Shown: in pieces, positions 1 through 64,000 of the stretch
Layout: each line of letters begins with the position of its first letter
Position numbering within the stretch: position 1 is the first letter of the stretch
Assembly (NCBI GenBank): GCA_963783305.1
Contig: CAWAMW010000016.1
Span: forward strand, 480,001-544,000
DNA from: an uncultured Gemmatimonadales bacterium
GTDB lineage: Bacteria > Gemmatimonadota > Gemmatimonadetes > Longimicrobiales > RSA9
DNA length: 64,000 bases
Direction of reading: 5' to 3'
Notes under the pieces: generated by a model
Seen by the model: only the letters and a program-made list of their open reading frames with translations
Database searches by the model: none
Told to the model about the DNA's origin: nothing
Position numbers and translations under genes: made by a program

Positions 1-2
1 CG

Positions 3-665
3 GGCGCGTTCCACGACCCGGCGCTGGTGGTGGTGGACCCGGAGCTGCTCGGCACGCTGCCGCTGCACGAGCTGCGGGCGGGGATGGCGGAGGCGGTGAA
101 GCACGGTGCCATCGCCGACGCCGGGTACCTCGAGACCCTGGCCGCGAGCGCCCCGGGGATCCTGGACCGCGATCCGGACGCGCTGGGTCGGGTCGTGAGC
201 GGGTCGATCCGTATCAAGGTGGGGGTGGTGGAGCGGGACGCACGGGAATCGGGCGAGCGGGCGATCCTGAATTTCGGTCATACGATCGCCCACGGGATCG
301 AGCGCGCGTCGGGGTACGCGGTGAGGCATGGGGACGCCGTCGCCATGGGGATGGTGGCGGAGTGCAGGGTGGGCGATCGGCTCGGCGTGACCCGTCCGGG
401 GACCGAAGCGGCATTACGCGCGGTCCTCGAGGCGTTCGGTCTCCCGGTCTCGCTGCCGCCCCGGCTCGACCCCGCGGCCGTGCTGGAGGGCGCCCGCTCC
501 GACAAGAAGGCGCGGGACGGCCGCGTGCGGTACGCGCTGATCGAGGCGGTAGGGCACCCGGCCCGCGCCGACGACGGCAGCTGGACCCGAGCGGTCCCCA
601 ACGCGGTCGCCGAGGCCGCGCTCCACGACATGGAACGGGACACCGGAGGCCGGAGCGAGGTTTGA
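3..665 (+). CDS. aroB: 3-dehydroquinate synthase (5' truncated by window edge)
   Basis: GAFHDP, G-x-AEAVKHG, ERAILNFGHTIAH, HGDAVAMGM and DKK motifs; frame open to the window start. Confidence 0.95.
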   Translation, partial: GAFHDPALVVVDPELLGTLPLHELRAGMAEAVKHGAIADAGYLETLAASAPGILDRDPDALGRVVSGSIRIKVGVVERDARESGERAILNFGHTIAHGIERASGYAVRHGDAVAMGMVAECRVGDRLGVTRPGTEAALRAVLEAFGLPVSLPPRLDPAAVLEGARSDKKARDGRVRYALIEAVGHPARADDGSWTRAVPNAVAEAALHDMERDTGGRSEV

Positions 666-690
666 CGGTCCTCCGCGCCGCCCGTATCTT
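662..690 (+). promoter_or_regulatory. sigma70-type promoter for the acyl-CoA ligase
   Basis: TTGACG-17 nt-TATCTT overlapping the aroB stop codon. Confidence 0.6.
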
Positions 691-756
691 TTCGTCGGTT
701 TTTGCTGGGAGAGCCCGTTCCCAGGGGAACGGGTTTGGCTTACCCCGGACGGAGGC

Positions 757-2358
757 GTGATGGCGCTCGCCGAGCGCGTTAGAGGGAAAACGGTTGCCCA
801 GGCACTGGATGCGCGGGTGGCGGAGGATGCGGACCGCCTCTTCCTCATCTCGGGAGATCAGCGCCTGACGTACGGTCAGGTCAATCATCGTGCGACCGCT
901 CTCGCGGCCTCTCTGCGGGAGCTGGGGATCGAAGCGGGAGATCGGATCGCCCTCGACCTCCCGAACTGGCCGGAGTTCGTCATCTCGCTGTTCGCCGCGG
1001 CCCGCCTGGGCGCGGTCATTGTTCCGCTCAATCCGCGCTACACGGTGCCGGAGCTCCAGTACATGCTCCGCCACAGCGAGGCGGCGGCGGTGGTCTCCGC
1101 CGAGGAGTTCGGCGGCGTGGACTATCTGGAGCTGTTCGAGACGTTTCTTACGTCTCTACCGGAGCTCCAGTACCTGCTGACGGTGGGGGAGGCGGATCTC
1201 TGGTACGACGATCGGATCTACCAGTTCGAGGACCTGGTCTCCAGCGGCGAGAGCCGCACGCTGGAGCCGGCGGAAGTGGCGCCGGACGATACGTTCGCCA
1301 TTCTCTACACGTCCGGGACCACGGGGAAGCCGAAGGGCGTGGCGCTCACCCACGCCAGCATGCTGGAGACCGCCGCGGCCACGGTGGACGCGGTGGGGTT
1401 GAGCCGGGATGACGTGGTGTTCGGCGTGACCACCGTCTTCCACGTGTTCGGCCTCGGCCCCGGAATCCTGGGAACGCTCGTGGCCGGTGCCACGCTGGTG
1501 CTACAGGAGCAGTTCGAGCCGGCCTCCGCACTGTCGCTCATCCAGGAGCATCGGGCGACCGTCCATTACGGGGTCCCGACGGTCTTCATCACGGAGCTCC
1601 GGGAGCTCGAGGAGCAGGACTACGACCTGTCGTCGCTGCGCGCCGGAATCGTGGCGGGGGCACCCGTGGGCGATGACCTGGTCCGGAGGATCCGGAGCGA
1701 GCTGTGCCCGAACCTCTGCGTGGCGTATTCGCTGACGGAAACGGCGTCCGCGGTGGCGATCACCCGCCCCGATGACCCGGAAGAGAAGCAGGTCTTCACG
1801 GTGGGTCGGCCGCTGGCCGGGACGGATTTGAGGATCGTGGATTTCGACGGCAGCATCCTGCCGGAGGAAAGTCTGGGGGAGATCGGGGTACGAGGACCCG
1901 GTGTGATGAAAGGCTACTATCGGCAGCCTGGGGAGACGTCCCACGCATTCGACGAGGACGACTATTTCCAGACCGGCGATCTGGGCATGCTTGACGAGGA
2001 GGGCTACCTTCACATCGTCGGTCGGCGCAAGGAGCTGATCATCCGCGGGGGCTTCAACGTCTATCCCCGTGAAGTGGAGGACCGACTGCACGCTCACCCG
2101 GCCGTGATGGACGTGGCCGTGGTGGGGCTGCCGCACGAGGTCCTCGGAGAAGTGGCATGCGCGTGCATCGTGCCTGTCGAAGGCGCGATCATCACCGGTG
2201 AAGAAATCAAGGAATGGTGCCGGGGCGCGCTGGCGGACTTCAAGGTCCCTGACCTGGTCCGCTTCTTCGATACGTTCCCGATGACGGGGAGCGGGAAGGT
2301 GCGGCGGGTGGAGCTGGCGAGGATGTTGAGCGCCGAGGAATCCAGCCGCAGGCCGTAG
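757..2358 (+). CDS. AMP-binding enzyme, long-chain-fatty-acid--CoA ligase family
   Basis: YTSGTTGKPKG, YSLTET, TGDLG, GRRKELIIRGGFNVYPREVE and SGKV motifs; GGAGG RBS. Confidence 0.9.
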   Translation: MMALAERVRGKTVAQALDARVAEDADRLFLISGDQRLTYGQVNHRATALAASLRELGIEAGDRIALDLPNWPEFVISLFAAARLGAVIVPLNPRYTVPELQYMLRHSEAAAVVSAEEFGGVDYLELFETFLTSLPELQYLLTVGEADLWYDDRIYQFEDLVSSGESRTLEPAEVAPDDTFAILYTSGTTGKPKGVALTHASMLETAAATVDAVGLSRDDVVFGVTTVFHVFGLGPGILGTLVAGATLVLQEQFEPASALSLIQEHRATVHYGVPTVFITELRELEEQDYDLSSLRAGIVAGAPVGDDLVRRIRSELCPNLCVAYSLTETASAVAITRPDDPEEKQVFTVGRPLAGTDLRIVDFDGSILPEESLGEIGVRGPGVMKGYYRQPGETSHAFDEDDYFQTGDLGMLDEEGYLHIVGRRKELIIRGGFNVYPREVEDRLHAHPAVMDVAVVGLPHEVLGEVACACIVPVEGAIITGEEIKEWCRGALADFKVPDLVRFFDTFPMTGSGKVRRVELARMLSAEESSRRP

Positions 2359-2637
2359 TCGGAATCGGTACCCCGGAGCGAGTCGCGGACGCCGCGTCTC
2401 ACCCGGACCCGATGTGGCTACGGAGCAGCAGCAGGGCCGGACGGGAGGAACCCGCCGGACGACACAGTGAAGCGCGGCAGAGCGCCGCGCGGGTCCCGAG
2501 ACTCCTCGTGGGCCGGTACGCAGGAGACGCAGGTCGGCTTTCGCGCGACATCCGCCCGAAACCCGAGCCCGGAACCTGTTCCCCGGTAGCGAGAGGCCTC
2601 GCGACATTACAGCAAACAGAAGGACAACGCGAGGAAC

Positions 2638-4854
2638 ATGCAGAACTTTGTTAATGCTCCGCACCGGGGCGAAACTCGAGGCGCTGCTACAGGCGCGCCC
2701 AATGCAGCACTGCTCATCGATTTCGATAACGTGACGATGGGTATCCGCAGTGATCTCACCCGCCAGATGAAGGACCTCCTCTCCAGCGACATCATCCGCG
2801 GCAAGGTGGCCGTTCAGCGGGCGTACGCCGACTGGCGGCGCTATGCGCAGTACATCGTCCCGCTCAGCGAAGCGTCCGTCGATCTGATCTTCGCCCCTGC
2901 TTATGGCAGCTCGAAGAAGAACGCGACGGACATCCGGCTGGCGATCGACGCGCTGGAGCTGGTTTTCACCCGGCCCGAGATCGGGACGTTCATCCTGCTC
3001 TCCGGCGACTCCGACTTCAGCAGCCTGGTCCTGAAGCTGAAGGAGTACGGGAAGTACGTGATCGGCGTGGGCCTTCGGGAGTCCGCTTCGGACCTGCTGG
3101 TGCAGAACTGCGACGAGTACTTCAGCTATTCGTCGCTGACGGGTCTGACGAAGGCGGGCGAGGAGGAGACCGTCGGCGCCATGGACCCGTGGGAGCTGGT
3201 GGAGCGTTCGGTGAACCAGATGGCCGACGACAATGACGTAATGCGGTCGGACCGGCTGAAGCAGGTGATGCTGGACCTGGACCCGAACTTCGACGAGGCC
3301 GAGATCGGCTACAGCAAGTTCAACAAGTTCCTGACGGAGGCCGCGTCGCGGAACCGGCTGGCGTTGCGCAAGCTCGGCAATGGTCAGTACGAGGTGCAGC
3401 CGTTGACGGAGGGCGGGGCAGCGGCCCGGGAGGAGCCGAAGAGCCGCGGCCGGCGCGAGGAAGCGCGAGGCCGGGGCCGGAAGCGACCGGAGCCGCCGAA
3501 GGAAATGGCGGCCGAGTCGCCGCGGGAGCAGGTCCGGGAGCAGACCCGTGAGCGGGCCCGCGCGGCGGAGAAGCCGAAGCCGGAGCCGAAGACGCGGGAG
3601 CGCCGAGCCGAGGACGTGGAGCACGGCTACGACCTGCTCAAGCAGGCGATCCGCGACCTGATCGAAGAATCGGGCGGTGCGGCGCGCGACTCGGACATCA
3701 AGCGGAAGATGCTGGAGCTCGAGACGGGCTGGGACGAGTCGGAGCTGGGCTTCACGAAGTTCAGCCGCTTCCTCCGCCAGGCGCATGACGCGGAGGTCAT
3801 CGACCTCCAGCGCACGAGCGAAGGATACTACGAGGCGCGTCTGCCCTCAGGCGCGGGCGGCTCGGTTTCCAAGCGTGAGTCGGGTGGCCGTGGCCGCGGC
3901 GAGCGGGGCCGAAGCGAGACGCGTCCGTCCGCCCAGCCGCGCACGGACGAGGCTACCGCGCGGAGGCCGGAGCGTCGGGAGGAGGAGCCGAAGGCCGAGG
4001 TCAAGCGGGAGGAGCCGAAGCCGGAGCCGCGACGGGAGCAGGCAAAGGCCGAGACCCGGCCGGAGTCGAAGCCGGAGCCCGAGCCGGAGTCGCGGTCGGA
4101 GCAGCCGAAGTCTGAGTCGAAGCCGGAGTCGCGGCCGGAGCAGCCGAAGTCGGAATCGCGGCCGGAGTCACGGCCGGAGCAGCCTAAGTCCGAGGCGAAG
4201 CCGGAGCAGCCGAAGGCGGAGCAGCCCAAGGCAGCGCCGAAGGCGGAGGCGACGCCGCGCTATGGCCGTCGCGACCGCCGAGGCAAGGTGAGCGATGGTC
4301 CGCCGCCGCTGCTTCCGGGTCAGGCGGTGGGCGGGACGACGGGTGGCGGGAACGCGGAGGCCTCCGCGGCGGAGACGACGCGGGTAGAGCCGTCGAAGCC
4401 GATGGAGAAGCCGGCGCAGAAGGAGAAGCCGGCGCAGGAGACCGCGGCGAAGGAGACCGCGGCAATGGGGGATGCGGAGCCGGCGGTGAGCGGTCCCGGG
4501 GCGCGCGTCGAGACGGCGCCCGCAGCGGGCGGCCCGGCGGAAGCCGAGAAGGCGCCGCGTGAGGCGCCCGGCGCGCCAGCGTTCGATCCGGAGGAGATCG
4601 GGCTGCCGACGGAGGCGGGCGCCGTGATCCGGTACCTGTCGAACAGCTACCAGGGGGTGGGCCAGAAGACGGCGGAGGCGCTGATCGAGGCCTTCGGCGC
4701 GGATCGTGTATTCAACGGTCTGAACAGCCAGCCGGAGACGGTGCGTGAAGTGCTGGGCAGTGGCAGGCGGACCGATATCCTGCTCGAGGCGTGGGAGCGG
4801 GATCACCGCCGTCGCACCACGGCCGGAGCGGCGGACAAGCAGCCCGCCAGCTGA
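2638..4854 (+). CDS. NYN (LabA/DUF88) domain protein with two OST-HTH/LOTUS domains, a long charged linker and a C-terminal helix-hairpin-helix
   Basis: IDFDN, KNATDIRLAIDA and SGDSDF NYN motifs; two FDE/WDE-x-x-(I/L)G(Y/F)xKFxxFL LOTUS signatures; YQGVGQKTAEALIEAFG HhH. Confidence 0.85.
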   Translation: MQNFVNAPHRGETRGAATGAPNAALLIDFDNVTMGIRSDLTRQMKDLLSSDIIRGKVAVQRAYADWRRYAQYIVPLSEASVDLIFAPAYGSSKKNATDIRLAIDALELVFTRPEIGTFILLSGDSDFSSLVLKLKEYGKYVIGVGLRESASDLLVQNCDEYFSYSSLTGLTKAGEEETVGAMDPWELVERSVNQMADDNDVMRSDRLKQVMLDLDPNFDEAEIGYSKFNKFLTEAASRNRLALRKLGNGQYEVQPLTEGGAAAREEPKSRGRREEARGRGRKRPEPPKEMAAESPREQVREQTRERARAAEKPKPEPKTRERRAEDVEHGYDLLKQAIRDLIEESGGAARDSDIKRKMLELETGWDESELGFTKFSRFLRQAHDAEVIDLQRTSEGYYEARLPSGAGGSVSKRESGGRGRGERGRSETRPSAQPRTDEATARRPERREEEPKAEVKREEPKPEPRREQAKAETRPESKPEPEPESRSEQPKSESKPESRPEQPKSESRPESRPEQPKSEAKPEQPKAEQPKAAPKAEATPRYGRRDRRGKVSDGPPPLLPGQAVGGTTGGGNAEASAAETTRVEPSKPMEKPAQKEKPAQETAAKETAAMGDAEPAVSGPGARVETAPAAGGPAEAEKAPREAPGAPAFDPEEIGLPTEAGAVIRYLSNSYQGVGQKTAEALIEAFGADRVFNGLNSQPETVREVLGSGRRTDILLEAWERDHRRRTTAGAADKQPAS
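4084..4200 (+). repeat. in-frame 39-bp tandem repeat (about 3 copies, PESR(S/P)EQPKSExx) inside the NYN gene
   Basis: Direct inspection of DNA and protein. Confidence 0.75.
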
Positions 4855-4951
4855 AGGATGGCGGTGCCGGCGGATGCCGGCGGGGCAGAACACGCGCCGG
4901 GGCGCTCCGAGAGGGGCGCCCCGGCGTCTTCATGCGGTGGAGGGAGATGGA

Positions 4952-5578
4952 ATGGAGCAGAGCCCGGAGGACGGGACGGAGGGGCTGGACGCGTTGAACG
5001 GAGAGCCGCTGGCGCGCACGTTCTACGCTCGGCCCGCACGGGAGGTCGCCGAGTCGCTCATCGGTAAGGTCGTGCTCACCACAACGGGCGACGGTCCCAC
5101 GGCCGGCCGGATCGTGGAAACGGAGGCGTACACGGGACCCGAGGACCCCGCCTCGCATGCCGCCGAGCGCACCGGCCGAACGCAGCGGAACAGCGCGATG
5201 TTCGGCCCGCCCGGCACGGCGTACATCTACCTTTCGTATGGCATCCACTGGTGCCTGAACGCGGTGACGGACCGAGAGGACCATCCGGGTGCGGTGCTGA
5301 TTCGCGCGCTGGAGCCCGTGGAGGGCTTGCCCACCATGCGACTCCGGCGCGGGATGCCGGATCGAGATCTGGCCCGCGGCCCCGGCCGTCTCTGTCAGGC
5401 GCTGGCGATCACCGGAGCGCTGAACGGCCACGCCCTGGATCGGCCTCCACTCCTTTTCCAGAGTGCCCCCGCCGTGCCTCCCGAAGCGATTGGAAGAGGG
5501 CCCAGGATCGGAATCAACAAGGCCGCCGACTGGCCGCTCCGGTTCACTCTTCGCGGGAGCCGCTACCTCTCTCGTTGA
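4952..5578 (+). CDS. mpg: DNA-3-methyladenine glycosylase (AAG/MPG family)
   Basis: GRIVETEAY, MFGPPGTAYIYLSYGIHWCLN, AVLIRALEP, GPGRLCQAL and GPRIGI motifs. Confidence 0.93.
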   Translation: MEQSPEDGTEGLDALNGEPLARTFYARPAREVAESLIGKVVLTTTGDGPTAGRIVETEAYTGPEDPASHAAERTGRTQRNSAMFGPPGTAYIYLSYGIHWCLNAVTDREDHPGAVLIRALEPVEGLPTMRLRRGMPDRDLARGPGRLCQALAITGALNGHALDRPPLLFQSAPAVPPEAIGRGPRIGINKAADWPLRFTLRGSRYLSR

Positions 5579-5615
5579 CCGGCCATGTCACTGCATCCGG
5601 TACGAGCCCGCGACG

Positions 5616-5631
5616 TGGCACGGGGCCTGCT
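5616..5631 (+). promoter_or_regulatory. sigma54 (RpoN) -24/-12 promoter
   Basis: TGGCACGGGGCCTGCT versus consensus TGGCACG-N4-TTGCW; exact GG-N10-GC spacing. Confidence 0.7.
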
Positions 5632-5682
5632 CCCATAGCGGTGTGATCAATCTGATTTCCCAGTATAACCGAGGAGGCTTAC

Positions 5683-5877
5683 ATGGCGACGGTCCCAGGA
5701 CCCGATCCGGACAAGCCCACGCCCATGCCAGGAGCGCCGGCCAAGGAACCGCCGCGGGAGGAGCCGGAGCGGTATGAGCCGGCGCCGCGTCGATCCGATG
5801 ACCCGGAGTTCGATCGGCCGGAGAAGTGGACGCCGGAGAAGGAAGAAGAGGATGTAGGGGCCCCGACCCCGATCTGA
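5683..5877 (+). CDS. small Pro/Glu-rich hypothetical protein (64 aa, probably disordered)
   Basis: Strong GAGGAGG RBS, upstream sigma54 motif, downstream terminator; fills the mpg-etfB gap. Confidence 0.65.
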   Translation: MATVPGPDPDKPTPMPGAPAKEPPREEPERYEPAPRRSDDPEFDRPEKWTPEKEEEDVGAPTPI

Positions 5878-5969
5878 CGATCGGTTCGGTGGAGCTACAG
5901 AGGTGCGGGCGCGCCGGGAGCAGCTCTCCTGAACCGGGTGCGCGGGCATCGGATCTCCGACCCCTGTTG

Positions 5970-5997
5970 GAAAAGGCGGCGCTCGCGCCGCCTTTTC
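5970..5997. terminator. intrinsic terminator, potentially bidirectional
   Basis: GAAAAGGCGGCG-CTCG-CGCCGCCTTTTC perfect inverted repeat. Confidence 0.75.
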
Positions 5998-6057
5998 TCT
6001 TGTCTGGCCACGGCCTACATTCCGGGCGAACGAGTACCCTGGACCAAGGAGTGAGCT

Positions 6058-6801
6058 GTGAGAACAGCAGTGTGCATAAAGCGGGTGCCGGACACGGAGG
6101 CGCGCGTGAAGGCGGCGGGCGACTCGGTGGACACGAGCGGAGCCAAGTTCATTGTGAGCCCGTATGACGAGTTTGCCATGGAGGCGGCGCTTCGGCTGAA
6201 GGAGGCCGTGGGCGAGGGAGAGACGGTGGCGATCTCGCTGGGCGGGAGCGAGGTGGGCGAGCAGCTTCGGAGCGCGCTGGCCATGGGCGCCGATCGCGCG
6301 ATCCGTCTGGATGGGCAGGGCGGCGTGGACGGCCTGGAAGTCGCGCGGGCGCTGGCGGCGGAGCTGGAGGGAGGGGAGTTCGATCTGATCCTGTTCGGCT
6401 CGAAGGCGGCGGACGACGACCAGCAGCAGGTGGGTCCGATGACGGCCGAGCTGCTGGGTCTGCCGTGCGTGACGGTAGTGGCGGAGGTCGCGGTGGAGGA
6501 AGGAAAGGTCGTCTGCCACCGTGAGGTGGAGGGTGGCACGGAGATCGTCGAGATAGAGATGCCGGCCGTGGTGACCATCACGAAGGGTCCGCACGAGCCG
6601 CGCTACCCGTCGCTGAAGGGGATCATGGCGGCGAAGAAGAAGCCGCTGGAGGAGAAGCCGGCGGAGGTCCGGGACGCGCGCATCAAGGTACGTGGGTATC
6701 GGGACCCCGAGGAGCGGCCGGCGGGGAAGATCGTGGGCGAAGGTCCGGACGCGGTTCCGGAGCTGGTTCGCCTGCTTCGTGACGAAGCCAAAGTCCTGTA
6801 G
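6058..6801 (+). CDS. etfB: electron transfer flavoprotein beta subunit
   Basis: VCIKRVPD, PYDEFAMEAAL, ALAMGADRA and EPRYPSLKGIMAAKKK motifs. Confidence 0.96.
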   Translation: MRTAVCIKRVPDTEARVKAAGDSVDTSGAKFIVSPYDEFAMEAALRLKEAVGEGETVAISLGGSEVGEQLRSALAMGADRAIRLDGQGGVDGLEVARALAAELEGGEFDLILFGSKAADDDQQQVGPMTAELLGLPCVTVVAEVAVEEGKVVCHREVEGGTEIVEIEMPAVVTITKGPHEPRYPSLKGIMAAKKKPLEEKPAEVRDARIKVRGYRDPEERPAGKIVGEGPDAVPELVRLLRDEAKVL

Positions 6802-6810
6802 GAGGCGAAC

Positions 6811-7797
6811 ATGGCGAATGTACTGGCAGTAGCGGAGACGCGGGATGGCGATCTGAAGCCGGTGTCACGGGAGGTGGTCACCGCGGCGCGCAAGGTCGCC
6901 GACGGGATCGGTGGCAACGTGGAGGTGCTGGTGGTGGGCGGGAGCGGCACGGCCGAGGCGGCCCGGTCGTTGAGCCGCTACGGCGCGGACCGCATCCTCA
7001 CGGTCGAGCACGACGACCTGGCGACGTATCAGCCGGAGGGGTACACCACCGTCATCGCCGAGCAGGCGAAGGCGGGCGATTACTACGCCGTGCTGTTCCC
7101 GGCCACGGCGGCGGGGCGTGACGTGGCGCCCCGGGTGGCGGCGCGGCTGGATGTCCCGCTGGCCACGGAGATCACCGGGCTCGAGATGGATGGCGACGAG
7201 ATGGTGGTGACTCGGCCGCTGTACGGCGGGAAGGTCTTCGCTGAGCTGACGCTGGACGCCACGCCCCGGATCGCCAGCCTGAGGGGCAACGTATTCCGGC
7301 CGGAAGAGAACCCGAGGGAAGCCACGGTCGAGTCAGTGGACGCCTCCGTGGACGCGGGCGCCTGGAAGGTGAAGGTGCGGGAGTTGAAGGAGTCCGCCGG
7401 TGACCGGCCGGACGTGGCCGAGGCTTCGACCGTGGTCAGCGGAGGCCGCGGTCTGAAGGAGGCGGAGAACTGGACGCTGATCGAGGAGCTGGCCGACGCC
7501 CTGGGCGATGGCGTGGGCCTCGGCGCGTCCCGCGCCGTGGTGGACGCCGGCTGGCGACCCCACTCCGAGCAGGTGGGCCAGACGGGCAAGATCGTGGCTC
7601 CACAGCTCTACTTCGCCATCGGGATCAGCGGCGCGATCCAGCACCTGGCGGGAATGCGTACCGCGGGAACGATCGTGGCCATCAACAAGGACCCGGACGC
7701 GCCCATCTTCAAGGTGGCCGACTACGGCATCGTGGGGGACGCGTTCGAGGTGGTGCCGAAGCTGACCGAGGAGATCCGGAGCAGGAGGCAGGAGTAG
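6811..7797 (+). CDS. etfA: electron transfer flavoprotein alpha subunit
   Basis: VVSGGRGL, GASRAVVDAGW, QVGQTGK and GISGAIQHLAGM motifs. Confidence 0.97.
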   Translation: MANVLAVAETRDGDLKPVSREVVTAARKVADGIGGNVEVLVVGGSGTAEAARSLSRYGADRILTVEHDDLATYQPEGYTTVIAEQAKAGDYYAVLFPATAAGRDVAPRVAARLDVPLATEITGLEMDGDEMVVTRPLYGGKVFAELTLDATPRIASLRGNVFRPEENPREATVESVDASVDAGAWKVKVRELKESAGDRPDVAEASTVVSGGRGLKEAENWTLIEELADALGDGVGLGASRAVVDAGWRPHSEQVGQTGKIVAPQLYFAIGISGAIQHLAGMRTAGTIVAINKDPDAPIFKVADYGIVGDAFEVVPKLTEEIRSRRQE

Positions 7798-7892
7798 GAG
7801 GCAGGAGTAGGAGGCAGGAGTAGGAGGCAGGAGTAGGAGGCAGGAGTAGGAGGCAGGAGGCATCTTACTCTTGCCTCCTACTCCTGCCTCCT
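7783..7892. repeat. 13-bp tandem repeat AGGAGGCAGGAGT (5 full copies plus 12/13) followed by two inverted copies
   Basis: Direct copies at 7783-7859; inverted ACTCTTGCCTCCT (7867-7879) and ACTCCTGCCTCCT (7880-7892). Confidence 0.95.
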
Positions 7893-7896
7893 AATC

Positions 7897-9567
7897 TTAC
7901 ATCTCCCGGTACTTCGGCCCGCTCCCGCCCTCCCGCGGCGTCCAGCGGGGCCCCAGCACGTCAGTGGCCTTGCAGTCGATGCAGTTGGGGGCGTTGATCA
8001 CGAGGTTGCCATCCTCGTCCTGCTCGTATACGCCGGCGGGGCAGAGGTGGACGTACAGCTCCGCCACCTCTGGCGGGACATCCTCCGCCGCGATCAGGTG
8101 GGGCGGAATGTCGTCGCGGGTCTGGTTGCCGGACTTGAACACCGCGTCCACCTTGCTGAAGGTCAGCGCTCCGTCCGGGGCGAACCCCGCGCCCCCCGGT
8201 CCACCAGGCGCGGCGCCGTCGGCCTTCTTGGGAGCGGCCGCGTCGGCTTCCATGTCGATGGTTCCCCCGGGGAACCGGCCGCCCGTCACCGTCATGAGCG
8301 CCGCCTTCACGCCACCCGTGTAGAACCCGTCCTTGAAGGCCGGCCGCATGTTCCGCGTCTTCCGCAGGTCGCTCAGGATGAACGATTCGTTCACGAGCGT
8401 GTCGTAGCGGGCGAGGGTGGCGGCGGACGTGTCATCCGCCCTGAGGGCCTCGTGGATCGCCCGGGCGGCGAAGATCCCCGACTGGACAGCGTAGTGGATC
8501 CCCTTCAGGGAGGGCACGTCCACGAACCCGGCGGCGTCCCCCAGGATCACGACGCCGTTCCCGCTCCGGCGGCCGGGAAGCGCGTGGAAGCCGCCCTCGG
8601 GGATGGTCTTGGCGCCCCACTCCAGCATCTCGCCGCCCTCGAGGTACTCGCGGAAGAGCGGGTGGGTCTTCATGCGCTGGAAGAGGACGTGCGGATCGAG
8701 GGTGGTGTCGTGATAATCGAGACCGACGACCAGCCCGATGGCCACGCGGTTCTCCGCGAGTGGGTACATGAAGCTGCCACCGAAAGCGTCGTTCGGGAGC
8801 GGCCAGCCCATGGTGTGGATGACGGCATCGAGCGGCTTCTTCGTCTCCCATACCTCCTTGACGCCGAGCGCGAAGATCTGGGGGTTCTCGGAGCCTACGC
8901 CCTGCCAGTCGAGGTACGCCTGGCTGAGCGGCCCGCGCGTGCCCTCGGCCAGCGCCGTGACCCGGGCGAGCACGTCTGTCGGGGGCATGTGCCCGGCGCC
9001 GGCGTTGCCCTCGCGGTCCAGTCCGGTGGCGACGGTGCGGACGCCGGCGATGCGGTCGTCATCGACGAGCATGGACTGGACGGCGAAGCCGGTGAAAATG
9101 TTGACGCCCGCGGCCTCCGCCTTCTCGCCCATCCAGCGAACCACCTCGGAGATGGAGGCGATGTGGTTGCCGTGGTTCCGCATGGGCGGCGGAGTGGGAA
9201 TCCGGGTGGAGCCGCCCTCGCGCAGGACGTAGACGCGCTCGTTGTCCACCCGTCCCCGGAATGGAAAGTCGTCCTCCGACAGGTCGGGGAAGAGCTCCCG
9301 GAAGGGGCCCGGTTTGATGACGGCTCCGGAGAGGTTGTGCTCGCCGAGCGACTCGGCCTTCTCGAGGACCGCGATCTCGAGGTCGTCCATGTCGTCATCG
9401 GCGGCCACGAGCCTGGCCAGCTCGATGGCGCACGCCAGCCCTGCGGGGCCCCCGCCGACGATGGCGACGTCCATGGGCACCGCCTCGTCGTCCGGCGCCT
9501 CCCGGAGGAGGAGCTGGTCCTTGGGCAGCGGCGGCTGGTACTTCAGCGGGACGATCTCGTGCGACAT
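7897..9567 (-). CDS. electron transfer flavoprotein-quinone oxidoreductase (ETF-QO)
   Basis: DVAIVGGGPAGLA, LAEGTRG, ALGVKEVWE, GWPL, GAKTIPEGG, KGIHYA, CPAGVYE, NCIDCK and EGGSGP motifs; adjacent to etfAB. Confidence 0.93.
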   Translation of the reverse strand: MSHEIVPLKYQPPLPKDQLLLREAPDDEAVPMDVAIVGGGPAGLACAIELARLVAADDDMDDLEIAVLEKAESLGEHNLSGAVIKPGPFRELFPDLSEDDFPFRGRVDNERVYVLREGGSTRIPTPPPMRNHGNHIASISEVVRWMGEKAEAAGVNIFTGFAVQSMLVDDDRIAGVRTVATGLDREGNAGAGHMPPTDVLARVTALAEGTRGPLSQAYLDWQGVGSENPQIFALGVKEVWETKKPLDAVIHTMGWPLPNDAFGGSFMYPLAENRVAIGLVVGLDYHDTTLDPHVLFQRMKTHPLFREYLEGGEMLEWGAKTIPEGGFHALPGRRSGNGVVILGDAAGFVDVPSLKGIHYAVQSGIFAARAIHEALRADDTSAATLARYDTLVNESFILSDLRKTRNMRPAFKDGFYTGGVKAALMTVTGGRFPGGTIDMEADAAAPKKADGAAPGGPGGAGFAPDGALTFSKVDAVFKSGNQTRDDIPPHLIAAEDVPPEVAELYVHLCPAGVYEQDEDGNLVINAPNCIDCKATDVLGPRWTPREGGSGPKYREM

Positions 9568-9679
9568 GGTCGGTCGGGATTCGGGAATCGGAGTCGGAAC
9601 TCGGTGTCGACGCCGGCATCGGCGTCCCGCGTATCTTCGGGCGCCGACGTGCGAGAATCAAGTGGACGCGCGGAGCCCG

Positions 9680-10981
9680 CTATCCGGGTAGTGCGTACTC
9701 GCCGACCGCGCGGTCGGGCGGGCCGAGGGCCATGGCGACGCCGCGCTCGCCCGGTTCCACGCCACGGCGACCCTCGGGCACGACGAAGAGCGCATCCGCC
9801 TTCGTCATGGAGGTCAGGATCCCGGAGCCCTGGGGGCCGGCTGGGCGCGCGCGGGGGAGCGGGTCGCCGGGCTCGAGGATCACGCGCTGGAAGTGGGTCT
9901 TGTCGGGCTTGGACGGGATCCGCTCCAGCGCCTCCACGGGGAAGACGGCGTTGTGGACCGCGATCCGGCCCAGCATGCGCCTGAGCGGCGGCCGCACCAG
10001 CACCATGAACGTGGCCAGGGCGGAGACGGGGTTGCCCGGGAGCCCCCAGACGGGAAGCGGACGCCGGCCGGGGCGGGGCAGAGAGCCCAGCGAGGCCGGG
10101 CTGCCCGGTCGCATGCGGATGCGCCAGAAGTCGGGGACAAAGCCCAGCGCTTCCAGCACGTCCTTCACGCGATCGTGCTCCCCCACGGAGGCGCCCGCGG
10201 AGGTGATCAGCATGTCCGCATCCAGTCCTGCCTCGACCCTTGCGCGGATGTCGGCGGGGTCGTCGCGCGCGATCCCGAGGAGCCTCGGAACGCACCCCAT
10301 GGCGGCCACGGCCCCCAGGAGCGAATAGCTGTTCGAGTTCACGATCTTCCGACCCGCTCGCACCTGCTCATACTCGTCGAGACCCGCCAGCTCGTCACCA
10401 TTGCTCAGGATGGCGACGACGGGGCGCCGGACCACGCGGGGGTGTCCCACCCCCACCGTCGCCAGCACTCCCATGGCCGCAGGGCCGATGGCGAGGCCCG
10501 CACCCAGGGCGCGCTCGCCCGCGCGGAGGTCCTCGCCGCGGCGGCGGATGTTCGATCCGGCGTCCCGGTCGCGGCGCACCGCCACCACCTCGGTTCCCGC
10601 GTCGGTGTGCTCCACCCGCACAACGGAGTCGGCCCCCTCCGGTGTAGGCGCGCCGGTCATGATGCGGGCCGCTTCGCCCGGGCCCAGGGCGCGGGAGGGG
10701 AAGCCGCCGGCGGGGATGTCATCGACGACGGTGAGCCGAACCGGCGCGTCGTCGCTCGCGCCGCGGATGTCCTCTGCCCGCGCCGCGTAGCCGTCCATGG
10801 CGCTGTTGTCCCACGGCGGCTGGTGGATGGGCGAGGCGACATGCTCGGCGAGAACCCGGCCGAGCGCCTCCTCCAGCGGCACCGACTCGGACTCGAGGGG
10901 CTCCACGGCCGCGAGACCTCGCTCCACCGCCTCACGGACGGAGAGCCAGTCGGGGGTGCGGTGGGACCAGTCGATCGTCAA
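9680..10981 (-). CDS. moeA: molybdopterin molybdotransferase (gephyrin-like)
   Basis: PPWDNSAMDGYA, IMTGAP, SNGDEL, SVGEHD and GLPGNPVS motifs. Confidence 0.95.
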   Translation of the reverse strand: MTIDWSHRTPDWLSVREAVERGLAAVEPLESESVPLEEALGRVLAEHVASPIHQPPWDNSAMDGYAARAEDIRGASDDAPVRLTVVDDIPAGGFPSRALGPGEAARIMTGAPTPEGADSVVRVEHTDAGTEVVAVRRDRDAGSNIRRRGEDLRAGERALGAGLAIGPAAMGVLATVGVGHPRVVRRPVVAILSNGDELAGLDEYEQVRAGRKIVNSNSYSLLGAVAAMGCVPRLLGIARDDPADIRARVEAGLDADMLITSAGASVGEHDRVKDVLEALGFVPDFWRIRMRPGSPASLGSLPRPGRRPLPVWGLPGNPVSALATFMVLVRPPLRRMLGRIAVHNAVFPVEALERIPSKPDKTHFQRVILEPGDPLPRARPAGPQGSGILTSMTKADALFVVPEGRRGVEPGERGVAMALGPPDRAVGEYALPG

Positions 10982-11631
10982 TTCGCCCCTCCCTCCGGCC
11001 GCACCAGCCTCTCGGCCCGATCCCGCTCCTCCGGCGTGTTCACGTTCATGAAGGCGCGCTCGGGATCGCAGATCGACTCCACAGCCTCGAGCGGCACCCG
11101 TCGCACGACCACGTGGTCATGGAATCCGATCATCCGGCGGTCGCCTTCTTCGAGGGCCAATTCGATGGCGGGCAGGCACCCGACGCCGTACGCCGCGAAC
11201 AGCGGCTCGATTCCCCGGCGGCCGCCGCTCTCCGGAACCACCACGTCAGGACGCGGCTCGCCGGAGGCGAAGGCCTCGTCCGCCAGCCGTCGCAGAAGAG
11301 GCACGCACGGGAAGGGCATGTCACAGGCCACCGCCAGGATCCCCGGACGCCCCTCATCGCGGGCGCGTGTGAGCGCCGTGTGGAGACCGCCGAGGGCGCC
11401 GAGTCCAGGACGCACGTCCGGGTACGCCGGCAGCGCCAGATCTCCGAAAAGCTCCGGCTCGTTGGCGGACAGGATCACATCGCTCACGACCTCCCGCAGC
11501 GCGCTCACCACCCGGTCGATGATTCGGGCCCCGCCCACTTCGGCCAGCGCCTTGGGCGACCCGTAGCGCCGGCTCTCGCCGCCCGCCAGCACCACACCGA
11601 GCGGTGTGGCCGCGGATTCAGACCCCGGCAT
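10978..11631 (-). CDS. mobA: molybdenum cofactor guanylyltransferase
   Basis: VLAGGESRRYGSPKAL, GALGGL, ACDMPF, EPLFAAY and NVNTPEE motifs; start placed at ATG 11631. Confidence 0.93.
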   Translation of the reverse strand: MPGSESAATPLGVVLAGGESRRYGSPKALAEVGGARIIDRVVSALREVVSDVILSANEPELFGDLALPAYPDVRPGLGALGGLHTALTRARDEGRPGILAVACDMPFPCVPLLRRLADEAFASGEPRPDVVVPESGGRRGIEPLFAAYGVGCLPAIELALEEGDRRMIGFHDHVVVRRVPLEAVESICDPERAFMNVNTPEERDRAERLVRPEGGAN

Positions 11632-12364
11632 CGAATACCCTCGCCTCCCTGCCCGCCGCGCGCGCCACCACCACCAGTCCTGCCGCTCGTGCGATCTCGA
11701 GGGCCATGGTGGTCGGCACGGACCGGCTCGCGATCCAGGCCAGGCGCGAGCGGGCCGCTTTCTCCGCAATCTCGGCGCTGATCCTCGCGGTGGTCACGAG
11801 TCCCAGCTCGGTCAGGTCGTCGCCCGCCAGGAGGGCGCCGCCAATGGCCTTGTCGACGGCGTTGTGCCGGCCGACCTCCTCGTGATCGTGGAGCAGCCGA
11901 GCCCCGTCACAGAGCGCGGCGGTGTGATGTCCACCCGTGGTCCGCCGCGATGGGGATCTTTCGAACAGCTCCCGGAACAGGTCGGGGAACGCCTCGATCG
12001 ACGGCGGCGCCCCCATCTCTACGGCGTCGCCGCTGGCGTGCGCGATGAGGTCGGGGCGGCAGTCCAGGACGAACCGAATGCCGCAGCCGTGCTCCCGCCT
12101 GTGCTCCCATTCACTGCGGCCCGCGGAAACGCCCGCCGCGGTGACGCGGGCGCGGATGCCGTGTATGCCGTCGGTCACGGGGATCTCGGTCACCTCCTCC
12201 AGGTCCTCGGGCGCGCGGAGGTACCCCATGGCGGCGAGCCTGCCGGCGCCCAGCGGCTCGAGGGCGGCGGGCGAGCAGGTCCAGGTAGCCACGGGCTCAT
12301 CATTCACCCAGAGGCGCACCGGCACCTCGGGCACGGCTTCGGTCGAGCGTTCGGTTCGGTCCAT
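11618..12364 (-). CDS. fdhD: formate dehydrogenase accessory sulfurtransferase FdhD
   Basis: TGGHHTAAL, EEVGRHNAVDKAIG, TARISAEIAEKA and SRSVPT motifs. Confidence 0.9.
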   Translation of the reverse strand: MDRTERSTEAVPEVPVRLWVNDEPVATWTCSPAALEPLGAGRLAAMGYLRAPEDLEEVTEIPVTDGIHGIRARVTAAGVSAGRSEWEHRREHGCGIRFVLDCRPDLIAHASGDAVEMGAPPSIEAFPDLFRELFERSPSRRTTGGHHTAALCDGARLLHDHEEVGRHNAVDKAIGGALLAGDDLTELGLVTTARISAEIAEKAARSRLAWIASRSVPTTMALEIARAAGLVVVARAAGREARVFDAGV

Positions 12365-12394
12365 GGGCGAGAATACGGCGATGTCGCGGTCGCC

Positions 12395-13507
12395 TCAAGC
12401 CGGGCGGTCCGGGCGCCCGCCGGCCATGGCGTCGGACGGGTACACGCTGAGCGCGGCGGTCTTGAGCAGTGCGGTGATCGTGGCGCCCGGCCGGAGCTCG
12501 AGGCGCTCGGCGCTGCTGCGCGTGAGGAGCGCGGCGAGGGTGACGGGCCCGGTGAGTCGCACACGGATGAGACCTCCCACCGGCTTCACCGCGACCACCG
12601 TCAGCCGAAGGCGATTGCGGGCGCTCACATCGGAAGCGTCGCCCGGCGCCAGCATGACATCCTCCGGGCGGTAGCGTACGTGGACGCGACTGCCAGGGAC
12701 GGGCCCGCCACCGGTCGATCGAGCCACGAGCATGCACTCGCCGGTCCGCACGTCCAGCGTCCCGTCCCCGACCCGCTCCACCACGCCGTCCAGAAGCAGC
12801 TCCGCACCCGTGAACGCGGCAACGAAGGGAGTGGCCGGATCGGTCGTCAGCTCCTCGGGCGTGCCGACCTGAACGATCCGCCCGCTCTCCATCACGGCGA
12901 CCCGGTCCGCCAGGTCGAAGGCGTCGCCGGGGTCGTGGGTGATGAGGACCACGCTGCCTGCCCGCTCCCGCATGACCTGCCCGAGCTCCTCGCGGAACCG
13001 GCGGCGGATCGTGACGTCGAGGTTGGCCGTGGGCTCGTCCAGCATGAGCACCGCGGGCTCCAGGACCAGGGCGCGGGCCAGCGCCACCCGCTGCGCTTCG
13101 CCGCCCGACAGACGACCCACGTCCGCGTGCTGCAGCGCCTCCAGACCCAGACCGGCCACGGTCCCGCCGATCCTCGCCGCCCATTCGGTCCGCGGTACGC
13201 CCGAGGCCCTCAGCCCGAACTGGAGGTTGTCCATTACGGTGCCCTGGAACAGGTAGGGGTTCTGAAACACGCCCACGAGACGACGACGCGCCCGCTCGTC
13301 TCCCGGCGAGAACGGCGCGCCGTTCAGCCGCAGCTCGCCGGCGTCCGGCCGCTCGAGGCCCAGGAGGATGCGGAACAGCGTCGACTTCCCCGCGCCGTTC
13401 GGCCCCAGCACCGCCACCACCTCACCGCGGCGGATCTGGAGATAGTCCACCGACACGACCTCACGGCCACCATACCGACGCGTCAGTCCCCGCGCCTCCA
13501 GCAGCAT
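12395..13507 (-). CDS. tupC: tungstate/molybdate ABC transporter ATP-binding protein with C-terminal TOBE domains
   Basis: GPNGAGKST, LSGGEAQRVALARAL and DEPTANLD motifs; TOBE-like C-terminus; operon context (start could extend to 13561). Confidence 0.85.
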   Translation of the reverse strand: MLLEARGLTRRYGGREVVSVDYLQIRRGEVVAVLGPNGAGKSTLFRILLGLERPDAGELRLNGAPFSPGDERARRRLVGVFQNPYLFQGTVMDNLQFGLRASGVPRTEWAARIGGTVAGLGLEALQHADVGRLSGGEAQRVALARALVLEPAVLMLDEPTANLDVTIRRRFREELGQVMRERAGSVVLITHDPGDAFDLADRVAVMESGRIVQVGTPEELTTDPATPFVAAFTGAELLLDGVVERVGDGTLDVRTGECMLVARSTGGGPVPGSRVHVRYRPEDVMLAPGDASDVSARNRLRLTVVAVKPVGGLIRVRLTGPVTLAALLTRSSAERLELRPGATITALLKTAALSVYPSDAMAGGRPDRPA

Positions 13508-13524
13508 AGCCGACGCCCCCGGCG

Positions 13525-14250
13525 TCACGCCCACGGGCGCTCCATGGAGCTTCGTCTCCACGCCGGCCCCTGCTGGACCCGCGTCAGAAGCAGGTTCACC
13601 AGCAGGACGATGGCGAGCAGGATGAACCCCAGGGCCATGGCGGTCTCGAAGTTCCCGCGCCGGGTCTCCAGCACGATGGCGGTGGTCAGGACCCGGGTCT
13701 CCCCCGCGATGTTGCCGCCGACCATCATGGCGGCACCCACTTCGGAGATGACGGCGCCGAACCCGGCGATCAGTGCCGCCAGTATGCCCAGGCGCGCTTC
13801 ACGGACCTGCATCCAGAGGGCGCGAGTGCGCCCGGCGCCCAGGGCCCGCGCCTGGAGGCGAACGTCCTGGGGTACCGCCTGGACCGCGGCGAGGCTTACC
13901 CCCGCCACGTACGGCGAGGCGAGGAGCGCCTGGGCAACGACCATGGCGGTGGAGCTGAACAGCAGCTCCAGGCCGCCGACAGGGCCCTGTCGCGAGAGGA
14001 ACAGGTACACGAACAGTCCCACCACCACGGGCGGAAGCGCGAACCCGGTGTAGACCAGCGCCACCAGGAAACGGCGGCCGGGGAACCGGGAAACGCCCAG
14101 GAAAATGCCCACCGGGAGTCCCAGCGCGATGGCGAGCACCATGGCGCCGCCCGACACCTGTACGCTTCGACCCAGGATCTGGAAGACATAGCCGTCCAGG
14201 GCGACGATCATCCGCAGGGCATCGATCAGCGCATCCAGGATGAGGTCCAT
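13525..14250 (-). CDS. tupB: tungstate ABC transporter permease
   Basis: LPPVVVGLFVYL, GFGAVISEVGAAMMVGGNI and TRVLTTAIVLET TupB signatures. Confidence 0.9.
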   Translation of the reverse strand: MDLILDALIDALRMIVALDGYVFQILGRSVQVSGGAMVLAIALGLPVGIFLGVSRFPGRRFLVALVYTGFALPPVVVGLFVYLFLSRQGPVGGLELLFSSTAMVVAQALLASPYVAGVSLAAVQAVPQDVRLQARALGAGRTRALWMQVREARLGILAALIAGFGAVISEVGAAMMVGGNIAGETRVLTTAIVLETRRGNFETAMALGFILLAIVLLVNLLLTRVQQGPAWRRSSMERPWA

Positions 14251-15078
14251 TTACTCTGTCCCGCCGCTCGCGCCCGGCAGGAACAGCGGAGCGCCGAAGC
14301 GGTCCGCTCCGTACTGCGAGATCACCTCCTGCCCCGGGCCCGTAAGCCAATCCACGAAATCGCGAGCTCCTTCTCCGGGTGGTCCGGCCGGAAGCGTGTA
14401 CTGGTACGCGTTCACCTCCGGCGGCTCCCCGCGCGCCAGCGGTTCGAGATCCAGCCCTTCCGAGAGATGGAGGAGTGTGCCGCTGTCCGTGAGGACGTAC
14501 GCGCCTCTCTGGTCGGCCATGCGGAGCGCTTCCGCCATGCCCAGCCCCGCTTCCACATACCACCGTGCCCGCCGCAGGGAGTCGACCACGCCCGCCCGGC
14601 GCCAGAGCTCCAGCTCCCTGCGATGCGTGCCCGAGTCGTCACCGCGGGAGACGAAAAGGGCGCCCGCGGCGGCGATCCGCTCCAGCGCCTGCGCCTCATC
14701 CGTCGAGCCGGCGATCCCGGCCGGATCGCCCGGAGGACCGGCGATCACGAACTCGTTGTGCATCACCGGCCCCTGCTCGGCACCATGCCCGGCGGCCATG
14801 AAGGCCGCTTCGCCCGTCGGATCGTGCGTGAGCAGGACGTCGGCGTCCCCGCGTCGCCCTGTCTCCAGCGCGGCGCCGGACCCCACGGCCGTCGTCACGA
14901 GCCGAAACCGGTCCTGTGAAGCGTGGTAGGCGCGCGTGAGCACGTCCAGGAGCCCCGAGTCCTCCACGGTGGTGGTGGTGACCAGCAGGACGCGCTCGGT
15001 GTCGTTTGCCGCGCGCGCACAGCCGAAGAGGACCAGGGTGGCGAGGGCCAGGAGAAGGGCCAGTGGGTGTCGGAGCAT
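14251..15078 (-). CDS. tupA: tungstate ABC transporter substrate-binding lipoprotein
   Basis: Lipobox LFGC; TTTT-x-x-DSGLL, VGSGAAL, DADVLLTH and SRGDDSGTH motifs. Confidence 0.88.
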   Translation of the reverse strand: MLRHPLALLLALATLVLFGCARAANDTERVLLVTTTTVEDSGLLDVLTRAYHASQDRFRLVTTAVGSGAALETGRRGDADVLLTHDPTGEAAFMAAGHGAEQGPVMHNEFVIAGPPGDPAGIAGSTDEAQALERIAAAGALFVSRGDDSGTHRRELELWRRAGVVDSLRRARWYVEAGLGMAEALRMADQRGAYVLTDSGTLLHLSEGLDLEPLARGEPPEVNAYQYTLPAGPPGEGARDFVDWLTGPGQEVISQYGADRFGAPLFLPGASGGTE

Positions 15079-15084
15079 GCAGGG

Positions 15085-15113
15085 ATGTTGTCCCGGGGGC
15101 GGGGCACGGGCAA
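15085..15113 (-). promoter_or_regulatory. possible sigma70 promoter giving a leaderless tupA mRNA
   Basis: TTGCCC-17 nt-CAACAT-6 nt-ATG; no Shine-Dalgarno sequence. Confidence 0.4.
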
Positions 15114-15412
15114 GGGATGGCCTCTGGGGCGCCAGCCGTTCCATGGAGGTTCGCGCTCCGGGCGGTCGGGGCGGTCTCGGGCGGTCCGAGCGCCGGGGCG
15201 GTGTTCCCGCTCCGGCGCTCGATCCTCACGGGTAGGCGTCGCAGGGTACGCGGAGGGGCCAGTGGGAATCGTTGCTTCTGGTAGTTCGAGTGGCCGGGGG
15301 GGTTCGGGGAGGTCGCGCCTCCGGGGAACACCGCGCCTCCCTGACGCTATCGGAATGCATGGGGAGGGGGACCGGCGGTCCCCATACCGTCCCACGACGC
15401 GCCATCCGACGA

Positions 15413-15492
15413 CGCACGAGCGCCCGGCAGGCGCCGGACTCGCACGAGCTTCCTGCAGGCGCCGGACTCGCACGAGCTTCCGGCAGGCGCCG
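15413..15492. repeat. 28-bp tandem direct repeat, about 3 copies (CGCACGAGCTTCCKGCAGGCGCCGGACT)
   Basis: Units at 15413-15440, 15441-15468 and 15469-15492 (partial). Confidence 0.9.
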
Positions 15493-15502
15493 CGGAGTGG
15501 GG

Positions 15503-15988
15503 TCAGTGTCGCTCGCCGCCCTCGATGCCCGTCTGCGTGGGACCCTCGGGCGGCGTGTAGGTCTTGCCTTCCTGGATCGCCGTCTGCGGATCGCGGGTGC
15601 CGTACATCTCGCCCGCGTCGTCGGGCTGGAGGTGCTCGGCGGTGTCAGTCGTGGTCTTGCCGCTCTCACCCAGCGCGGCGTTCGCGGCGACATCCTCGGC
15701 CCGGGCGTCGTCGGCGGCGTCCGCGCGCTGCGCACGGGCATTCGGGTCCACCACGACGTTGTTGTCGAAATCGGTGGCGCCTAGGAAGCTCAGGACCTGG
15801 TCGACGTGCTGTCGCTCGCCATCGGTCCCGACGCGACCTTCCACCGTGACGTGACCGTCCCGGACCTCCACGTCCACCGTATCCACGTTGAAGTCCGCGT
15901 CCTCGTCCAGCCGTTCGCGGATGAGCTCCTCGATGTCGCCGTCATCCAGCTGATCGAGGTTGATCGCGTTCTCGAAATCCCTGGCCAT
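15503..15988 (-). CDS. BON domain-containing protein (OsmY-like, very acidic)
   Basis: DGDIEELIRERL...VDVEVRDGHVTVEGRV BON signature; GGAGG RBS. Confidence 0.85.
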   Translation of the reverse strand: MARDFENAINLDQLDDGDIEELIRERLDEDADFNVDTVDVEVRDGHVTVEGRVGTDGERQHVDQVLSFLGATDFDNNVVVDPNARAQRADAADDARAEDVAANAALGESGKTTTDTAEHLQPDDAGEMYGTRDPQTAIQEGKTYTPPEGPTQTGIEGGERH

Positions 15989-16026
15989 GTGCTTCCTCCG
16001 TGATGTGGATCCCGGAGTGCATATGA

Positions 16027-16042
16027 TGCAACGGCGGTGCCG
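16027..16042 (-). promoter_or_regulatory. sigma54 (RpoN) -24/-12 promoter for the BON gene
   Basis: Minus strand CGGCACCGCCGTTGCA; exact GG-N10-GC spacing, about 40 nt before ATG. Confidence 0.72.
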
Positions 16043-16062
16043 CGCAGGGCGCGGCGGAAGGC

Positions 16063-16779
16063 TCAGAAGCGGAAGGCGAGCCCCAGGCTCACGTGTCCCG
16101 TCTGCACCCACTGATCGGCGTCGACGATCCGGGTGTCAGTGAAGAACCCGTCGGGGACGTGGATCTTCCACAGGATGTCGCGGGCATCGAGGCGCACGGA
16201 GAAGCGGTCGGAGGCGTACCACTCCACGCCCGCCCCCACGTGGCCGGTGAACCCGTTCTTGAACTCGACCGCGAGGTCCGAATCCTCCGGCAGCTCAGCG
16301 TCGAGGGCGTCGTCGGAGCTGACCTGGAGGACAGCCCCGGCCCCAATGAGGGCGTACGGCTGGAGCTTGTGCCAGGTCCGCGGGCCGGTGATGTCGAACC
16401 GGAGTGACGCATCCACCAGAAGCAGTGAGAGATCGGCCGTGCCGATCTGGTTCAGACCCACCATGGGGTCCTCGCGGACGGCCGCCGTGTCGGCGGTGGG
16501 GACCACTTCGAACACCTGACGGCTCGTGGGCATGAAGGCGGCGCGCGCGTCGAAGTTGAACGGGCCGCTCACCCGTACGCTGTAGCCGATGCCGGTGGCG
16601 TACCCCGATCCGGGCCCGATCTCGAGCGGTCCGCGGTCAGTGAAAACCGCCGAGCCGAACGCCCAGAGCGACATGGAAGGGTCCACGAAGTCATAGGGGG
16701 ACTGAATCGTCTGGGCGGCGGCCGGGGTGGCACCCAGTACCATGGCCGCCAGTAGGGCGAATGCGCTGCGCTTGATCAC
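16063..16779 (-). CDS. outer membrane beta-barrel protein
   Basis: Signal peptide ending AAAQ, alternating amphipathic strands, QPYALIGAG, GAGVEW, C-terminal GLAFRF. Confidence 0.8.
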   Translation of the reverse strand: MIKRSAFALLAAMVLGATPAAAQTIQSPYDFVDPSMSLWAFGSAVFTDRGPLEIGPGSGYATGIGYSVRVSGPFNFDARAAFMPTSRQVFEVVPTADTAAVREDPMVGLNQIGTADLSLLLVDASLRFDITGPRTWHKLQPYALIGAGAVLQVSSDDALDAELPEDSDLAVEFKNGFTGHVGAGVEWYASDRFSVRLDARDILWKIHVPDGFFTDTRIVDADQWVQTGHVSLGLAFRF

Positions 16780-16877
16780 GTGTCTCGTAGGTCTCCTGCC
16801 CGCGTCGGGACGCTCGTATGTGCGTGGCGGGAAGCTAGAGGCGGGGCCGTTGCCGCGCAACCGAGTACGTGCCCGCG

Positions 16878-16907
16878 TTGACGGCGCCATCAGGGGCCCC
16901 TTAGCTT
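16878..16907 (+). promoter_or_regulatory. sigma70-type promoter (a divergent TTGCGC-17-TAGCTT lies just upstream on the minus strand)
   Basis: TTGACG-18 nt-TAGCTT. Confidence 0.55.
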
Positions 16908-16946
16908 GCGGCGATATTCAGTCCTAAGTCGCACGTCGACACAGAG

Positions 16947-18002
16947 TTGGGAGATGGCTTGAAGCGCTTCGGACGCGTTCACCTGGGGGCCTGGGCACTG
17001 CTCACCCTGCTGCCCCCCGCCGGCTCCCTGGCCGCGCAGACGGCTGTGGTGGCCGTGGACGAGGAAAACTTCCGCGCGGCTCCATCGGGCGACGTTCTCG
17101 CGACGCTGCTGCGGGGCACCTCGCTGGCCATCGGTGAGGCCCGGGGTCCGTGGCGCGAGGCGACCGTGGAAGGGTGGATCTGGGGCCGCTCCGTCCGTGA
17201 GCAGCAGCGCGAGGAGCTGAACCTGCTGGTGAACGCCAGCGGCGAGAATCTTCGGGCGAGCCCGAACGGTGAGCGGATCGGCAGAGCGGCGGGAGGCATG
17301 CTACTGCAGCGGCTGGAGACCCGGGGCAACTGGCTCCGCGTCCGGCGGACTGGCTGGATCTGGTCCGAGTCCATCACACTGGTCGACGACTCCGCCTCCG
17401 CCGCACGCCGGCCGGCCGGGGAGCCGCCCGCCGGGGAGCCGGCCCCCACGGCGTCGCCCGCCCCTCCGCCGTCCACCACCCGCACGAGCAGGCATTTCGA
17501 GGCGGTCAGGGAGGACGCGGTCCTGCTGGACAACGCGGCCGGCGATACCGTTGCGCGTCTCTGGCCGGAGACGACGGTGGAGGTGCTAGCCCAAGAGGGG
17601 GAGTGGACGCGTGTGCGGCTCGAGGGCTGGGTTCTCAGCGGCGCGTTCGTGGCGGGTGACGGCGGCTCGACCGCAGTGCTCCGCCAGATCTCGCGCGACT
17701 CTCTCCAGGCACACCCGAACCTCTACCGCGGTCGGCTCCTGGAATGGACCCTCCAGTTCATCGCGCTCCAGGAGGCGGAGCGATTCCGTACCGACTTCAT
17801 TCCGGGTGAGCCGTTCATGCTGACGCGGGGCCCCGGTGACGACTCCGGCTTCGTCTACGTCGCAGTGGGGGGAGAGCTCCTGGAACGCGTCCGGTCCCTC
17901 TCCCCGCTGCAGCAGGTGCGGGTACTGGCGCGGGTCCGAAGCGTCCGATCGTCTCTGACCGGAGCCCCCGTCCTGGACCTGCTCGAGATCACGGGTCGCT
18001 GA
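16947..18002 (+). CDS. secreted protein with three bacterial SH3-like repeats and a C-terminal OB-fold-like domain
   Basis: Signal peptide; repeated EN(F/L)RAxPxG...GxWxxV...GW(I/V) motifs. Confidence 0.7.
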   Translation: MGDGLKRFGRVHLGAWALLTLLPPAGSLAAQTAVVAVDEENFRAAPSGDVLATLLRGTSLAIGEARGPWREATVEGWIWGRSVREQQREELNLLVNASGENLRASPNGERIGRAAGGMLLQRLETRGNWLRVRRTGWIWSESITLVDDSASAARRPAGEPPAGEPAPTASPAPPPSTTRTSRHFEAVREDAVLLDNAAGDTVARLWPETTVEVLAQEGEWTRVRLEGWVLSGAFVAGDGGSTAVLRQISRDSLQAHPNLYRGRLLEWTLQFIALQEAERFRTDFIPGEPFMLTRGPGDDSGFVYVAVGGELLERVRSLSPLQQVRVLARVRSVRSSLTGAPVLDLLEITGR

Positions 18003-18924
18003 CGACGGCCGCGCTGTCGGCAGTGGCGGTAAAGGCCGCGAGAACCGGCGCACCTTCGAACTCAGCGGGCACGGGCACCCCGAGCAGCCACAGCGCCGTG
18101 GCCGCTGTATCCATGGTCCGCACTCCCTCGGGTCGACCCTCCGTTGCGACCCCCTGCCCGTACACGATCCAGGGGATGGTCGTGTCCTCGAGAGCGTCGG
18201 TGCCGTGGTTGCGGCCGTGCCCGCCGTGGTCTGCGGTGACGATCAGCGTATACTTGCCCGATCCGTACGTCTCGTCCGCCGCTTCGATGATGCTGGCCAC
18301 TCCCGCGTCGGCGCGGCGCGCGGCCAGGCCATAGAAGAACCCCATCCAGCCCGCGCCGTGACCGGCGTAATCCGTTTCCCCGATATGGACGAAGAGCAGG
18401 TTCGGCCGCCGGTGCCTGAGGTACTGGATGGCTGCGGGGACGGTCCGGGTCGCCATCCAGTTGTCGGAATTGAACGCCGGCGCCTGCCGGTAGTCGTAGG
18501 AGCCGGGGCGGTCCAGGTGCCGGAACTTGGCTTTGCTGTAGAATGCGGCGGTCGTGAGTCCGGCGTCGTGCGCGAGCTCGAACATCGTGGGCACGTGCAC
18601 GACGTCTTCCTCCGCGAGAGCGCGGTTGAACGTGATCCCGTGGACGTCCGGGGTTCTGCCCGTGATCATGGAGGTGTGCGACGGCAGCGTCTTGCTGGGC
18701 AGGATCGTCTGCGCGTTCAGTGTATAGCTTCCGGTTTCGAGCAGGCGCTGGAGAGTCGCCAGATCGAATGTCGCGATTGCGTCCGGCCGCAGCCCGTCGA
18801 TCGAGATCACGATCACATGACTCGTACGGGCGGTGTCGGTCGAAACCGGCGTCGCGGCCGCGGCCGGAACCGTCGCCATGAGCAGCCCCAGCGCCAGCAG
18901 CATTACCGCAAGCAATCGTTCCAT
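17989..18924 (-). CDS. alkaline phosphatase superfamily / nucleotide pyrophosphatase-phosphodiesterase, secreted
   Basis: VIVISIDGLRPD, SKTLPSHTSMITG, DYAGH and TADHGG motifs. Confidence 0.88.
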   Translation of the reverse strand: MERLLAVMLLALGLLMATVPAAAATPVSTDTARTSHVIVISIDGLRPDAIATFDLATLQRLLETGSYTLNAQTILPSKTLPSHTSMITGRTPDVHGITFNRALAEEDVVHVPTMFELAHDAGLTTAAFYSKAKFRHLDRPGSYDYRQAPAFNSDNWMATRTVPAAIQYLRHRRPNLLFVHIGETDYAGHGAGWMGFFYGLAARRADAGVASIIEAADETYGSGKYTLIVTADHGGHGRNHGTDALEDTTIPWIVYGQGVATEGRPEGVRTMDTAATALWLLGVPVPAEFEGAPVLAAFTATADSAAVVSDP

Positions 18925-18946
18925 CCGTCGTCATCCCCCCTGTCGG

Positions 18947-19960
18947 TCAGCGGACCGGTTCCAGTCGCCGATTCGGGCGGAAGCGCCGGCCCGTCTTCGC
19001 CATGGGCTCGCCCTCGAGCCGCACCACGTCGGCGGTGAAATCGTATCGGTCCCGGACCAGGGATGATCCGACTCCATAGGAATCGACGGGGACCCGGCGG
19101 TCCTCGAACTGCCGGATCTTGGCCACCGTAAATCCGCCTGAGGCAACAATCTGCACATTATTGAACCCCTCACGATCGAGGGCGTTCCTCACGTTGTGAA
19201 CGAGCTGGGGGTTCACACCCCGGGGATCGAAGTCACCCATCTGCGACCGGACCGATTCGTCCACGAGGGTCTCGGAGGTGTCCAGGCGCACGCCGTACAG
19301 GCGGTCGCCGAGGACCCGGGCCAGTTCGAGGGCTGTGCGGACGGAGTCGTTCTCGAAGTCCACCAGCGCGATCACCCGGACATCCTCCGGCATGTGGCGC
19401 GCGAATGCAGTCGTGGTGCGAACCGTGTCGCCTCCATAGGCGGCGATCAGGGCGTGCGGCACCGTACCGAGTCCCTCCGACCCCCACCAGGACGCCTGCG
19501 CGTCGGTGGACACGCCGATGGCTCCGGCGATGTGGGCGGCGTATCCATCGCCGGTCTGGACCAGCCAGTGGTCGTGCCGGGCGGGGAAGAACAACACCGA
19601 TTTCGGCCAGGCCGCTTCCACCACCTTCCGTGTATTGGTGGCGATGGAGGTGCGGCGCGAGAGCACGCCGACGTAAAGCGTCTCCAGGTGCGCGAACGCG
19701 CTGTACGGCCCCTGGATCTGGAGGACGGGCTCCCACGGCTCGACGGGGTCACCGTCGTGGAGCGCCAGGACTTCGAGGTCCTCCCACGCGTAGCCTTCGG
19801 TCAGGCACTGCTTCAGAATGGCGATCGCCTCATCCATCCCGCCGAGCCACGCCCGCTTCTTCTGGAAGACCTGCATGGTCACGACCGGATCGTGCCCATC
19901 GGCCTGGAGCACGTCACGGGCACGGACGAAGTACTTGTCGGAGTAGTAGCCGCTCCGCAT
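18947..19960 (-). CDS. pncB: nicotinate phosphoribosyltransferase (NAPRTase/QPRTase fold); true start uncertain, possibly frameshifted
   Basis: YYSDKYF, FFPARHDH, GTVPHALI, LVDFEND, GVRLDTS, ASGGF, YGVGS and DFTADVV motifs. Confidence 0.8.
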   Translation of the reverse strand: MRSGYYSDKYFVRARDVLQADGHDPVVTMQVFQKKRAWLGGMDEAIAILKQCLTEGYAWEDLEVLALHDGDPVEPWEPVLQIQGPYSAFAHLETLYVGVLSRRTSIATNTRKVVEAAWPKSVLFFPARHDHWLVQTGDGYAAHIAGAIGVSTDAQASWWGSEGLGTVPHALIAAYGGDTVRTTTAFARHMPEDVRVIALVDFENDSVRTALELARVLGDRLYGVRLDTSETLVDESVRSQMGDFDPRGVNPQLVHNVRNALDREGFNNVQIVASGGFTVAKIRQFEDRRVPVDSYGVGSSLVRDRYDFTADVVRLEGEPMAKTGRRFRPNRRLEPVR

Positions 19961-20285
19961 CCGCTCGACCGGGAGATGGAAGATGGACGGGTCGAGGCGC
20001 TCCGTGACCCGGAGCGCGGCGGCGGCGGCGCGGCGCCGGTGTGGTCGGCGGGTTGCTGGCTCACGATCGCTCCTGTGGGCGGTGCTGGGGGAAGCCGCGT
20101 CGTGCCGGTTGGGACGGAGGGCCCAACGAGCGTAGCGAACGAGGCGCCGGATCGCCAGGCCGGTCCCGGCGCCGCAGGGGAGCGGCGGAGCGAACGGTCG
20201 CTGCGCTCCATCTTTCCCCAGCCCAGCCGCCGTAGCTGGAAGCCCAGGCGCGTGCCCCGTCCCGTCGACGCCGCGCGCAGCGCGG

Positions 20286-20428
20286 TCGCCTCGCGCAAAG
20301 CGCGGGCGATCGACCCCCCGCGCCAGCGGGGTCCTCGGGAAGCGAAGCGCCCCACGAGAATCGACCCCCGCGCCAGCGGGTCCCGCAGGGAGCGGAGCGA
20401 CCGCAGGGATCGACCCTCGACCCGCGCC
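20286..20428. repeat. REP/BIME-like cluster: ATCGACCC(C)CCGCGCCAGCGGG(G)TCC palindromic units alternating with other hairpins
   Basis: Copies at 20309-20334 and 20360-20383, partial copy from 20409; period about 50 nt. Confidence 0.65.
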
Positions 20429-20448
20429 TCCGACCTCTTCAGCCCCTG

Positions 20449-21453
20449 CTAGGGCGCCGCCTCGGGTGCGGAGGCCGGATCGGTCTCGACCCCCGCGGCC
20501 CGGCGAACCAGCGAGATCCCGCCGATGACGACGACCGCCCCCGTCACCTGCCACACATTGGGCACCTCCCCGAGCATCGGCCACGCGATGAAGATGGTGA
20601 GGATCGGCACGAGGTTCCCGATCGCGGCCGTCCTGGTGTTGCCGATGGTCTGCACGCCCCGGTACCACAGGAGGTAGGAGACGCCGAGACCCAGGAGCCC
20701 GGCATACGCCACGCTCGCCCAGGCCACGGGCGGGACCCCCGAATGGAGCCCGGCCACGTCCGGGATCCCCGCGAGGAGGAGGAGCACAGCCCCGGCCCAC
20801 AGGGTCCAACTCGTGACGAACACCGAGCCGTATTTCATGATCAGGTCCCGTACGCCCACTGTGTAGGTCGCCCAGACCATGGATGCCGCGATCATCAGCA
20901 GGTCGCCGGTCAGCGTGTCCGTACCGAACGCGAGCCCCGATCCGCCGCTCGCCACGACCATCGTGACCCCCGCCACCGCGATGGCGATTCCCACCCAGGC
21001 CAGCGGGCGGATCCGTTCATGGCCGAGCCAGGCCGTGCCGGCCGCAATAAAGACAGGCGACAGGTTCAGGAGCACGCTCGCGTTGCCCGCCCGGGAGCGC
21101 GCGAGTCCCGAAATGAAGAGGAGCTGGTAGAGGAAGTTGCCGACGACGCCCAGGATGAGGATCCGGGCCCGGTCGCCGGGGTCCGGCAGGCGGAGGCGGC
21201 CGCTCCGGAACAGGACGACCGCCAGGAAGACGGCCGCGAGAGGAAAGCGCAGGGCGTTGAACCCGTAGGGCGGAATCGACGCCAGACCGATCTTGATGAT
21301 CGAGAAGTTCAAGGCCCACAGCAGGACCAGGAGGAGCAGGCCGGCTTCGGCCTGCCGCGTTCCGGTGTGGGCCGGGTCGTGGGTGTGCGCGCCAGGGCTC
21401 ATGAGGGCCGGAAGATCCCGACCGGTTCGCTCGATCGCAAGGCCGGGCTCCAC
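20449..21453 (-). CDS. DMT/EamA family transporter
   Basis: About 10 hydrophobic segments; LLWALNF, ALRF, LGHER, GDLL and LGE motifs; alternative start ATG 21402. Confidence 0.9.
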   Translation of the reverse strand: MEPGLAIERTGRDLPALMSPGAHTHDPAHTGTRQAEAGLLLLVLLWALNFSIIKIGLASIPPYGFNALRFPLAAVFLAVVLFRSGRLRLPDPGDRARILILGVVGNFLYQLLFISGLARSRAGNASVLLNLSPVFIAAGTAWLGHERIRPLAWVGIAIAVAGVTMVVASGGSGLAFGTDTLTGDLLMIAASMVWATYTVGVRDLIMKYGSVFVTSWTLWAGAVLLLLAGIPDVAGLHSGVPPVAWASVAYAGLLGLGVSYLLWYRGVQTIGNTRTAAIGNLVPILTIFIAWPMLGEVPNVWQVTGAVVVIGGISLVRRAAGVETDPASAPEAAP

Positions 21454-21575
21454 TTCGCCGCCTCTGCGCCGGACGACACGGAGCCGCGGGCCGGCAAGGG
21501 TGGACTTCGGCTTGCGGCCCCCGGGAACCGCGGGCTAACTTCGCGCGGGAAAGAGGCAGACCGATGGAGGGTGCG

Positions 21576-21851
21576 ATGGTAGCCGCAGTGGTGCTGATCC
21601 GCGCCGAGCGGGATGCGATCCCGACGGCGGCCCGGCAGGTGGCGGGAATCGAGGGCGTGGCCGAGGTCTACTCCGTTTCGGGGGAGTGGGACCTGATCGC
21701 AATCGTGCGAGTCCCCGAGTGGGAGCAGATCGCCGAAGTGGTAACGGAGCGAGTGGCGCGGGTCGAGGGGCTGGAGCGGACGGAGACGCTCGTCGCCTTC
21801 CGGGTGTATTCCAATCGGGACCTGGATGCCGCATACGAGATGTTCGACTGA
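21576..21851 (+). CDS. stand-alone Lrp/AsnC ligand-binding (RAM) domain protein
   Basis: GVAEVYSVSGEWDLIAIVRV...GLERTETL motif; GGAGG RBS. Confidence 0.88.
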   Translation: MVAAVVLIRAERDAIPTAARQVAGIEGVAEVYSVSGEWDLIAIVRVPEWEQIAEVVTERVARVEGLERTETLVAFRVYSNRDLDAAYEMFD

Positions 21852-21860
21852 GGAGAGCCG

Positions 21861-22631
21861 ATGGCGGGTATGATGGAGGGGAAGCGGGTCATGGTGTTCG
21901 GTGTGGCCAACGAGCGTAGCATCGCGTGGGGCATCGCTCAGGCCATGCACGCGCAGGGCGCTCGCCTGGGATTCAACTACCTCGGCGACGCGCTCGAGCG
22001 GCGGGTCCGGCCCCTGGCCGAGACCGTCGACGCTGACCTCGTGCTGCCCTGCGATGTCTCCGACGCCGCACAGGTTTCCGAAACCTTCCAGGCAATCAAC
22101 GAGAAGTGGGGCGGGCTCGATGTCCTGGTCCATTCCGTGGCCTGGGCGAACAAGGATGACCTGAACGGCCGCTTCAGCGACACCGACCGGGACGGGTTCC
22201 TCCGGGCGCTGGAGATCAGCGCCTACTCGCTCGTCCACCTGGCCCGGGAAGCCCGGCCGCTCATGGCTGAGGGCGGCAGCGTCATCACGATGACGTATTA
22301 CGGCGCGGAGAAGGTAGTGAAGAACTACAACGTGATGGGCGTCGCCAAGGCCACGCTCGAGGCGTCCGTGCGGTACCTGGCCGCCGACCTCGGCCCCGAA
22401 GGGATCCGGGTCAACGCCGTCAGCGCCGGTCCCATCAAGACACTGGCGGCGTCCGGCGTGCGCGATTTCAGAAAGCTCATGAGCATGGCCGAAGAGCGGT
22501 CGCCGCTCCGCCGGAACGTGACCCAGGACGAGGTGGGGAACGCGGCCGTGTTCCTGTGCTCCGACATGGGCGGTGGCATCACCGGCGAGGTCCTGCACGT
22601 GGACGCCGGCTACAACATCCTCGGGCATTGA
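21861..22631 (+). CDS. fabI: enoyl-ACP reductase
   Basis: GVANERSIAWGIA, YNVMGVAKATLE, RVNAVSAGPIKTLA and HVDAGY motifs. Confidence 0.96.
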   Translation: MAGMMEGKRVMVFGVANERSIAWGIAQAMHAQGARLGFNYLGDALERRVRPLAETVDADLVLPCDVSDAAQVSETFQAINEKWGGLDVLVHSVAWANKDDLNGRFSDTDRDGFLRALEISAYSLVHLAREARPLMAEGGSVITMTYYGAEKVVKNYNVMGVAKATLEASVRYLAADLGPEGIRVNAVSAGPIKTLAASGVRDFRKLMSMAEERSPLRRNVTQDEVGNAAVFLCSDMGGGITGEVLHVDAGYNILGH

Positions 22632-22645
22632 TCAGGGAGAGACTG

Positions 22646-22876
22646 GTGCGTCGCTATACGGACCCCCGGGGTCGGACCTGGGACGTGGTGGTTGGCCGGG
22701 AGTCGTTCGGAGCGCTCTACGCGCTCTTCGTCCCGGCCGCCGAGACCCGCGCCGAGACCCGGCAGACGCTCCTCCAGTCGGACTCGCAGACGGCGGCGCG
22801 CGAATCCCTCGGCGCCATGTCCGATGACGAGCTGAACGAGCTTTTCGACCGATCGGAACCGAAGAGACTGCAATGA
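22646..22876 (+). CDS. small hypothetical protein (76 aa)
   Basis: GGGAGA RBS and GTG start right after fabI; ATGA overlap with the next gene. Confidence 0.7.
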   Translation: MRRYTDPRGRTWDVVVGRESFGALYALFVPAAETRAETRQTLLQSDSQTAARESLGAMSDDELNELFDRSEPKRLQ

Positions 22877-23190
22877 AGACGTTCATGGGCGAGGACGGCC
22901 GGGCGTGGACCGCCACGGCCCTGGAGGAGGATACCCCGCGCCACCACGGACGGTGGTATCTGGCGCTCCACCCAGAGGACTCCCCGGAGCGGCCGCTCGC
23001 TGTGCCCGAGATCCGCTGGAAGACGAGGGCCACGGCGAAGCGAACTCTCCACTCAATGTCGGACTTCGAGCTCCGGCGCCGGCTGCGCATCGCCGCCCGC
23101 CGACACCAGACGCCCGGCCTGGAGCGCGACGCGTTCGGGGACTGGAAGGACGCCGCACCCGGGGCCAGGGGCGGGACGGCGGCGGGCTGA
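22873..23190 (+). CDS. small hypothetical protein (105 aa), apparent paralog of the upstream gene
   Basis: ATGA coupling; shared (F/Y)xxxxGRxW...MSDxEL pattern. Confidence 0.7.
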   Translation: MKTFMGEDGRAWTATALEEDTPRHHGRWYLALHPEDSPERPLAVPEIRWKTRATAKRTLHSMSDFELRRRLRIAARRHQTPGLERDAFGDWKDAAPGARGGTAAG

Positions 23191-23198
23191 GCACGCGC

Positions 23199-24245
23199 GT
23201 GGACGCCAGTACGGACGCCATCGCGGCGGCCGCCCGAGAGGTTCGATCCGAGTTCGCGCCCGACGCACGCGTCGAGATCTTCACCAGCCACACCAGCAGC
23301 GACGCAGGCGCGCCGAGAGTGACCGTCGAGACCACACTCCCCAGCGCGGCGCTGGCCTTCGCTCGCCGCCTGAAGGATGTGGGGGTGGAGGCCGACCTCC
23401 ACGTCTCGATCCTGCCCGATCCCATGCTCCAGCCCCGCAGTGAGGCACTGGTGCGCTCGTCGGTGGCGCCGGTGTACCGCCGCGCCACCATGAACTCCAC
23501 CCTCCTTACCCAATACCCGCTGGGCGCGCGCGTCACGCTCCTCAACCGCCACCGCCAGTTCTGGCGGGTGCGCGGCGAGGACGGCCACCTGGGCTGGATT
23601 CACCGGGGATACCTGCAGAGAGGGGAGCCGGAGTGGGCGCTTGCGTGGGAGCGGTCGGAGGGGGGAGAGCCGGCCGTATCGCTGGGAGCGCACCTCGAGG
23701 ACGAGGCGGGCCCATTCGCCCGCCTCCCCTGGGGCGCCCGCGTGATCCAGCAGTCGGCGGGCAGGATCCTCCTGCCGGACGGACGGACCGGCAAGCTCGG
23801 GAGCGGCGAGCTGGTCCCCACGGATCGGCTCCGGGACCACTTTCCCCCGCGAGGCAGGAGCGTGACACGGTCGGCTCGCCGGTGGCTGGGCGTCCACTAC
23901 CTGTGGGGCGGCGTTACCCCGTGCGGCGTGGACTGCTCGGGCCTGGTGCAGTCGGTATACTGGATGCACGGGGTGGCGCTGCCGCGCGACTCCGACATGC
24001 AGCGGAAGATCGGCGAGGAGGTGGACGCGGGACCCGACTGGGACGGCCTCCGTGCGGGTGACCTGGTCTTCTTTGCCGAGCAGGGGCGGGTCAACCACGT
24101 GGCGCTGTCGCTCGGTGGAAGTCACATCATCCACGCGTCCGCCAGCAACGGAGGGGTCGAGGTCAACGACCTCGTGGGGGAGCGAGACCTCGAGCAACGA
24201 CTCCGCTCCGTCTACGTGGGCGCCCGCCGGCTCCTGCCCGACTGA
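23199..24245 (+). CDS. NlpC/P60 (C40) peptidoglycan peptidase with SH3b domain
   Basis: YLWGGVTPCGVDCSGLV, LPRDSDMQ, GDLVFF, HVAL and HAS motifs. Confidence 0.88.
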   Translation: MDASTDAIAAAAREVRSEFAPDARVEIFTSHTSSDAGAPRVTVETTLPSAALAFARRLKDVGVEADLHVSILPDPMLQPRSEALVRSSVAPVYRRATMNSTLLTQYPLGARVTLLNRHRQFWRVRGEDGHLGWIHRGYLQRGEPEWALAWERSEGGEPAVSLGAHLEDEAGPFARLPWGARVIQQSAGRILLPDGRTGKLGSGELVPTDRLRDHFPPRGRSVTRSARRWLGVHYLWGGVTPCGVDCSGLVQSVYWMHGVALPRDSDMQRKIGEEVDAGPDWDGLRAGDLVFFAEQGRVNHVALSLGGSHIIHASASNGGVEVNDLVGERDLEQRLRSVYVGARRLLPD

Positions 24246-24284
24246 AGACCTCCGAGACCGAGCCGGGAGTCTTTCGGTCGCCCT

Positions 24285-26102
24285 TCAGCCGGACCCGGGA
24301 ATCGTCAGCGACTGGCCGGGCATGAGCCTGCGGTCGTTCACCCCGGGGTTCGCCTCCCGGATCGCTCCCACCGTCGTGTCCTTGCGTCTGGCGATCCCTT
24401 CCAGCGTGTCGCCCCGCTTGATCACGTACTTCGTGGTGGCGGACGGCGAGGTCTCCTCTGCCGCGTCCGCGGCATCGGATTGCGCTGTGCCTCCCGCAGA
24501 GGCCACAGGCCTCTCTGCCGGCGCCGAGGCCCCAACGGTGTCCGTCCGCAGGTTCCGGCCGCCCCTCGCGAGGCGTGCGGACGCCGGGCGATCGAAAGAC
24601 GCGAGGCGGGCACCGATACGGTCTTCGACGCGTTTGGCCGTCCACGTGGACGGGATGTCGTTCGACACGATCGAGAAGGCCAGCCGTTCACCGTTGCTCG
24701 CGTCTACGTATCCCGACAGCGCCGAAACGCGATCGATGGTCCCGGTCTTCGCGCGCAGGTTCCCCGCGGCGGGAGTGCTCTGCATGCGGCGGAGCCCCCG
24801 GGACGTGGCCGCTTCCGGTAGAGAGGCCATGTACGCTTCGCTGTACGGTGAATCCGCCATGAACGCGAGCAGCTCCACGATCGCGCGGGCGCTCGTACGA
24901 TCCAGCAGCGAGAGGCCGGAGCCGTCATCCATGGCCAATACCGCCCCCGTCGCCGGTCCCGCCTTCTCCAGGAACGCCAGCACCGCGGCTTCACCGCCCT
25001 TCACCGAGCCATGGCCGGTCGCGACCCGGCCCACGGTCCGAAGGACCGCGTCGGCATACTGGTTGTGGCTCCGCTGGTTGATGACGTTCAGGATCTCCTG
25101 GAGCGGGGGCGACCGGTGGACCGCCAGCACCTGGATAACCCCGTCCTCGTCCGTCGCCGGGGCGAAGACCTGCTGGTCGGTGATGGGCGACGATTCGGCA
25201 GGGTCGAGTGCCCGGAACTCGCCCCCCAGGGTGATCCCACGCTCCCGCAGGATCTCCGCCAGCACCGACACGGCGAAGCGCGCCGGATCCACCACGGGGA
25301 CCGCTCGCCACTCCGCGGCCGCACCCTGCCTCACGTTGCCCGTCAGTACCGTGGGAGCCCCGTAGTCCTCCCGTTCGACCCGCACGTGCGAGCGCCCAGA
25401 CGTGGTCGTGGACGCCTCATTCACGATAGGGATCTCGCCCCCCGGTATGAACTGCACGTTCGGCGCGGTGCCCGCCTCATCGGCGGCCGTCACACGCATG
25501 GTCACCACGTTCTCGTTGTACGAGAGGGCGCTCGCCGGCGCGGCGTAGGTATGCGTCACGTACGTCTGCTCCCACCCCTCGCCCACACCGGAACCCTCGA
25601 AGTACGACGCGTCCCCCACGAGGTCCCCGGTGATCTCCCGGACGCCCACGGCGGCAAGCGAGTCCGCCAACGCCTCCCATACCGCCGTCTTGCTCTCGAA
25701 GAAGCGGTCCGACAGCGTTGGATCGCCCGTGCCGTACACGTAGAGGTCGCCCTCGACAACGCCGTTGCGGACGGGCCCCGTGGCCGTCAGGAACGTGGAG
25801 TACCGGTAGTCCGCCCCGAGGTAATGCAGCGCGGCGGCCGTGGTGAACAGCTTCAGGTTGGAAGCGGGGAGTACCGGCGCTTCTGGCCGGTGTGAGAACA
25901 GCGTGTCACCGGCATCGAGCGAAACCACGAGGACGCTCCAGCGGTCCGGGTCCCAGCCCGGGGCTGCGATGGCCTTGTTCAGTTCGGAGACGAGGTCCTG
26001 ATTGGGCGGCGCGGCCGCATCCGAGTATCCCGGGCGCGGGTTGGCCACGCCCAGGGCGTGGACCAGGAGGACCGCGGCGGCGGCGGGTACAATCGCTTTC
26101 AT
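24285..26102 (-). CDS. dacB: D-Ala-D-Ala carboxypeptidase/endopeptidase (PBP4, S13) with C-terminal LysM
   Basis: PASNLK, GTGDPTL, SHN, DGSGLS and AKTGT motifs; YVIKRGDTLEGIA...LMPGQSLTIP LysM. Confidence 0.92.
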   Translation of the reverse strand: MKAIVPAAAAVLLVHALGVANPRPGYSDAAAPPNQDLVSELNKAIAAPGWDPDRWSVLVVSLDAGDTLFSHRPEAPVLPASNLKLFTTAAALHYLGADYRYSTFLTATGPVRNGVVEGDLYVYGTGDPTLSDRFFESKTAVWEALADSLAAVGVREITGDLVGDASYFEGSGVGEGWEQTYVTHTYAAPASALSYNENVVTMRVTAADEAGTAPNVQFIPGGEIPIVNEASTTTSGRSHVRVEREDYGAPTVLTGNVRQGAAAEWRAVPVVDPARFAVSVLAEILRERGITLGGEFRALDPAESSPITDQQVFAPATDEDGVIQVLAVHRSPPLQEILNVINQRSHNQYADAVLRTVGRVATGHGSVKGGEAAVLAFLEKAGPATGAVLAMDDGSGLSLLDRTSARAIVELLAFMADSPYSEAYMASLPEAATSRGLRRMQSTPAAGNLRAKTGTIDRVSALSGYVDASNGERLAFSIVSNDIPSTWTAKRVEDRIGARLASFDRPASARLARGGRNLRTDTVGASAPAERPVASAGGTAQSDAADAAEETSPSATTKYVIKRGDTLEGIARRKDTTVGAIREANPGVNDRRLMPGQSLTIPGSG

Positions 26103-26272
26103 GCAGCTCCGAAGTGAGCGATTCGCGGGTGTTTTCCTGTCCGATGGATTTGCAAGGTTGAGACCACGCCGGATAATGGCGGGACGAGCGCGGCCGCCGG
26201 GCCTCCCCCGGCGGCGGGGCTGCCGTTCCCCATTGCATCGCGGCGCTGGAGGACGTGGAATATATTGCCGTG

Positions 26273-26650
26273 ATGATCGTCGGACTCGGAATGGATCTGG
26301 TGGAGATCGCGCGACTGCGATCGTTTTACGACCGGTGGGGGGACGCCGGCCTGCGGCGGCTCTTCACCCCGGACGAGATCGGATACTGTCTCGCACAGGC
26401 CGACCCGGCTCCGTCGCTGTCCGCTCGGTTCGCCGCCAAGGAGGCGTTCTTCAAGGCGGTGGGGCAGGGGTGGGGGCGGGGCGGCGACTGGGGCGATGTG
26501 GAGGTGCACCGGGGTCCCCTCGGCGCACCCGAGCTGCGCTTGCGCGGTCGGGCGGCACGCGCCATGGATGCCCTTGGCGGCCGCCGGAGCCACCTCACGC
26601 TCAGCCACTCCCGCTCGACGGCGGGCGCAGTGCTGATCCTGGAGGCCTGA
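26273..26650 (+). CDS. acpS: holo-ACP synthase
   Basis: GLGMDLVEI, RFAAKEAFFKA and LTLSH motifs. Confidence 0.95.
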   Translation: MIVGLGMDLVEIARLRSFYDRWGDAGLRRLFTPDEIGYCLAQADPAPSLSARFAAKEAFFKAVGQGWGRGGDWGDVEVHRGPLGAPELRLRGRAARAMDALGGRRSHLTLSHSRSTAGAVLILEA

Positions 26651-26733
26651 TCGAGTTCCGGGGGGTTGCGCGGAGCCCCGTACCTGTGACAGGTTCGTGG
26701 TCGAAGGAAAGGAAGTCGCTCGAATCGGGTCAC

Positions 26734-26771
26734 GCGCGCCCCTCGGAACCAACCGGGGTGGCGCTTTTTTT
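26734..26771 (+). terminator. intrinsic terminator between acpS and the ANTAR regulator gene
   Basis: GCGCGCCCCTCGG-AACCAA-CCGGGGTGGCGC followed by T7. Confidence 0.8.
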
Positions 26772-26822
26772 GTCGGAGCCACCTTCCTCCTGACCTGGTC
26801 CACTTTCACGGAGCAACAGCGG

Positions 26823-27413
26823 ATGGCCGACTCACTACGTTTCCTGATCGCCGATGACGAGGCGCTGCACAACCTGGCGTTGACGAGTCAGCTCGAAGCG
26901 CTGGGGCACGAGGTCGTCGCCACGGCGTCCAATGGACGGGAGGCGGTGGAGCTGGCGCGGGAGAAGAAGCCCGATATCGCGATCCTGGACATCCGGATGC
27001 CCGTCATGACCGGCCCTGAGGCGGCGCACGAGATCCATCGCAATCGGCCGATCCCGATCCTGATCCTGTCGGCCTACAGCGACCGCCGGACCGTAGATGA
27101 GGCCACGCGATCCCCGGTCTTCCACTACCTGGTCAAGCCCGTCGACCCCGACGATCTCGCCCCCGCCATCGCCGTGGCCCGCGCCCGCTTCGGCGAGTGG
27201 ACCGACGCCCGCCACGAGCGCGATGTCCTCGAGAACAAGCTCGAGGAGCGAAAGATCCTCGATCGGGCCAAGGGCATCCTCATGGAGAGTCGGAACCTCT
27301 CGGAGCGCGAGGCCTATCGGTTCCTGCAGAAATCGAGTCAGGACCGCAATACGCCGATGATCGATCTCGCTCGCAAGATCCTCCTCGCCGCGCCATTGCT
27401 CCAGAAGGATTGA
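26823..27413 (+). CDS. response regulator with REC and ANTAR RNA-binding antitermination domain (PdtaR/EutV/NasT-like)
   Basis: IADDE, ILDIRMP and YLVKP REC motifs; ERKILDRAKGILME...SEREAYRFLQKSSQD ANTAR signature. Confidence 0.93.
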   Translation: MADSLRFLIADDEALHNLALTSQLEALGHEVVATASNGREAVELAREKKPDIAILDIRMPVMTGPEAAHEIHRNRPIPILILSAYSDRRTVDEATRSPVFHYLVKPVDPDDLAPAIAVARARFGEWTDARHERDVLENKLEERKILDRAKGILMESRNLSEREAYRFLQKSSQDRNTPMIDLARKILLAAPLLQKD

Positions 27414-27453
27414 CCCACTCGAGGTGCATGTGCCGGCTACGCGCGCACGGAAA

Positions 27454-28563
27454 ATGAACGATCCCGAAGGGCAGGTGGCGGGTCAGCCCGCTGTACGCCC
27501 CGCCACCATCCTCGTCGTGGACGATGAGCCCATGGCTCGGGAGACTCTGACGGACCTGTTGGAGGCCCACGGCTACAATGTTCTCAGCGCGGGCGATGCC
27601 GAGGAGGCGTTCGATCGTCTCCACCAGGCCGACCTCATCCTCCTCGATGCCATGCTCCCGGGGACGGATGGCTGGACCATCTGCCGCGAGATCAAGGAGA
27701 GGATCGATCCCCTCCTTCCCATCATCATGGTCACCGCTCGTACCGCTCCCGAAGACGTCGTCCGAACCTTCGATGCGGGCGCGGACGACTACATCCCGAA
27801 GCCGTTCCAGGTCGCCGAGCTCCGCGCGCGCATCGACTCGCGGCTACGGGCCCACCGGGCGGAACTGGCGCTCCAGGAGGCCAACGAGCAGGCGTCCCGG
27901 CTGGCGGAGCAGAACTACCGTCTGTACGAGCAGGCCCGCAGCGACGCCGAGGATCGCGCCAACCTGCTCCGGGAGCTCGATCACCGGGTCCGGAACAACC
28001 TCTCCGTCATCATGGGGCTCGTCACCCTCGAGCGGACGCGGACCAGCACCCGTCCCGCAGACGAGGCCCTCCTCAGTCTGGAAAACCGCCTCCGGGCCTT
28101 CCTCATGGCGTACGAGGCGTTCCGCCGCTCGAGCTATCGCGGCGTACCCATGAAGGAGATCGCCGACCGGGTGGTGCAGCGGCTCAAGAACACGCTCTGC
28201 CCCGAATCGCCCATCACCCTCTCCACCTCGGGAGATGACGACCTCGTCCCGGAGCGCTACGGCTTCGCCCTCGCCCTCGCCGTCAACGAGATCGCGTCCA
28301 GCGCCCTCCGAAACGGATTCCCGGACGGCCGCGGCGGCCAGCTGGCCCTGAGCGTGGTCGTGGAGTCCGACCGAATCGAGCTGGTCATGGCCGATGACGG
28401 GCTCGCGGGCGAGGAGCGCGGGGAGAACGGAGCCGAGGAGACAACGGGCGAGCGGTCGGTGTTGCGAGCGTTGGTGGAGACAGAACTGGGTGGCCGGATC
28501 AGCTTCGATCCGACCACCCAGGGTACCCGCGTCCGCATCAGCTGTCCTACCGTCAGCGTCTAA
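27454..28563 (+). CDS. REC + HisKA_2/HWE-type histidine kinase-like protein with degenerate HATPase boxes
   Basis: VVDDE, LLDAMLP and GADDYIPKPF REC motifs; H-box ELDHRVRNNL; divergent N and G boxes. Confidence 0.85.
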   Translation: MNDPEGQVAGQPAVRPATILVVDDEPMARETLTDLLEAHGYNVLSAGDAEEAFDRLHQADLILLDAMLPGTDGWTICREIKERIDPLLPIIMVTARTAPEDVVRTFDAGADDYIPKPFQVAELRARIDSRLRAHRAELALQEANEQASRLAEQNYRLYEQARSDAEDRANLLRELDHRVRNNLSVIMGLVTLERTRTSTRPADEALLSLENRLRAFLMAYEAFRRSSYRGVPMKEIADRVVQRLKNTLCPESPITLSTSGDDDLVPERYGFALALAVNEIASSALRNGFPDGRGGQLALSVVVESDRIELVMADDGLAGEERGENGAEETTGERSVLRALVETELGGRISFDPTTQGTRVRISCPTVSV

Positions 28564-28614
28564 CCCGCCGCAGGTGGGTGGGGGCGCCCCGGATTCCTCC
28601 GGGCGACCACCGGC

Positions 28615-30027
28615 CTAGTAGGTAGCCAGGTAGCGATCGATCTCCCACTCGTGGACCTGGGCGATGTAGTCCGCCCACTCCTGCTCCTTCGCGGCCACGA
28701 AGTGCTCGAACACGTGCTTGCCGAGCGTGTTCTTCATCAGCTCGCTCTTCTGAAAGACCTGAATCGCCTCCCCGAGGTCCTTCGGCAGCTCCTGGATCTT
28801 GTAGCGCCGCCGCTCCCGGACCGTCAGCTCGAAAATGTTCTTGTCCACCGGGTCCGGCGGATCGATCTCGTTCCGGATCCCGTCGAGGCCGGCCGCGAGC
28901 TGCACCGCCAGCGCCAGGTACGGGTTGGCGGCAGGGTCCGGGATCCGGAGCTCGATCCGTGTGCCGTTTCCACGACGCGCGGGGATCCGGACCATCGGGG
29001 ACCGGTTGTGATGCGACCACGCCACGTTCGTCGGCGCCTCGTACCCCGGCACCAGCCGCTTGAAGCTGTTGACCAGCGGGTTCGTCACCACGCAGAACGA
29101 CCGAGCGTGCTTCAGCAGCCCGCCCACGTAGTGCCGCATCACCTGCGACAGCCCATCCGCGTCGCTCTCGTCGTAAAACGCGGCTTTCCCGTCCTTGAAC
29201 AGCGACTGGTGCGTGTGCATCCCGGACCCGTTCTGGCCGAAAATGGGCTTCGGCATGAACGTGGCATGCAGGCCGTGCCGGACCGCCATGTTCTTGACCA
29301 CGAACTTGAACGTCGACAGATGGTCCGCCGTGGTCAGCGCGTCCTCGTACTTGAAGTCGATCTCGTGCTGACCCTGCGCCACCTCGTGGTGCGCCGCCTC
29401 CACCTCGAAGCCCATGGCGCTCAGCATGTTCACGATATCACGCCGCGCCACCTCCCCGAGGTCCACCGGGCCCAGGTCGAAGTAACCGCCCGCGTCATGT
29501 GTGAGGCGCGTCGGCGCCCCCTCCTCCGTCCGATGGAAGAGGAAGAACTCGGCCTCCACTCCCGCCATCATCTCGTACCCCATCTCCGCGGCGTCCGCGA
29601 TCACTCGCTTCAGCACGTTCCGCGGATCGCCGAGAAACGGCTTCTCGTCGGCCGTGAACACATCGCAGATCAGACGGCCCACGCGGTTGTCCTCGTCCCC
29701 CCACGGGTACACCGCGAACGTGTCGAAGTCCGGCCTCAGGATCATGTCCGATTCTTCGATCCGCACGAACCCCTCGATCGACGATCCATCGAACATGATG
29801 TCCCCGTCCAGCGCCTTCACGAACTGGCTCTCCGGCAGCTCCACATTCTTGATCTGCCCCGTGATGTCCGTAAACTGAAGACGCAGGAACCGCACGTTCG
29901 ACCGCTCCAGCATTCCCAGCACGTCCTTCTTCGACGCTCCCCGCGTACGGCGCGTCTCCGCGTCCGGCATGGGACGCACCTTGTGATCGGGGACCAGGTC
30001 CTTCTTGACTCGGTTCATCGGCTCCAT
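28615..30027 (-). CDS. glnA: glutamine synthetase type I
   Basis: MFDGSSIEGF, EAEFFLF, HHEVAQGQHEI, ATFMPKPIFGQNGSGMHTH, KRLVPGYEAP and NPYLA motifs. Confidence 0.97.
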   Translation of the reverse strand: MEPMNRVKKDLVPDHKVRPMPDAETRRTRGASKKDVLGMLERSNVRFLRLQFTDITGQIKNVELPESQFVKALDGDIMFDGSSIEGFVRIEESDMILRPDFDTFAVYPWGDEDNRVGRLICDVFTADEKPFLGDPRNVLKRVIADAAEMGYEMMAGVEAEFFLFHRTEEGAPTRLTHDAGGYFDLGPVDLGEVARRDIVNMLSAMGFEVEAAHHEVAQGQHEIDFKYEDALTTADHLSTFKFVVKNMAVRHGLHATFMPKPIFGQNGSGMHTHQSLFKDGKAAFYDESDADGLSQVMRHYVGGLLKHARSFCVVTNPLVNSFKRLVPGYEAPTNVAWSHHNRSPMVRIPARRGNGTRIELRIPDPAANPYLALAVQLAAGLDGIRNEIDPPDPVDKNIFELTVRERRRYKIQELPKDLGEAIQVFQKSELMKNTLGKHVFEHFVAAKEQEWADYIAQVHEWEIDRYLATY

Positions 30028-30102
30028 TGTTGGCTAAGGTGTGGCCTGCGTTCCCCACTCCAGGAGTGCGTCGGCGTTCGACCGGGTGCGCGCGGACGAA
30101 CC

Positions 30103-30131
30103 TAGATACCACGCCACCCGCACCCTGTCAA
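30103..30131 (-). promoter_or_regulatory. sigma70-type promoter of glnA
   Basis: TTGACA-17 nt-TATCTA on the minus strand. Confidence 0.55.
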
Positions 30132-30452
30132 TGCCAACGTGCATTCTGTACATAAAAACGGCGACACAGCGCAGGATGTTGGGTTGTTTGGCAATCGAAA
30201 ACATGAATAACCCGCGTCGTGTAAGACCTGACGCTCACACATCGTCCTCCTGACGACGGCAGGGCCACCTACTTCGAATGCACCCCGCCACCATTTCCGC
30301 CCTCGCCGTGTACGACGGAAAGAATCGAGCCATCCTGCCGCAGGGGTGCGCGGGTTCAGGGCCCGAACGCGAGCCGCATGTGGACGTCCGGCGGGGATTG
30401 CGGCTGGGAGAATCTGGCGGGAACGGCGGAAGGGGGTGTGGAAAGCGGGACG

Positions 30453-30896
30453 TCAGGTCTGGCAGCTTTCACACACGCCCACGAGCTCCACGCGCATTCC
30501 CTCCACGGTGAAGCCAGGGATCTGCCCGAGTTGGGCGAGGGAAACAGGATCGATCTCCCCCGGCGTGTCCCGCACCTCGCCGCAAGAGAGGCAGCGTGCG
30601 TGCGGGTGCGGGTCGGTCCGTCCGTCATAGCGTGCAGAACCGTCGCCATAGGTGAGCTTCGAGGCGAGGCCACAGCTGACCAGGGTCTCGAGCGACTTGT
30701 AGACGGTGGCGAGAGAGATGTCGGGGATCACGGCGCGCACCGACGTGAAGACGTCGTCAGCGGATGGGTGCTCCTCCGTCTGGCGCAGGAACCGATACAC
30801 CGCCGCTCGCTGGTCGGTGAACCGCTGCCCGCTGGCCTCGAGCGCCGAGCGGAGCAGGGCATCCGAATCGTGGGTGTGCTGTGGCATTGATTCCAT
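30453..30896 (-). CDS. Fur-family transcriptional repressor (PerR-like)
   Basis: TDQR, HPSADDVF, ISLATVYKSLE, RYD, HPHARCLSCG and CESC motifs. Confidence 0.92.
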   Translation of the reverse strand: MESMPQHTHDSDALLRSALEASGQRFTDQRAAVYRFLRQTEEHPSADDVFTSVRAVIPDISLATVYKSLETLVSCGLASKLTYGDGSARYDGRTDPHPHARCLSCGEVRDTPGEIDPVSLAQLGQIPGFTVEGMRVELVGVCESCQT

Positions 30897-30932
30897 GACT
30901 TCACCGGGTCGTGCGAAGGGCGGTCCAAGGCT

Positions 30933-30977
30933 AAGCTAATGGCGGTCGAGAAATATTGTCAATAGTGATTCTCACTA
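30933..30977 (-). promoter_or_regulatory. fur promoter with an abutting palindromic Fur/Per-box-like operator
   Basis: TTGACA-18 nt-TAGCTT (30962-30933); palindrome TAGTGA-TTC-TCACTA at 30963-30977. Confidence 0.7.
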
Positions 30978-30998
30978 CGAGATAGGGGTAAAAGCTTG

Positions 30999-31352
30999 AT
31001 GGCCAACGAGATAGAAGGCGGCGCACACATCGCTGCACTGGTTCGGGATCTCATGTTCGCGGCGCGGGTGCGAGGAGTCGCCCCCGCGGCGGCAGTGACG
31101 CAGAGGGCGGAGGATCTGCCCGGACTGGTCGGGCCCGACACGCGGCTGGTCATCGTGGAGCTGGAGGCGGCGGGAGCGTTCGAGCAGCTTCCAGGGGTGA
31201 AGGAGCGGGCGCCCGGAGCCCGGCTCGTGGCGTTCGGGCCTCATGTGCAGGAAGAGAAGCTGGAGGCGGCCCGGGGTGCGGGGGCGGAGGTGATGCCGCG
31301 GGGCCAGTTCGTGAAGCGGCTGCCTGAGCTGGTGGCGATGGCCGGCGGCTGA
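30999..31352 (+). CDS. small CheY-like pseudo-receiver / hypothetical protein
   Basis: DLMFAARV...LVIVEL...VAFGPHV...AARGAGA pattern; Glu at the apparent phospho-Asp position. Confidence 0.65.
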   Translation: MANEIEGGAHIAALVRDLMFAARVRGVAPAAAVTQRAEDLPGLVGPDTRLVIVELEAAGAFEQLPGVKERAPGARLVAFGPHVQEEKLEAARGAGAEVMPRGQFVKRLPELVAMAGG

Positions 31353-31400
31353 GAGATCCCGGGACGGCCGGTCCGTGGGCGTCGCAGCCCGAACGGAAAC

Positions 31401-31440
31401 GAAACGGGGCGGCCCACGGGAAGTGGGGCCGCCCCTTTTC
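31401..31440. terminator. bidirectional terminator between convergent genes
   Basis: GGGGCGGCCC...GGGCCGCCCC stem flanked by AAA and TTTT. Confidence 0.75.
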
Positions 31441-31463
31441 GAGCGCCAGCGGGGATCGGAGCG

Positions 31464-31859
31464 TCAGGCCGCGTCCGCCTCCTCTTCCTTCCGCTTGCAC
31501 TCGATGCAGTAGTGCGCGTGCGGGAGGGCATCGAGTCGCTCGAACTCGATGAGGTTGTCGCAGGTCTGGCAGAACCCGAAGGTCTCCGGCTCCCTGTAGA
31601 GACGGCGTAGCGCTTCCTCGATGCGATAGAGGTAGCGGCCCTCCTTGCTGGCGAACAGGAGCATCTTCTCCCGCTCCATGGCGTCCGTACCGAGATCCGC
31701 CATGTGATCCGAATACGAGTACAGGTCCGAATCGCCCTGTTCGGCGGAGAGCTTCGAGAGCTCGTCATAGCGGCCGAGGGAGCGAAGGGCCCTCTCGCGC
31801 TCTCGGAGGAGTCGCTTCTGTAGTTGCTCCAACTGCTTCTTCGTCAGCTTCTTGGCCAT
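31464..31859 (-). CDS. DksA/TraR C4-type zinc finger protein
   Basis: HMADLGTD coiled-coil tip, IEEALRRL, FGFCQTC...ERLDALP...CIECK. Confidence 0.9.
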   Translation of the reverse strand: MAKKLTKKQLEQLQKRLLRERERALRSLGRYDELSKLSAEQGDSDLYSYSDHMADLGTDAMEREKMLLFASKEGRYLYRIEEALRRLYREPETFGFCQTCDNLIEFERLDALPHAHYCIECKRKEEEADAA

Positions 31860-31947
31860 GATGCCCCGATTCGTCTGTCCGGCTGAGAGCGGAGACACCC
31901 AAGGGGAGCGGTCTCCTCCGTCGGGTGATGCCCGACCCAAACAACGA

Positions 31948-31976
31948 AATTTAGCGGTGGTGGCCGGATTATTCAA
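31948..31976 (-). promoter_or_regulatory. sigma70-type promoter of the DksA-family gene
   Basis: TTGAAT-17 nt-TAAATT. Confidence 0.55.
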
Positions 31977-32123
31977 CTCGCGGTACCGTCCTCGGGACCT
32001 GGCTCGGATGACGTTCCGCGAAGGGGATTTGTTCGCTGGCCGCGCTCGGCCCTATATTGCGAATCCTTCCTACCTTTAAGGAACCGAAAACCAAAGATCC
32101 CCAACCCCCCAGGAGGCTGCCTC

Positions 32124-34070
32124 ATGCCCATTGATGAACGCGCGCTGGAAGCACTGCTCGAGGAGTCCCGGACGTTTGAGCCTTCCGAGGAGTTCCGGCG
32201 GGAGGCCGTGGCGAACGATCCGGACATCTACGAGCGTGCGGCGGCGGATCCGGAGGCATTCTGGGCGGGGTGGGCGGAGAAGCTGGAGTGGTTCGAGAAG
32301 TGGGACCGCGTGCTGGAATGGGACGCGCCCCATGCACAGTGGTTCGTGGGCGGGAAGCTGAACGCCGCGCACAACTGCCTGGACCGTCACATCCGGGGGC
32401 CGAACCGGAACAAGGCGGCACTGGTGTGGGAGGGGGAGCCGGGCGACCAGCGGACGCTGACGTACTGGGACCTGCACCGTGAAGTGGGCAAGTTTGCGAA
32501 CGTGCTGAAGGGCCTGGGGGTGGGGAAAGGGGACCGGGTAGCGATCTACCTGCCGATGATCCCGGAAGCGGCCATTGCCATGCTGGCGTGCGCCCGGCTC
32601 GGCGCGGTTCATTCCGTGGTGTTCGGCGGCTTCAGCGCCGACAGTCTCCGGGACCGCATCATCGACGCGGAGGCGAAGGTGCTGGTCACGGCCGATGGGG
32701 GGTACCGCCGGGGCCGGGTGGTGCCGCTCAAGGACACCGCGGACAAGGCACTGCCGGAAACCCCCTCCATCGAGCACGTCGTGGTCGTGCGCCGCCGGCT
32801 GATCGCGCAGGACTCACAGGTCCACATGAAGAGCGGCCGGGACCACTGGTACCACCAGCTCATGCAGGAGGCCTCTGCCGAGTGCCCCGCAGAGCCCATG
32901 GACGCAGAGGACGTCCTGTTCATCCTCTACACCTCCGGCACCACCGGGCAGCCCAAGGGCGTGGTGCACACCACGGGCGGCTATATGACCCACGTCATGG
33001 CCACCAGCAAGCTCGTCTTCGACCTCAAGGACGATGACATGTACTGGTGCACCGCCGACGTGGGATGGATCACCGGCCACTCCTACATCCTCTACGGACC
33101 TCTGGCCAACGGGGCCACGGTGTTCATGTACGAGGGCGCACCCGACACCCCCGACCGCGGGCGGATGTGGAAGCTGGTGCAGAAGTACGGTGTGACGATC
33201 TTCTACACGGCGCCCACCGCGATCCGCGCGTTCATGCGGTGGGGCGGCGAGTGGCCCGAGGGGTACGATCTGTCGTCCCTGCGGCTCCTGGGAACGGTGG
33301 GGGAGCCCATCAACCCCGAGGCGTGGATGTGGTACCGGGAGCATATCGGCCGCTCGGAGCTGCCCATCGTCGACACGTGGTGGCAGACGGAGACGGGCGG
33401 GATCATGATTACGCCGCTCCCCGGGATCACGAAGACCAAGCCGGGAAGCGCCACGGTGCCGTTCCCGGGCGTGAGCGCCGAGCTGCTGGACAACCACGGC
33501 GCTTCGGTCCGCGCCGGGTACCTGGCCATCACGAAGCCCTGGCCGGGAATGATCCGGACGATCTGGGGCGACGATGAAAGATTCCGCGAGACGTACTGGT
33601 CACGCTGGGATGATATCTACTTCCCGGGTGATGGCGCGAAGCGCGATGAGGACGGCTATTTCTGGATCCTGGGCCGGGTGGACGACGTGCTGAACGTGGC
33701 GGGCCATCGGATCGGTACCATGGAGGTGGAGAGCGCGCTTGTGGACCACAAGTCCGTGGCCGAGGCGGCCGTGGTGGGGAAGGCGGACGAGCTCAAGGGG
33801 CAGGCGATCGCCGCGTTCGTCACGCTCAAGGAGGGGATCAAGCCGACGGCAACGCTGAAGGAGGAGCTGCGGGAGCACGTCTCGGAGAAGATTGGCGCGA
33901 TCGCGAAGCCTTCCTCGATCATCTTCACGGCGGAGCTGCCTAAGACCCGCTCGGGGAAGATCATGCGGCGGTTGCTCCAGGACATTGCGGAAGGGCGCGC
34001 AGTGGGAGATACGACGACGCTGGCGGACCCGTCCGTGGTGGAGATGCTCCAGAACCAGTACATCGAGTAG
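32124..34070 (+). CDS. acs: acetyl-CoA synthetase
   Basis: [45 protein letters not shown] and [11 protein letters not shown] motifs. Confidence 0.97.
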
Positions 34071-34085
34071 CGGACACGGCCGGCC

Positions 34086-35021
34086 TCAGTCGGGGCGGGC
34101 GAGGGTTACGGCAAACCCGGGCCTCGCTTCGGCCCAGCGCTCGATGGCGAGGCCGGCGCGAGCCAGCATGGCCTCGACCGAGGACCGGGTGTATTTGCAG
34201 CTGTCCTCCGTGTGCAGCGACTCGCCCGCCCCGAACTCGAACGTGCCGGCTTCGGGTACCGTCACTCGCTGCGGGCTTCGGGCCACCAGGTGCATCTCGA
34301 TCCGGTCGCGCTCCTCATTGTAGAATGCGTGGTGACGGAACGCGGAGAGATCGAAATCGGCGCCCAGCTCGCGGTTCAGGACGCTCAGCATGTTCAGGTT
34401 GAACGCGGCGGTGACTCCGCGGGCGTCGTTGTACGCCGACTCCAGGACCTCCCGCTCCTTCTGAAGGTCTACGCCGAGGAGGAACCGGTCCCGCTCGTCC
34501 ATCTCGGCTCGGATCCGCTGGAGTTGCGCCACCCCCTCCGCGGCCGGGAAGTTGCCGATGGTGCCGCCGAGGAGGGCGAACAGCGCCGGGCGGGGCAGGT
34601 CCCGCGGCACGCTGAATCCCACGGTCATGTCGGCGACCACCGGCCTGACCTCCAGCGTCGGGTACGTTTCCCGGAGCTGCGCGGCCACCCCCTCGAGGAA
34701 CTCGCCACTGATGTCGATGGGTACGTAGGTCGGGGTGCCCACCGTCTCGTCCATGGCGTCGAGGAGCGTGGTGGTTTTATCCGCGGCCCCCGCGCCGAGC
34801 TCCACCAGAGACGCCGCGCGGAGCGCCCTGATCCAGTCCGTTACGTGATCGTGCAGCAGCAGCCGCTCCGTGCGCGTGGGATAGTACTCCGGCTGGCGGG
34901 TGATCTCTTCGAACAGCTCCGACCCGCGGCGGTCGTAGAAGAACTTGGGCGACAACCGCTTCTGCGGACGAGAAAGCCCCTCCGCCACCTCCCGCAGCAT
35001 CCTGCGGTCGGGATCAGCCAT
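34086..35021 (-). CDS. egtD: L-histidine N-alpha-methyltransferase (hercynine synthase)
   Basis: PKFFYDRRGSELFEEIT, EYYPTRTE, ELGAG, GGTIGNF, AYND, RIEMHL and TEDSCKY motifs. Confidence 0.92.
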   Translation of the reverse strand: MADPDRRMLREVAEGLSRPQKRLSPKFFYDRRGSELFEEITRQPEYYPTRTERLLLHDHVTDWIRALRAASLVELGAGAADKTTTLLDAMDETVGTPTYVPIDISGEFLEGVAAQLRETYPTLEVRPVVADMTVGFSVPRDLPRPALFALLGGTIGNFPAAEGVAQLQRIRAEMDERDRFLLGVDLQKEREVLESAYNDARGVTAAFNLNMLSVLNRELGADFDLSAFRHHAFYNEERDRIEMHLVARSPQRVTVPEAGTFEFGAGESLHTEDSCKYTRSSVEAMLARAGLAIERWAEARPGFAVTLARPD

Positions 35022-35847
35022 GAGGGCCGTCCGTGAGCGGGTCGACGGTGCGGGGTGAGTCGGGGCGCTTCGCTTTCTTCGGCTTCGCCAGCTTGGGCGA
35101 GGCGGGGATGCCCAGCGCCACCTTTCCGCTCTCGACATCCCGCGTGGCCACGGCCATGGAGCCGAGCATGGCGTCCTCCTCGAGGTGCACGCCTCCGAGC
35201 ACGGTGGCGTGGTAGGTCACCCGGACGTCATCGCCAATGACGGTCGGCGTGCAATCGATCAGGCGGCCATCGGCGAGGGATTGGCTGTGGCTGAAAATGT
35301 TGACGAAGTCGGAGATGATGACGCGGCTCCCGATCCGGAGCCTGCCGCGGTCGTCCAGAAGGACGTTCCGGTGCACCACCACGTCGTCTCCCACCTCCAG
35401 GTTGTACCCGAAGCTGAACTTCACCTGGTGGAAGGCTTTGAAGTTCCGACCAACGGCGCCGAAGCAGTGTCGGGCCAGGACACGTCGGAGCGGCACCCCG
35501 AGCGCCACGTTGTGGCCCAGCGGGCTCCTGTCGAACATTTCCCAGAGCCACTGGAGCGGCTTGATGCGGGCGTACCGCTCAGTGTCGATCTCCGCGTAGT
35601 ACTCGGGCTCGAGGGTGACGTTGCGCGGATCCATCTGGAGCAGCGCCATCCGCAGGGCCGGGGACAGCTCGGCCGGGTCCGCGCTCGCGTACGCGGGATA
35701 GTAGAGTTGGGTCAGTACCTCACGCGTGAGGGCGCTGCGGTCCACGCCGTCATCCGACAGCCGGTCGTCCAACTCACCGGCCCAACGTCCATACTCCTTC
35801 GCTGTGGCCTCGGGAAGCGCAACCCGGCGCAGTGGCAGAAACTCCAT
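35014..35847 (-). CDS. left-handed beta-helix (hexapeptide repeat) acyltransferase
   Basis: Hexapeptide repeats (VGRNFK, VGDDVVV, IGSRVII, IGDDVRV); ALGIPA. Confidence 0.85.
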   Translation of the reverse strand: MEFLPLRRVALPEATAKEYGRWAGELDDRLSDDGVDRSALTREVLTQLYYPAYASADPAELSPALRMALLQMDPRNVTLEPEYYAEIDTERYARIKPLQWLWEMFDRSPLGHNVALGVPLRRVLARHCFGAVGRNFKAFHQVKFSFGYNLEVGDDVVVHRNVLLDDRGRLRIGSRVIISDFVNIFSHSQSLADGRLIDCTPTVIGDDVRVTYHATVLGGVHLEEDAMLGSMAVATRDVESGKVALGIPASPKLAKPKKAKRPDSPRTVDPLTDGPHG

Positions 35848-36131
35848 CGAACCCCCGGAACGGAAACGACGCCCCGGCGGCATCGTGTTCCCGAAGCTGG
35901 CGGCAGGTCCGGGGACTGTCAATTGCCGGTTCGGCGCTCCGGGCGCGCCGCCGGCCGCTATCGTCAAGCCCCTGGCGGTCCGTCATCAGCGCGAGCGGTG
36001 CGCCCGCGGTGACGTAAGGACCGTGGCGCGGGGTCGTCCTCAGAGCGTCCAGTCGGCAGCAGGATTACATTGGTTGAGGAGGAAACTCCACGTCGTGCGG
36101 CTACGTAGGTGGGAGGCAGAGAGGAGGGCGT

Positions 36132-36542
36132 ATGGAGGATGTGACGCGAAAGCGGATCATACGGATGCTGGAGCGGCTGCCGGAAGAGCAGCTGTATCAG
36201 GTCCTGGACTATATCGAGTTCATGGAGGTGAAGTATGCCCGTGAGACCGCGCGGAAGCCCGATGCGTTCCAGGAGTTTGCGGAGCGAGTGGAGGACCAGC
36301 TGCGCGTGCGGTCTCTGGCGCCCCGGGCGATGAAGGGTACCCTGCGGCTCATGAGCACGGCCGGGCGGGTCCTGGACGGGGTGCGGGACTTGGGGAAGGG
36401 GCTGAAGGAGCCGGCGGAGAATGGTCCGGGAGCGAAAACCACGGAAACGAAGGCGAGCGGCGGCGGAGGGGGGAAGGGCGACCCTGACCGGCGGTCTCAG
36501 CGGGGCGCAGAGGGGCCTTCGGGAAAGGGGGAGCCGGGGTGA
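36132..36542 (+). CDS. hypothetical protein with DUF2281-like N-terminus
   Basis: LERLPEEQLYQVLDYIEFM pattern; AGGAGG RBS. Confidence 0.7.
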   Translation: MEDVTRKRIIRMLERLPEEQLYQVLDYIEFMEVKYARETARKPDAFQEFAERVEDQLRVRSLAPRAMKGTLRLMSTAGRVLDGVRDLGKGLKEPAENGPGAKTTETKASGGGGGKGDPDRRSQRGAEGPSGKGEPG

Positions 36543-36552
36543 CGCGGTCGTC

Positions 36553-36582
36553 TTGACACCCTCGCGTGGGGTGCCGTAGGTT
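36553..36582 (+). promoter_or_regulatory. sigma70-type promoter of guaB
   Basis: TTGACA-18 nt-TAGGTT. Confidence 0.6.
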
Positions 36583-36682
36583 CCGCCATGGAACGAGGAA
36601 GTGGAGACAGGAACGCTGATACAACGCCCGCGGGGCCGACTCCGATCGGCTCGCGGGTGTCGTGCATCATGGGGGGATTTCG

Positions 36683-38149
36683 ATGACGGAATCGGGCGGG
36701 CGTATCCGGGGTGAAGGGCTGACATTCGACGATGTTCTGCTGGTGCCGCGCTACTCGCAGGTGCACCCACAGGACACGTCCGTGACGACGCAGCTGACGA
36801 AGGGAATCGAGCTGCGGATCCCGCTCGTTTCGGCCGCCATGGACACGGTGACCGAATCCCGGATGGCGATCGCCATTGCACGGGAGGGTGGGCTCGGGAT
36901 CGTGCACAAGAACATGCCGATCGACCGGCAGGCGGCGGAGGTGGACCGGGTCAAGCGGTCAGAGAGCGGGATGATCATGAACCCCATTACCCTCCGCCGG
37001 GACGGCCGCCTGTTGGATGCCATGGAGCTGATGGCGCAATTCTCCATCAGCGGTGTCCCGATCGTCGATGACGACAACCGGCTGGTGGGGATCATCACGA
37101 ACCGCGATCTACAGTTCGAGACGGACCTGGATCAGCCGATCCAGGACGTCATGACGCACGAGAACCTGGTGACGGCACCGGTGGGCACGTCGCTCAAGGA
37201 CGCGGAGCGGATCCTCCACCGCCACCGGATCGAGAAGCTGCCGGTGGTGGACGATCAGGGGTGCCTGCGAGGCCTGATCACGGTGAAGGACATATTCAAG
37301 CGTCGCAACTTCCCGAACGCCTGCAAGGATGAGCACGGGCGGCTGCGTGTGGGGGCGGCGATCGGTACCTCCCGGGCCGACCTCGATCGCGCCGGGGCGG
37401 TCCTCGACGCGGGGGTGGACCTCCTGGTCATCGACACGGCCCACGGACATTCCGAGGGGGTGCTGACGGCGCTGGCGCGTACGCGTGAGAAGTACCCGGA
37501 CGCGCAGCTGATGGCCGGCAACGTGGCGAGTGCCGGCGGCGCCCGGGCGCTGATCGAGCGCGGCGTGGACGCGGTGAAGGTCGGGGTCGGGCCGGGCAGC
37601 ATCTGCACGACGCGGGTTGTGACCGGCGTCGGCGTGCCCCAGCTCACGGCGATCATGGAGTCCGTGGCAGGGGCGGCCGGTGACGTTCCCGTGGTCGCCG
37701 ACGGTGGGATCCGGTACTCCGGGGACATCGTCAAGGCCATCGCCGCGGGGGCAAGCGCCGTGATGATGGGGTCGCTCCTGGCGGGAACCGAAGAGAGTCC
37801 GGGCGAGAGCTTCCTCCTCGAGGGCAGGCGCTACAAGACCGTTCGTGGAATGGGCTCCCTGTCCGCCATGGAGGAGGGATCGGCCGACCGCTATTTCCAG
37901 GAGGAGCGGGAGGCGCGGAAGTTTGTGCCGGAGGGGATCGAGGCCCGGGTCCCGTACAAGGGCTCGGCGTCGGATGTGATCTATCAGCTCGTGGGCGGTC
38001 TCCGAAGCGGCATGGGCTACTGCGGCTGTCCCGACATCGGCACCATGCAGACGGACGCGGAGTTCGTGAGGATCACGGGCGGTGGCCTGAGGGAGAGCCA
38101 TCCGCATGACGTGCAGATCACCCGCGAGGCCCCGAACTACCACCTGTAA
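36683..38149 (+). CDS. guaB: IMP dehydrogenase
   Basis: [22 protein letters not shown] pair, [21 protein letters not shown] and PEGIE motifs. Confidence 0.98.
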
Positions 38150-38231
38150 GCGGCAACGCCGCGAACGGCGGGCCAGGCGTGCGGTTCGCCGCATCTCCCG
38201 GGTCAAAAGAGGCGTAGAGCCCGGCGTCATC

Positions 38232-38247
38232 GGGCACGTCTCTTGCT
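38232..38247 (+). promoter_or_regulatory. sigma54 (RpoN) -24/-12 promoter for the aeRF1-like gene
   Basis: GGGCACGTCTCTTGCT; exact GG-N10-GC spacing, 45 nt before ATG. Confidence 0.75.
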
Positions 38248-38292
38248 CCCTTTTCCGGTACTCGTCGACACTTCCACTTCGACATACCGCTC

Positions 38293-39417
38293 ATGATCTC
38301 ACGTGACCAGATCCAAGCGCTGATAGAGCGTCCGGCCAATGGCGCCAACGTGCTGTCAGCGTTCCTTGACATGTCCGTGAACTCGGACAACAAGCGCACC
38401 TACCAGATCTTCCTGAACAAGGAGAAGGCGGGTTTCGCCGAGCTGGCCAGCGACCGGGAAGGCCACCACCGGGAGGAGGTGGGCGCCGCCTTCGCTCGGC
38501 TGGAAGACTGGCTCGATGCCAACTACGACGAATCCAAGAAGGGCGTTGCGTTCTTCACCTCGCTCGATGGTGATTGGGCCGAGGCGCACCAGCTCTCCGT
38601 GCCGGTGCCGAACCGGCTGACGTTGGGCGACCGTCCCATCGTAGGACCCCTCGTCGAGATCCTGGAGCGCTACCACCACCACGGGGTCGTCGTGGTGGAT
38701 CGCGAGCACCTCCGTCTCCTCAGCATGTTCCTGGATCAGACGCTCCACGAGCAGGCGGTCGAGACCGATCCGTACCCCACCGCCCACGACGTGAAGCGGG
38801 GTGGGTTCTCCGCCAAGGACTTCCAGGCGCGTAAGGAAGAAGAGACGCGGCACTTCTTCAAGGAATTCGCCACCGAACTGGAGGACTTCGTCCGACGGTA
38901 TCGACCCGACGACCTGATTATGCTCGGCACACCCGAGAACGTGAAGAAGTTTACGGACTTCGTGCCGTCGTCGATCCAGGAGATGATCGTGCACACCGAC
39001 CGCATTCAGGTCGATGCCACTGCGGCGGAAATCCGGCAGAAGCTGGCGCCGGTCTTCGAGCGCCAGCTCACCCAGGAAGAGGCGCAGGCGGTGGACCTGC
39101 TCCGCGATCGCGTAAAGGAGTCGCACATGGCGGTGTCGGGGCTCGACGATACGCTCGAGCAGCTCCAGGAGGGCAAGCTCCAGGTGCTCGTTATCGGACG
39201 CGGCCTCTCGGTGCGCGGCGGATCCTGCAGCAAGTGCGGCTTCGTGCTCGCCCGTACTTCCGGCGACTGCCCCTACTGCGGCGGGGCCGTCGAAAATTCG
39301 CTCGATCTCGGAGAGGAAATCGTCCGCATCGCCGAGGATAAGAGCGTCTCGATCGAGTTCGTGGAGCGATCGGCGGTCGAGGACCTCGGAGGCGTGGGAG
39401 GCCTGCTCCGCTTCTGA
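38293..39417 (+). CDS. bacterial archaeo-eukaryotic release factor 1 homolog (baeRF10-like) with zinc ribbon
   Basis: VLSAFLD, KGVAFF, VVVDREHLRL, GGFS-x-x-x-FQ at the GGQ loop, LQEGKLQVL, CSKCG...CPYCG, C-terminal LGGVGGLLRF. Confidence 0.85.
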   Translation: MISRDQIQALIERPANGANVLSAFLDMSVNSDNKRTYQIFLNKEKAGFAELASDREGHHREEVGAAFARLEDWLDANYDESKKGVAFFTSLDGDWAEAHQLSVPVPNRLTLGDRPIVGPLVEILERYHHHGVVVVDREHLRLLSMFLDQTLHEQAVETDPYPTAHDVKRGGFSAKDFQARKEEETRHFFKEFATELEDFVRRYRPDDLIMLGTPENVKKFTDFVPSSIQEMIVHTDRIQVDATAAEIRQKLAPVFERQLTQEEAQAVDLLRDRVKESHMAVSGLDDTLEQLQEGKLQVLVIGRGLSVRGGSCSKCGFVLARTSGDCPYCGGAVENSLDLGEEIVRIAEDKSVSIEFVERSAVEDLGGVGGLLRF

Positions 39418-39491
39418 AGATCGTACGCTGTCGCCGGCAGTGAACCGCTCCGTCCGCGTCCCACCCCGGGCCGCGGGCGGAGCGCTTTCGC

Positions 39492-39521
39492 TTGACCCTC
39501 CACCGCCACGTTTCCTATCTT
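39492..39521 (+). promoter_or_regulatory. sigma70-type promoter
   Basis: TTGACC-18 nt-TATCTT. Confidence 0.55.
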
Positions 39522-39569
39522 CCCTGCGACCCGACAGCCCTACCCTCGGCGTATAACCTGGAACTCGCC

Positions 39570-40196
39570 ATGGCGGCAGCATTCGACGCCAACGCTCGCA
39601 CCCATCTCCAGCAGGAGATCGGCAGGCTGGACGGCGTTCAGCACGCCAGCCTCGATCCTTCCTCGGGCACCCTGTGGATCGTACGGCACCCCGCCTACGA
39701 GCAGGGGCCCCTGGAGATCGCGGTCCGCAATCACATCGCCTCCCTCGGCCACGAACCGACCGAGGTGGACATCCAGCTCACAGCCCCGGTCTCCAGCGGC
39801 CCCCGCCGCCGCGTTCGCTTCGAGTCCGTCGAGCGCGTAGAGGAGCACGGGCGGGTGGTCGTCAAGGTGGCGCTCGAGTGGCAGGAAACAGTCCACATCG
39901 GCTCCGCCGTCGGGGAGGAGGGCCCCGCCATCGAGCTCAAGACCACCGCGCGCGCCGCCGTGAGCGCACTCGAACGCCTCACAGGGCAGAACCTGGACCT
40001 TCGCATCATCGGCGTGAAGCCCATCCGCGCCTTCGACTCCGACCTCATGGTCGCTTCCGTTATTCGCGACGGGGCCCGTCAGCAGCCACTCGTGGGTGCC
40101 GTCGTCGTGTCCTCCGGCCCGCTCGAGGCCGCCGCCCTCGCCGTCCTGAGCGCCCTCAACCGAATCCTCGGCAACACCCTCCACACGCCCGACTGA
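39570..40196 (+). CDS. hypothetical protein; C-terminal domain reminiscent of the LeuA allosteric (dimerisation) fold
   Basis: LVGAVVV...EAAALAVLSALNR; similar to the gene at 63339. Confidence 0.7.
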   Translation: MAAAFDANARTHLQQEIGRLDGVQHASLDPSSGTLWIVRHPAYEQGPLEIAVRNHIASLGHEPTEVDIQLTAPVSSGPRRRVRFESVERVEEHGRVVVKVALEWQETVHIGSAVGEEGPAIELKTTARAAVSALERLTGQNLDLRIIGVKPIRAFDSDLMVASVIRDGARQQPLVGAVVVSSGPLEAAALAVLSALNRILGNTLHTPD

Positions 40197-40325
40197 CTCC
40201 TCGCCCGCGGCGCCGCCGCCGCCCCTCCCGGGTCTTCCCGCCCGGCGCCGTCCGTCCGTGGAACATATGTTTTCCGGGCGCGTAACACCGCATGGACGGC
40301 TCTCTTTCTTCAGGCGAGGTTGCGC

Positions 40326-41666
40326 ATGCATCAGAAGACCGGCGTTGGGATTACGGCCGCGGCTCTGCTCGCGGTTGTGGCATGGACCACCGGGGATCGG
40401 AACATCCACACCGACCCGGCTCCCGTGGACCGGATACTGGACGCCGCGAATGAAAGCGTGGGCGCGCCGTCGGCGGTGGTGGGGAGCGCGGTTCGTTTTG
40501 CGGCGACGGCGCTGCGTCCCCGCACGGAGTGGGACCTCCCGAAGACGTACAACGACCGGGTCCAGTACTGGATCGACTACCTGTCCGGTCGGAACCGTGA
40601 CCGGATGCGGCTGTGGCTCGAGCGAGAAGGCCGCTACGGTCCGATGATCCGGGAGCGGCTGGTGCAGCGGGGTATGCCGGAGGACCTCGTCTACCTGGCG
40701 ATGATCGAGAGCGGGCTGTCGCCAAAGGCGTATTCTCACGCGGACGCTTCCGGCATGTGGCAGTTCATTTCGGAGACGGGGCAGCGATACGGGCTGGAGG
40801 TATCCCCGTTCGTGGACGAGCGGCGGGACCCGGTGCGGGCGACGGATGCGGCGCTGGACTACCTGTCGGAGCTGCATGAGCGGTTCGGCAGCTGGTATCT
40901 GGCGGCGGCGGCATACAATTCGGGGGAGAACCGGGTCGAGCGGGTTCTTCGGCAGCGGGTCAACGGACAGAAGGGGAGTGAGGCCCTGTTCTGGATGATC
41001 GACGACCACCTCCCCCGGGAGACGCGCGACTACGTGCCGCTCATGCTGGCGGCGGCGCACATCGGGAAGGACCCGGCGCGATACGGTTTCCATGAGATCG
41101 CACTGGAGGCGCCGCTGGAGTACGAGGAGGTGAAGGTGCCGGGTGGGGTGCCGCTCACGTCGATCGCAAAGTCAGCCGGGGCCGAGCTGGACGAGATCAC
41201 CGTGTTGAACGCTCACTACCTGCGAGGCATCACCCCGCCGGGTGACGAGCGAGTAGTGCGCGTGCCGACGGGCTCAGCCGAGCGTGTGCTGGATTCCCTC
41301 GATCGGATCGAGGAGGAGGGGAGGCTGAGCACGGTGGTGCACCGGGTCGGCAGGGGTGAGACTCTCAGCCATATCGCGCGTCGATACGGCGTGGACTCGG
41401 ACGCCTTGCAGGCTTCGAACGGCTACGTGAACCCGCGTCGCCTCCAGGTGGGACAGTTGATCCGTGTACCGGTGAACGGGAGCGTAGCGGCGGCGGCGGG
41501 GCAGAGCTCGCCCTCCGCGGCGAGCTGGCGAACCTATCGGGTTCGGCGCGGCGATTCCCTCTGGACGATCGCCCGCCGGCACGGGGTCAGCGTGTCGGAG
41601 CTGCGGCGCTGGAACCAGATCGGGACGCGGATCCACCCGGGACAGCAGATCCGGATCCAGGCCTGA
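40326..41666 (+). CDS. MltD-like lytic transglycosylase with LysM domains
   Basis: LAMIESG, ASGMWQF, DERRDP, AAYNSG and LPRETRDYVP motifs; LysM repeats. Confidence 0.92.
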   Translation: MHQKTGVGITAAALLAVVAWTTGDRNIHTDPAPVDRILDAANESVGAPSAVVGSAVRFAATALRPRTEWDLPKTYNDRVQYWIDYLSGRNRDRMRLWLEREGRYGPMIRERLVQRGMPEDLVYLAMIESGLSPKAYSHADASGMWQFISETGQRYGLEVSPFVDERRDPVRATDAALDYLSELHERFGSWYLAAAAYNSGENRVERVLRQRVNGQKGSEALFWMIDDHLPRETRDYVPLMLAAAHIGKDPARYGFHEIALEAPLEYEEVKVPGGVPLTSIAKSAGAELDEITVLNAHYLRGITPPGDERVVRVPTGSAERVLDSLDRIEEEGRLSTVVHRVGRGETLSHIARRYGVDSDALQASNGYVNPRRLQVGQLIRVPVNGSVAAAAGQSSPSAASWRTYRVRRGDSLWTIARRHGVSVSELRRWNQIGTRIHPGQQIRIQA

Positions 41667-41672
41667 CGACCG

Positions 41673-42491
41673 CTAGCGGGCTCCTTCGCGGACGTCGCCG
41701 AGAACGGCGCGGGCGTAGCCGTTGGCGGGGTCCCCGCCGGCTCTTCGGATGGAGTCCACGGTGCCGAGCCCGCGGTTGTAGGCCAGGAGCGCGAGGCGGA
41801 GGTCGCCATCGTAGCGATCGATGAGCCAGCGGAGGTAGCGGAACCCCAGCCGCAGGTTCGTCTCGCGCTCGAAGATGTCGCGGTACTCGAGGGTGGGGTC
41901 CAGGTCGTAGGCGGTGGCGGGCATGAGCTGCGAGTAGCCGATCGCCCCCTTCGGGCTGATCGCACGACCGTAAAACCCGCTCTCCACCTTGATCAGCCGG
42001 AACGCCAGCGAAGGCGCGAGCCCTTCGGAGAGCGCGATGTCGTTGATGTCGGAGGCCAGGTCGGCGGAGATGTCGTACTGGCTGGAGTACTCCATGATCT
42101 CCTGAATGCGGTTCATTTCCAGCCGCACCAGCTCCAGCTCACCCTGCCTTGCCTGCAGCGCCACGCGCGAACGACCCACCTCGTTCTCGAGAGTCGCCAG
42201 TCGCGCGCCGTCCGGTCGCGCAGCCAGCTGCATTCCTACCACGAACGCGATCCCTGCGATGATGAGCGTGCGGGCGGGGTGGCGGATCCGGTCCCACACG
42301 GCGGTGACCCGTCGGAGCGCGTGACCTCGCTGCTGCGATTCCCACCGCCCCAACGGCGTGGAATCTTCCCGCCTCCGCCCCCGTTTCCCCTTCTCCTCGG
42401 GGGACAGGAGGCCTCGTGCTTCGGCCTGTCGCGCCAGCTCCCGGAGGAGCTGCGTGCGCGAAGGCCCGGTAGCCGGATCTCTTGACGTCAT
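41673..42491 (-). CDS. membrane-anchored SLT-domain lytic transglycosylase
   Basis: [22 protein letters not shown] and ALLAYNRG motifs; one TM segment. Confidence 0.88.
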
Positions 42492-42982
42492 TGCTCCTCC
42501 CAGGAGGTCTCCGCCGACCAGTCGCCCGACTGGCCTCCCGTCTTCTCCAGCAGCCGCACGCCTTCGATCCGCATTCGCCGATCCACCGCCTTCAGCATGT
42601 CGTAGACGGTGAGGAGCGCCACCGACACCGCGGTGAGAGCCTCCATCTCCACCCCTGTCCGCCCCGTCACCCGAGCCCGCGCCACAGCCCTCACTCCCGG
42701 GACGTCCGGATCCGGCGCCAGCTCCACATCCACGCTGGTGAGGGGCAGCGGGTGGCAGAGCGGGATCAGGTCGGAGGTCCTTTTCGCACCCTGGATGCCG
42801 GCGATCTGCGCCACCAGCAGCGGGTCCCCCTTGGGAGTACGGCCCTGCTCCAGCGCCTGGAGCGTCGCCGGCGCCATCCGGATCACGCCCTCGGCGACAG
42901 CGGTGCGACGGGAAGCGTCCTTCGCCCCCACGTCCACCATCCGGGCCCGGCCGCTCTCATCCTGGTGCGTCAGCGCGTTCAC
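42488..42982 (-). CDS. moaC: cyclic pyranopterin monophosphate synthase
   Basis: LTH...[36 protein letters not shown] and KTGGQSG motifs. Confidence 0.96.
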
Positions 42983-43182
42983 GTTTTCATCTCCATCGCT
43001 GCAAGATAACCGCGCAACTCGGCGGCGGGGAAGCGAAAAGGGAGTGGGGAGGCAGGCTACAAGATGGCGAGTCCAGCCGTTCCGGTCCATGGGTGGGCGG
43101 GACGTGGGGAGCACGGGACGCGTCAGATCGGCGCCAGCGCGGGCCGCCGGTCCGCCCTCGGGGCAGCCGGGTCGGAGCCGGG

Positions 43183-44316
43183 TCAGACGCGTAGTGAGCC
43201 CGCGAGCTCGTTCAGAAGCGTGGCCAGCGTGAGTTGGGGATTTGCGTTGATGCGCCCCCCCTCCCGTGCCTGCTCCACCCGGTGTATGGCGGCCGGAATA
43301 TGCTCTGGACGGACGCGCCCCGAGAGCGCACGGAGCCGATCCACGCTCGCCACGTCCACCACCCGCGATTCCGCTCCCGCGGCCACGGCGGCCAGATCGC
43401 GCAGCCAGAGGTTCAGGAAGTCCAGTGTGTCGGCGAACGCCCCCCGGGCGCCCACCGGGCGCTGGTCATGGGCCGCGGTGTAGCGCGCGACGGGGTCCGG
43501 GTCCAGCGCGGCCTCCAGCCAGTTGCGCGCAGTGATCCGGAGCTTTTCAGCATGCGACGGGCCGTCCTCCGCCGGCAGGAACGCGAGCGCTCGACCGGGG
43601 GAACCGCGGCCGAGCGGGGCCACCCGGTCCGCCGTCCGCGGGTCCGCTCCGCCCCGCTCTTCGAGGAACCGGCGCACCTCTCCGTTCGTGAACGGTCGGA
43701 GCCGCACGGGCAGGAGGCGCGAGCGGAGCGTCGGGAGCAGCGCTTCCGGCTCCGCGGCCGTCAGGATGAACGTAGTCGCCGGCGGCGGCTCCTCCAGGAT
43801 CTTCAGGAATGCGTTGGCCGCCTCCTCACTGGATTCCTGGGGCACGAGCAGCTCGGCGTTCCCGACGATGAACACCTGCCGCGACCCCATGGCCGGTCGG
43901 GTCGAGCCCAGTCTCCGCAGCGTTCGGACCTGGGCGAGGTAGAGTCCCGCCATCTCGTCTGGCGGCGGCTGATAGAGCGGGTCCGACCGACGCTCCGCAA
44001 GCGCCTCGTGGCGCGCTTCCTCGAGCGCGTCGGCGAGTTTCTCCGGGCTCGATGCCCCCTTCGGTCGCGGAAGCGGAAAGAACCAGTGGATGTCCGGGTG
44101 CTGGAGGCCCAGCGCGAGCCGGCAGGAATGGCATTCGTCACACGGGTCCACGGAGCCGGGCTGCTCACAGAGGAGCAGGCGCGCGAGCCAGCGCGCCATC
44201 GTCTGGCGCCCCACGCCCGGCGGCCCGTGGATCAGGAGCGAGCCGGGGAGGGCTCCGCGCACCGCAGCGGCCGCGAGTCCGCGCCGCACGTCCTCGTGCC
44301 CGAAAACCTCGCTCAC
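43183..44316 (-). CDS. holB: DNA polymerase III delta' subunit
   Basis: [29 protein letters not shown] and LLPTLRSR motifs. Confidence 0.92.
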
Positions 44317-45569
44317 GGCTGCCGCCTCAGCCACGGGAGCGGGTCCACCGGGACCGGGGACTGACCTCGCACGGGGGCGTGAATCTGCAGGTACAGGTGC
44401 GGCCCCTCCTCCGGCCCCGACCCCACGGTCCCCAGCACGTACCCCGCCGGTACGTCCTGTCCTTCCTGTACCCGCGTTTCTCCGAGGTAGAGGTAGAGCG
44501 TGTAATAGCCGCCCCCGTGGCTCAGGACGACTCCAGGACCGAACCCCTCCATCGGCTCCGCCACCACGACTGTCCCCGCCCGCACCGCGCGCACCGGGGT
44601 ACCTGGCGCCGCCGCGATCCCGATGCCGTTGCGGCGCAGCGTGACACCGTTCGGTCGCCGCTCCGGACCAAAGCGGTACAGCAGCTCCCCCTCCACAGGC
44701 CAACTCAGCTGGCCCAGCGCGCTCGCGTCCAGGGTGGCCGCGCTGTTCGTCATCCCCGCGGCCGCGCGGCGCCGCTCGGCCTCCAGCCGTCGCCGTTCCA
44801 GGTCCTCGACCACCGCGTTCACCCGCCGCTCATCCTCCTCGAGCTGCGCCATACGACCTTCCGTCTCGCTGACCCGGGCGCGCACCGACTGGAGCGTACG
44901 GGCACGGGAATGCTCGAGGTAGCTCAGCTGTGCGAACTCCGACAGCTTCTCCTCTCGGAGCCTCTCGATCCGACCGAGGCTATGCTTCAGCTCCTGCTCC
45001 TGATCGGTCAGCTTCCGCTCCAGCTCCCCGATCTCGTCGAGAAGAAGTCGGTCGTGCACGCTGATGAGGTGCAGGTACTTGTACCGGTTCAGAAGGTCCC
45101 CGAAGCTGGCGGCGCTCAGCAGCACACGGGTGCTGTGCAGCGGACCCTGCTTGTAGATCGAACGGAGTCGCTGCGTAAGGACCACCGTCCTCTCCTTCAG
45201 TCGATCCCGCGTCTGCACCAGCTGCTGCGTGATGCCCTCCGCGTTCGCCGCCAGCGCAGCCGTCTGGTAGTCCAACTCCTGTAGCGCTGCCGCCGAAGCG
45301 TTCACCTGCCGCTCGATATTGCTGATCTCACCCGAGATATTGCGCGCCCGCCCGCGAAGCTGCTCCATCTCCTGCTGCAGGTCCCGCCGCTCCGCCCGGA
45401 TCTGCTCCAGCCGCGCCTGACTCGCCCGGATCTGCCCCTGCACCGTGTCCTGCTGTGCCACTACCGGCCACGGCAACGCGAGCAACGCGAGCAACGCGAG
45501 CCCTCGCGGGCGCAGGCCACCCCTCGCGGGCGCGGGCCGCCCCCCCGCGAGCCGAAGGCGAGCTCTCAT
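44313..45569 (-). CDS. envC: murein hydrolase activator EnvC (coiled coil plus degenerate M23 domain)
   Basis: Signal peptide, coiled coil, WPVEG, NGIGI, HGGGYYTLY; directly downstream of ftsEX. Confidence 0.85.
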   Translation of the reverse strand: MRARLRLAGGRPAPARGGLRPRGLALLALLALPWPVVAQQDTVQGQIRASQARLEQIRAERRDLQQEMEQLRGRARNISGEISNIERQVNASAAALQELDYQTAALAANAEGITQQLVQTRDRLKERTVVLTQRLRSIYKQGPLHSTRVLLSAASFGDLLNRYKYLHLISVHDRLLLDEIGELERKLTDQEQELKHSLGRIERLREEKLSEFAQLSYLEHSRARTLQSVRARVSETEGRMAQLEEDERRVNAVVEDLERRRLEAERRRAAAGMTNSAATLDASALGQLSWPVEGELLYRFGPERRPNGVTLRRNGIGIAAAPGTPVRAVRAGTVVVAEPMEGFGPGVVLSHGGGYYTLYLYLGETRVQEGQDVPAGYVLGTVGSGPEEGPHLYLQIHAPVRGQSPVPVDPLPWLRRQP

Positions 45570-46420
45570 ATCTCCTGGAGGTGCCGGTGGACCGCCCAGG
45601 AGCTGGCGAACGCGCCGAAGAGCGATCCCACCAGGAGCCCCAGCACGACCCACGACGTCGGAATCCACTCCAGGTGTACCACGGCGTCGGAAAGGAGTCG
45701 GAACACGACGTAGGTGGCGGGGAGCGCCATCAGAGAGCCGAGAATGCCGGTCAGCAGCCCTTCCAGCAGAAACGGCCGGCGGATGAACCAGTTCGTGGCG
45801 CCCACGAGCCGCATGATGGCGATCTCGTCACGGCGGGCAAAGATCGCGAGGCGGACGGCGGCGCCGATGATCAGAGCGGCCACGGCGGCAAAGGCGCCCC
45901 CGACGACGAGCGCCGCGGCGGCGGCCACTCGACGCAGGAGGTAGACCTTGTCGAGCCAGTCCTGGCCGTAGCGCACGTCTTCGACGAAGGGCAGCCCGGC
46001 GAGGAGGTCGGCCGTCCGGCGGACGGCATCCACATTACGCTGCCCTGGTTGGAGCGTGACTTCAATGGACGCGGGGAAGGGATTCCCGTCGAGCTCCGCG
46101 AAGATCGACTCGAACCCCGTGAGCTGCTCGCGGGCGAGTTCGTAGGCCTGGGCTCGCGAGATGTAGACCACGTCGCGCACCTGGTCGAGCTTCCGGGCCT
46201 CGTCCTGGAGGGCTTCGATCTGCTGTCCCGTGATGTCATCGTGCAGGTAGGCCACCACCGCCACGCGCGACTCGACCTGATCGAGCACGAGCCGGATGTT
46301 GTGCGCCGCCACTCCGAACAGCCCGACGACGAACAGGGAGAGACCGATCATGGCGGCCGACAGCCCCGTGAGAAGTGGAGCCCGGCGGAACGCCGCCAGC
46401 GCCTCGCGAAGAGAGTGCAT
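45566..46420 (-). CDS. ftsX: cell division permease FtsX
   Basis: NPFPASIEV, RRDEIAIMRLVGAT and IRRPFLLEG motifs. Confidence 0.93.
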   Translation of the reverse strand: MHSLREALAAFRRAPLLTGLSAAMIGLSLFVVGLFGVAAHNIRLVLDQVESRVAVVAYLHDDITGQQIEALQDEARKLDQVRDVVYISRAQAYELAREQLTGFESIFAELDGNPFPASIEVTLQPGQRNVDAVRRTADLLAGLPFVEDVRYGQDWLDKVYLLRRVAAAAALVVGGAFAAVAALIIGAAVRLAIFARRDEIAIMRLVGATNWFIRRPFLLEGLLTGILGSLMALPATYVVFRLLSDAVVHLEWIPTSWVVLGLLVGSLFGAFASSWAVHRHLQEI

Positions 46421-46423
46421 GCC

Positions 46424-47098
46424 TCAGCCCTCCGCGTGCGAGTCGTACACGAGCGCCCCGTGATCGAGCTCGAGCACCCGGGAGCTGGAGCTCTTCCGGA
46501 TCAGATCGGCGTCGTGGGTCGCCAGGAATACTGCCGTGCCAGCCGCGTTGATGCTCCGGAACAGCTCGTAGATCCCACGCGTCGCCCGCTCGTCCAGGTT
46601 CCCCGAGGGCTCGTCGGCCAGCAGCAGCATGGGGTCGTTTGCGAGCGCGCGCGCCACCGCCACCCGCTGCTGCTCGCCGCCTGAAAGCTCCGAGGGCAGG
46701 GAACGCGCCTTCGCGGCCAGCCCCACCTGCGCCAGCAGCCGTCCCACCTTCGAGCGCACCACCGGTTTGCGCGCCCCCGTCACCTCCAGCGCGAACGCGA
46801 CATTCTCGGCCGCCGTCCGATCGGGCAGGAGCCGAAAATCCTGGAAGATGTAGCCGATCTTCCTCCGCAGCATCGCGGTGTCCCGGCCGGAGAGCTGCCG
46901 CGTGTCATAGCCGCCCACCCTCACTTCGCCCGATGACGGGGGCTCCGACCCGTGTATGAGCCGGAGCGCCGTCGTCTTGCCCGCACCGCTGTGACCGGTG
47001 AGGAACACGAACTCGCCCTTCCGGATGTGGAAGGAAACATCGTTCAGCGCCGCGCCCACACGCGGGAACTCCTGCGTCACGTGCTCGAACCGGATCAC
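46424..47098 (-). CDS. ftsE: cell division ATP-binding protein FtsE
   Basis: GHSGAGKT, FQDFRLL, LSGGEQQRVAVARAL and ADEP motifs. Confidence 0.94.
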   Translation of the reverse strand: MIRFEHVTQEFPRVGAALNDVSFHIRKGEFVFLTGHSGAGKTTALRLIHGSEPPSSGEVRVGGYDTRQLSGRDTAMLRRKIGYIFQDFRLLPDRTAAENVAFALEVTGARKPVVRSKVGRLLAQVGLAAKARSLPSELSGGEQQRVAVARALANDPMLLLADEPSGNLDERATRGIYELFRSINAAGTAVFLATHDADLIRKSSSSRVLELDHGALVYDSHAEG

Positions 47099-48018
47099 AC
47101 CGTCACCATCGGGTCGGTGGACGCGAGGCGCGCCGCCACCCGCACGGCCTCGATCATCGACGCGGCATCGGCCATCCCCCGGCCGGCGATGTCCAGTGCC
47201 GTGCCATGGTCGGGGGACGTGCGTACGAAGGGGAGACCGAGCGTCACGTTCACGCCCGACCCGAAGCTCGCCGTCTTGAACGCGGCCATTCCCACGTCGT
47301 GGTAGGGCGCGATGACTGCATCGAAATCTCCGCGGATCGCCCGCACGAAGACCGTGTCGGCGGGAAGCGGACCCTCCACGTCCAGTCCTTCCTCCCGCAG
47401 GGCCATCACCACGGGCTTCATGATCCGCGCTTCCTGGTCCCCGAACAAACCTCCGTCAGAGGCGTGGGGGTTCAGCGCGCACAGCGCCAGACGGGGCCGC
47501 TCGATCCCCCAGGCCTCCCGCAGCGCCCGCGCCGTGATCCGCGCCTGCTTCGAGAGCTTCTCCGCCGTGACCGCCCGGGGCACCTCCTCGAGGGCGATGT
47601 GCGTGGTGGCGAGCACCACCCGCAGCGGACCCCCGAGCGCCGTATGCTCCGCGGCCATGAGCATCGCCACCTCCGGCGCGCCGGTGAGCGACTGGAGCAT
47701 CTCCGTGTGCCCCGGGAAGTGATAGCCCGCGGCGCTCAGCGCCGCTTTGTCGATGGGGGCCGTCACGATGCCCGCCACCTCACCGGCCAGAGCCATTGCC
47801 GTCGCTCGCTCGATCGCAGCGCCGGCGAGGCGGCCGGCCTCCACCATGCCGCTCCCGCCCCAGTCGCCCACCACCACGTCCGTGCGCACGCCCGTGCCCG
47901 CGGGACCGACGGTAAGGAGCTCGATGTCTGAGGCGGCCACCGCCGCGGCGGTGACCTCGGGGCCGATGCCCCGCGGGTCCCCGAGCGTGACCGCCAGCCG
48001 GATGTCGGGCCTCGTCAT
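47095..48018 (-). CDS. pdxA: 4-hydroxythreonine-4-phosphate dehydrogenase
   Basis: GDPRGIGPE, TAPIDK, GHTE, NPHA, PADT, YHD and RTSPDHGTA motifs. Confidence 0.95.
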   Translation of the reverse strand: MTRPDIRLAVTLGDPRGIGPEVTAAAVAASDIELLTVGPAGTGVRTDVVVGDWGGSGMVEAGRLAGAAIERATAMALAGEVAGIVTAPIDKAALSAAGYHFPGHTEMLQSLTGAPEVAMLMAAEHTALGGPLRVVLATTHIALEEVPRAVTAEKLSKQARITARALREAWGIERPRLALCALNPHASDGGLFGDQEARIMKPVVMALREEGLDVEGPLPADTVFVRAIRGDFDAVIAPYHDVGMAAFKTASFGSGVNVTLGLPFVRTSPDHGTALDIAGRGMADAASMIEAVRVAARLASTDPMVTV

Positions 48019-48042
48019 CAACCGCTCGCTATGATTGGAAGG

Positions 48043-49341
48043 TCAATACCGTATGTCGATGTAGGTGCTGCGCCGCAGCTCGTCCAGGACTTCCCGCATC
48101 AGCTTCTCCCGCTGCAGGAACTGCCGGATCTGCATCCGCATCTCCTCGTCCTCGATCGTATACTCGCCCGCCGCGGTCACGTCCTCTACCTTCACGACCG
48201 CGAACGACTCGTTGGCGCCGGGCACCGCGAACGGCCCCACCACCTGACCGGTCTGTGCGCCCCGGAGCTGCGTCCGGTACGGCTCGGGCAGAGAGTCCTG
48301 GAGTGCCGGTCCCACGTGCGGCGGCTCCGCCGCGTCGTGTACGGCCTCGATGAGGCTGTCCAGCGACGCACCCGCCCGCAGCCTGGAGGCGACCTCCTCC
48401 GCTCTGGCCCGCGTCTCGGCGCGATCCGCCGCGGTGATCTCCGGGCGGATCAGGATGTGGCGGACCAGCCGCTCCGGCCCCTTCACCTTCTCCACCTTGA
48501 TCAGGTGCAGACCGAAGGGCGTCTCCACGATCCCGCTCGTCTGACCCGGCCGCAGCGAGAAGGCGGCCCGGTCGAACTCGGGGACCATACGGCCGCGCCG
48601 GAACCATCCGAGATCGCCGCCCCGGTCGCGTGTGCCGGGGTCATCGCTGAAGCGGCGGGCGACCGTCTCGAAGTCCTCGCCCTCTCTCAGCGCCTCGATG
48701 GCCCTCTGCGCCTCCGCCGTGGCGGCCGCCCGGGCCGAGTCGGACGGCTCGGGCGTCACCACCACCTGCGCGAACTCGATGGTGGCCGGTCGGCGACCCA
48801 GCTCCGCGCGCCGGGCTTCGAAGAATTCCCGCACTTCGGCATCCGTTACCGGCGGCGGGCGCCGGTCCCGCTGGAGCACGGCCTCGAACTGCTGCCGGAT
48901 CCCCGCACGGCGGACGCCTTCCGTCACTGTCTCGCGGTACTGCTGGAGCGTCATGCCCTCGGTTTCCAGCGCCGCCTCGAACGCGGCGCGCCCGCCGAAG
49001 CGTCGCTCCTGTTCGCTCAGCGTCGCGGCGACCTGCGACTCGACATCGTTCGGCGCGACGGCGATCGAGTCGCGCTGCGCCGCCTGGATCATCACGAGCT
49101 CGTTCACCAGCGACTCCAGCTCCTGCCGCCGCAGCTGCGCCAGCTCTTCCGGGTCGGTGGGCACGGGCTCTCCGAACGCGCGTCTCCGCTCGATCTGCTC
49201 CTCCACCTCCGAGGCCAGGATGGCGCTGTCTCCCACGACGGCGACGACGCGGTCCACCATGTCGGGCTGAGCGTTCTGCGCGGCGCCGCCCATGGGCAGC
49301 GTCAGCGCGAGCGCGAATGCGGCTGTCAGACGTCGGATCAT
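48043..49341 (-). CDS. surA: SurA-like periplasmic chaperone / parvulin PPIase
   Basis: DRVVAVVG N-domain, GGDLGWF...PEF...TPFGLHLIKV, RHILI; upstream of pdxA. Confidence 0.85.
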   Translation of the reverse strand: MIRRLTAAFALALTLPMGGAAQNAQPDMVDRVVAVVGDSAILASEVEEQIERRRAFGEPVPTDPEELAQLRRQELESLVNELVMIQAAQRDSIAVAPNDVESQVAATLSEQERRFGGRAAFEAALETEGMTLQQYRETVTEGVRRAGIRQQFEAVLQRDRRPPPVTDAEVREFFEARRAELGRRPATIEFAQVVVTPEPSDSARAAATAEAQRAIEALREGEDFETVARRFSDDPGTRDRGGDLGWFRRGRMVPEFDRAAFSLRPGQTSGIVETPFGLHLIKVEKVKGPERLVRHILIRPEITAADRAETRARAEEVASRLRAGASLDSLIEAVHDAAEPPHVGPALQDSLPEPYRTQLRGAQTGQVVGPFAVPGANESFAVVKVEDVTAAGEYTIEDEEMRMQIRQFLQREKLMREVLDELRRSTYIDIRY

Positions 49342-49426
49342 GCTCTTCCGTTAATCCTGGGAATGCTACGGGCCGACCCGAACGGCCGGCCCGTGCTCTA
49401 ATATGCTCTCGACCCGCGCGAGTTCC

Positions 49427-50896
49427 TCATCCTGTGGTGTCGGCCGGGCTCGGGGCCGGAGTCGCGCCCTGTCCCGTGCCGGCGTTCGGCTGCGGCGCCG
49501 CGCCAGCCGGCGGCAGCGGCTGTGTCGTCGTGGGGTCGGCCCGCCGCGCCTCCAGCTCCTCCACGACCTTGGGGAAGGCGGACTCGTTCACCTGCCAGTC
49601 GAACTGGTCGCGCATGACGTACGGGAGCGCTCCCAGCGGGACCACGTTGCCGCGCCCGGCCAGGATCGCCTCCAGCAGGGAGCGGACTCGCCGCTCCACG
49701 GCCTGTGCCTCCGTCTCGCCCTCCTGGGGCGCGCCGCCGAGGCCCGCCTGCTGCGTCAGGCTCTGGAGCTCGGTCCGGATGAGGTCGCGCACCGAGTCCT
49801 GCTCCGCCTGCGGTACGCTGATCCCCCGGCTCCGGGCGTCCGCCAGCACGAGCTGGTTCGTCGCCAGGTTCTTCAGGACCTCCTCCATCTGCCCATCCTG
49901 GAGGCTCGAGTACTGGGCCTGCTGCTGGGGCGGCATGCGCCGGAGCATGGCCACGAAGTCGCGCGCCGTGACCGATCCACCGTCCCAGGAGACCAGCGCG
50001 CGCGAGGCGGCGCGGCCGCGCAGACGCTCGCCCGGGTTCTCCGCCAGCTCCTTCGCGACCTCTGTGGCCCCCGCCTCCACTTCCAGGTCCACCGGCTCAC
50101 GCAGAGCATCCACGTACTCGCCCAATGATTCCTGCCGACGCTGGTTGAGGAGACGCTCCCGGAACTGCTCTCCCTGCGCCGGGTCCCATGTGGGCGTCTC
50201 GCGCTCCTCCACCTTGATGATGTGGAGCCCGAACGGCGTCTCCACCACCTCACTTACCTCGCCCGGCGCCAGCGCGAAGGCAGCCTCCTCGAACGGCTGC
50301 ACCATCCGGCCCCGCTCGAACCAGCCCAGGTTGCCGCCGTCCCGGGCGCTCCCTGGATCCTGGCTGTGCTCCTGGGCCAGGGCGCCAAAGTCCTCGCCCG
50401 CCTCCGCTCGCGCCTGGAGCTCTTCCGCCAGCGCCCGCACCGAGTCCCGCGCCGCCTCCTCCGCGTCCTCCGGATAGGTGAGGAGGATGTGGCGTGCCCG
50501 GACCCGCTGTCCCGGGGCCTGCTCCTCGAACGCCGCCCTAAGCTCCTCGTCGGAGATCGTCGTGTCCGGGGTCATGACCTGATCGCGGAGCTTCAGGAAA
50601 GTGCTCTGCTCCACGTACGGCTCCACCATGGCGGTCAGGTCCAGCTCCGCGAGTGTGCTGTCCGCGGCCAGAAGGTTGGCCAGCATCATGTAATCGATCC
50701 ACAGGTCGGCCACCATGCCCACCACCTCCGGCTGAGGCGGGATACGCGGGTTGCCGGCCAGCATCTCGACGGTCTCGTCGACGGTCAGCTCCTGCTGCCC
50801 GACGCGCGCCACGACCCCGGTGTGGGCCGTCATTGCGTCGCACCCCACGAGCGCCAGCATCAACGTAAGGGACAGGAAGGACAGATATCGCTTCAT
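49427..50896 (-). CDS. parvulin-type peptidyl-prolyl isomerase lipoprotein (PrsA/PpiD-like)
   Basis: Lipobox LVGC; RARHILL, GGNLGWF, PFEEAAF and [10 protein letters not shown] motifs. Confidence 0.88.
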
Positions 50897-50961
50897 CGCT
50901 TCTCCTCTTGGATTCGGAACCGGTTGAATGTACCGGCACCAGTCACCGCGTACAACCCGGC

Positions 50962-53900
50962 CTAAGGGGTCTCGTCCGCGAGCAGCGTGAGGGCCTCCGC
51001 CACGGCCCCGGCGAGCGTGCCGGCGCCGAGCCGGTGCAGTACCAGGCTGAGCGGATCAGCGCGCTTTACCTCCACCTCGATCTGGCTCCCGTGCATGGCG
51101 CTCTGTAGCACCGTCATGCGCGGGACCACGTCGCCCCGGAACGTCAGTCGCGCCCGGTCCTTCCGCACATTGATCCGCTCCACTCCCAGCGCCTGTCCGA
51201 GGAGCCGGAGCCGAGCGGAATCGAGGAGTCGGACCACTTCCGCGGGCGGGCGGCCGAACCGATCCTCGATCTCGGTACGCAGCGCCACCACGTCTTCGAC
51301 GCTCTCCGCTCGCGACAGCCGGCGGTAGAGGTGGAGCTTCTGGGCCGAGTCTGCGAGGTAGTCGTCCGGGAGGTATGCCGGGCCATCCATGCCCACGTCC
51401 GGCGCGGGATAACGGTCGCGCTCTTCCTGCCCCTTCAGCCGTGCCACGGTCTTCTCGAGCAGGCGGGTGTACGTATCGATGCCCACCGCATGCACGTGCC
51501 CGGACTGGTCCGCGCCCAGGATGTTGCCCGCGCCCCGCAGCTCCAGGTCCTTCATGGCGATGGCGTAGCCGCTGCCCAGCTCCGTGTGGTGCTCCAGGAT
51601 CCGGAGCCGCTTCTCCGCCTCCACCGGGATCCCCTCCGGAGCGATCAGGTAACAGAACGCCCGGTGGTGCGACCGGCCCACGCGCCCCCGCAGCTGGTAC
51701 AGCTGGCTCAGCCCGAACATGTCCGCCCGGTCCACGATGAGCGTGTTGGCGGTGGGCACGTCCAGGCCGTTCTCGATGATGGCCGTGGTCACCAGGACGT
51801 GGAACTCACGTTCGAGAAACCGCCCCATGACGTCGTCCAGTTGCCGGGCTCCCATCTGACCGTGGGCGGTATCCACTTCCGTTTCGTCCGGGACCAGCCG
51901 CCGGATCCGATCCGCCACGGCGTTCAGCGACTCGATCCGGTTATGCACCACGAATACCTGTCCACCGCGGTCGAGCTCCCGCAGGATCGCGTCCCGCATG
52001 ATCTCGTCGATCCACGGGACCACGTGCGTGATGATCGGCATGCGGTCACGCGGCGGTGTCTGGATCAGCGACAGGTCCCGGAGCCCGGCGAGGGACAGGT
52101 GCAGCGTGCGCGGAATCGGGGTGGCGGTCATGGCCAGCACGTCCACGTTCCGCTTGATGTCCTTCAGTCGCTCCTTCTGTCTCACGCCGAACCGCTGCTC
52201 CTCGTCCACCACCATCAGTCCGAGGTCGCGGAAACCCACGTCGGGCTGCAGCAGCCGGTGCGTCCCGATCACCACGTCGACCTCCCCCGACACGAGGTCC
52301 GCGAGGATGGACTCCTGCTCCTTCGGTGTCCGGAACCGGCTCAGCGCCTCGATCCGCGCCGGATACTCGGCCAGCCGCTCCTGAAACGTGTGGAGGTGCT
52401 GCTCCACGAGAATCGTGGTGGGGGCCAGCACCGCCACCTGCCGCCCGTCCTGCACCGCCTTGAACGCCGCGCGAACCGCGATCTCCGTCTTCCCGTACCC
52501 TACGTCGCCGATGACCAGACGGTCCATGGGCCGCGGCGACTGCATGTCTGCCTTCACCGCCTCCGTGGCACGGCGCTGATCCGGCGTGTCCTCGTACAGG
52601 AATGAGCTCTCCATCTCCTTCTGCCAGCGCGAGTCCTCGGGGTAGGGCGGACGCGCCGCCATCTCCCGCGACGCGTACAGCTCGAGGAGCTCCGCTGCCA
52701 TCCGCTCGATGGCCTCCTGCGTCCTGCGCTTGATCCGCGACCAGGTCTTTCCGCCGATCTTGTGGACCGACGGCGGCTTCGCTCCTTCCCGGTCGGGCAC
52801 CCAGCGCTCGATGGCGTCCAGACGGTATACGGGGAGCCGGAGCACCTCGGCGCCGGCGTATTCGATGGCCAGCGATTCGATGGTCTGGCCGCCCACGGTC
52901 ACCTGCTCGAGCCCCTGGAACTGACCGATCCCATGGTCCATGTGGACCACGTAGTCGCCCGGCTGGAGCTGACTCAGGCTCTCGATGGCGCCACCACCGC
53001 TGAATCGCCGGCCGCGCCGGACTCGCCGCGCGCGCCGGAATATCTCGTGATCGGTGAGCACTCGGAGCGGGCGGTCGCCCTCCAGCACGAAGCCTCCCGC
53101 CAGCGCCCCGAGTGCCAGCGTCGCGCCCTCGGGGATCCCATCGGCGCCGCCCAGCAGCTCCTCGAGCCGCTCGAGCTGTCCGGTGTTGTCGCACAGGATC
53201 AGCGTGCGCTCGCCCCGCGCGGCTGCGGATCGCAGCAGTGACTCGAGTTTGGACGTGTCACGGTCCATCGCCTCGGGAGGACGCGCGTTCATCCGCAGCG
53301 TGGCCGTCTCCGTGCACACCACGCGGCCGAAGTCCCGAAGCTTGGCTAGAACCTCGGCAGGGGGCAGCATGAGGTGCTCGGGCGGCGTGGGGTCGGCGCC
53401 TCGCTGGACCTCCACGGCGTGGAGCTCGAGGAGCTTGCTCCACGCGCGCGCGTACGCCTGCTCATCGTCGCCGTGCAGCTGGATCAGCACGGCGTCGCGG
53501 GGCACCACATCCAGCAGCGACCGACGCCTCGACTCGCCGCCCCCCGCCAGCTTCAGGTCTACCGGCAGGATGTCCACCACCTCCAGAGTGTCGGTCGACC
53601 GCTGGTCGAGCACGTCGAAGCGCCGGATCGAAGTGATCTCGTCACCCCAGAATTCCAGTCGGACCGGGTCCTCGGCCCCGAAGCTGAACAGGTCCAGGAT
53701 CCCGCCGCGGGCCGCGTACTCGCCCACCTGCTCCACGAGCCCCGCCTGCTCGAAGCCCATGGACTCCACCCGCTCCACCAGGTCCGCCGGCCGGATTTCC
53801 TGCCCCACTCGCAGCGTCAGGCGGAGGTCGGCCAGCGCGTCCGGGATCCGCTCCTGCTCCTGCACCGCGCGAGGCGTGGTCACCAGCACGCGCGCGCGGC

Positions 53901-54243
53901 CGGAGAGCAGCGCCTCGAGGGCCTCCACCCGCTGGCCGCTGACTTCCACGTGGTGCTCTTCCGCCTCGAACGGCAGCGCCTCCCGCTGCGGGTACAGCGC
54001 ACTCGCACCCTCGTCCAGCACCGACGCGAGGTCCGACTCCACCGCTTCCGCCTCCGGCGGATCGCTCGCCACCACGATCCACAGGCGGCGCTTCAGGTCC
54101 CGCGACAGCGCGGCCGTCAACACCGCCGGGAGTGACCCCGGGAGATTGGCTACGCCCACGGTCATGCCAGGGCCTGGCAGCCCATCCCGTACCGCACGAT
54201 ACGCCGCCTGGCGCCGTACCGCCTCCACAATCTGCGGATGCAT
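50962..54243 (-). CDS. mfd: transcription-repair coupling factor
   Basis: [65 protein letters not shown] motifs; TRCF C-terminus. Confidence 0.97.
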
Positions 54244-54364
54244 CAGCCTGCGACTCCTCCTCCACCAGCGGGGCGTTCCCGCCGGGGTGCTCCGTTTCCG
54301 GCTCGATCGTTCACGCCCGGAAGGTATGCGAACCCGCAGCAAAGGGGAAACCGCGTTCCGCGCG

Positions 54365-54393
54365 TTGTCGGGCCCGCGCGATCGCCCTATCTT
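54365..54393 (+). promoter_or_regulatory. sigma70-type promoter of the M28 peptidase
   Basis: TTGTCG-17 nt-TATCTT. Confidence 0.5.
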
Positions 54394-54426
54394 TGGCTCG
54401 TCCGGCACCTCCTCGAGCCACTCGGA

Positions 54427-55989
54427 ATGAAGCCCTACGCACTTGTCGCGGCGCTCGTCGCCGCCTGCTCGCCTCAGGGGCCCTGGACGGCCTCGCCGGA
54501 CACGGCGGCCACGCGCGCCGCGGCGGCCTCCATCACCCCCTCCGACATGTACGACCGTATTGCGTTCCTCGCCTCCGATGAACTGCGTGGACGCGACACG
54601 CCGAGTCCAGGCCTCGAGACCGCCGCCGCCTGGATCGCCGACGAGATGGCCGCGTTCGGCCTCGAGCCCGCGGGAGAGCAGGGCTGGCTCCAGCGCTACC
54701 CGTATCCCCAGGAGGGGCTCGACGCCGCCCGGACCAGCCTCGCCGCCGTGGCCGGCGCCACGCACTCCTTCGAGTACGGGGAGGAATTCTTCGCCTGGAG
54801 CGGCGCGGGACCCTCCGCCCCCGTGGGCGCCCTGTACGCCGGTTCCCGGCTCCCCGAGGACGCCAGCTCGCTTCGGGGTCGCGCCGTGGTGCTCACGCTC
54901 GAAGGGCTCCCCCAGCCCGCCGACGGCGGCTTGAGACTCGCGCGCTCCGCCCGCGATACCGTGGCTGCCATGCGGGTGCGCGCGGCGGATGCGGGCGCCG
55001 CCGCCCTGGTGCTGGTCCTGGAGGCGCCCATCGGTGCGGACCAGATGGCCCGTCTCGCGCGGGTCGCGGAGGCACCCCGGCGCACGGTGGGCGGCTCCGC
55101 GACGGACCGCCCGCTCCCCACCTTCTTCATGTCCCGACCGGCCGCCGGCCGCACCTTTCGCATGGCGGGGCTGGACCCCGCGCTCCTAGACGACGGCAGC
55201 GTCGCGCGGCCGGTGCCGCTGCCCGGCCTGACGTTGCAGCTGGCCGCGCCGTCGCGCATCCTCGAAGACAGTCGCCCGCCGAACGTGGTCGGCGTCCTGC
55301 GAGGCTCGGACTCGGAGCTCCAGGATACGTACGTGGTACTGAGCGCCCACATGGACCATGTCGGAGTGGGGCGCCCGGACGCGACCGGCGACTCCATCTA
55401 CAACGGCGCCGATGACGACGCGTCGGGCACGAGTGTCCTGATGGAGGTGGCCCAGGCCATGGCCATGCTCGAGACGCCGCCCCGTCGCTCCGTTCTGTTC
55501 CTGGCGGTGAGCGGGGAAGAGAAGGGGCTGCTCGGATCCCGCTGGTTCGCCGACCACCCGACCGTCCCGCTGGGCGCCATCGTGGCCAACATCAATATCG
55601 ACATGGTGGGACGGAATGCGCTCGACAGCATTGTCGTGATCGGCCAGGACTACTCGTCCATGGGTCGCACGCTGCAGGAGGTCGCGGATCGCCATCACGA
55701 TGAGCTCGGCCTCACCGTGGCCGAGGACATCTGGCCGGAGCAGCGCTTCTTCTACCGCAGCGACCACTTCAGCTTTGCCCGCAAGGAGATCCCGGCGCTC
55801 TTCTTCTTTGCCGGTACCCACGAGGACTACCACGCGCCGAGTGACGAGGTCGAGGCCGTCGACACCGAGAAGGCGGCGCGCGTGGCTCGTCTCGTATTCT
55901 ATCTTACGTACCAGATCGCACAGGGCACCGACGCGCCCGAATGGGACCGCCGCGGCCTCGAAGAGGTACGCCGGCTGACGCGACCGTAA
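54427..55989 (+). CDS. M28 family metallopeptidase lipoprotein with PA-like insert
   Basis: LASDELRGR, SAHMDH, NGADDDASG, GEEKGLLGS, NIDMVG, RSDH and DYH motifs. Confidence 0.92.
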   Translation: MKPYALVAALVAACSPQGPWTASPDTAATRAAAASITPSDMYDRIAFLASDELRGRDTPSPGLETAAAWIADEMAAFGLEPAGEQGWLQRYPYPQEGLDAARTSLAAVAGATHSFEYGEEFFAWSGAGPSAPVGALYAGSRLPEDASSLRGRAVVLTLEGLPQPADGGLRLARSARDTVAAMRVRAADAGAAALVLVLEAPIGADQMARLARVAEAPRRTVGGSATDRPLPTFFMSRPAAGRTFRMAGLDPALLDDGSVARPVPLPGLTLQLAAPSRILEDSRPPNVVGVLRGSDSELQDTYVVLSAHMDHVGVGRPDATGDSIYNGADDDASGTSVLMEVAQAMAMLETPPRRSVLFLAVSGEEKGLLGSRWFADHPTVPLGAIVANINIDMVGRNALDSIVVIGQDYSSMGRTLQEVADRHHDELGLTVAEDIWPEQRFFYRSDHFSFARKEIPALFFFAGTHEDYHAPSDEVEAVDTEKAARVARLVFYLTYQIAQGTDAPEWDRRGLEEVRRLTRP

Positions 55990-56015
55990 CTCTCAAACCC
56001 CGACGACGGACGACC

Positions 56016-56234
56016 ATGGGCATACGTTTTCTGGATTCCATCCTCGTGCTTCTCACTGCCACTTCGGTGGTATTCTCCGCCTACGCCATCGGCTACGCGC
56101 TCTCCAGCGAACACTCCGGACCCGCGTGGATCGCCGCGGCCGTGCTCATCGCGGTGGGCGTCCTCCTTGGCTGGTTCACCACCCGCCGCATCCGGGGGTA
56201 CGCCGAAAAGCACGAAAGCCACGCCGGGTACTGA
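56016..56234 (+). CDS. small two-TM membrane protein
   Basis: Two hydrophobic helices; fills the gap between genes. Confidence 0.6.
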   Translation: MGIRFLDSILVLLTATSVVFSAYAIGYALSSEHSGPAWIAAAVLIAVGVLLGWFTTRRIRGYAEKHESHAGY

Positions 56235-56291
56235 TCTCGCAAGCGGACCGTTTCCGACCTTCCATGCGCTCACTTTCACCAGGGTGCCATC

Positions 56292-57053
56292 ATGAGTCGC
56301 CGGGTTCAGATCGTTCTCCTTTCGCTCCTCCTGCCCGGCCTCGCCGTGACAGGCTGTAATGACTCCACCACCGACCCCGAGTACGGTGGCAGCATTATCG
56401 GCGTCTGGACGGGTCAGACCGGAGAGTTGACCACGTACCTCGGGATTACCGAGGACTCCCTCACGGTGTACATCGGCAATGATGCCACCTGTTTCGATCA
56501 GATCGAATTCGAGATCGTGAGCAGCACCGGTGACACCTATACGCTCCGAGACATCGAGTCCGGCCTGTCCGGCGTGTTCCTGATCCGTCGCGCCGGCTCC
56601 ACACTCGAGGTGCAGCAGGGCACCAACCCCAATGTCGATCCGGCGATCTATACCGAGTCGAACGCCAACGTCGATGCCCTCGAAGTGTGCACGGGCGGTG
56701 GTGGGGATCCGTCGATCGTGTGCTCGGAGCTGCCCGCCGTCAGCCTCGGTGAAACAGTGTCCGGCACGCTCAGCTCGAGTGATCCTGCGTCCTCGTTCGG
56801 CCCCTATTACGACCTGTTCGGCCTCCGGCTCGATGCCGCGGGTGAGGTGACCGTTCGGATGGCCTCGAGCGAATTCGACAGCTTCCTCTACCTGTATGAG
56901 GCCGGGGGGAACGAGATCGCCCGAAACGACGACGTCAGCGATGGCGATGTCAACGCGGCGGTCACACTGGAGCTCGAGCCCGGCTGCTACAGGATCGAGG
57001 CCACGAGCTTCGAGGCGGGCGAGACCGGGGCGTACACACTGAGCGTGCAGTAG
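56292..57053 (+). CDS. lipoprotein with C-terminal PPC (pre-peptidase C-terminal)-like domain
   Basis: Lipobox VTGC; FDSFLYLY...NDD...PGCYRIEATSF...GAYTLSV. Confidence 0.78.
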   Translation: MSRRVQIVLLSLLLPGLAVTGCNDSTTDPEYGGSIIGVWTGQTGELTTYLGITEDSLTVYIGNDATCFDQIEFEIVSSTGDTYTLRDIESGLSGVFLIRRAGSTLEVQQGTNPNVDPAIYTESNANVDALEVCTGGGGDPSIVCSELPAVSLGETVSGTLSSSDPASSFGPYYDLFGLRLDAAGEVTVRMASSEFDSFLYLYEAGGNEIARNDDVSDGDVNAAVTLELEPGCYRIEATSFEAGETGAYTLSVQ

Positions 57054-57191
57054 GCTCGATCGCACCGTTCGGCGCACAGGGTCGCCGGCGCTCTGCCGGT
57101 GGCCCTGTTTTCGTGCGCCCGGCGCGTTCCAACCTGCCCGGGTTCACGTTATCTTTCACGGCTGTCGTACCTCGTACCGTCCTGGAGACCC

Positions 57192-58991
57192 GTGCGCATC
57201 GATCATATCCGCAACTTCTGCATTGTCGCCCACATCGACCACGGGAAGTCCACCCTGGCCGATCGGCTGCTGGAGTCCACGCACACTCTCGACAAGCGCG
57301 AGATGCGTGAGCAGGTCCTGGACTCGAATGAGCTCGAGCGGGAGCGCGGGATCACCATCAAGCTGCACGCGATCCGCATGGACTACACGGCTCGCGACGG
57401 CTCGAAGTACGAGTTCAACCTCATCGACACCCCTGGGCACGTCGATTTTACCTACGAGGTGAGCCGGAGCCTGGCGGCGTGTGAGGGGGCGGTGCTGGTG
57501 GTGGATGCGGCCCAGGGGGTCCAGGCCCAGACCCTGTCCAACCTCTTCCTGGCCATGGACGCGGGGCTGGAGATCATCCCGGTCCTCAACAAGATCGACC
57601 TGCCCGGTGCCGAGCCGGAGAAGCGCCGCGACGAGCTGGTGGACCTCCTGGGGTGCGAGCCGGAGGAGGTCCTCATGGTGAGCGCCAAGGAGGGGACGGG
57701 TGTAGACGAGCTGCTGGAGCGCATCGTCAGCAAGGTTCCGCCGCCGGAGGGCGATGCCGACGCGCCGCTCCGGGCCCTCATCTTCGATTCCTTCTACGAC
57801 CAGTACCAGGGCGCGGTGCCGAGCATCCGGGTCGTGGATGGACGGATTCGCCCGGGCATGCGGATCGGCTTCGGCGCCACGAAGGGCGAGTACGAGGTGG
57901 ACGAGGTGGGCTACATGCGTCTCGGACGTGTGAAGCAGAAAGAGCTGCTGCCCGGCGAGGTCGGTTACGTGATCGCGGCGATCAAGCGCGTCAGCGACAC
58001 GAAGGTCGGTGATACCGTATTCAACGCGGAGAACGCCGCCAAGGAGCTGCTGCCGGGCTACCAGGAGGTCAAGCCCATGGTCTTCAGCGGCCTGTATCCC
58101 ACGGATGCCGATGACTACGAGGAGCTCCGCGACGCCCTCGAGAGACTCCGCCTGAACGACGCCAGCCTACACTACGAGCCGGAGACCTCCACCGCCCTCG
58201 GCTTCGGCTTCCGCTGCGGGTTCCTGGGACTCCTTCACATGGAGATCATCCAGGAGCGCCTCGAGCGGGAGTTCGATCTGGATCTCATCACCACGGTCCC
58301 GAACGTCGAGTACCACGTGGTCCTCACCGACGCCTCCGCCCGCTATATCGAGAACCCCACGGCCATGCCGGAGCCAGGTCGGATCGAGCGGATCGAGGAG
58401 CCCTACGTCAAGGCCAGGATCATGTGCCCGGCCGAGTACATCGGGAACGTCCAGAAGCTCGTGCACGATCGCCGCGGCGAGTACGTTCACATGCACTACC
58501 TCGATCCCAGCCGCGTCGAGTTCCTCTACGAGATCCCGCTGGCCGAGGTGGTCCTGGACTTCTACGACAAGCTGAAGAGCGGCACCCGCGGCTACGCCTC
58601 CCTCGACTGGGAGTTCCTCGAGTATCGCGAGAACGACCTGGTCAAGCTCGACATGCTCATCAACGGCGACCCCATCGACGCCTTCAGCGTGATCATCCAC
58701 ACCGACAAGGCCTACGAGTACGGCCGGGACCTGGCGAGCAAGCTGAAGGACCTGATCCCGCGGCAGCAGTTCGCCGTGGCCATCCAGGCGGCCATCGGCA
58801 ACAAGGTCATCGCTCGCACCAACGTGAAGGCGCTGAAGAAGGACGTGACCGCCAAGTGCTACGGCGGCGACATCACCCGGAAGCGGAAGCTCCTGGAGAA
58901 GCAGAAGGAAGGGAAGCGGCGGATGAAGCAGGTGGGGTCCGTCGACATCCCCCAGGAGGCCTTCCTCGCCGTTCTCGAGGTGGGGGACTGA
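57192..58991 (+). CDS. lepA: elongation factor 4
   Basis: [40 protein letters not shown] and [14 protein letters not shown] motifs. Confidence 0.98.
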
Positions 58992-58994
58992 CCG

Positions 58995-59864
58995 GTGCGG
59001 GTCGCCGTCATCCTCGCCACCTACAACCAGCCCGAGTGGCTCCGGAAGACGCTCTGGGGCTACGCCCGCCAGTCGTATCGTGATTTCGAGGTCCTCGTCG
59101 CCGACGACGGGTCGGGTTCCCACACGGCCTCGGTGGTGCGGGAGGCGTGGTCGAAGTACCCTTCTCTCGGGCTCCGCCACGTCTGGCATCCGGACACCGG
59201 CTACCGCAAGTGCGTGATCCTGAACCGCGCCACGCTGGCGGCGGACGCCGAATACCTCATCTTCAGCGACGGCGACAGCATCCCGCGCCGCGATTTCGTG
59301 GCGACGCATGCGCGCCTGGCCGAGCCGGGGACCTTCCTTTCGGGCGGTGCCATTCGGCTGCCCCGCGGGCTGAGCGAAGGGGTGACGGAGCAGGACGTGG
59401 AGGACGGCCGTGTCTTCGACGCCGGCTGGCTGGCCGATCGGGGCTTCGATCCCGGACGGCACCGGCTGCGCCTCCTGGACGGGGTCTTCTGGCCTGCGAT
59501 CCTCGATGCGGTCAGCCCCACGGGCGCCACGTGGAACGGGAATAACGCCTCCACATGGCGGGAGGTGGTGGTGCGGGCCAACGGCTTCGAGCACGAGATG
59601 GGATACGGTGGACAGGACCGGGAGTTCGGGGAACGGCTGGCGAACCTCGGGGTCCGGGGTCGCCTTGTGCGGCACCGGGCGGTAGCGGTCCACCTGGACC
59701 ATGGCCGGCCGTACAAGACCGAGGCGTCCATGCGGAGGAACCGCGAGATCCGCCGCGAGACCGCGGCCTCGGGCTCGGCGCGGGCGCGCTGCGGGATCGA
59801 TCAGATCGAACCGGAGGCGGAGTCGTTCGTGGCGTCGTCGTCGACAGAGAAAGGAAGCGAATGA
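58995..59864 (+). CDS. glycosyltransferase family 2 (with GT7-like C-terminal motif)
   Basis: TYNQ, VADDGS, FSDGD, NGFE and YGGQDREFGERL motifs. Confidence 0.9.
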   Translation: MRVAVILATYNQPEWLRKTLWGYARQSYRDFEVLVADDGSGSHTASVVREAWSKYPSLGLRHVWHPDTGYRKCVILNRATLAADAEYLIFSDGDSIPRRDFVATHARLAEPGTFLSGGAIRLPRGLSEGVTEQDVEDGRVFDAGWLADRGFDPGRHRLRLLDGVFWPAILDAVSPTGATWNGNNASTWREVVVRANGFEHEMGYGGQDREFGERLANLGVRGRLVRHRAVAVHLDHGRPYKTEASMRRNREIRRETAASGSARARCGIDQIEPEAESFVASSSTEKGSE

Positions 59865-60862
59865 GCGTCGGACAGAAGCGCTGGATCGTGGGCGTGGACC
59901 TCGGTGGGACGAACACCGTGGTCGGGGTCCTGCCGCTGGACGGCGGCGATGGTGATGTACTGGCTCTGGAGAGCCGACCCACCGAGGCCGTGAAGGGGGC
60001 GAAGTCCGTGGTGGACCGCATCGTCAACATGGTGGAGACCGCGATCCAGAAAGTGGTGGACGAGCACGGCGGCTCGAAAGACGATTTCGCTGGTGTGGGG
60101 ATCGGCTCGCCGGGCCCCCTGAATCGGAAGACCGGGACCATCATCAACACGCCCAATCTGGGATGGCGGAACTTCCCGCTGCGTGACCTCATCTCCAACG
60201 GTGTGGGACTGCCGGCCGAGCTCGACAACGACGCGAACTGCGCCACGTACGGGGAGTGGTGGCTCGGGGCCGGAAAGAACGTGGATACTCTGGTAGGCTT
60301 CACACTGGGCACCGGGATCGGCGGCGGTATCGTCCTGAATGGCAAGATCTTCCATGGCGTCAGCAATGCGGCGGCGGAGATCGGCCACATGACCATCGAT
60401 AGCACCGGCCGCAAGTGCAAATGCGGGAATTACGGCTGCCTCGAGGCCTATGCGTCAGGCCCCGCCATCGCACTCCGAGCGGTGGAAGGGATCGAGTCCG
60501 GGGCCGAGACGGTGCTGCCGGACCTCGTCAATGGACGCCTCCAGGACATCACCGCGGCCACCGTGTACGAGGGCGCCGTCGTGGGCGATGCGTACGCCAA
60601 CGAAGTCATGAAGGAAACGGCCAAGTTCCTCGGCACCGGGATCGCCAACATCATCAATATCCTGAACCCTGCCATGGTCGTTATTGCCGGCGGTGTCACC
60701 CGCGCCGGGGACCATCTCTTCGTCCCGCTCCGGGCCGAAGTGCGGCGCCGGGCGTTCAAGAGCGCCCAGGAGGCGTGCGAGATCGTGCCGGCGAAGCTCA
60801 TCGCCACCGCCGGCGTGATCGGCGCGATCGCCATGTTCAAAAACGAAGTGCTGGACGCTTGA
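59861..60862 (+). CDS. ROK family sugar kinase (glucokinase-like)
   Basis: GVDLGGT, DNDAN, TLGTGIGGG, EIGH and CKCGNYGCLEAYAS motifs. Confidence 0.93.
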   Translation: MSVGQKRWIVGVDLGGTNTVVGVLPLDGGDGDVLALESRPTEAVKGAKSVVDRIVNMVETAIQKVVDEHGGSKDDFAGVGIGSPGPLNRKTGTIINTPNLGWRNFPLRDLISNGVGLPAELDNDANCATYGEWWLGAGKNVDTLVGFTLGTGIGGGIVLNGKIFHGVSNAAAEIGHMTIDSTGRKCKCGNYGCLEAYASGPAIALRAVEGIESGAETVLPDLVNGRLQDITAATVYEGAVVGDAYANEVMKETAKFLGTGIANIINILNPAMVVIAGGVTRAGDHLFVPLRAEVRRRAFKSAQEACEIVPAKLIATAGVIGAIAMFKNEVLDA

Positions 60863-60872
60863 TCGCTCCGTC

Positions 60873-61823
60873 GTGACCGTATCCCCCGGATTGCGGGTCG
60901 GGATCCTCGGGACCATGGTGTGGGACCGGATCGACCACCCCGACGGCGCTCGGGTCGAGCGCTGGGGTGGGATCTCCTACTCCATCGCCGCGGCTGCGGC
61001 CGCACTGCCGTCGGGCTGGTCCCTGCGACCCATTATCCGGGTCGGCGCAGACCTCGCCCCGCCCGCACGGGCCTTCATCGACGGCGTGCCGGGAGTGGAA
61101 TCGCTCGCAGGCGTGCTGGACGTGCCCGAGCCCAACAATCGGGTCCACCTCCGCTACCGGGATCGGAGTCACCGACAGGAGATCCTGAGCGGCGGCGTCT
61201 CCGGCTGGAGCTGGGAGGAGCTCGCTCCGCGCCTCGAAGGCCTGGACGCCCTGTACGTCAACTTCATATCGGGATTCGAGCTGACGGCCATGCTGGCCGC
61301 GCGCCTCCGGCCACTCTTCCCCCGCTGCCCGCTCTACGCGGACCTCCACTCGCTGCTCCTCGACGTGGCGGCCGACGGCACCCGCATTCCACGCACGCTC
61401 CCGGACCGCGACCGCTGGCTTGCCGCCTTCGACGCCGTACAGGTGAACGAAGAGGAGTTGAGGATCATGGCCGGGTCCGATGACCCTGTCGAGGTCGCCC
61501 GGGAAGCGGTACGCTCCTCAGGCGGCGCCGCACTGGTGACCCGCGGACCGGCGGGCGCGGAGTGGTTCGCGGGCTCGGACCGCCCCTGGCCGTGGGCGTC
61601 CCCGGGCGGCGAGCCCCGCTCCGGCCTGGTACCCGTGGAATCCCCCTGGACGGAGGGTGACCCTACCGGCTGCGGCGACGTGTGGGGGGCGACCTGCTTC
61701 ATGCGTCTGCTCCGGGGCGAGCGGCTGAGCACCAGCATGAGGGCGGCGAACCGGGCCGCGAGCCACAATGTGAGCCATCGCGGGGCCGACGACCTTTTCG
61801 ACCATCTGAGGAAGCATACGTGA
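60873..61823 (+). CDS. PfkB family carbohydrate kinase
   Basis: WGG, VQVNEEE, TRGPAG and DPTGCGDVWG motifs. Confidence 0.85.
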   Translation: MTVSPGLRVGILGTMVWDRIDHPDGARVERWGGISYSIAAAAAALPSGWSLRPIIRVGADLAPPARAFIDGVPGVESLAGVLDVPEPNNRVHLRYRDRSHRQEILSGGVSGWSWEELAPRLEGLDALYVNFISGFELTAMLAARLRPLFPRCPLYADLHSLLLDVAADGTRIPRTLPDRDRWLAAFDAVQVNEEELRIMAGSDDPVEVAREAVRSSGGAALVTRGPAGAEWFAGSDRPWPWASPGGEPRSGLVPVESPWTEGDPTGCGDVWGATCFMRLLRGERLSTSMRAANRAASHNVSHRGADDLFDHLRKHT

Positions 61824-62740
61824 ACATTGTCGCCATACCGGCATCGCTGGACGATCGCTCGTTCGACGTGGTGATGGCCGAGCTGAACGAAGCCCTCGAA
61901 GGCCACGAGAGCGGCCGCATCCTGGTGGACGCCCGCCGGCTGCGCTGGGTTGACCCGTTCGGGATGATCGGCCTCCTGGCCGTGGGGCAGGTGGCCCGGG
62001 ATCGCGGACGGCGGCCACGGCTCCAGGTGCCCGAGTCGCCGGACGTCCTCAGCTATCTCTCACGCATGTCATTCTTCAAGAGCGCTGAAGGCGTCTACGA
62101 GATCCACGGAGGATCGCGGCGGACCGCCACCGGCTCCTCGGACGTGCTCCTCGAGATCACGCCAGTCCAGTCGCACGTGGACGTGCACCAGATCGTCGAC
62201 CGCGTGAACGAGCGCGCCCTCGCCATCCTCACGAAACAGCTGAACTACCCGCTCAAGGAAGCGTTCCAGTTCAGCGTAATGCTGTCGGAGGTCTGTCAGA
62301 ATATTATCGACCACGCCGAGGCGGGCGGCTGGGTCGCGACGCAAACCTACAACTGGTCCAAGCGCCTCGGTCGGAAGGTCGTGACCATCGCCGTCATGGA
62401 CCTGGGCGTGGGCTTCCACGGCTCCCTCGGGAGCGAGCACGCCGCCCGCTACGGGGCCCGCTGGAGCGATGCTTCCGCCCTGGAGGCGGCTTTCATCCAC
62501 GGCCTCACGCGTTTCCACGATCCCGGCCGCGGGCAAGGGCTCCAGCAGATCCGAAAGCAGGTAGGACGATGGAACGGCAAGATCTCGATCCGGAGCGGTA
62601 CGGCCCGCATCGCGGATGTACCCGCCTGGGACGACGCGCCGCCGCTGGAGGAGGACCTGCCGCCGTTCCCGGGCGCGCAGATCAACATCATCCTGCCGTC
62701 ACGGGACGTGGAGGAGTCCGGGAACGGGGGATCGAAGTGA
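61820..62740 (+). CDS. STAS-like domain fused to a GHKL/HATPase (RsbW-like) domain
   Basis: N-terminal VDARRLRWVDPFG; SEVCQNIIDHA, DLGVG and GRGQGL boxes; no HisKA H-box. Confidence 0.8.
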   Translation: MNIVAIPASLDDRSFDVVMAELNEALEGHESGRILVDARRLRWVDPFGMIGLLAVGQVARDRGRRPRLQVPESPDVLSYLSRMSFFKSAEGVYEIHGGSRRTATGSSDVLLEITPVQSHVDVHQIVDRVNERALAILTKQLNYPLKEAFQFSVMLSEVCQNIIDHAEAGGWVATQTYNWSKRLGRKVVTIAVMDLGVGFHGSLGSEHAARYGARWSDASALEAAFIHGLTRFHDPGRGQGLQQIRKQVGRWNGKISIRSGTARIADVPAWDDAPPLEEDLPPFPGAQINIILPSRDVEESGNGGSK

Positions 62741-63342
62741 GCGACCTCGGTGACGTCGTTCCGCTCAGGTTCGACATGTCCGACATGGTGCGGCAGTCTG
62801 TGGCCACGCTCTACTCCCACCTGGTCACTCGCCCCACCGGCCAGGCGCTTCGCCTCGGGATCGAAGCGCAGATCACCGAGCTCGGGGCGCTCTGTCTCAC
62901 CGTACTGGATTTCAGCGAGGTGGTGGTCCTCGACTACAGCTGTGCGGACGAGACCGTGGCCAAGCTCGTCCAGCGGTTCCAGCGGTCCGACCGGCCCGCG
63001 GAAGCGTACTTCCTGGCGCGTGGCATCGATGATCGGCACCTGGAGACCATCGACTCCGTCCTGAGCCGTCAGGACCTGGCCATCGCAGCCGAGCTTGGCG
63101 ACGGCCAACTCGTTCTCCTGGGCGGCCTTAGCGAAGCGGAGCGCAGGGCCTGGCTCGCTCTCGGCAGCCTCGGGTCCGCCACGGCGGACGAGGTGGCCGA
63201 GCGGATGGCGACGGAGGGTGAGGGACCCGTGATCGAGCCCATTCGTGACGCCCTCGAGTCCCTCGCCCGCCGGAGGGTCGTAGCGCGCATGGATATCCCG
63301 CGCCGGTACTTCTCTCTGCAGTCGCTGCTGCTCGAGGATTAG
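62737..63342 (+). CDS. STAS-like (DUF4325-type) domain fused to a winged HTH
   Basis: LVTRPTG...LDFSEVVVLDYSCADE; C-terminal LSEAERRAW...TADEVAERM...LESLARRRVV; GTGA coupling. Confidence 0.72.
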   Translation: MSDLGDVVPLRFDMSDMVRQSVATLYSHLVTRPTGQALRLGIEAQITELGALCLTVLDFSEVVVLDYSCADETVAKLVQRFQRSDRPAEAYFLARGIDDRHLETIDSVLSRQDLAIAAELGDGQLVLLGGLSEAERRAWLALGSLGSATADEVAERMATEGEGPVIEPIRDALESLARRRVVARMDIPRRYFSLQSLLLED

Positions 63343-64000
63343 TCCCGCTTCAGCGCGAGCGACAGCACCCGGTTGATGGCCTTGAGTGCTGCCAGCGAGG
63401 CCGCCGACTCCACGTCGCTGTCCACCGGATGAGCGCCCACCAGCGGGAGCGGGCGGCGTCCGAACCGGGGTGAGATCGCCAGCACGCTCACCAGCACGTA
63501 CTCCCCATCCAGCGCCTGCACGATCGAGGCGAAGTCCAGCTCCAGCCCCAGCCCATCGTTCCACGGCGCGTCCGCCGCCGACCTCAGCGTGGCCGTGGCG
63601 GCCGCGCGTGCCCGGCCCGCCTGGGTGTCCACGGCATCCGCCGTGCCCGTCGACTCGCCTCTGCCCCATTTCAGCCGGACGGCTATCGCGACGTGCCCCG
63701 CCACGGTCGTGGACTCGAGGCCGGCGTAGACCGGTCGTCCAGCTTCCGCACCGGCCGGCTCCCACACGCTCTCCTGCGCCGCAACGGTATCCGGCGCCGG
63801 GCCTTCCGGGTGGGACGGCTCGGCGAGCTGAGCGATCGAGATGACCCGCTGGTCGATGGGGATGCCCAGTCGCTCCTCCAGCAGCCCCCGGATATCCCGG
63901 GCAAGGCTCGCCGGATCAGGACCATCCCCGATCAGCAGATGGATCTCCCGCAGGTGTCCTTCCAGGTCCTCGCTCACATACGCGCCCATGACGGACGGCA
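63339..64000 (-). CDS. hypothetical protein (probably 5' truncated), paralog of the 39570-40196 gene
   Basis: REIHLL...ARDIRGLL...IDQRVISIAQ, LVGA...AASLAALKAINR; frame open to the window edge. Confidence 0.72.
   Translation of the reverse strand, partial: PSVMGAYVSEDLEGHLREIHLLIGDGPDPASLARDIRGLLEERLGIPIDQRVISIAQLAEPSHPEGPAPDTVAAQESVWEPAGAEAGRPVYAGLESTTVAGHVAIAVRLKWGRGESTGTADAVDTQAGRARAAATATLRSAADAPWNDGLGLELDFASIVQALDGEYVLVSVLAISPRFGRRPLPLVGAHPVDSDVESAASLAALKAINRVLSLALKRD

Follow-up and report, generated by a model that had tools for sequence, protein, structure and literature searches.

Sigma54-type promoter elements in a Longimicrobiales genome belong to a large predicted RpoN set that spans envelope and general stress genes

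The window analysed here is a 64-kb stretch of contig CAWAMW010000016.1 (positions 480,001-544,000; assembly GCA_963783305.1), numbered from its first letter as position 1. Three -24/-12 elements of the sigma54 type lie upstream of genes for a 64-aa protein, which is likely to be disordered judging by its composition, a BON-domain protein and a Balon-like protein (Table 1). The positions and strands given for all three by an initial annotation were confirmed in the sequence. The end of the motif is separated from the start codon by 52, 39 and 46 nt, respectively, and the element of the BON gene sits about 20 nt beyond the stop codon of an upstream outer-membrane-protein gene. In a motif matrix, with held-out scores (matrix trained on contigs other than the scored one) in brackets, the BON-gene element reaches 17.2 bits (20.3) and that of the Balon-like gene 16.5 bits (17.4); the element at 5616 is the weakest of the three at 10.6 bits (14.1), yet it is conserved at exact spacing in 15/15 orthologue loci. 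The same annotation had assigned sigma70 promoters to housekeeping genes, and the pattern TTGnnn-17/18-TAnnnT/A is indeed found before the genes for an acyl-CoA ligase, glnA, fur/perR, dksA and guaB. No such pattern was found before the three genes that carry -24/-12 elements.

Table 1. Coordinates of the elements and genes discussed (window numbering, except for the activator in the last line, which lies elsewhere in the genome).
Feature	Position	Strand	Details
-24/-12 (sigma54-type) element of the 64-aa gene	5616..5631	+	GG 5617-5618, GC 5629-5630; predicted start site ~5642
64-aa Pro/Glu-rich protein ORF	5683..5877	+	without Pfam match
161-aa single-BON-domain protein, acidic tail	15503..15988	-	PF04972, E=7e-8
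-24/-12 element before BON gene	16027..16042	-	predicted start site ~16016
glnA, type I glutamine synthetase	28615..30018	-	TIGR00653 above cut-off; negative control
sigma70-like promoter of glnA	30103..30131	-	TTGACA-17-TATCTA
sigma70-like promoter of guaB	36553..36582	+	TTGACA-18-TAGGTT
guaB (IMPDH)	36683..38149	+	PF00478; upstream neighbour of Balon-like gene
-24/-12 element between guaB and Balon-like gene	38232..38247	+	predicted start site ~38258
374-aa Balon-like (baeRF family 10) protein	38293..39417	+	PF18854
HTH-degenerate activator	G000:C15:18711-20054		between sensor-less HisKA protein and ytxH-yihY

The window does not stand out as a special cluster, with 2/41 upstream regions at 12 bits or more, which is the genome-wide rate (p=0.61). 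The exact pattern from which the annotation started occurs 20 times in the genome, including the three copies in the window, and 22/30 matches to a looser GGCAY form fall outside called genes. A genome-wide scan with an RpoN matrix, which the annotation had proposed, gave frequencies far above shuffled sequence: the held-out matrix found 146 sites of at least 10 bits in 2,312 upstream regions (20 in shuffles) and 207 of at least 8 bits (47 in shuffles). The consensus is GGMACG-N4-TTGCMC. The native GG-N10-GC spacing is present in 122 regions, as against 8-14 when the spacer is shifted by 1-4 nt; tandem gaps hold 53 sense and 3 antisense sites, and convergent gaps hold none. The strict spacing, the strand preference, the placement upstream of genes and the presence of RpoN and its activators in the genome support the view that these sites act like sigma54 promoters. 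By these sequence features, at least about 125 promoters in the genome are predicted RpoN promoters, the three window elements among them.

The genome encodes an intact RpoN with AID, CBD and DBD, together with 14 AAA+ activators, a check that the initial annotation had proposed. GAFTGA or GSFTGA is found in 10/14 of these and GAFTDA in the other four. It is very improbable that the motif is instead read by a factor other than RpoN, be it as a sigma70 -35 box (TTGCMC), as a GGAAC box of the EcfG type or as the site of a repressor, or that it arises by chance in GC-rich DNA. Some sites do lend themselves to such a reading, as about 38% begin GGAAC-like and the textbook -26 T is present in only about 29%. 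The sigma70 and EcfG versions were rejected: a -10 element (TAnnnT) follows the motif, at any offset, in 0-1 of 122 cases, and the EcfG-type arrangement GGAAC-N16-SGTT shows no excess (9 vs 2-8 at neighbouring spacings), whereas GGAAC-N5-TTGC occurs 26 times vs 2-3. The exact spacing, the strand bias and the sites before pilin and flagellar operons all fit RpoN.

Annotation was available for 144 of the 162 targets with sites of at least 10 bits, the 18 that lay outside the retrieved regions being left out. They include genes for CsbD, YciF, YtxH, BON, LEA, YqjE and WrbA proteins, the only dnaK of the genome, grpE, ftsH, a penicillin-binding protein and rpsU, and also genes for cell-wall enzymes, pilin, PEP-CTERM, POTRA and chaperone proteins and flagellar (FliL) operons; two ECF sigma genes also sit under -24/-12 sites. 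The initial annotation had envisaged a stress and ribosome-hibernation regulon; the number and range of these promoters do not support a small set of that kind. Hallmark stress families account for only 11/144 annotated targets, as compared with 0/150 random genes and 0/150 small genes lacking the motif (p=3e-6, with a list drawn up post hoc); with a wider list the figures are 14/144 and 6/150 (p=0.06). Our verdict from these sequence data is that the predicted regulon is a broad RpoN envelope and general-stress set, probably enhancer-independent.

Several genes that might have been expected in such a set carry no site. Of the stress genes that the annotation proposed for testing, CsbD, BON and Balon-like (baeRF) genes are among the targets; HPF, whose gene is operon-internal without a site in this genome and scores in 0/19 loci (of 27 loci, 8 without a tblastn match were dropped), and the single ferritin/Dps-family gene (0/1) are not. 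Sites are also missing from all six Usp genes, the fasciclin gene and, as direct sites, 8/9 called OsmC-like genes. Ku was rejected as a conserved target (0/3 own genes, 4/30 loci), the regions upstream of Hsp20 and MscS reach only 5.5 and 1.4 bits, ligD and 2/3 csbD copies of this genome have weak sites only, and no PF00199 catalase was found in the genome. The coverage typical of general stress regulons of the RpoS, SigB or EcfG type (NHEJ, catalase, Dps, MscS, Usp) is not matched by the -24/-12 set.

No sigma54 site was found before glnA, either in this genome or in 15 orthologue loci (0/15; 15 of 24 loci were used, 9 without a 5' end or from distant paralogues being left out). Both P-II-like genes likewise lack one, and the genome yielded no ammonium transporter. 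The suggestion that RpoN here serves stress and dormancy instead of nitrogen assimilation agrees with these absences and with the over-representation of hallmark stress genes; it falls short in that the usual 'exterior' set of envelope, motility and chaperone genes is present as well. For the regulon as a whole, we infer stress induction and a role in dormancy.

Conservation in relatives differs between the targets. The GG-N8-TTGC core upstream of the Balon-like gene is kept in 29/29 orthologue loci, of which 24/29 score at least 10 bits and 0/29 on the opposite strand. Orthologues of the 64-aa protein are confined to 14/24 genomes of the same family (0/16 others). Among BON orthologues, 6/7 of the closest loci with upstream DNA reach 10 bits or more, compared with 0/21 distant loci, and at csbD 13/19 loci do so. 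The expectation that the motif would recur before orthologues was therefore borne out for the Balon-like and 64-aa genes, and for the BON gene in close relatives only. The exact motif exceeds its reversed control in families f1 (324/90) and f3 (82/30), as against 20/22 in f2. No phylum-wide excess of the exact pattern was seen, with counts of 73 vs 63 in the 42 genomes of f4 and 54 vs 56 in the 24 genomes of f5, where 3/8 yciF loci have a site. Since classic stress genes lie behind motifs that relatives have kept, a general stress programme under sigma54 is likely in this bacterium.

The protein encoded downstream of the third element was described initially as an aeRF1-like factor, with Balon named as a bacterial aeRF1 homologue that hibernates ribosomes, and the Balon family is its nearest match by both sequence and fold (E=5.6e-15; TM 0.84). 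Its predicted model (pLDDT 88) has a three-domain aeRF1-like fold, with TM scores of 0.84 against MSMEG_1130, 0.70-0.74 against Balon and Rv2629, and at most 0.54 against aRF1/eRF1, domain motion affecting these values. As in the Balon family (MSMEG_1130, Rv2629 and Psychrobacter urativorans Balon; PMC10901736), GGQ (replaced here by GGF) and NIKS are missing and the context is stress-linked. In contrast to that family, identity is only about 22%, the HP dipeptide is absent, the curated NCBIfam cut-offs are far from reached (94 vs 480, 73 vs 320 and 65 vs 330 bits), and a C-terminal CxxC...CxxC and a sigma54-type site are features of the present protein. It is predicted, from sequence and model, to be a ribosome hibernation factor.

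How so many promoters might be opened is suggested by one of the activators. It has a receiver domain and intact Walker and GAFTGA motifs, and it is the only one of the 14 below the HTH_8 cut-off (14.8 bits vs 22, matching only positions 2-29 of 42); the degenerate HTH may still bind DNA. The TLY motif is found at 0/42 orthologue loci, the HTH is wholly absent in 3/42, and PF02954 is annotated for 7/120 of the homologues listed. Across the 42 loci its neighbours are ytxH (42), yihY (38) and the HisKA protein (37), and HisKA orthologues retain the H-box in 29/29 cases and the G1 box in 16/29. One 7.6-bit motif match lies within the HisKA gene and, being coding sequence, was set aside. The activator is present in 33/36 genomes of f1, 12/12 of f3 and 0/12 of f2, and within the order it co-occurs with the motif excess. 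This co-occurrence does not single it out, since f2 lost many activators (3 and 6 per genome, as against 14-15). In the 11 f5 genomes that carry the activator, the exact pattern is no commoner than its control (22 vs 22). The association of a degenerate or deleted-HTH activator with ytxH, usually behind a sensor-less phosphotransfer-like protein, is a new finding.

An ordinary large 'exterior' RpoN regulon, in which every target group answers to a separate enhancer-bound activator, with stress genes as one minor block that lacks a master activator, is an unlikely explanation that nevertheless deserves weight. Cell-wall, pilin, PEP-CTERM, FliL-operon, POTRA and chaperone genes make up many of the targets, in line with the envelope, motility and chaperone trend (PMC3162934) and with the 87-108 promoters of the sigma54 regulons of Desulfovibrio and Geobacter (PMC4641369), and 13/14 activators retain their HTH, some adjoining pilin, flagellar or Flp genes. 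It accounts less well for hallmark stress genes that are scattered and have little free upstream DNA (<80 nt at 35/56 tandem sites), for the lack of a shared upstream enhancer motif among 57,763 hexamers and dyads (best p 1e-5, as in random subsets), and for a decayed-HTH activator that has ytxH-yihY beside it at 38-42 of 42 loci.

We therefore favour, with somewhat better than even confidence, a reading in which the window elements are part of a genome-wide RpoN set and RpoN likely runs both envelope and motility genes and a general stress programme, probably switched by one conserved, enhancer-free activator. RpoN holoenzyme would be poised in closed complexes at the -24/-12 sites; stress signals from kinases would reach the receiver of the activator by way of the sensor-less HisKA protein, and the activator, once phosphorylated, would act from solution to open many promoters, in the manner of CtcC, FlgR or DctD250. 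CsbD, YciF, YtxH, BON, LEA, WrbA, DnaK and the Balon-like factor would then be made, the last of which would park ribosomes. The other activators, with intact HTH, likely serve pilin, flagellar and other local promoters.

An always-on activator would make RpoN a second, near-constitutive sigma factor and leave stress switching to a group 2 RpoD-like or ECF sigma. We regard this as improbable, although the only dnaK, grpE, ftsH, a penicillin-binding protein and rpsU are among the targets, Usp, Ku, ferritin and HPF lie outside them, and alternatives exist: three short RpoD-like sigmas, which score below the RpoS, RpoH and SigB cut-offs, and about 17 ECF sigmas, two of them under sites. Against it, the activator still has its receiver domain, along with an H-box partner of its own, and homologues of CsbD (PMC7083833) and Balon (PMC10901736) are stress-induced elsewhere. 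A parallel stress programme could be driven by two spare RpoD-like sigmas. No SigB/SigF-type sigma was found among 22 sigma matches, and a SigB-like candidate (C16:349384) was rejected, its sequence pointing to a second FliA-like factor. YciF and YtxH are also stress-induced in other bacteria.

General stress responses are known to be under the control of sigma70-family factors (RpoS, SigB, EcfG), and sigma54 is regarded as a collection of local switches gated by enhancers. Targets of RpoS and SigB include YciF, YtxH, BON, YqjE, GlsB/YeaQ, WrbA and PRC proteins. With these and the EcfG-NepR-PhyR responses, the present set has in common target families, many small proteins of no known role and two-component input; the promoter differs, being sigma54-type and in need of an AAA+ activator where theirs is of the -35/-10 type. 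The EcfG targets csbD, osmC, ku, mscS and catalase (PMC7083833) are shared in part only, ku, mscS and catalase being outside the set, weak or missing here. Known sigma54 regulons (Desulfovibrio, Geobacter and the 'exterior' set; PMC4641369, PMC3162934, PMC12316311) share GG-N10-GC, large size, many activators and envelope, pili, flagella and chaperone targets. Here, however, general-stress hallmark genes are direct putative targets and glnA is not, and the -26 T is missing from the consensus, which often has TTGCCC at its end. The main text of PMC12316311 makes no mention of Gemmatimonad*, CsbD, OsmY or hibernation, and no report on RpoN regulation in Gemmatimonadota was found in the literature searched, subscription journals being mostly outside it.

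Activators of group 5, which have no DNA-binding domain (Chlamydia CtcC, which drives conversion to the resistant form, Helicobacter FlgR and the engineered DctD250; PMC7175178, PMC7482065, PMC3844500) likewise combine a receiver with an AAA+ domain bearing GAFTGA, and a single protein of this kind could serve many promoters from solution. Unlike in these, a decayed remnant of the HTH survives in most of the orthologues here (it is gone in 3/42), the activator coexists with 13 normal ones, and it is partnered by a sensor-less HisKA protein that often has no ATP-binding boxes. The starvation activator Nla28 of Myxococcus binds 8-bp repeats at mostly intragenic promoters, and enhancers in that genus can lie inside genes (PMC9765219), whereas the present sites lie between genes and showed no repeat motif. 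A bolder proposition, which we hold tentatively and with slightly less than even confidence, is that in Longimicrobiales sigma54 itself is a fourth kind of switch for general stress, in addition to RpoS, SigB and EcfG, with 125-200 promoters released together by a single enhancer-free activator that many kinases phosphorylate via a sensor-less phosphotransferase, and a Balon-type factor induced. If true, the wiring of CsbD, YciF, YtxH, BON, DnaK and the Balon-like factor to sigma54, probably through a decayed-HTH activator, would be a new architecture of stress control, in a barely studied phylum. The HisKA protein, the activator, ytxH and yihY form a testable regulator module, and the decayed-to-deleted HTH offers a natural series for studying activation from solution. 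Further products of the analysis are a matrix for these promoters and about 50 candidate stress proteins that have no annotation.

The initial annotation had proposed that three genes of the window are preceded by -24/-12 elements, the GG-N10-GC promoter motif of sigma54 (RpoN). All three strings lie at the positions claimed, ending 39-52 nt ahead of the start codons, and, as was also proposed, sigma70-like promoters were found ahead of the five housekeeping genes named for comparison and ahead of 0/3 of these targets. The source genome G000 (4.35 Mb, 69% GC, 96% complete), a Longimicrobiales-like member of the Gemmatimonadota to go by its named relatives, contains a single rpoN with all three domains found, as well as 14 sigma54 activators. 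In it, 3,861 genes were called with a purpose-written caller, part of whose starts are expected to be wrong, and a matrix was seeded with 19 sites from outside the window, converging on the consensus GGMACG-N4-TTGCMC. With the matrix trained on one half of the contigs and used to score the other, 146 of 2,312 upstream regions reached at least 10 bits, and dinucleotide shuffles gave 20 (96 against 9 at 12 bits or more, 207 against 47 at 8 or more), and hence roughly 125-200 promoters are estimated.

With the spacer offset by 1-4 nt, 8-14 regions were found in place of 122; sites in tandem gaps were sense in 53 cases and antisense in 3; and the genome-wide scan returned no site in convergent gaps. 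Site density in coding DNA was 0.4-0.8 per 100 kb, against 28 in the comparison, and no -10 box was found downstream of the sites. We are highly confident in predicting that these are real promoters. The window itself is not enriched (2/41 upstream regions of at least 12 bits, p=0.61).

Coordinates of sites, genes and other features (window positions unless a G000 contig is named)
Feature	Position	Strand	Detail
-24/-12 site, 64-aa gene	5616	+	14.1 bits (held-out)
64-aa Pro/Glu-rich ORF	5683-5877		downstream of the 5616 site
28-bp tandem repeat	15413-15492		2.9 copies, 92% match; directly downstream of BON gene
-24/-12 site, BON protein gene	16042-16027	-	20.3 bits (held-out)
Borderline site	26151-26165	-	10.4 bits; ahead of D-Ala-D-Ala carboxypeptidase (S13) gene
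-24/-12 site, baeRF_family10 (Balon-like) gene	38232	+	17.4 bits (held-out)
Balon-like gene leader	38248-38292		compared with loci L006-L034
Borderline site	near 54359	-	10.3 bits; ahead of Mfd-like gene; no TGC core
Candidate activator gene	G000:C15:18711-20054		HTH_8 score below the cut-off
HPF gene	G000:C7:236269		ahead of HPr kinase gene, away from rpoN
groES and dnaK	G000:C7:176632; C15:219768		groES: perfect CIRCE plus -24/-12 site; dnaK: near-consensus -24/-12 site
RpoD-like sigma genes	G000:C2:647973; C16:652368; C2:663148		286-297 aa each
RsbV-like STAS gene, RsbW-like kinase gene, 526-aa ORF	G000:C11:100913-103335 (L110:9834 onwards)		behind a 12.8-bit -24/-12 site
OsmC-family matches	G000:C15:305881; C16:684387		one in-frame TGA each

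Conservation ahead of orthologues had been suggested as a check, and for two of the three genes it is complete. The Balon-like orthologues carry a GG-N8-TTGC core 53-121 nt upstream in 29/29 cases (24/29 at 10 bits or more; 0/29 on the opposite strand) within diverged flanks, and the 64-aa gene has its site in 15/15 (9/15 at 10 bits or more), even at loci with another upstream gene. For the BON gene conservation is limited to close relatives: among the seven nearest loci for which upstream DNA exists, 6/7 have a site and the remaining one has 8.7 bits at the same position, against 0/21 at distant loci. The site precedes csbD at 13/19 loci; the control loci gave 0/15 for glnA, 0/19 scored for HPF and 4/30 for Ku. 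As the relatives are not independent, these counts are footprints rather than p-values; some take in genomes G020, G021, G024, G038 and G116, which are marked as unpublished and on which alone no claim rests. By eye, many Balon-like gene leaders have no Shine-Dalgarno sequence, and C-rich stretches ahead of the ATG are common.

Annotation of 144 of the 162 regions of at least 10 bits bears out a stress component. The highest-scoring site of all precedes a DUF892/YciF gene, and further targets encode LEA_2, YqjE-type holin, OsmC-like, CsbD, YtxH, PRC, DUF1206, Transgly_assoc and WrbA proteins, both over-cut-off BON proteins, two AI-2E transporters and the Balon-like protein. Ten hallmark stress families, listed post hoc once the targets were known, account for 11/144 targets, against 0/150 random genes and 0/150 small genes without the motif, taken from the same regions (p=3e-6); a wider stress list gave 14/144 against 6/150 (p=0.06). 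Apart from csbD and osmC, we take the stress label of these families as given. Those two appear as stress genes in PMC7083833. Other targets include L,D-transpeptidases, lytic transglycosylases, one PBP, a pilin, PEP-CTERM, the first genes of two flagellar operons, of which one runs on to fliA, two ECF sigma genes and 50 proteins with no Pfam match, many of them small and charged. HPF, ferritin, six Usp, three Ku, Hsp20 and MscS genes have no site, and ligD, treT and two csbD copies have weak sites only, at the usual distance. Of the nitrogen genes, glnA (as the initial annotation had noted) and two P-II-like genes lack a sigma54 site, and an Amt gene was looked for in G000 and not found. The regulon probably includes a general-stress block.

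The targets further include the only dnaK, grpE, groES, ftsH and degP of the genome. The dnaK site is close to the consensus, and groES has a perfect CIRCE besides its -24/-12 site, so RpoN may have a part in controlling the heat-shock genes as well.

The proposed ribosome-hibernation regulon was not made out, because HPF falls outside the target set and one gene, the Balon-like one, is insufficient. Its 374-aa product matches only MSMEG_1130 and Rv2629 among PDB sequences, and its model (pLDDT 88) has a TM-score of 0.84 to MSMEG_1130 against at most 0.54 to aRF1/eRF1. Like Balon as described in PMC10901736, it lacks GGQ and NIKS; unlike Balon, it lacks HP and scores below the Balon family cut-offs. 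It is predicted, and likely, to work like Balon. No HPF match (PF02482) was found in 6/6 genomes searched in f3, a family-level group of relatives, all six of which have the Balon-like gene.

One activator may control the regulon. It is the sole one of the 14 below the HTH_8 cut-off (14.8 bits, against 27.8-57 in the others), with Walker and GAFTGA motifs intact. The gene order in G000 is treT, pgi, aminotransferase, sensor-less HisKA protein, activator, ytxH and yihY; at 42 orthologue loci (including one addition, L307) ytxH is next in 42, yihY follows in 38 and the HisKA gene lies ahead in 37. The TLY recognition-helix motif occurs at 0/42, and three orthologues terminate directly past the AAA+ lid. 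Non-coding DNA upstream of tandem-context sites is shorter than 80 nt in 35/56 cases and no shared motif emerged there, as expected for activation from solution, which is documented for CtcC and FlgR (PMC7175178, PMC7482065) and DctD250 (PMC3844500). Orthologues of the HisKA partner all retain the H-box (29/29) but only 16/29 the G1 box, which suggests, from sequence, a phosphotransferase. At ten loci an 8.5-20-bit site lies 830-900 nt ahead of the activator, i.e. ahead of the HisKA gene, and could close a feedback loop.

The activator is present in 33/36 genomes of f1, 12/12 of f3 and 0/12 of f2, and motif counts against the reversed control follow it (324 against 90, 82 against 30 and, with no excess, 20 against 22); in f2 no Balon-like or BON orthologue, CsbD or YciF was found. 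Counting against the activator's role, many activators were lost in f2; in the wider phylum (f5, 11/24 with activator; f4, 0/42), the exact pattern is no commoner than its control in those f5 genomes that have the activator (22 against 22), and the yciF site occurs at 3/8 f5 and 1/17 f4 loci. The balance leans slightly towards this activator as the regulon's master switch.

Large envelope-centred sigma54 regulons are already described in PMC3162934, PMC4641369 and PMC12316311, as is a link of Myxococcus Nla28 to general stress (PMC9765219). The openly licensed literature, supplements excluded, yielded no paper placing CsbD, YciF, YtxH or Balon genes under sigma54, and none on RpoN in Gemmatimonadota.

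Of the 22 sigma70-family matches in G000, about 17 are of ECF size, two resemble FliA and three are short RpoD-like factors; there is no long RpoD among them. The RpoD-like sigmas may have a group 2 stress role, their scores below the RpoS, RpoH and SigB cut-offs notwithstanding. No SigB/SigF-type sigma was found in G000 despite its RsbV-like and RsbW-like genes, and the EcfG promoter form showed no enrichment. The two OsmC-family matches with an in-frame TGA are possibly selenoproteins or pseudogenes.
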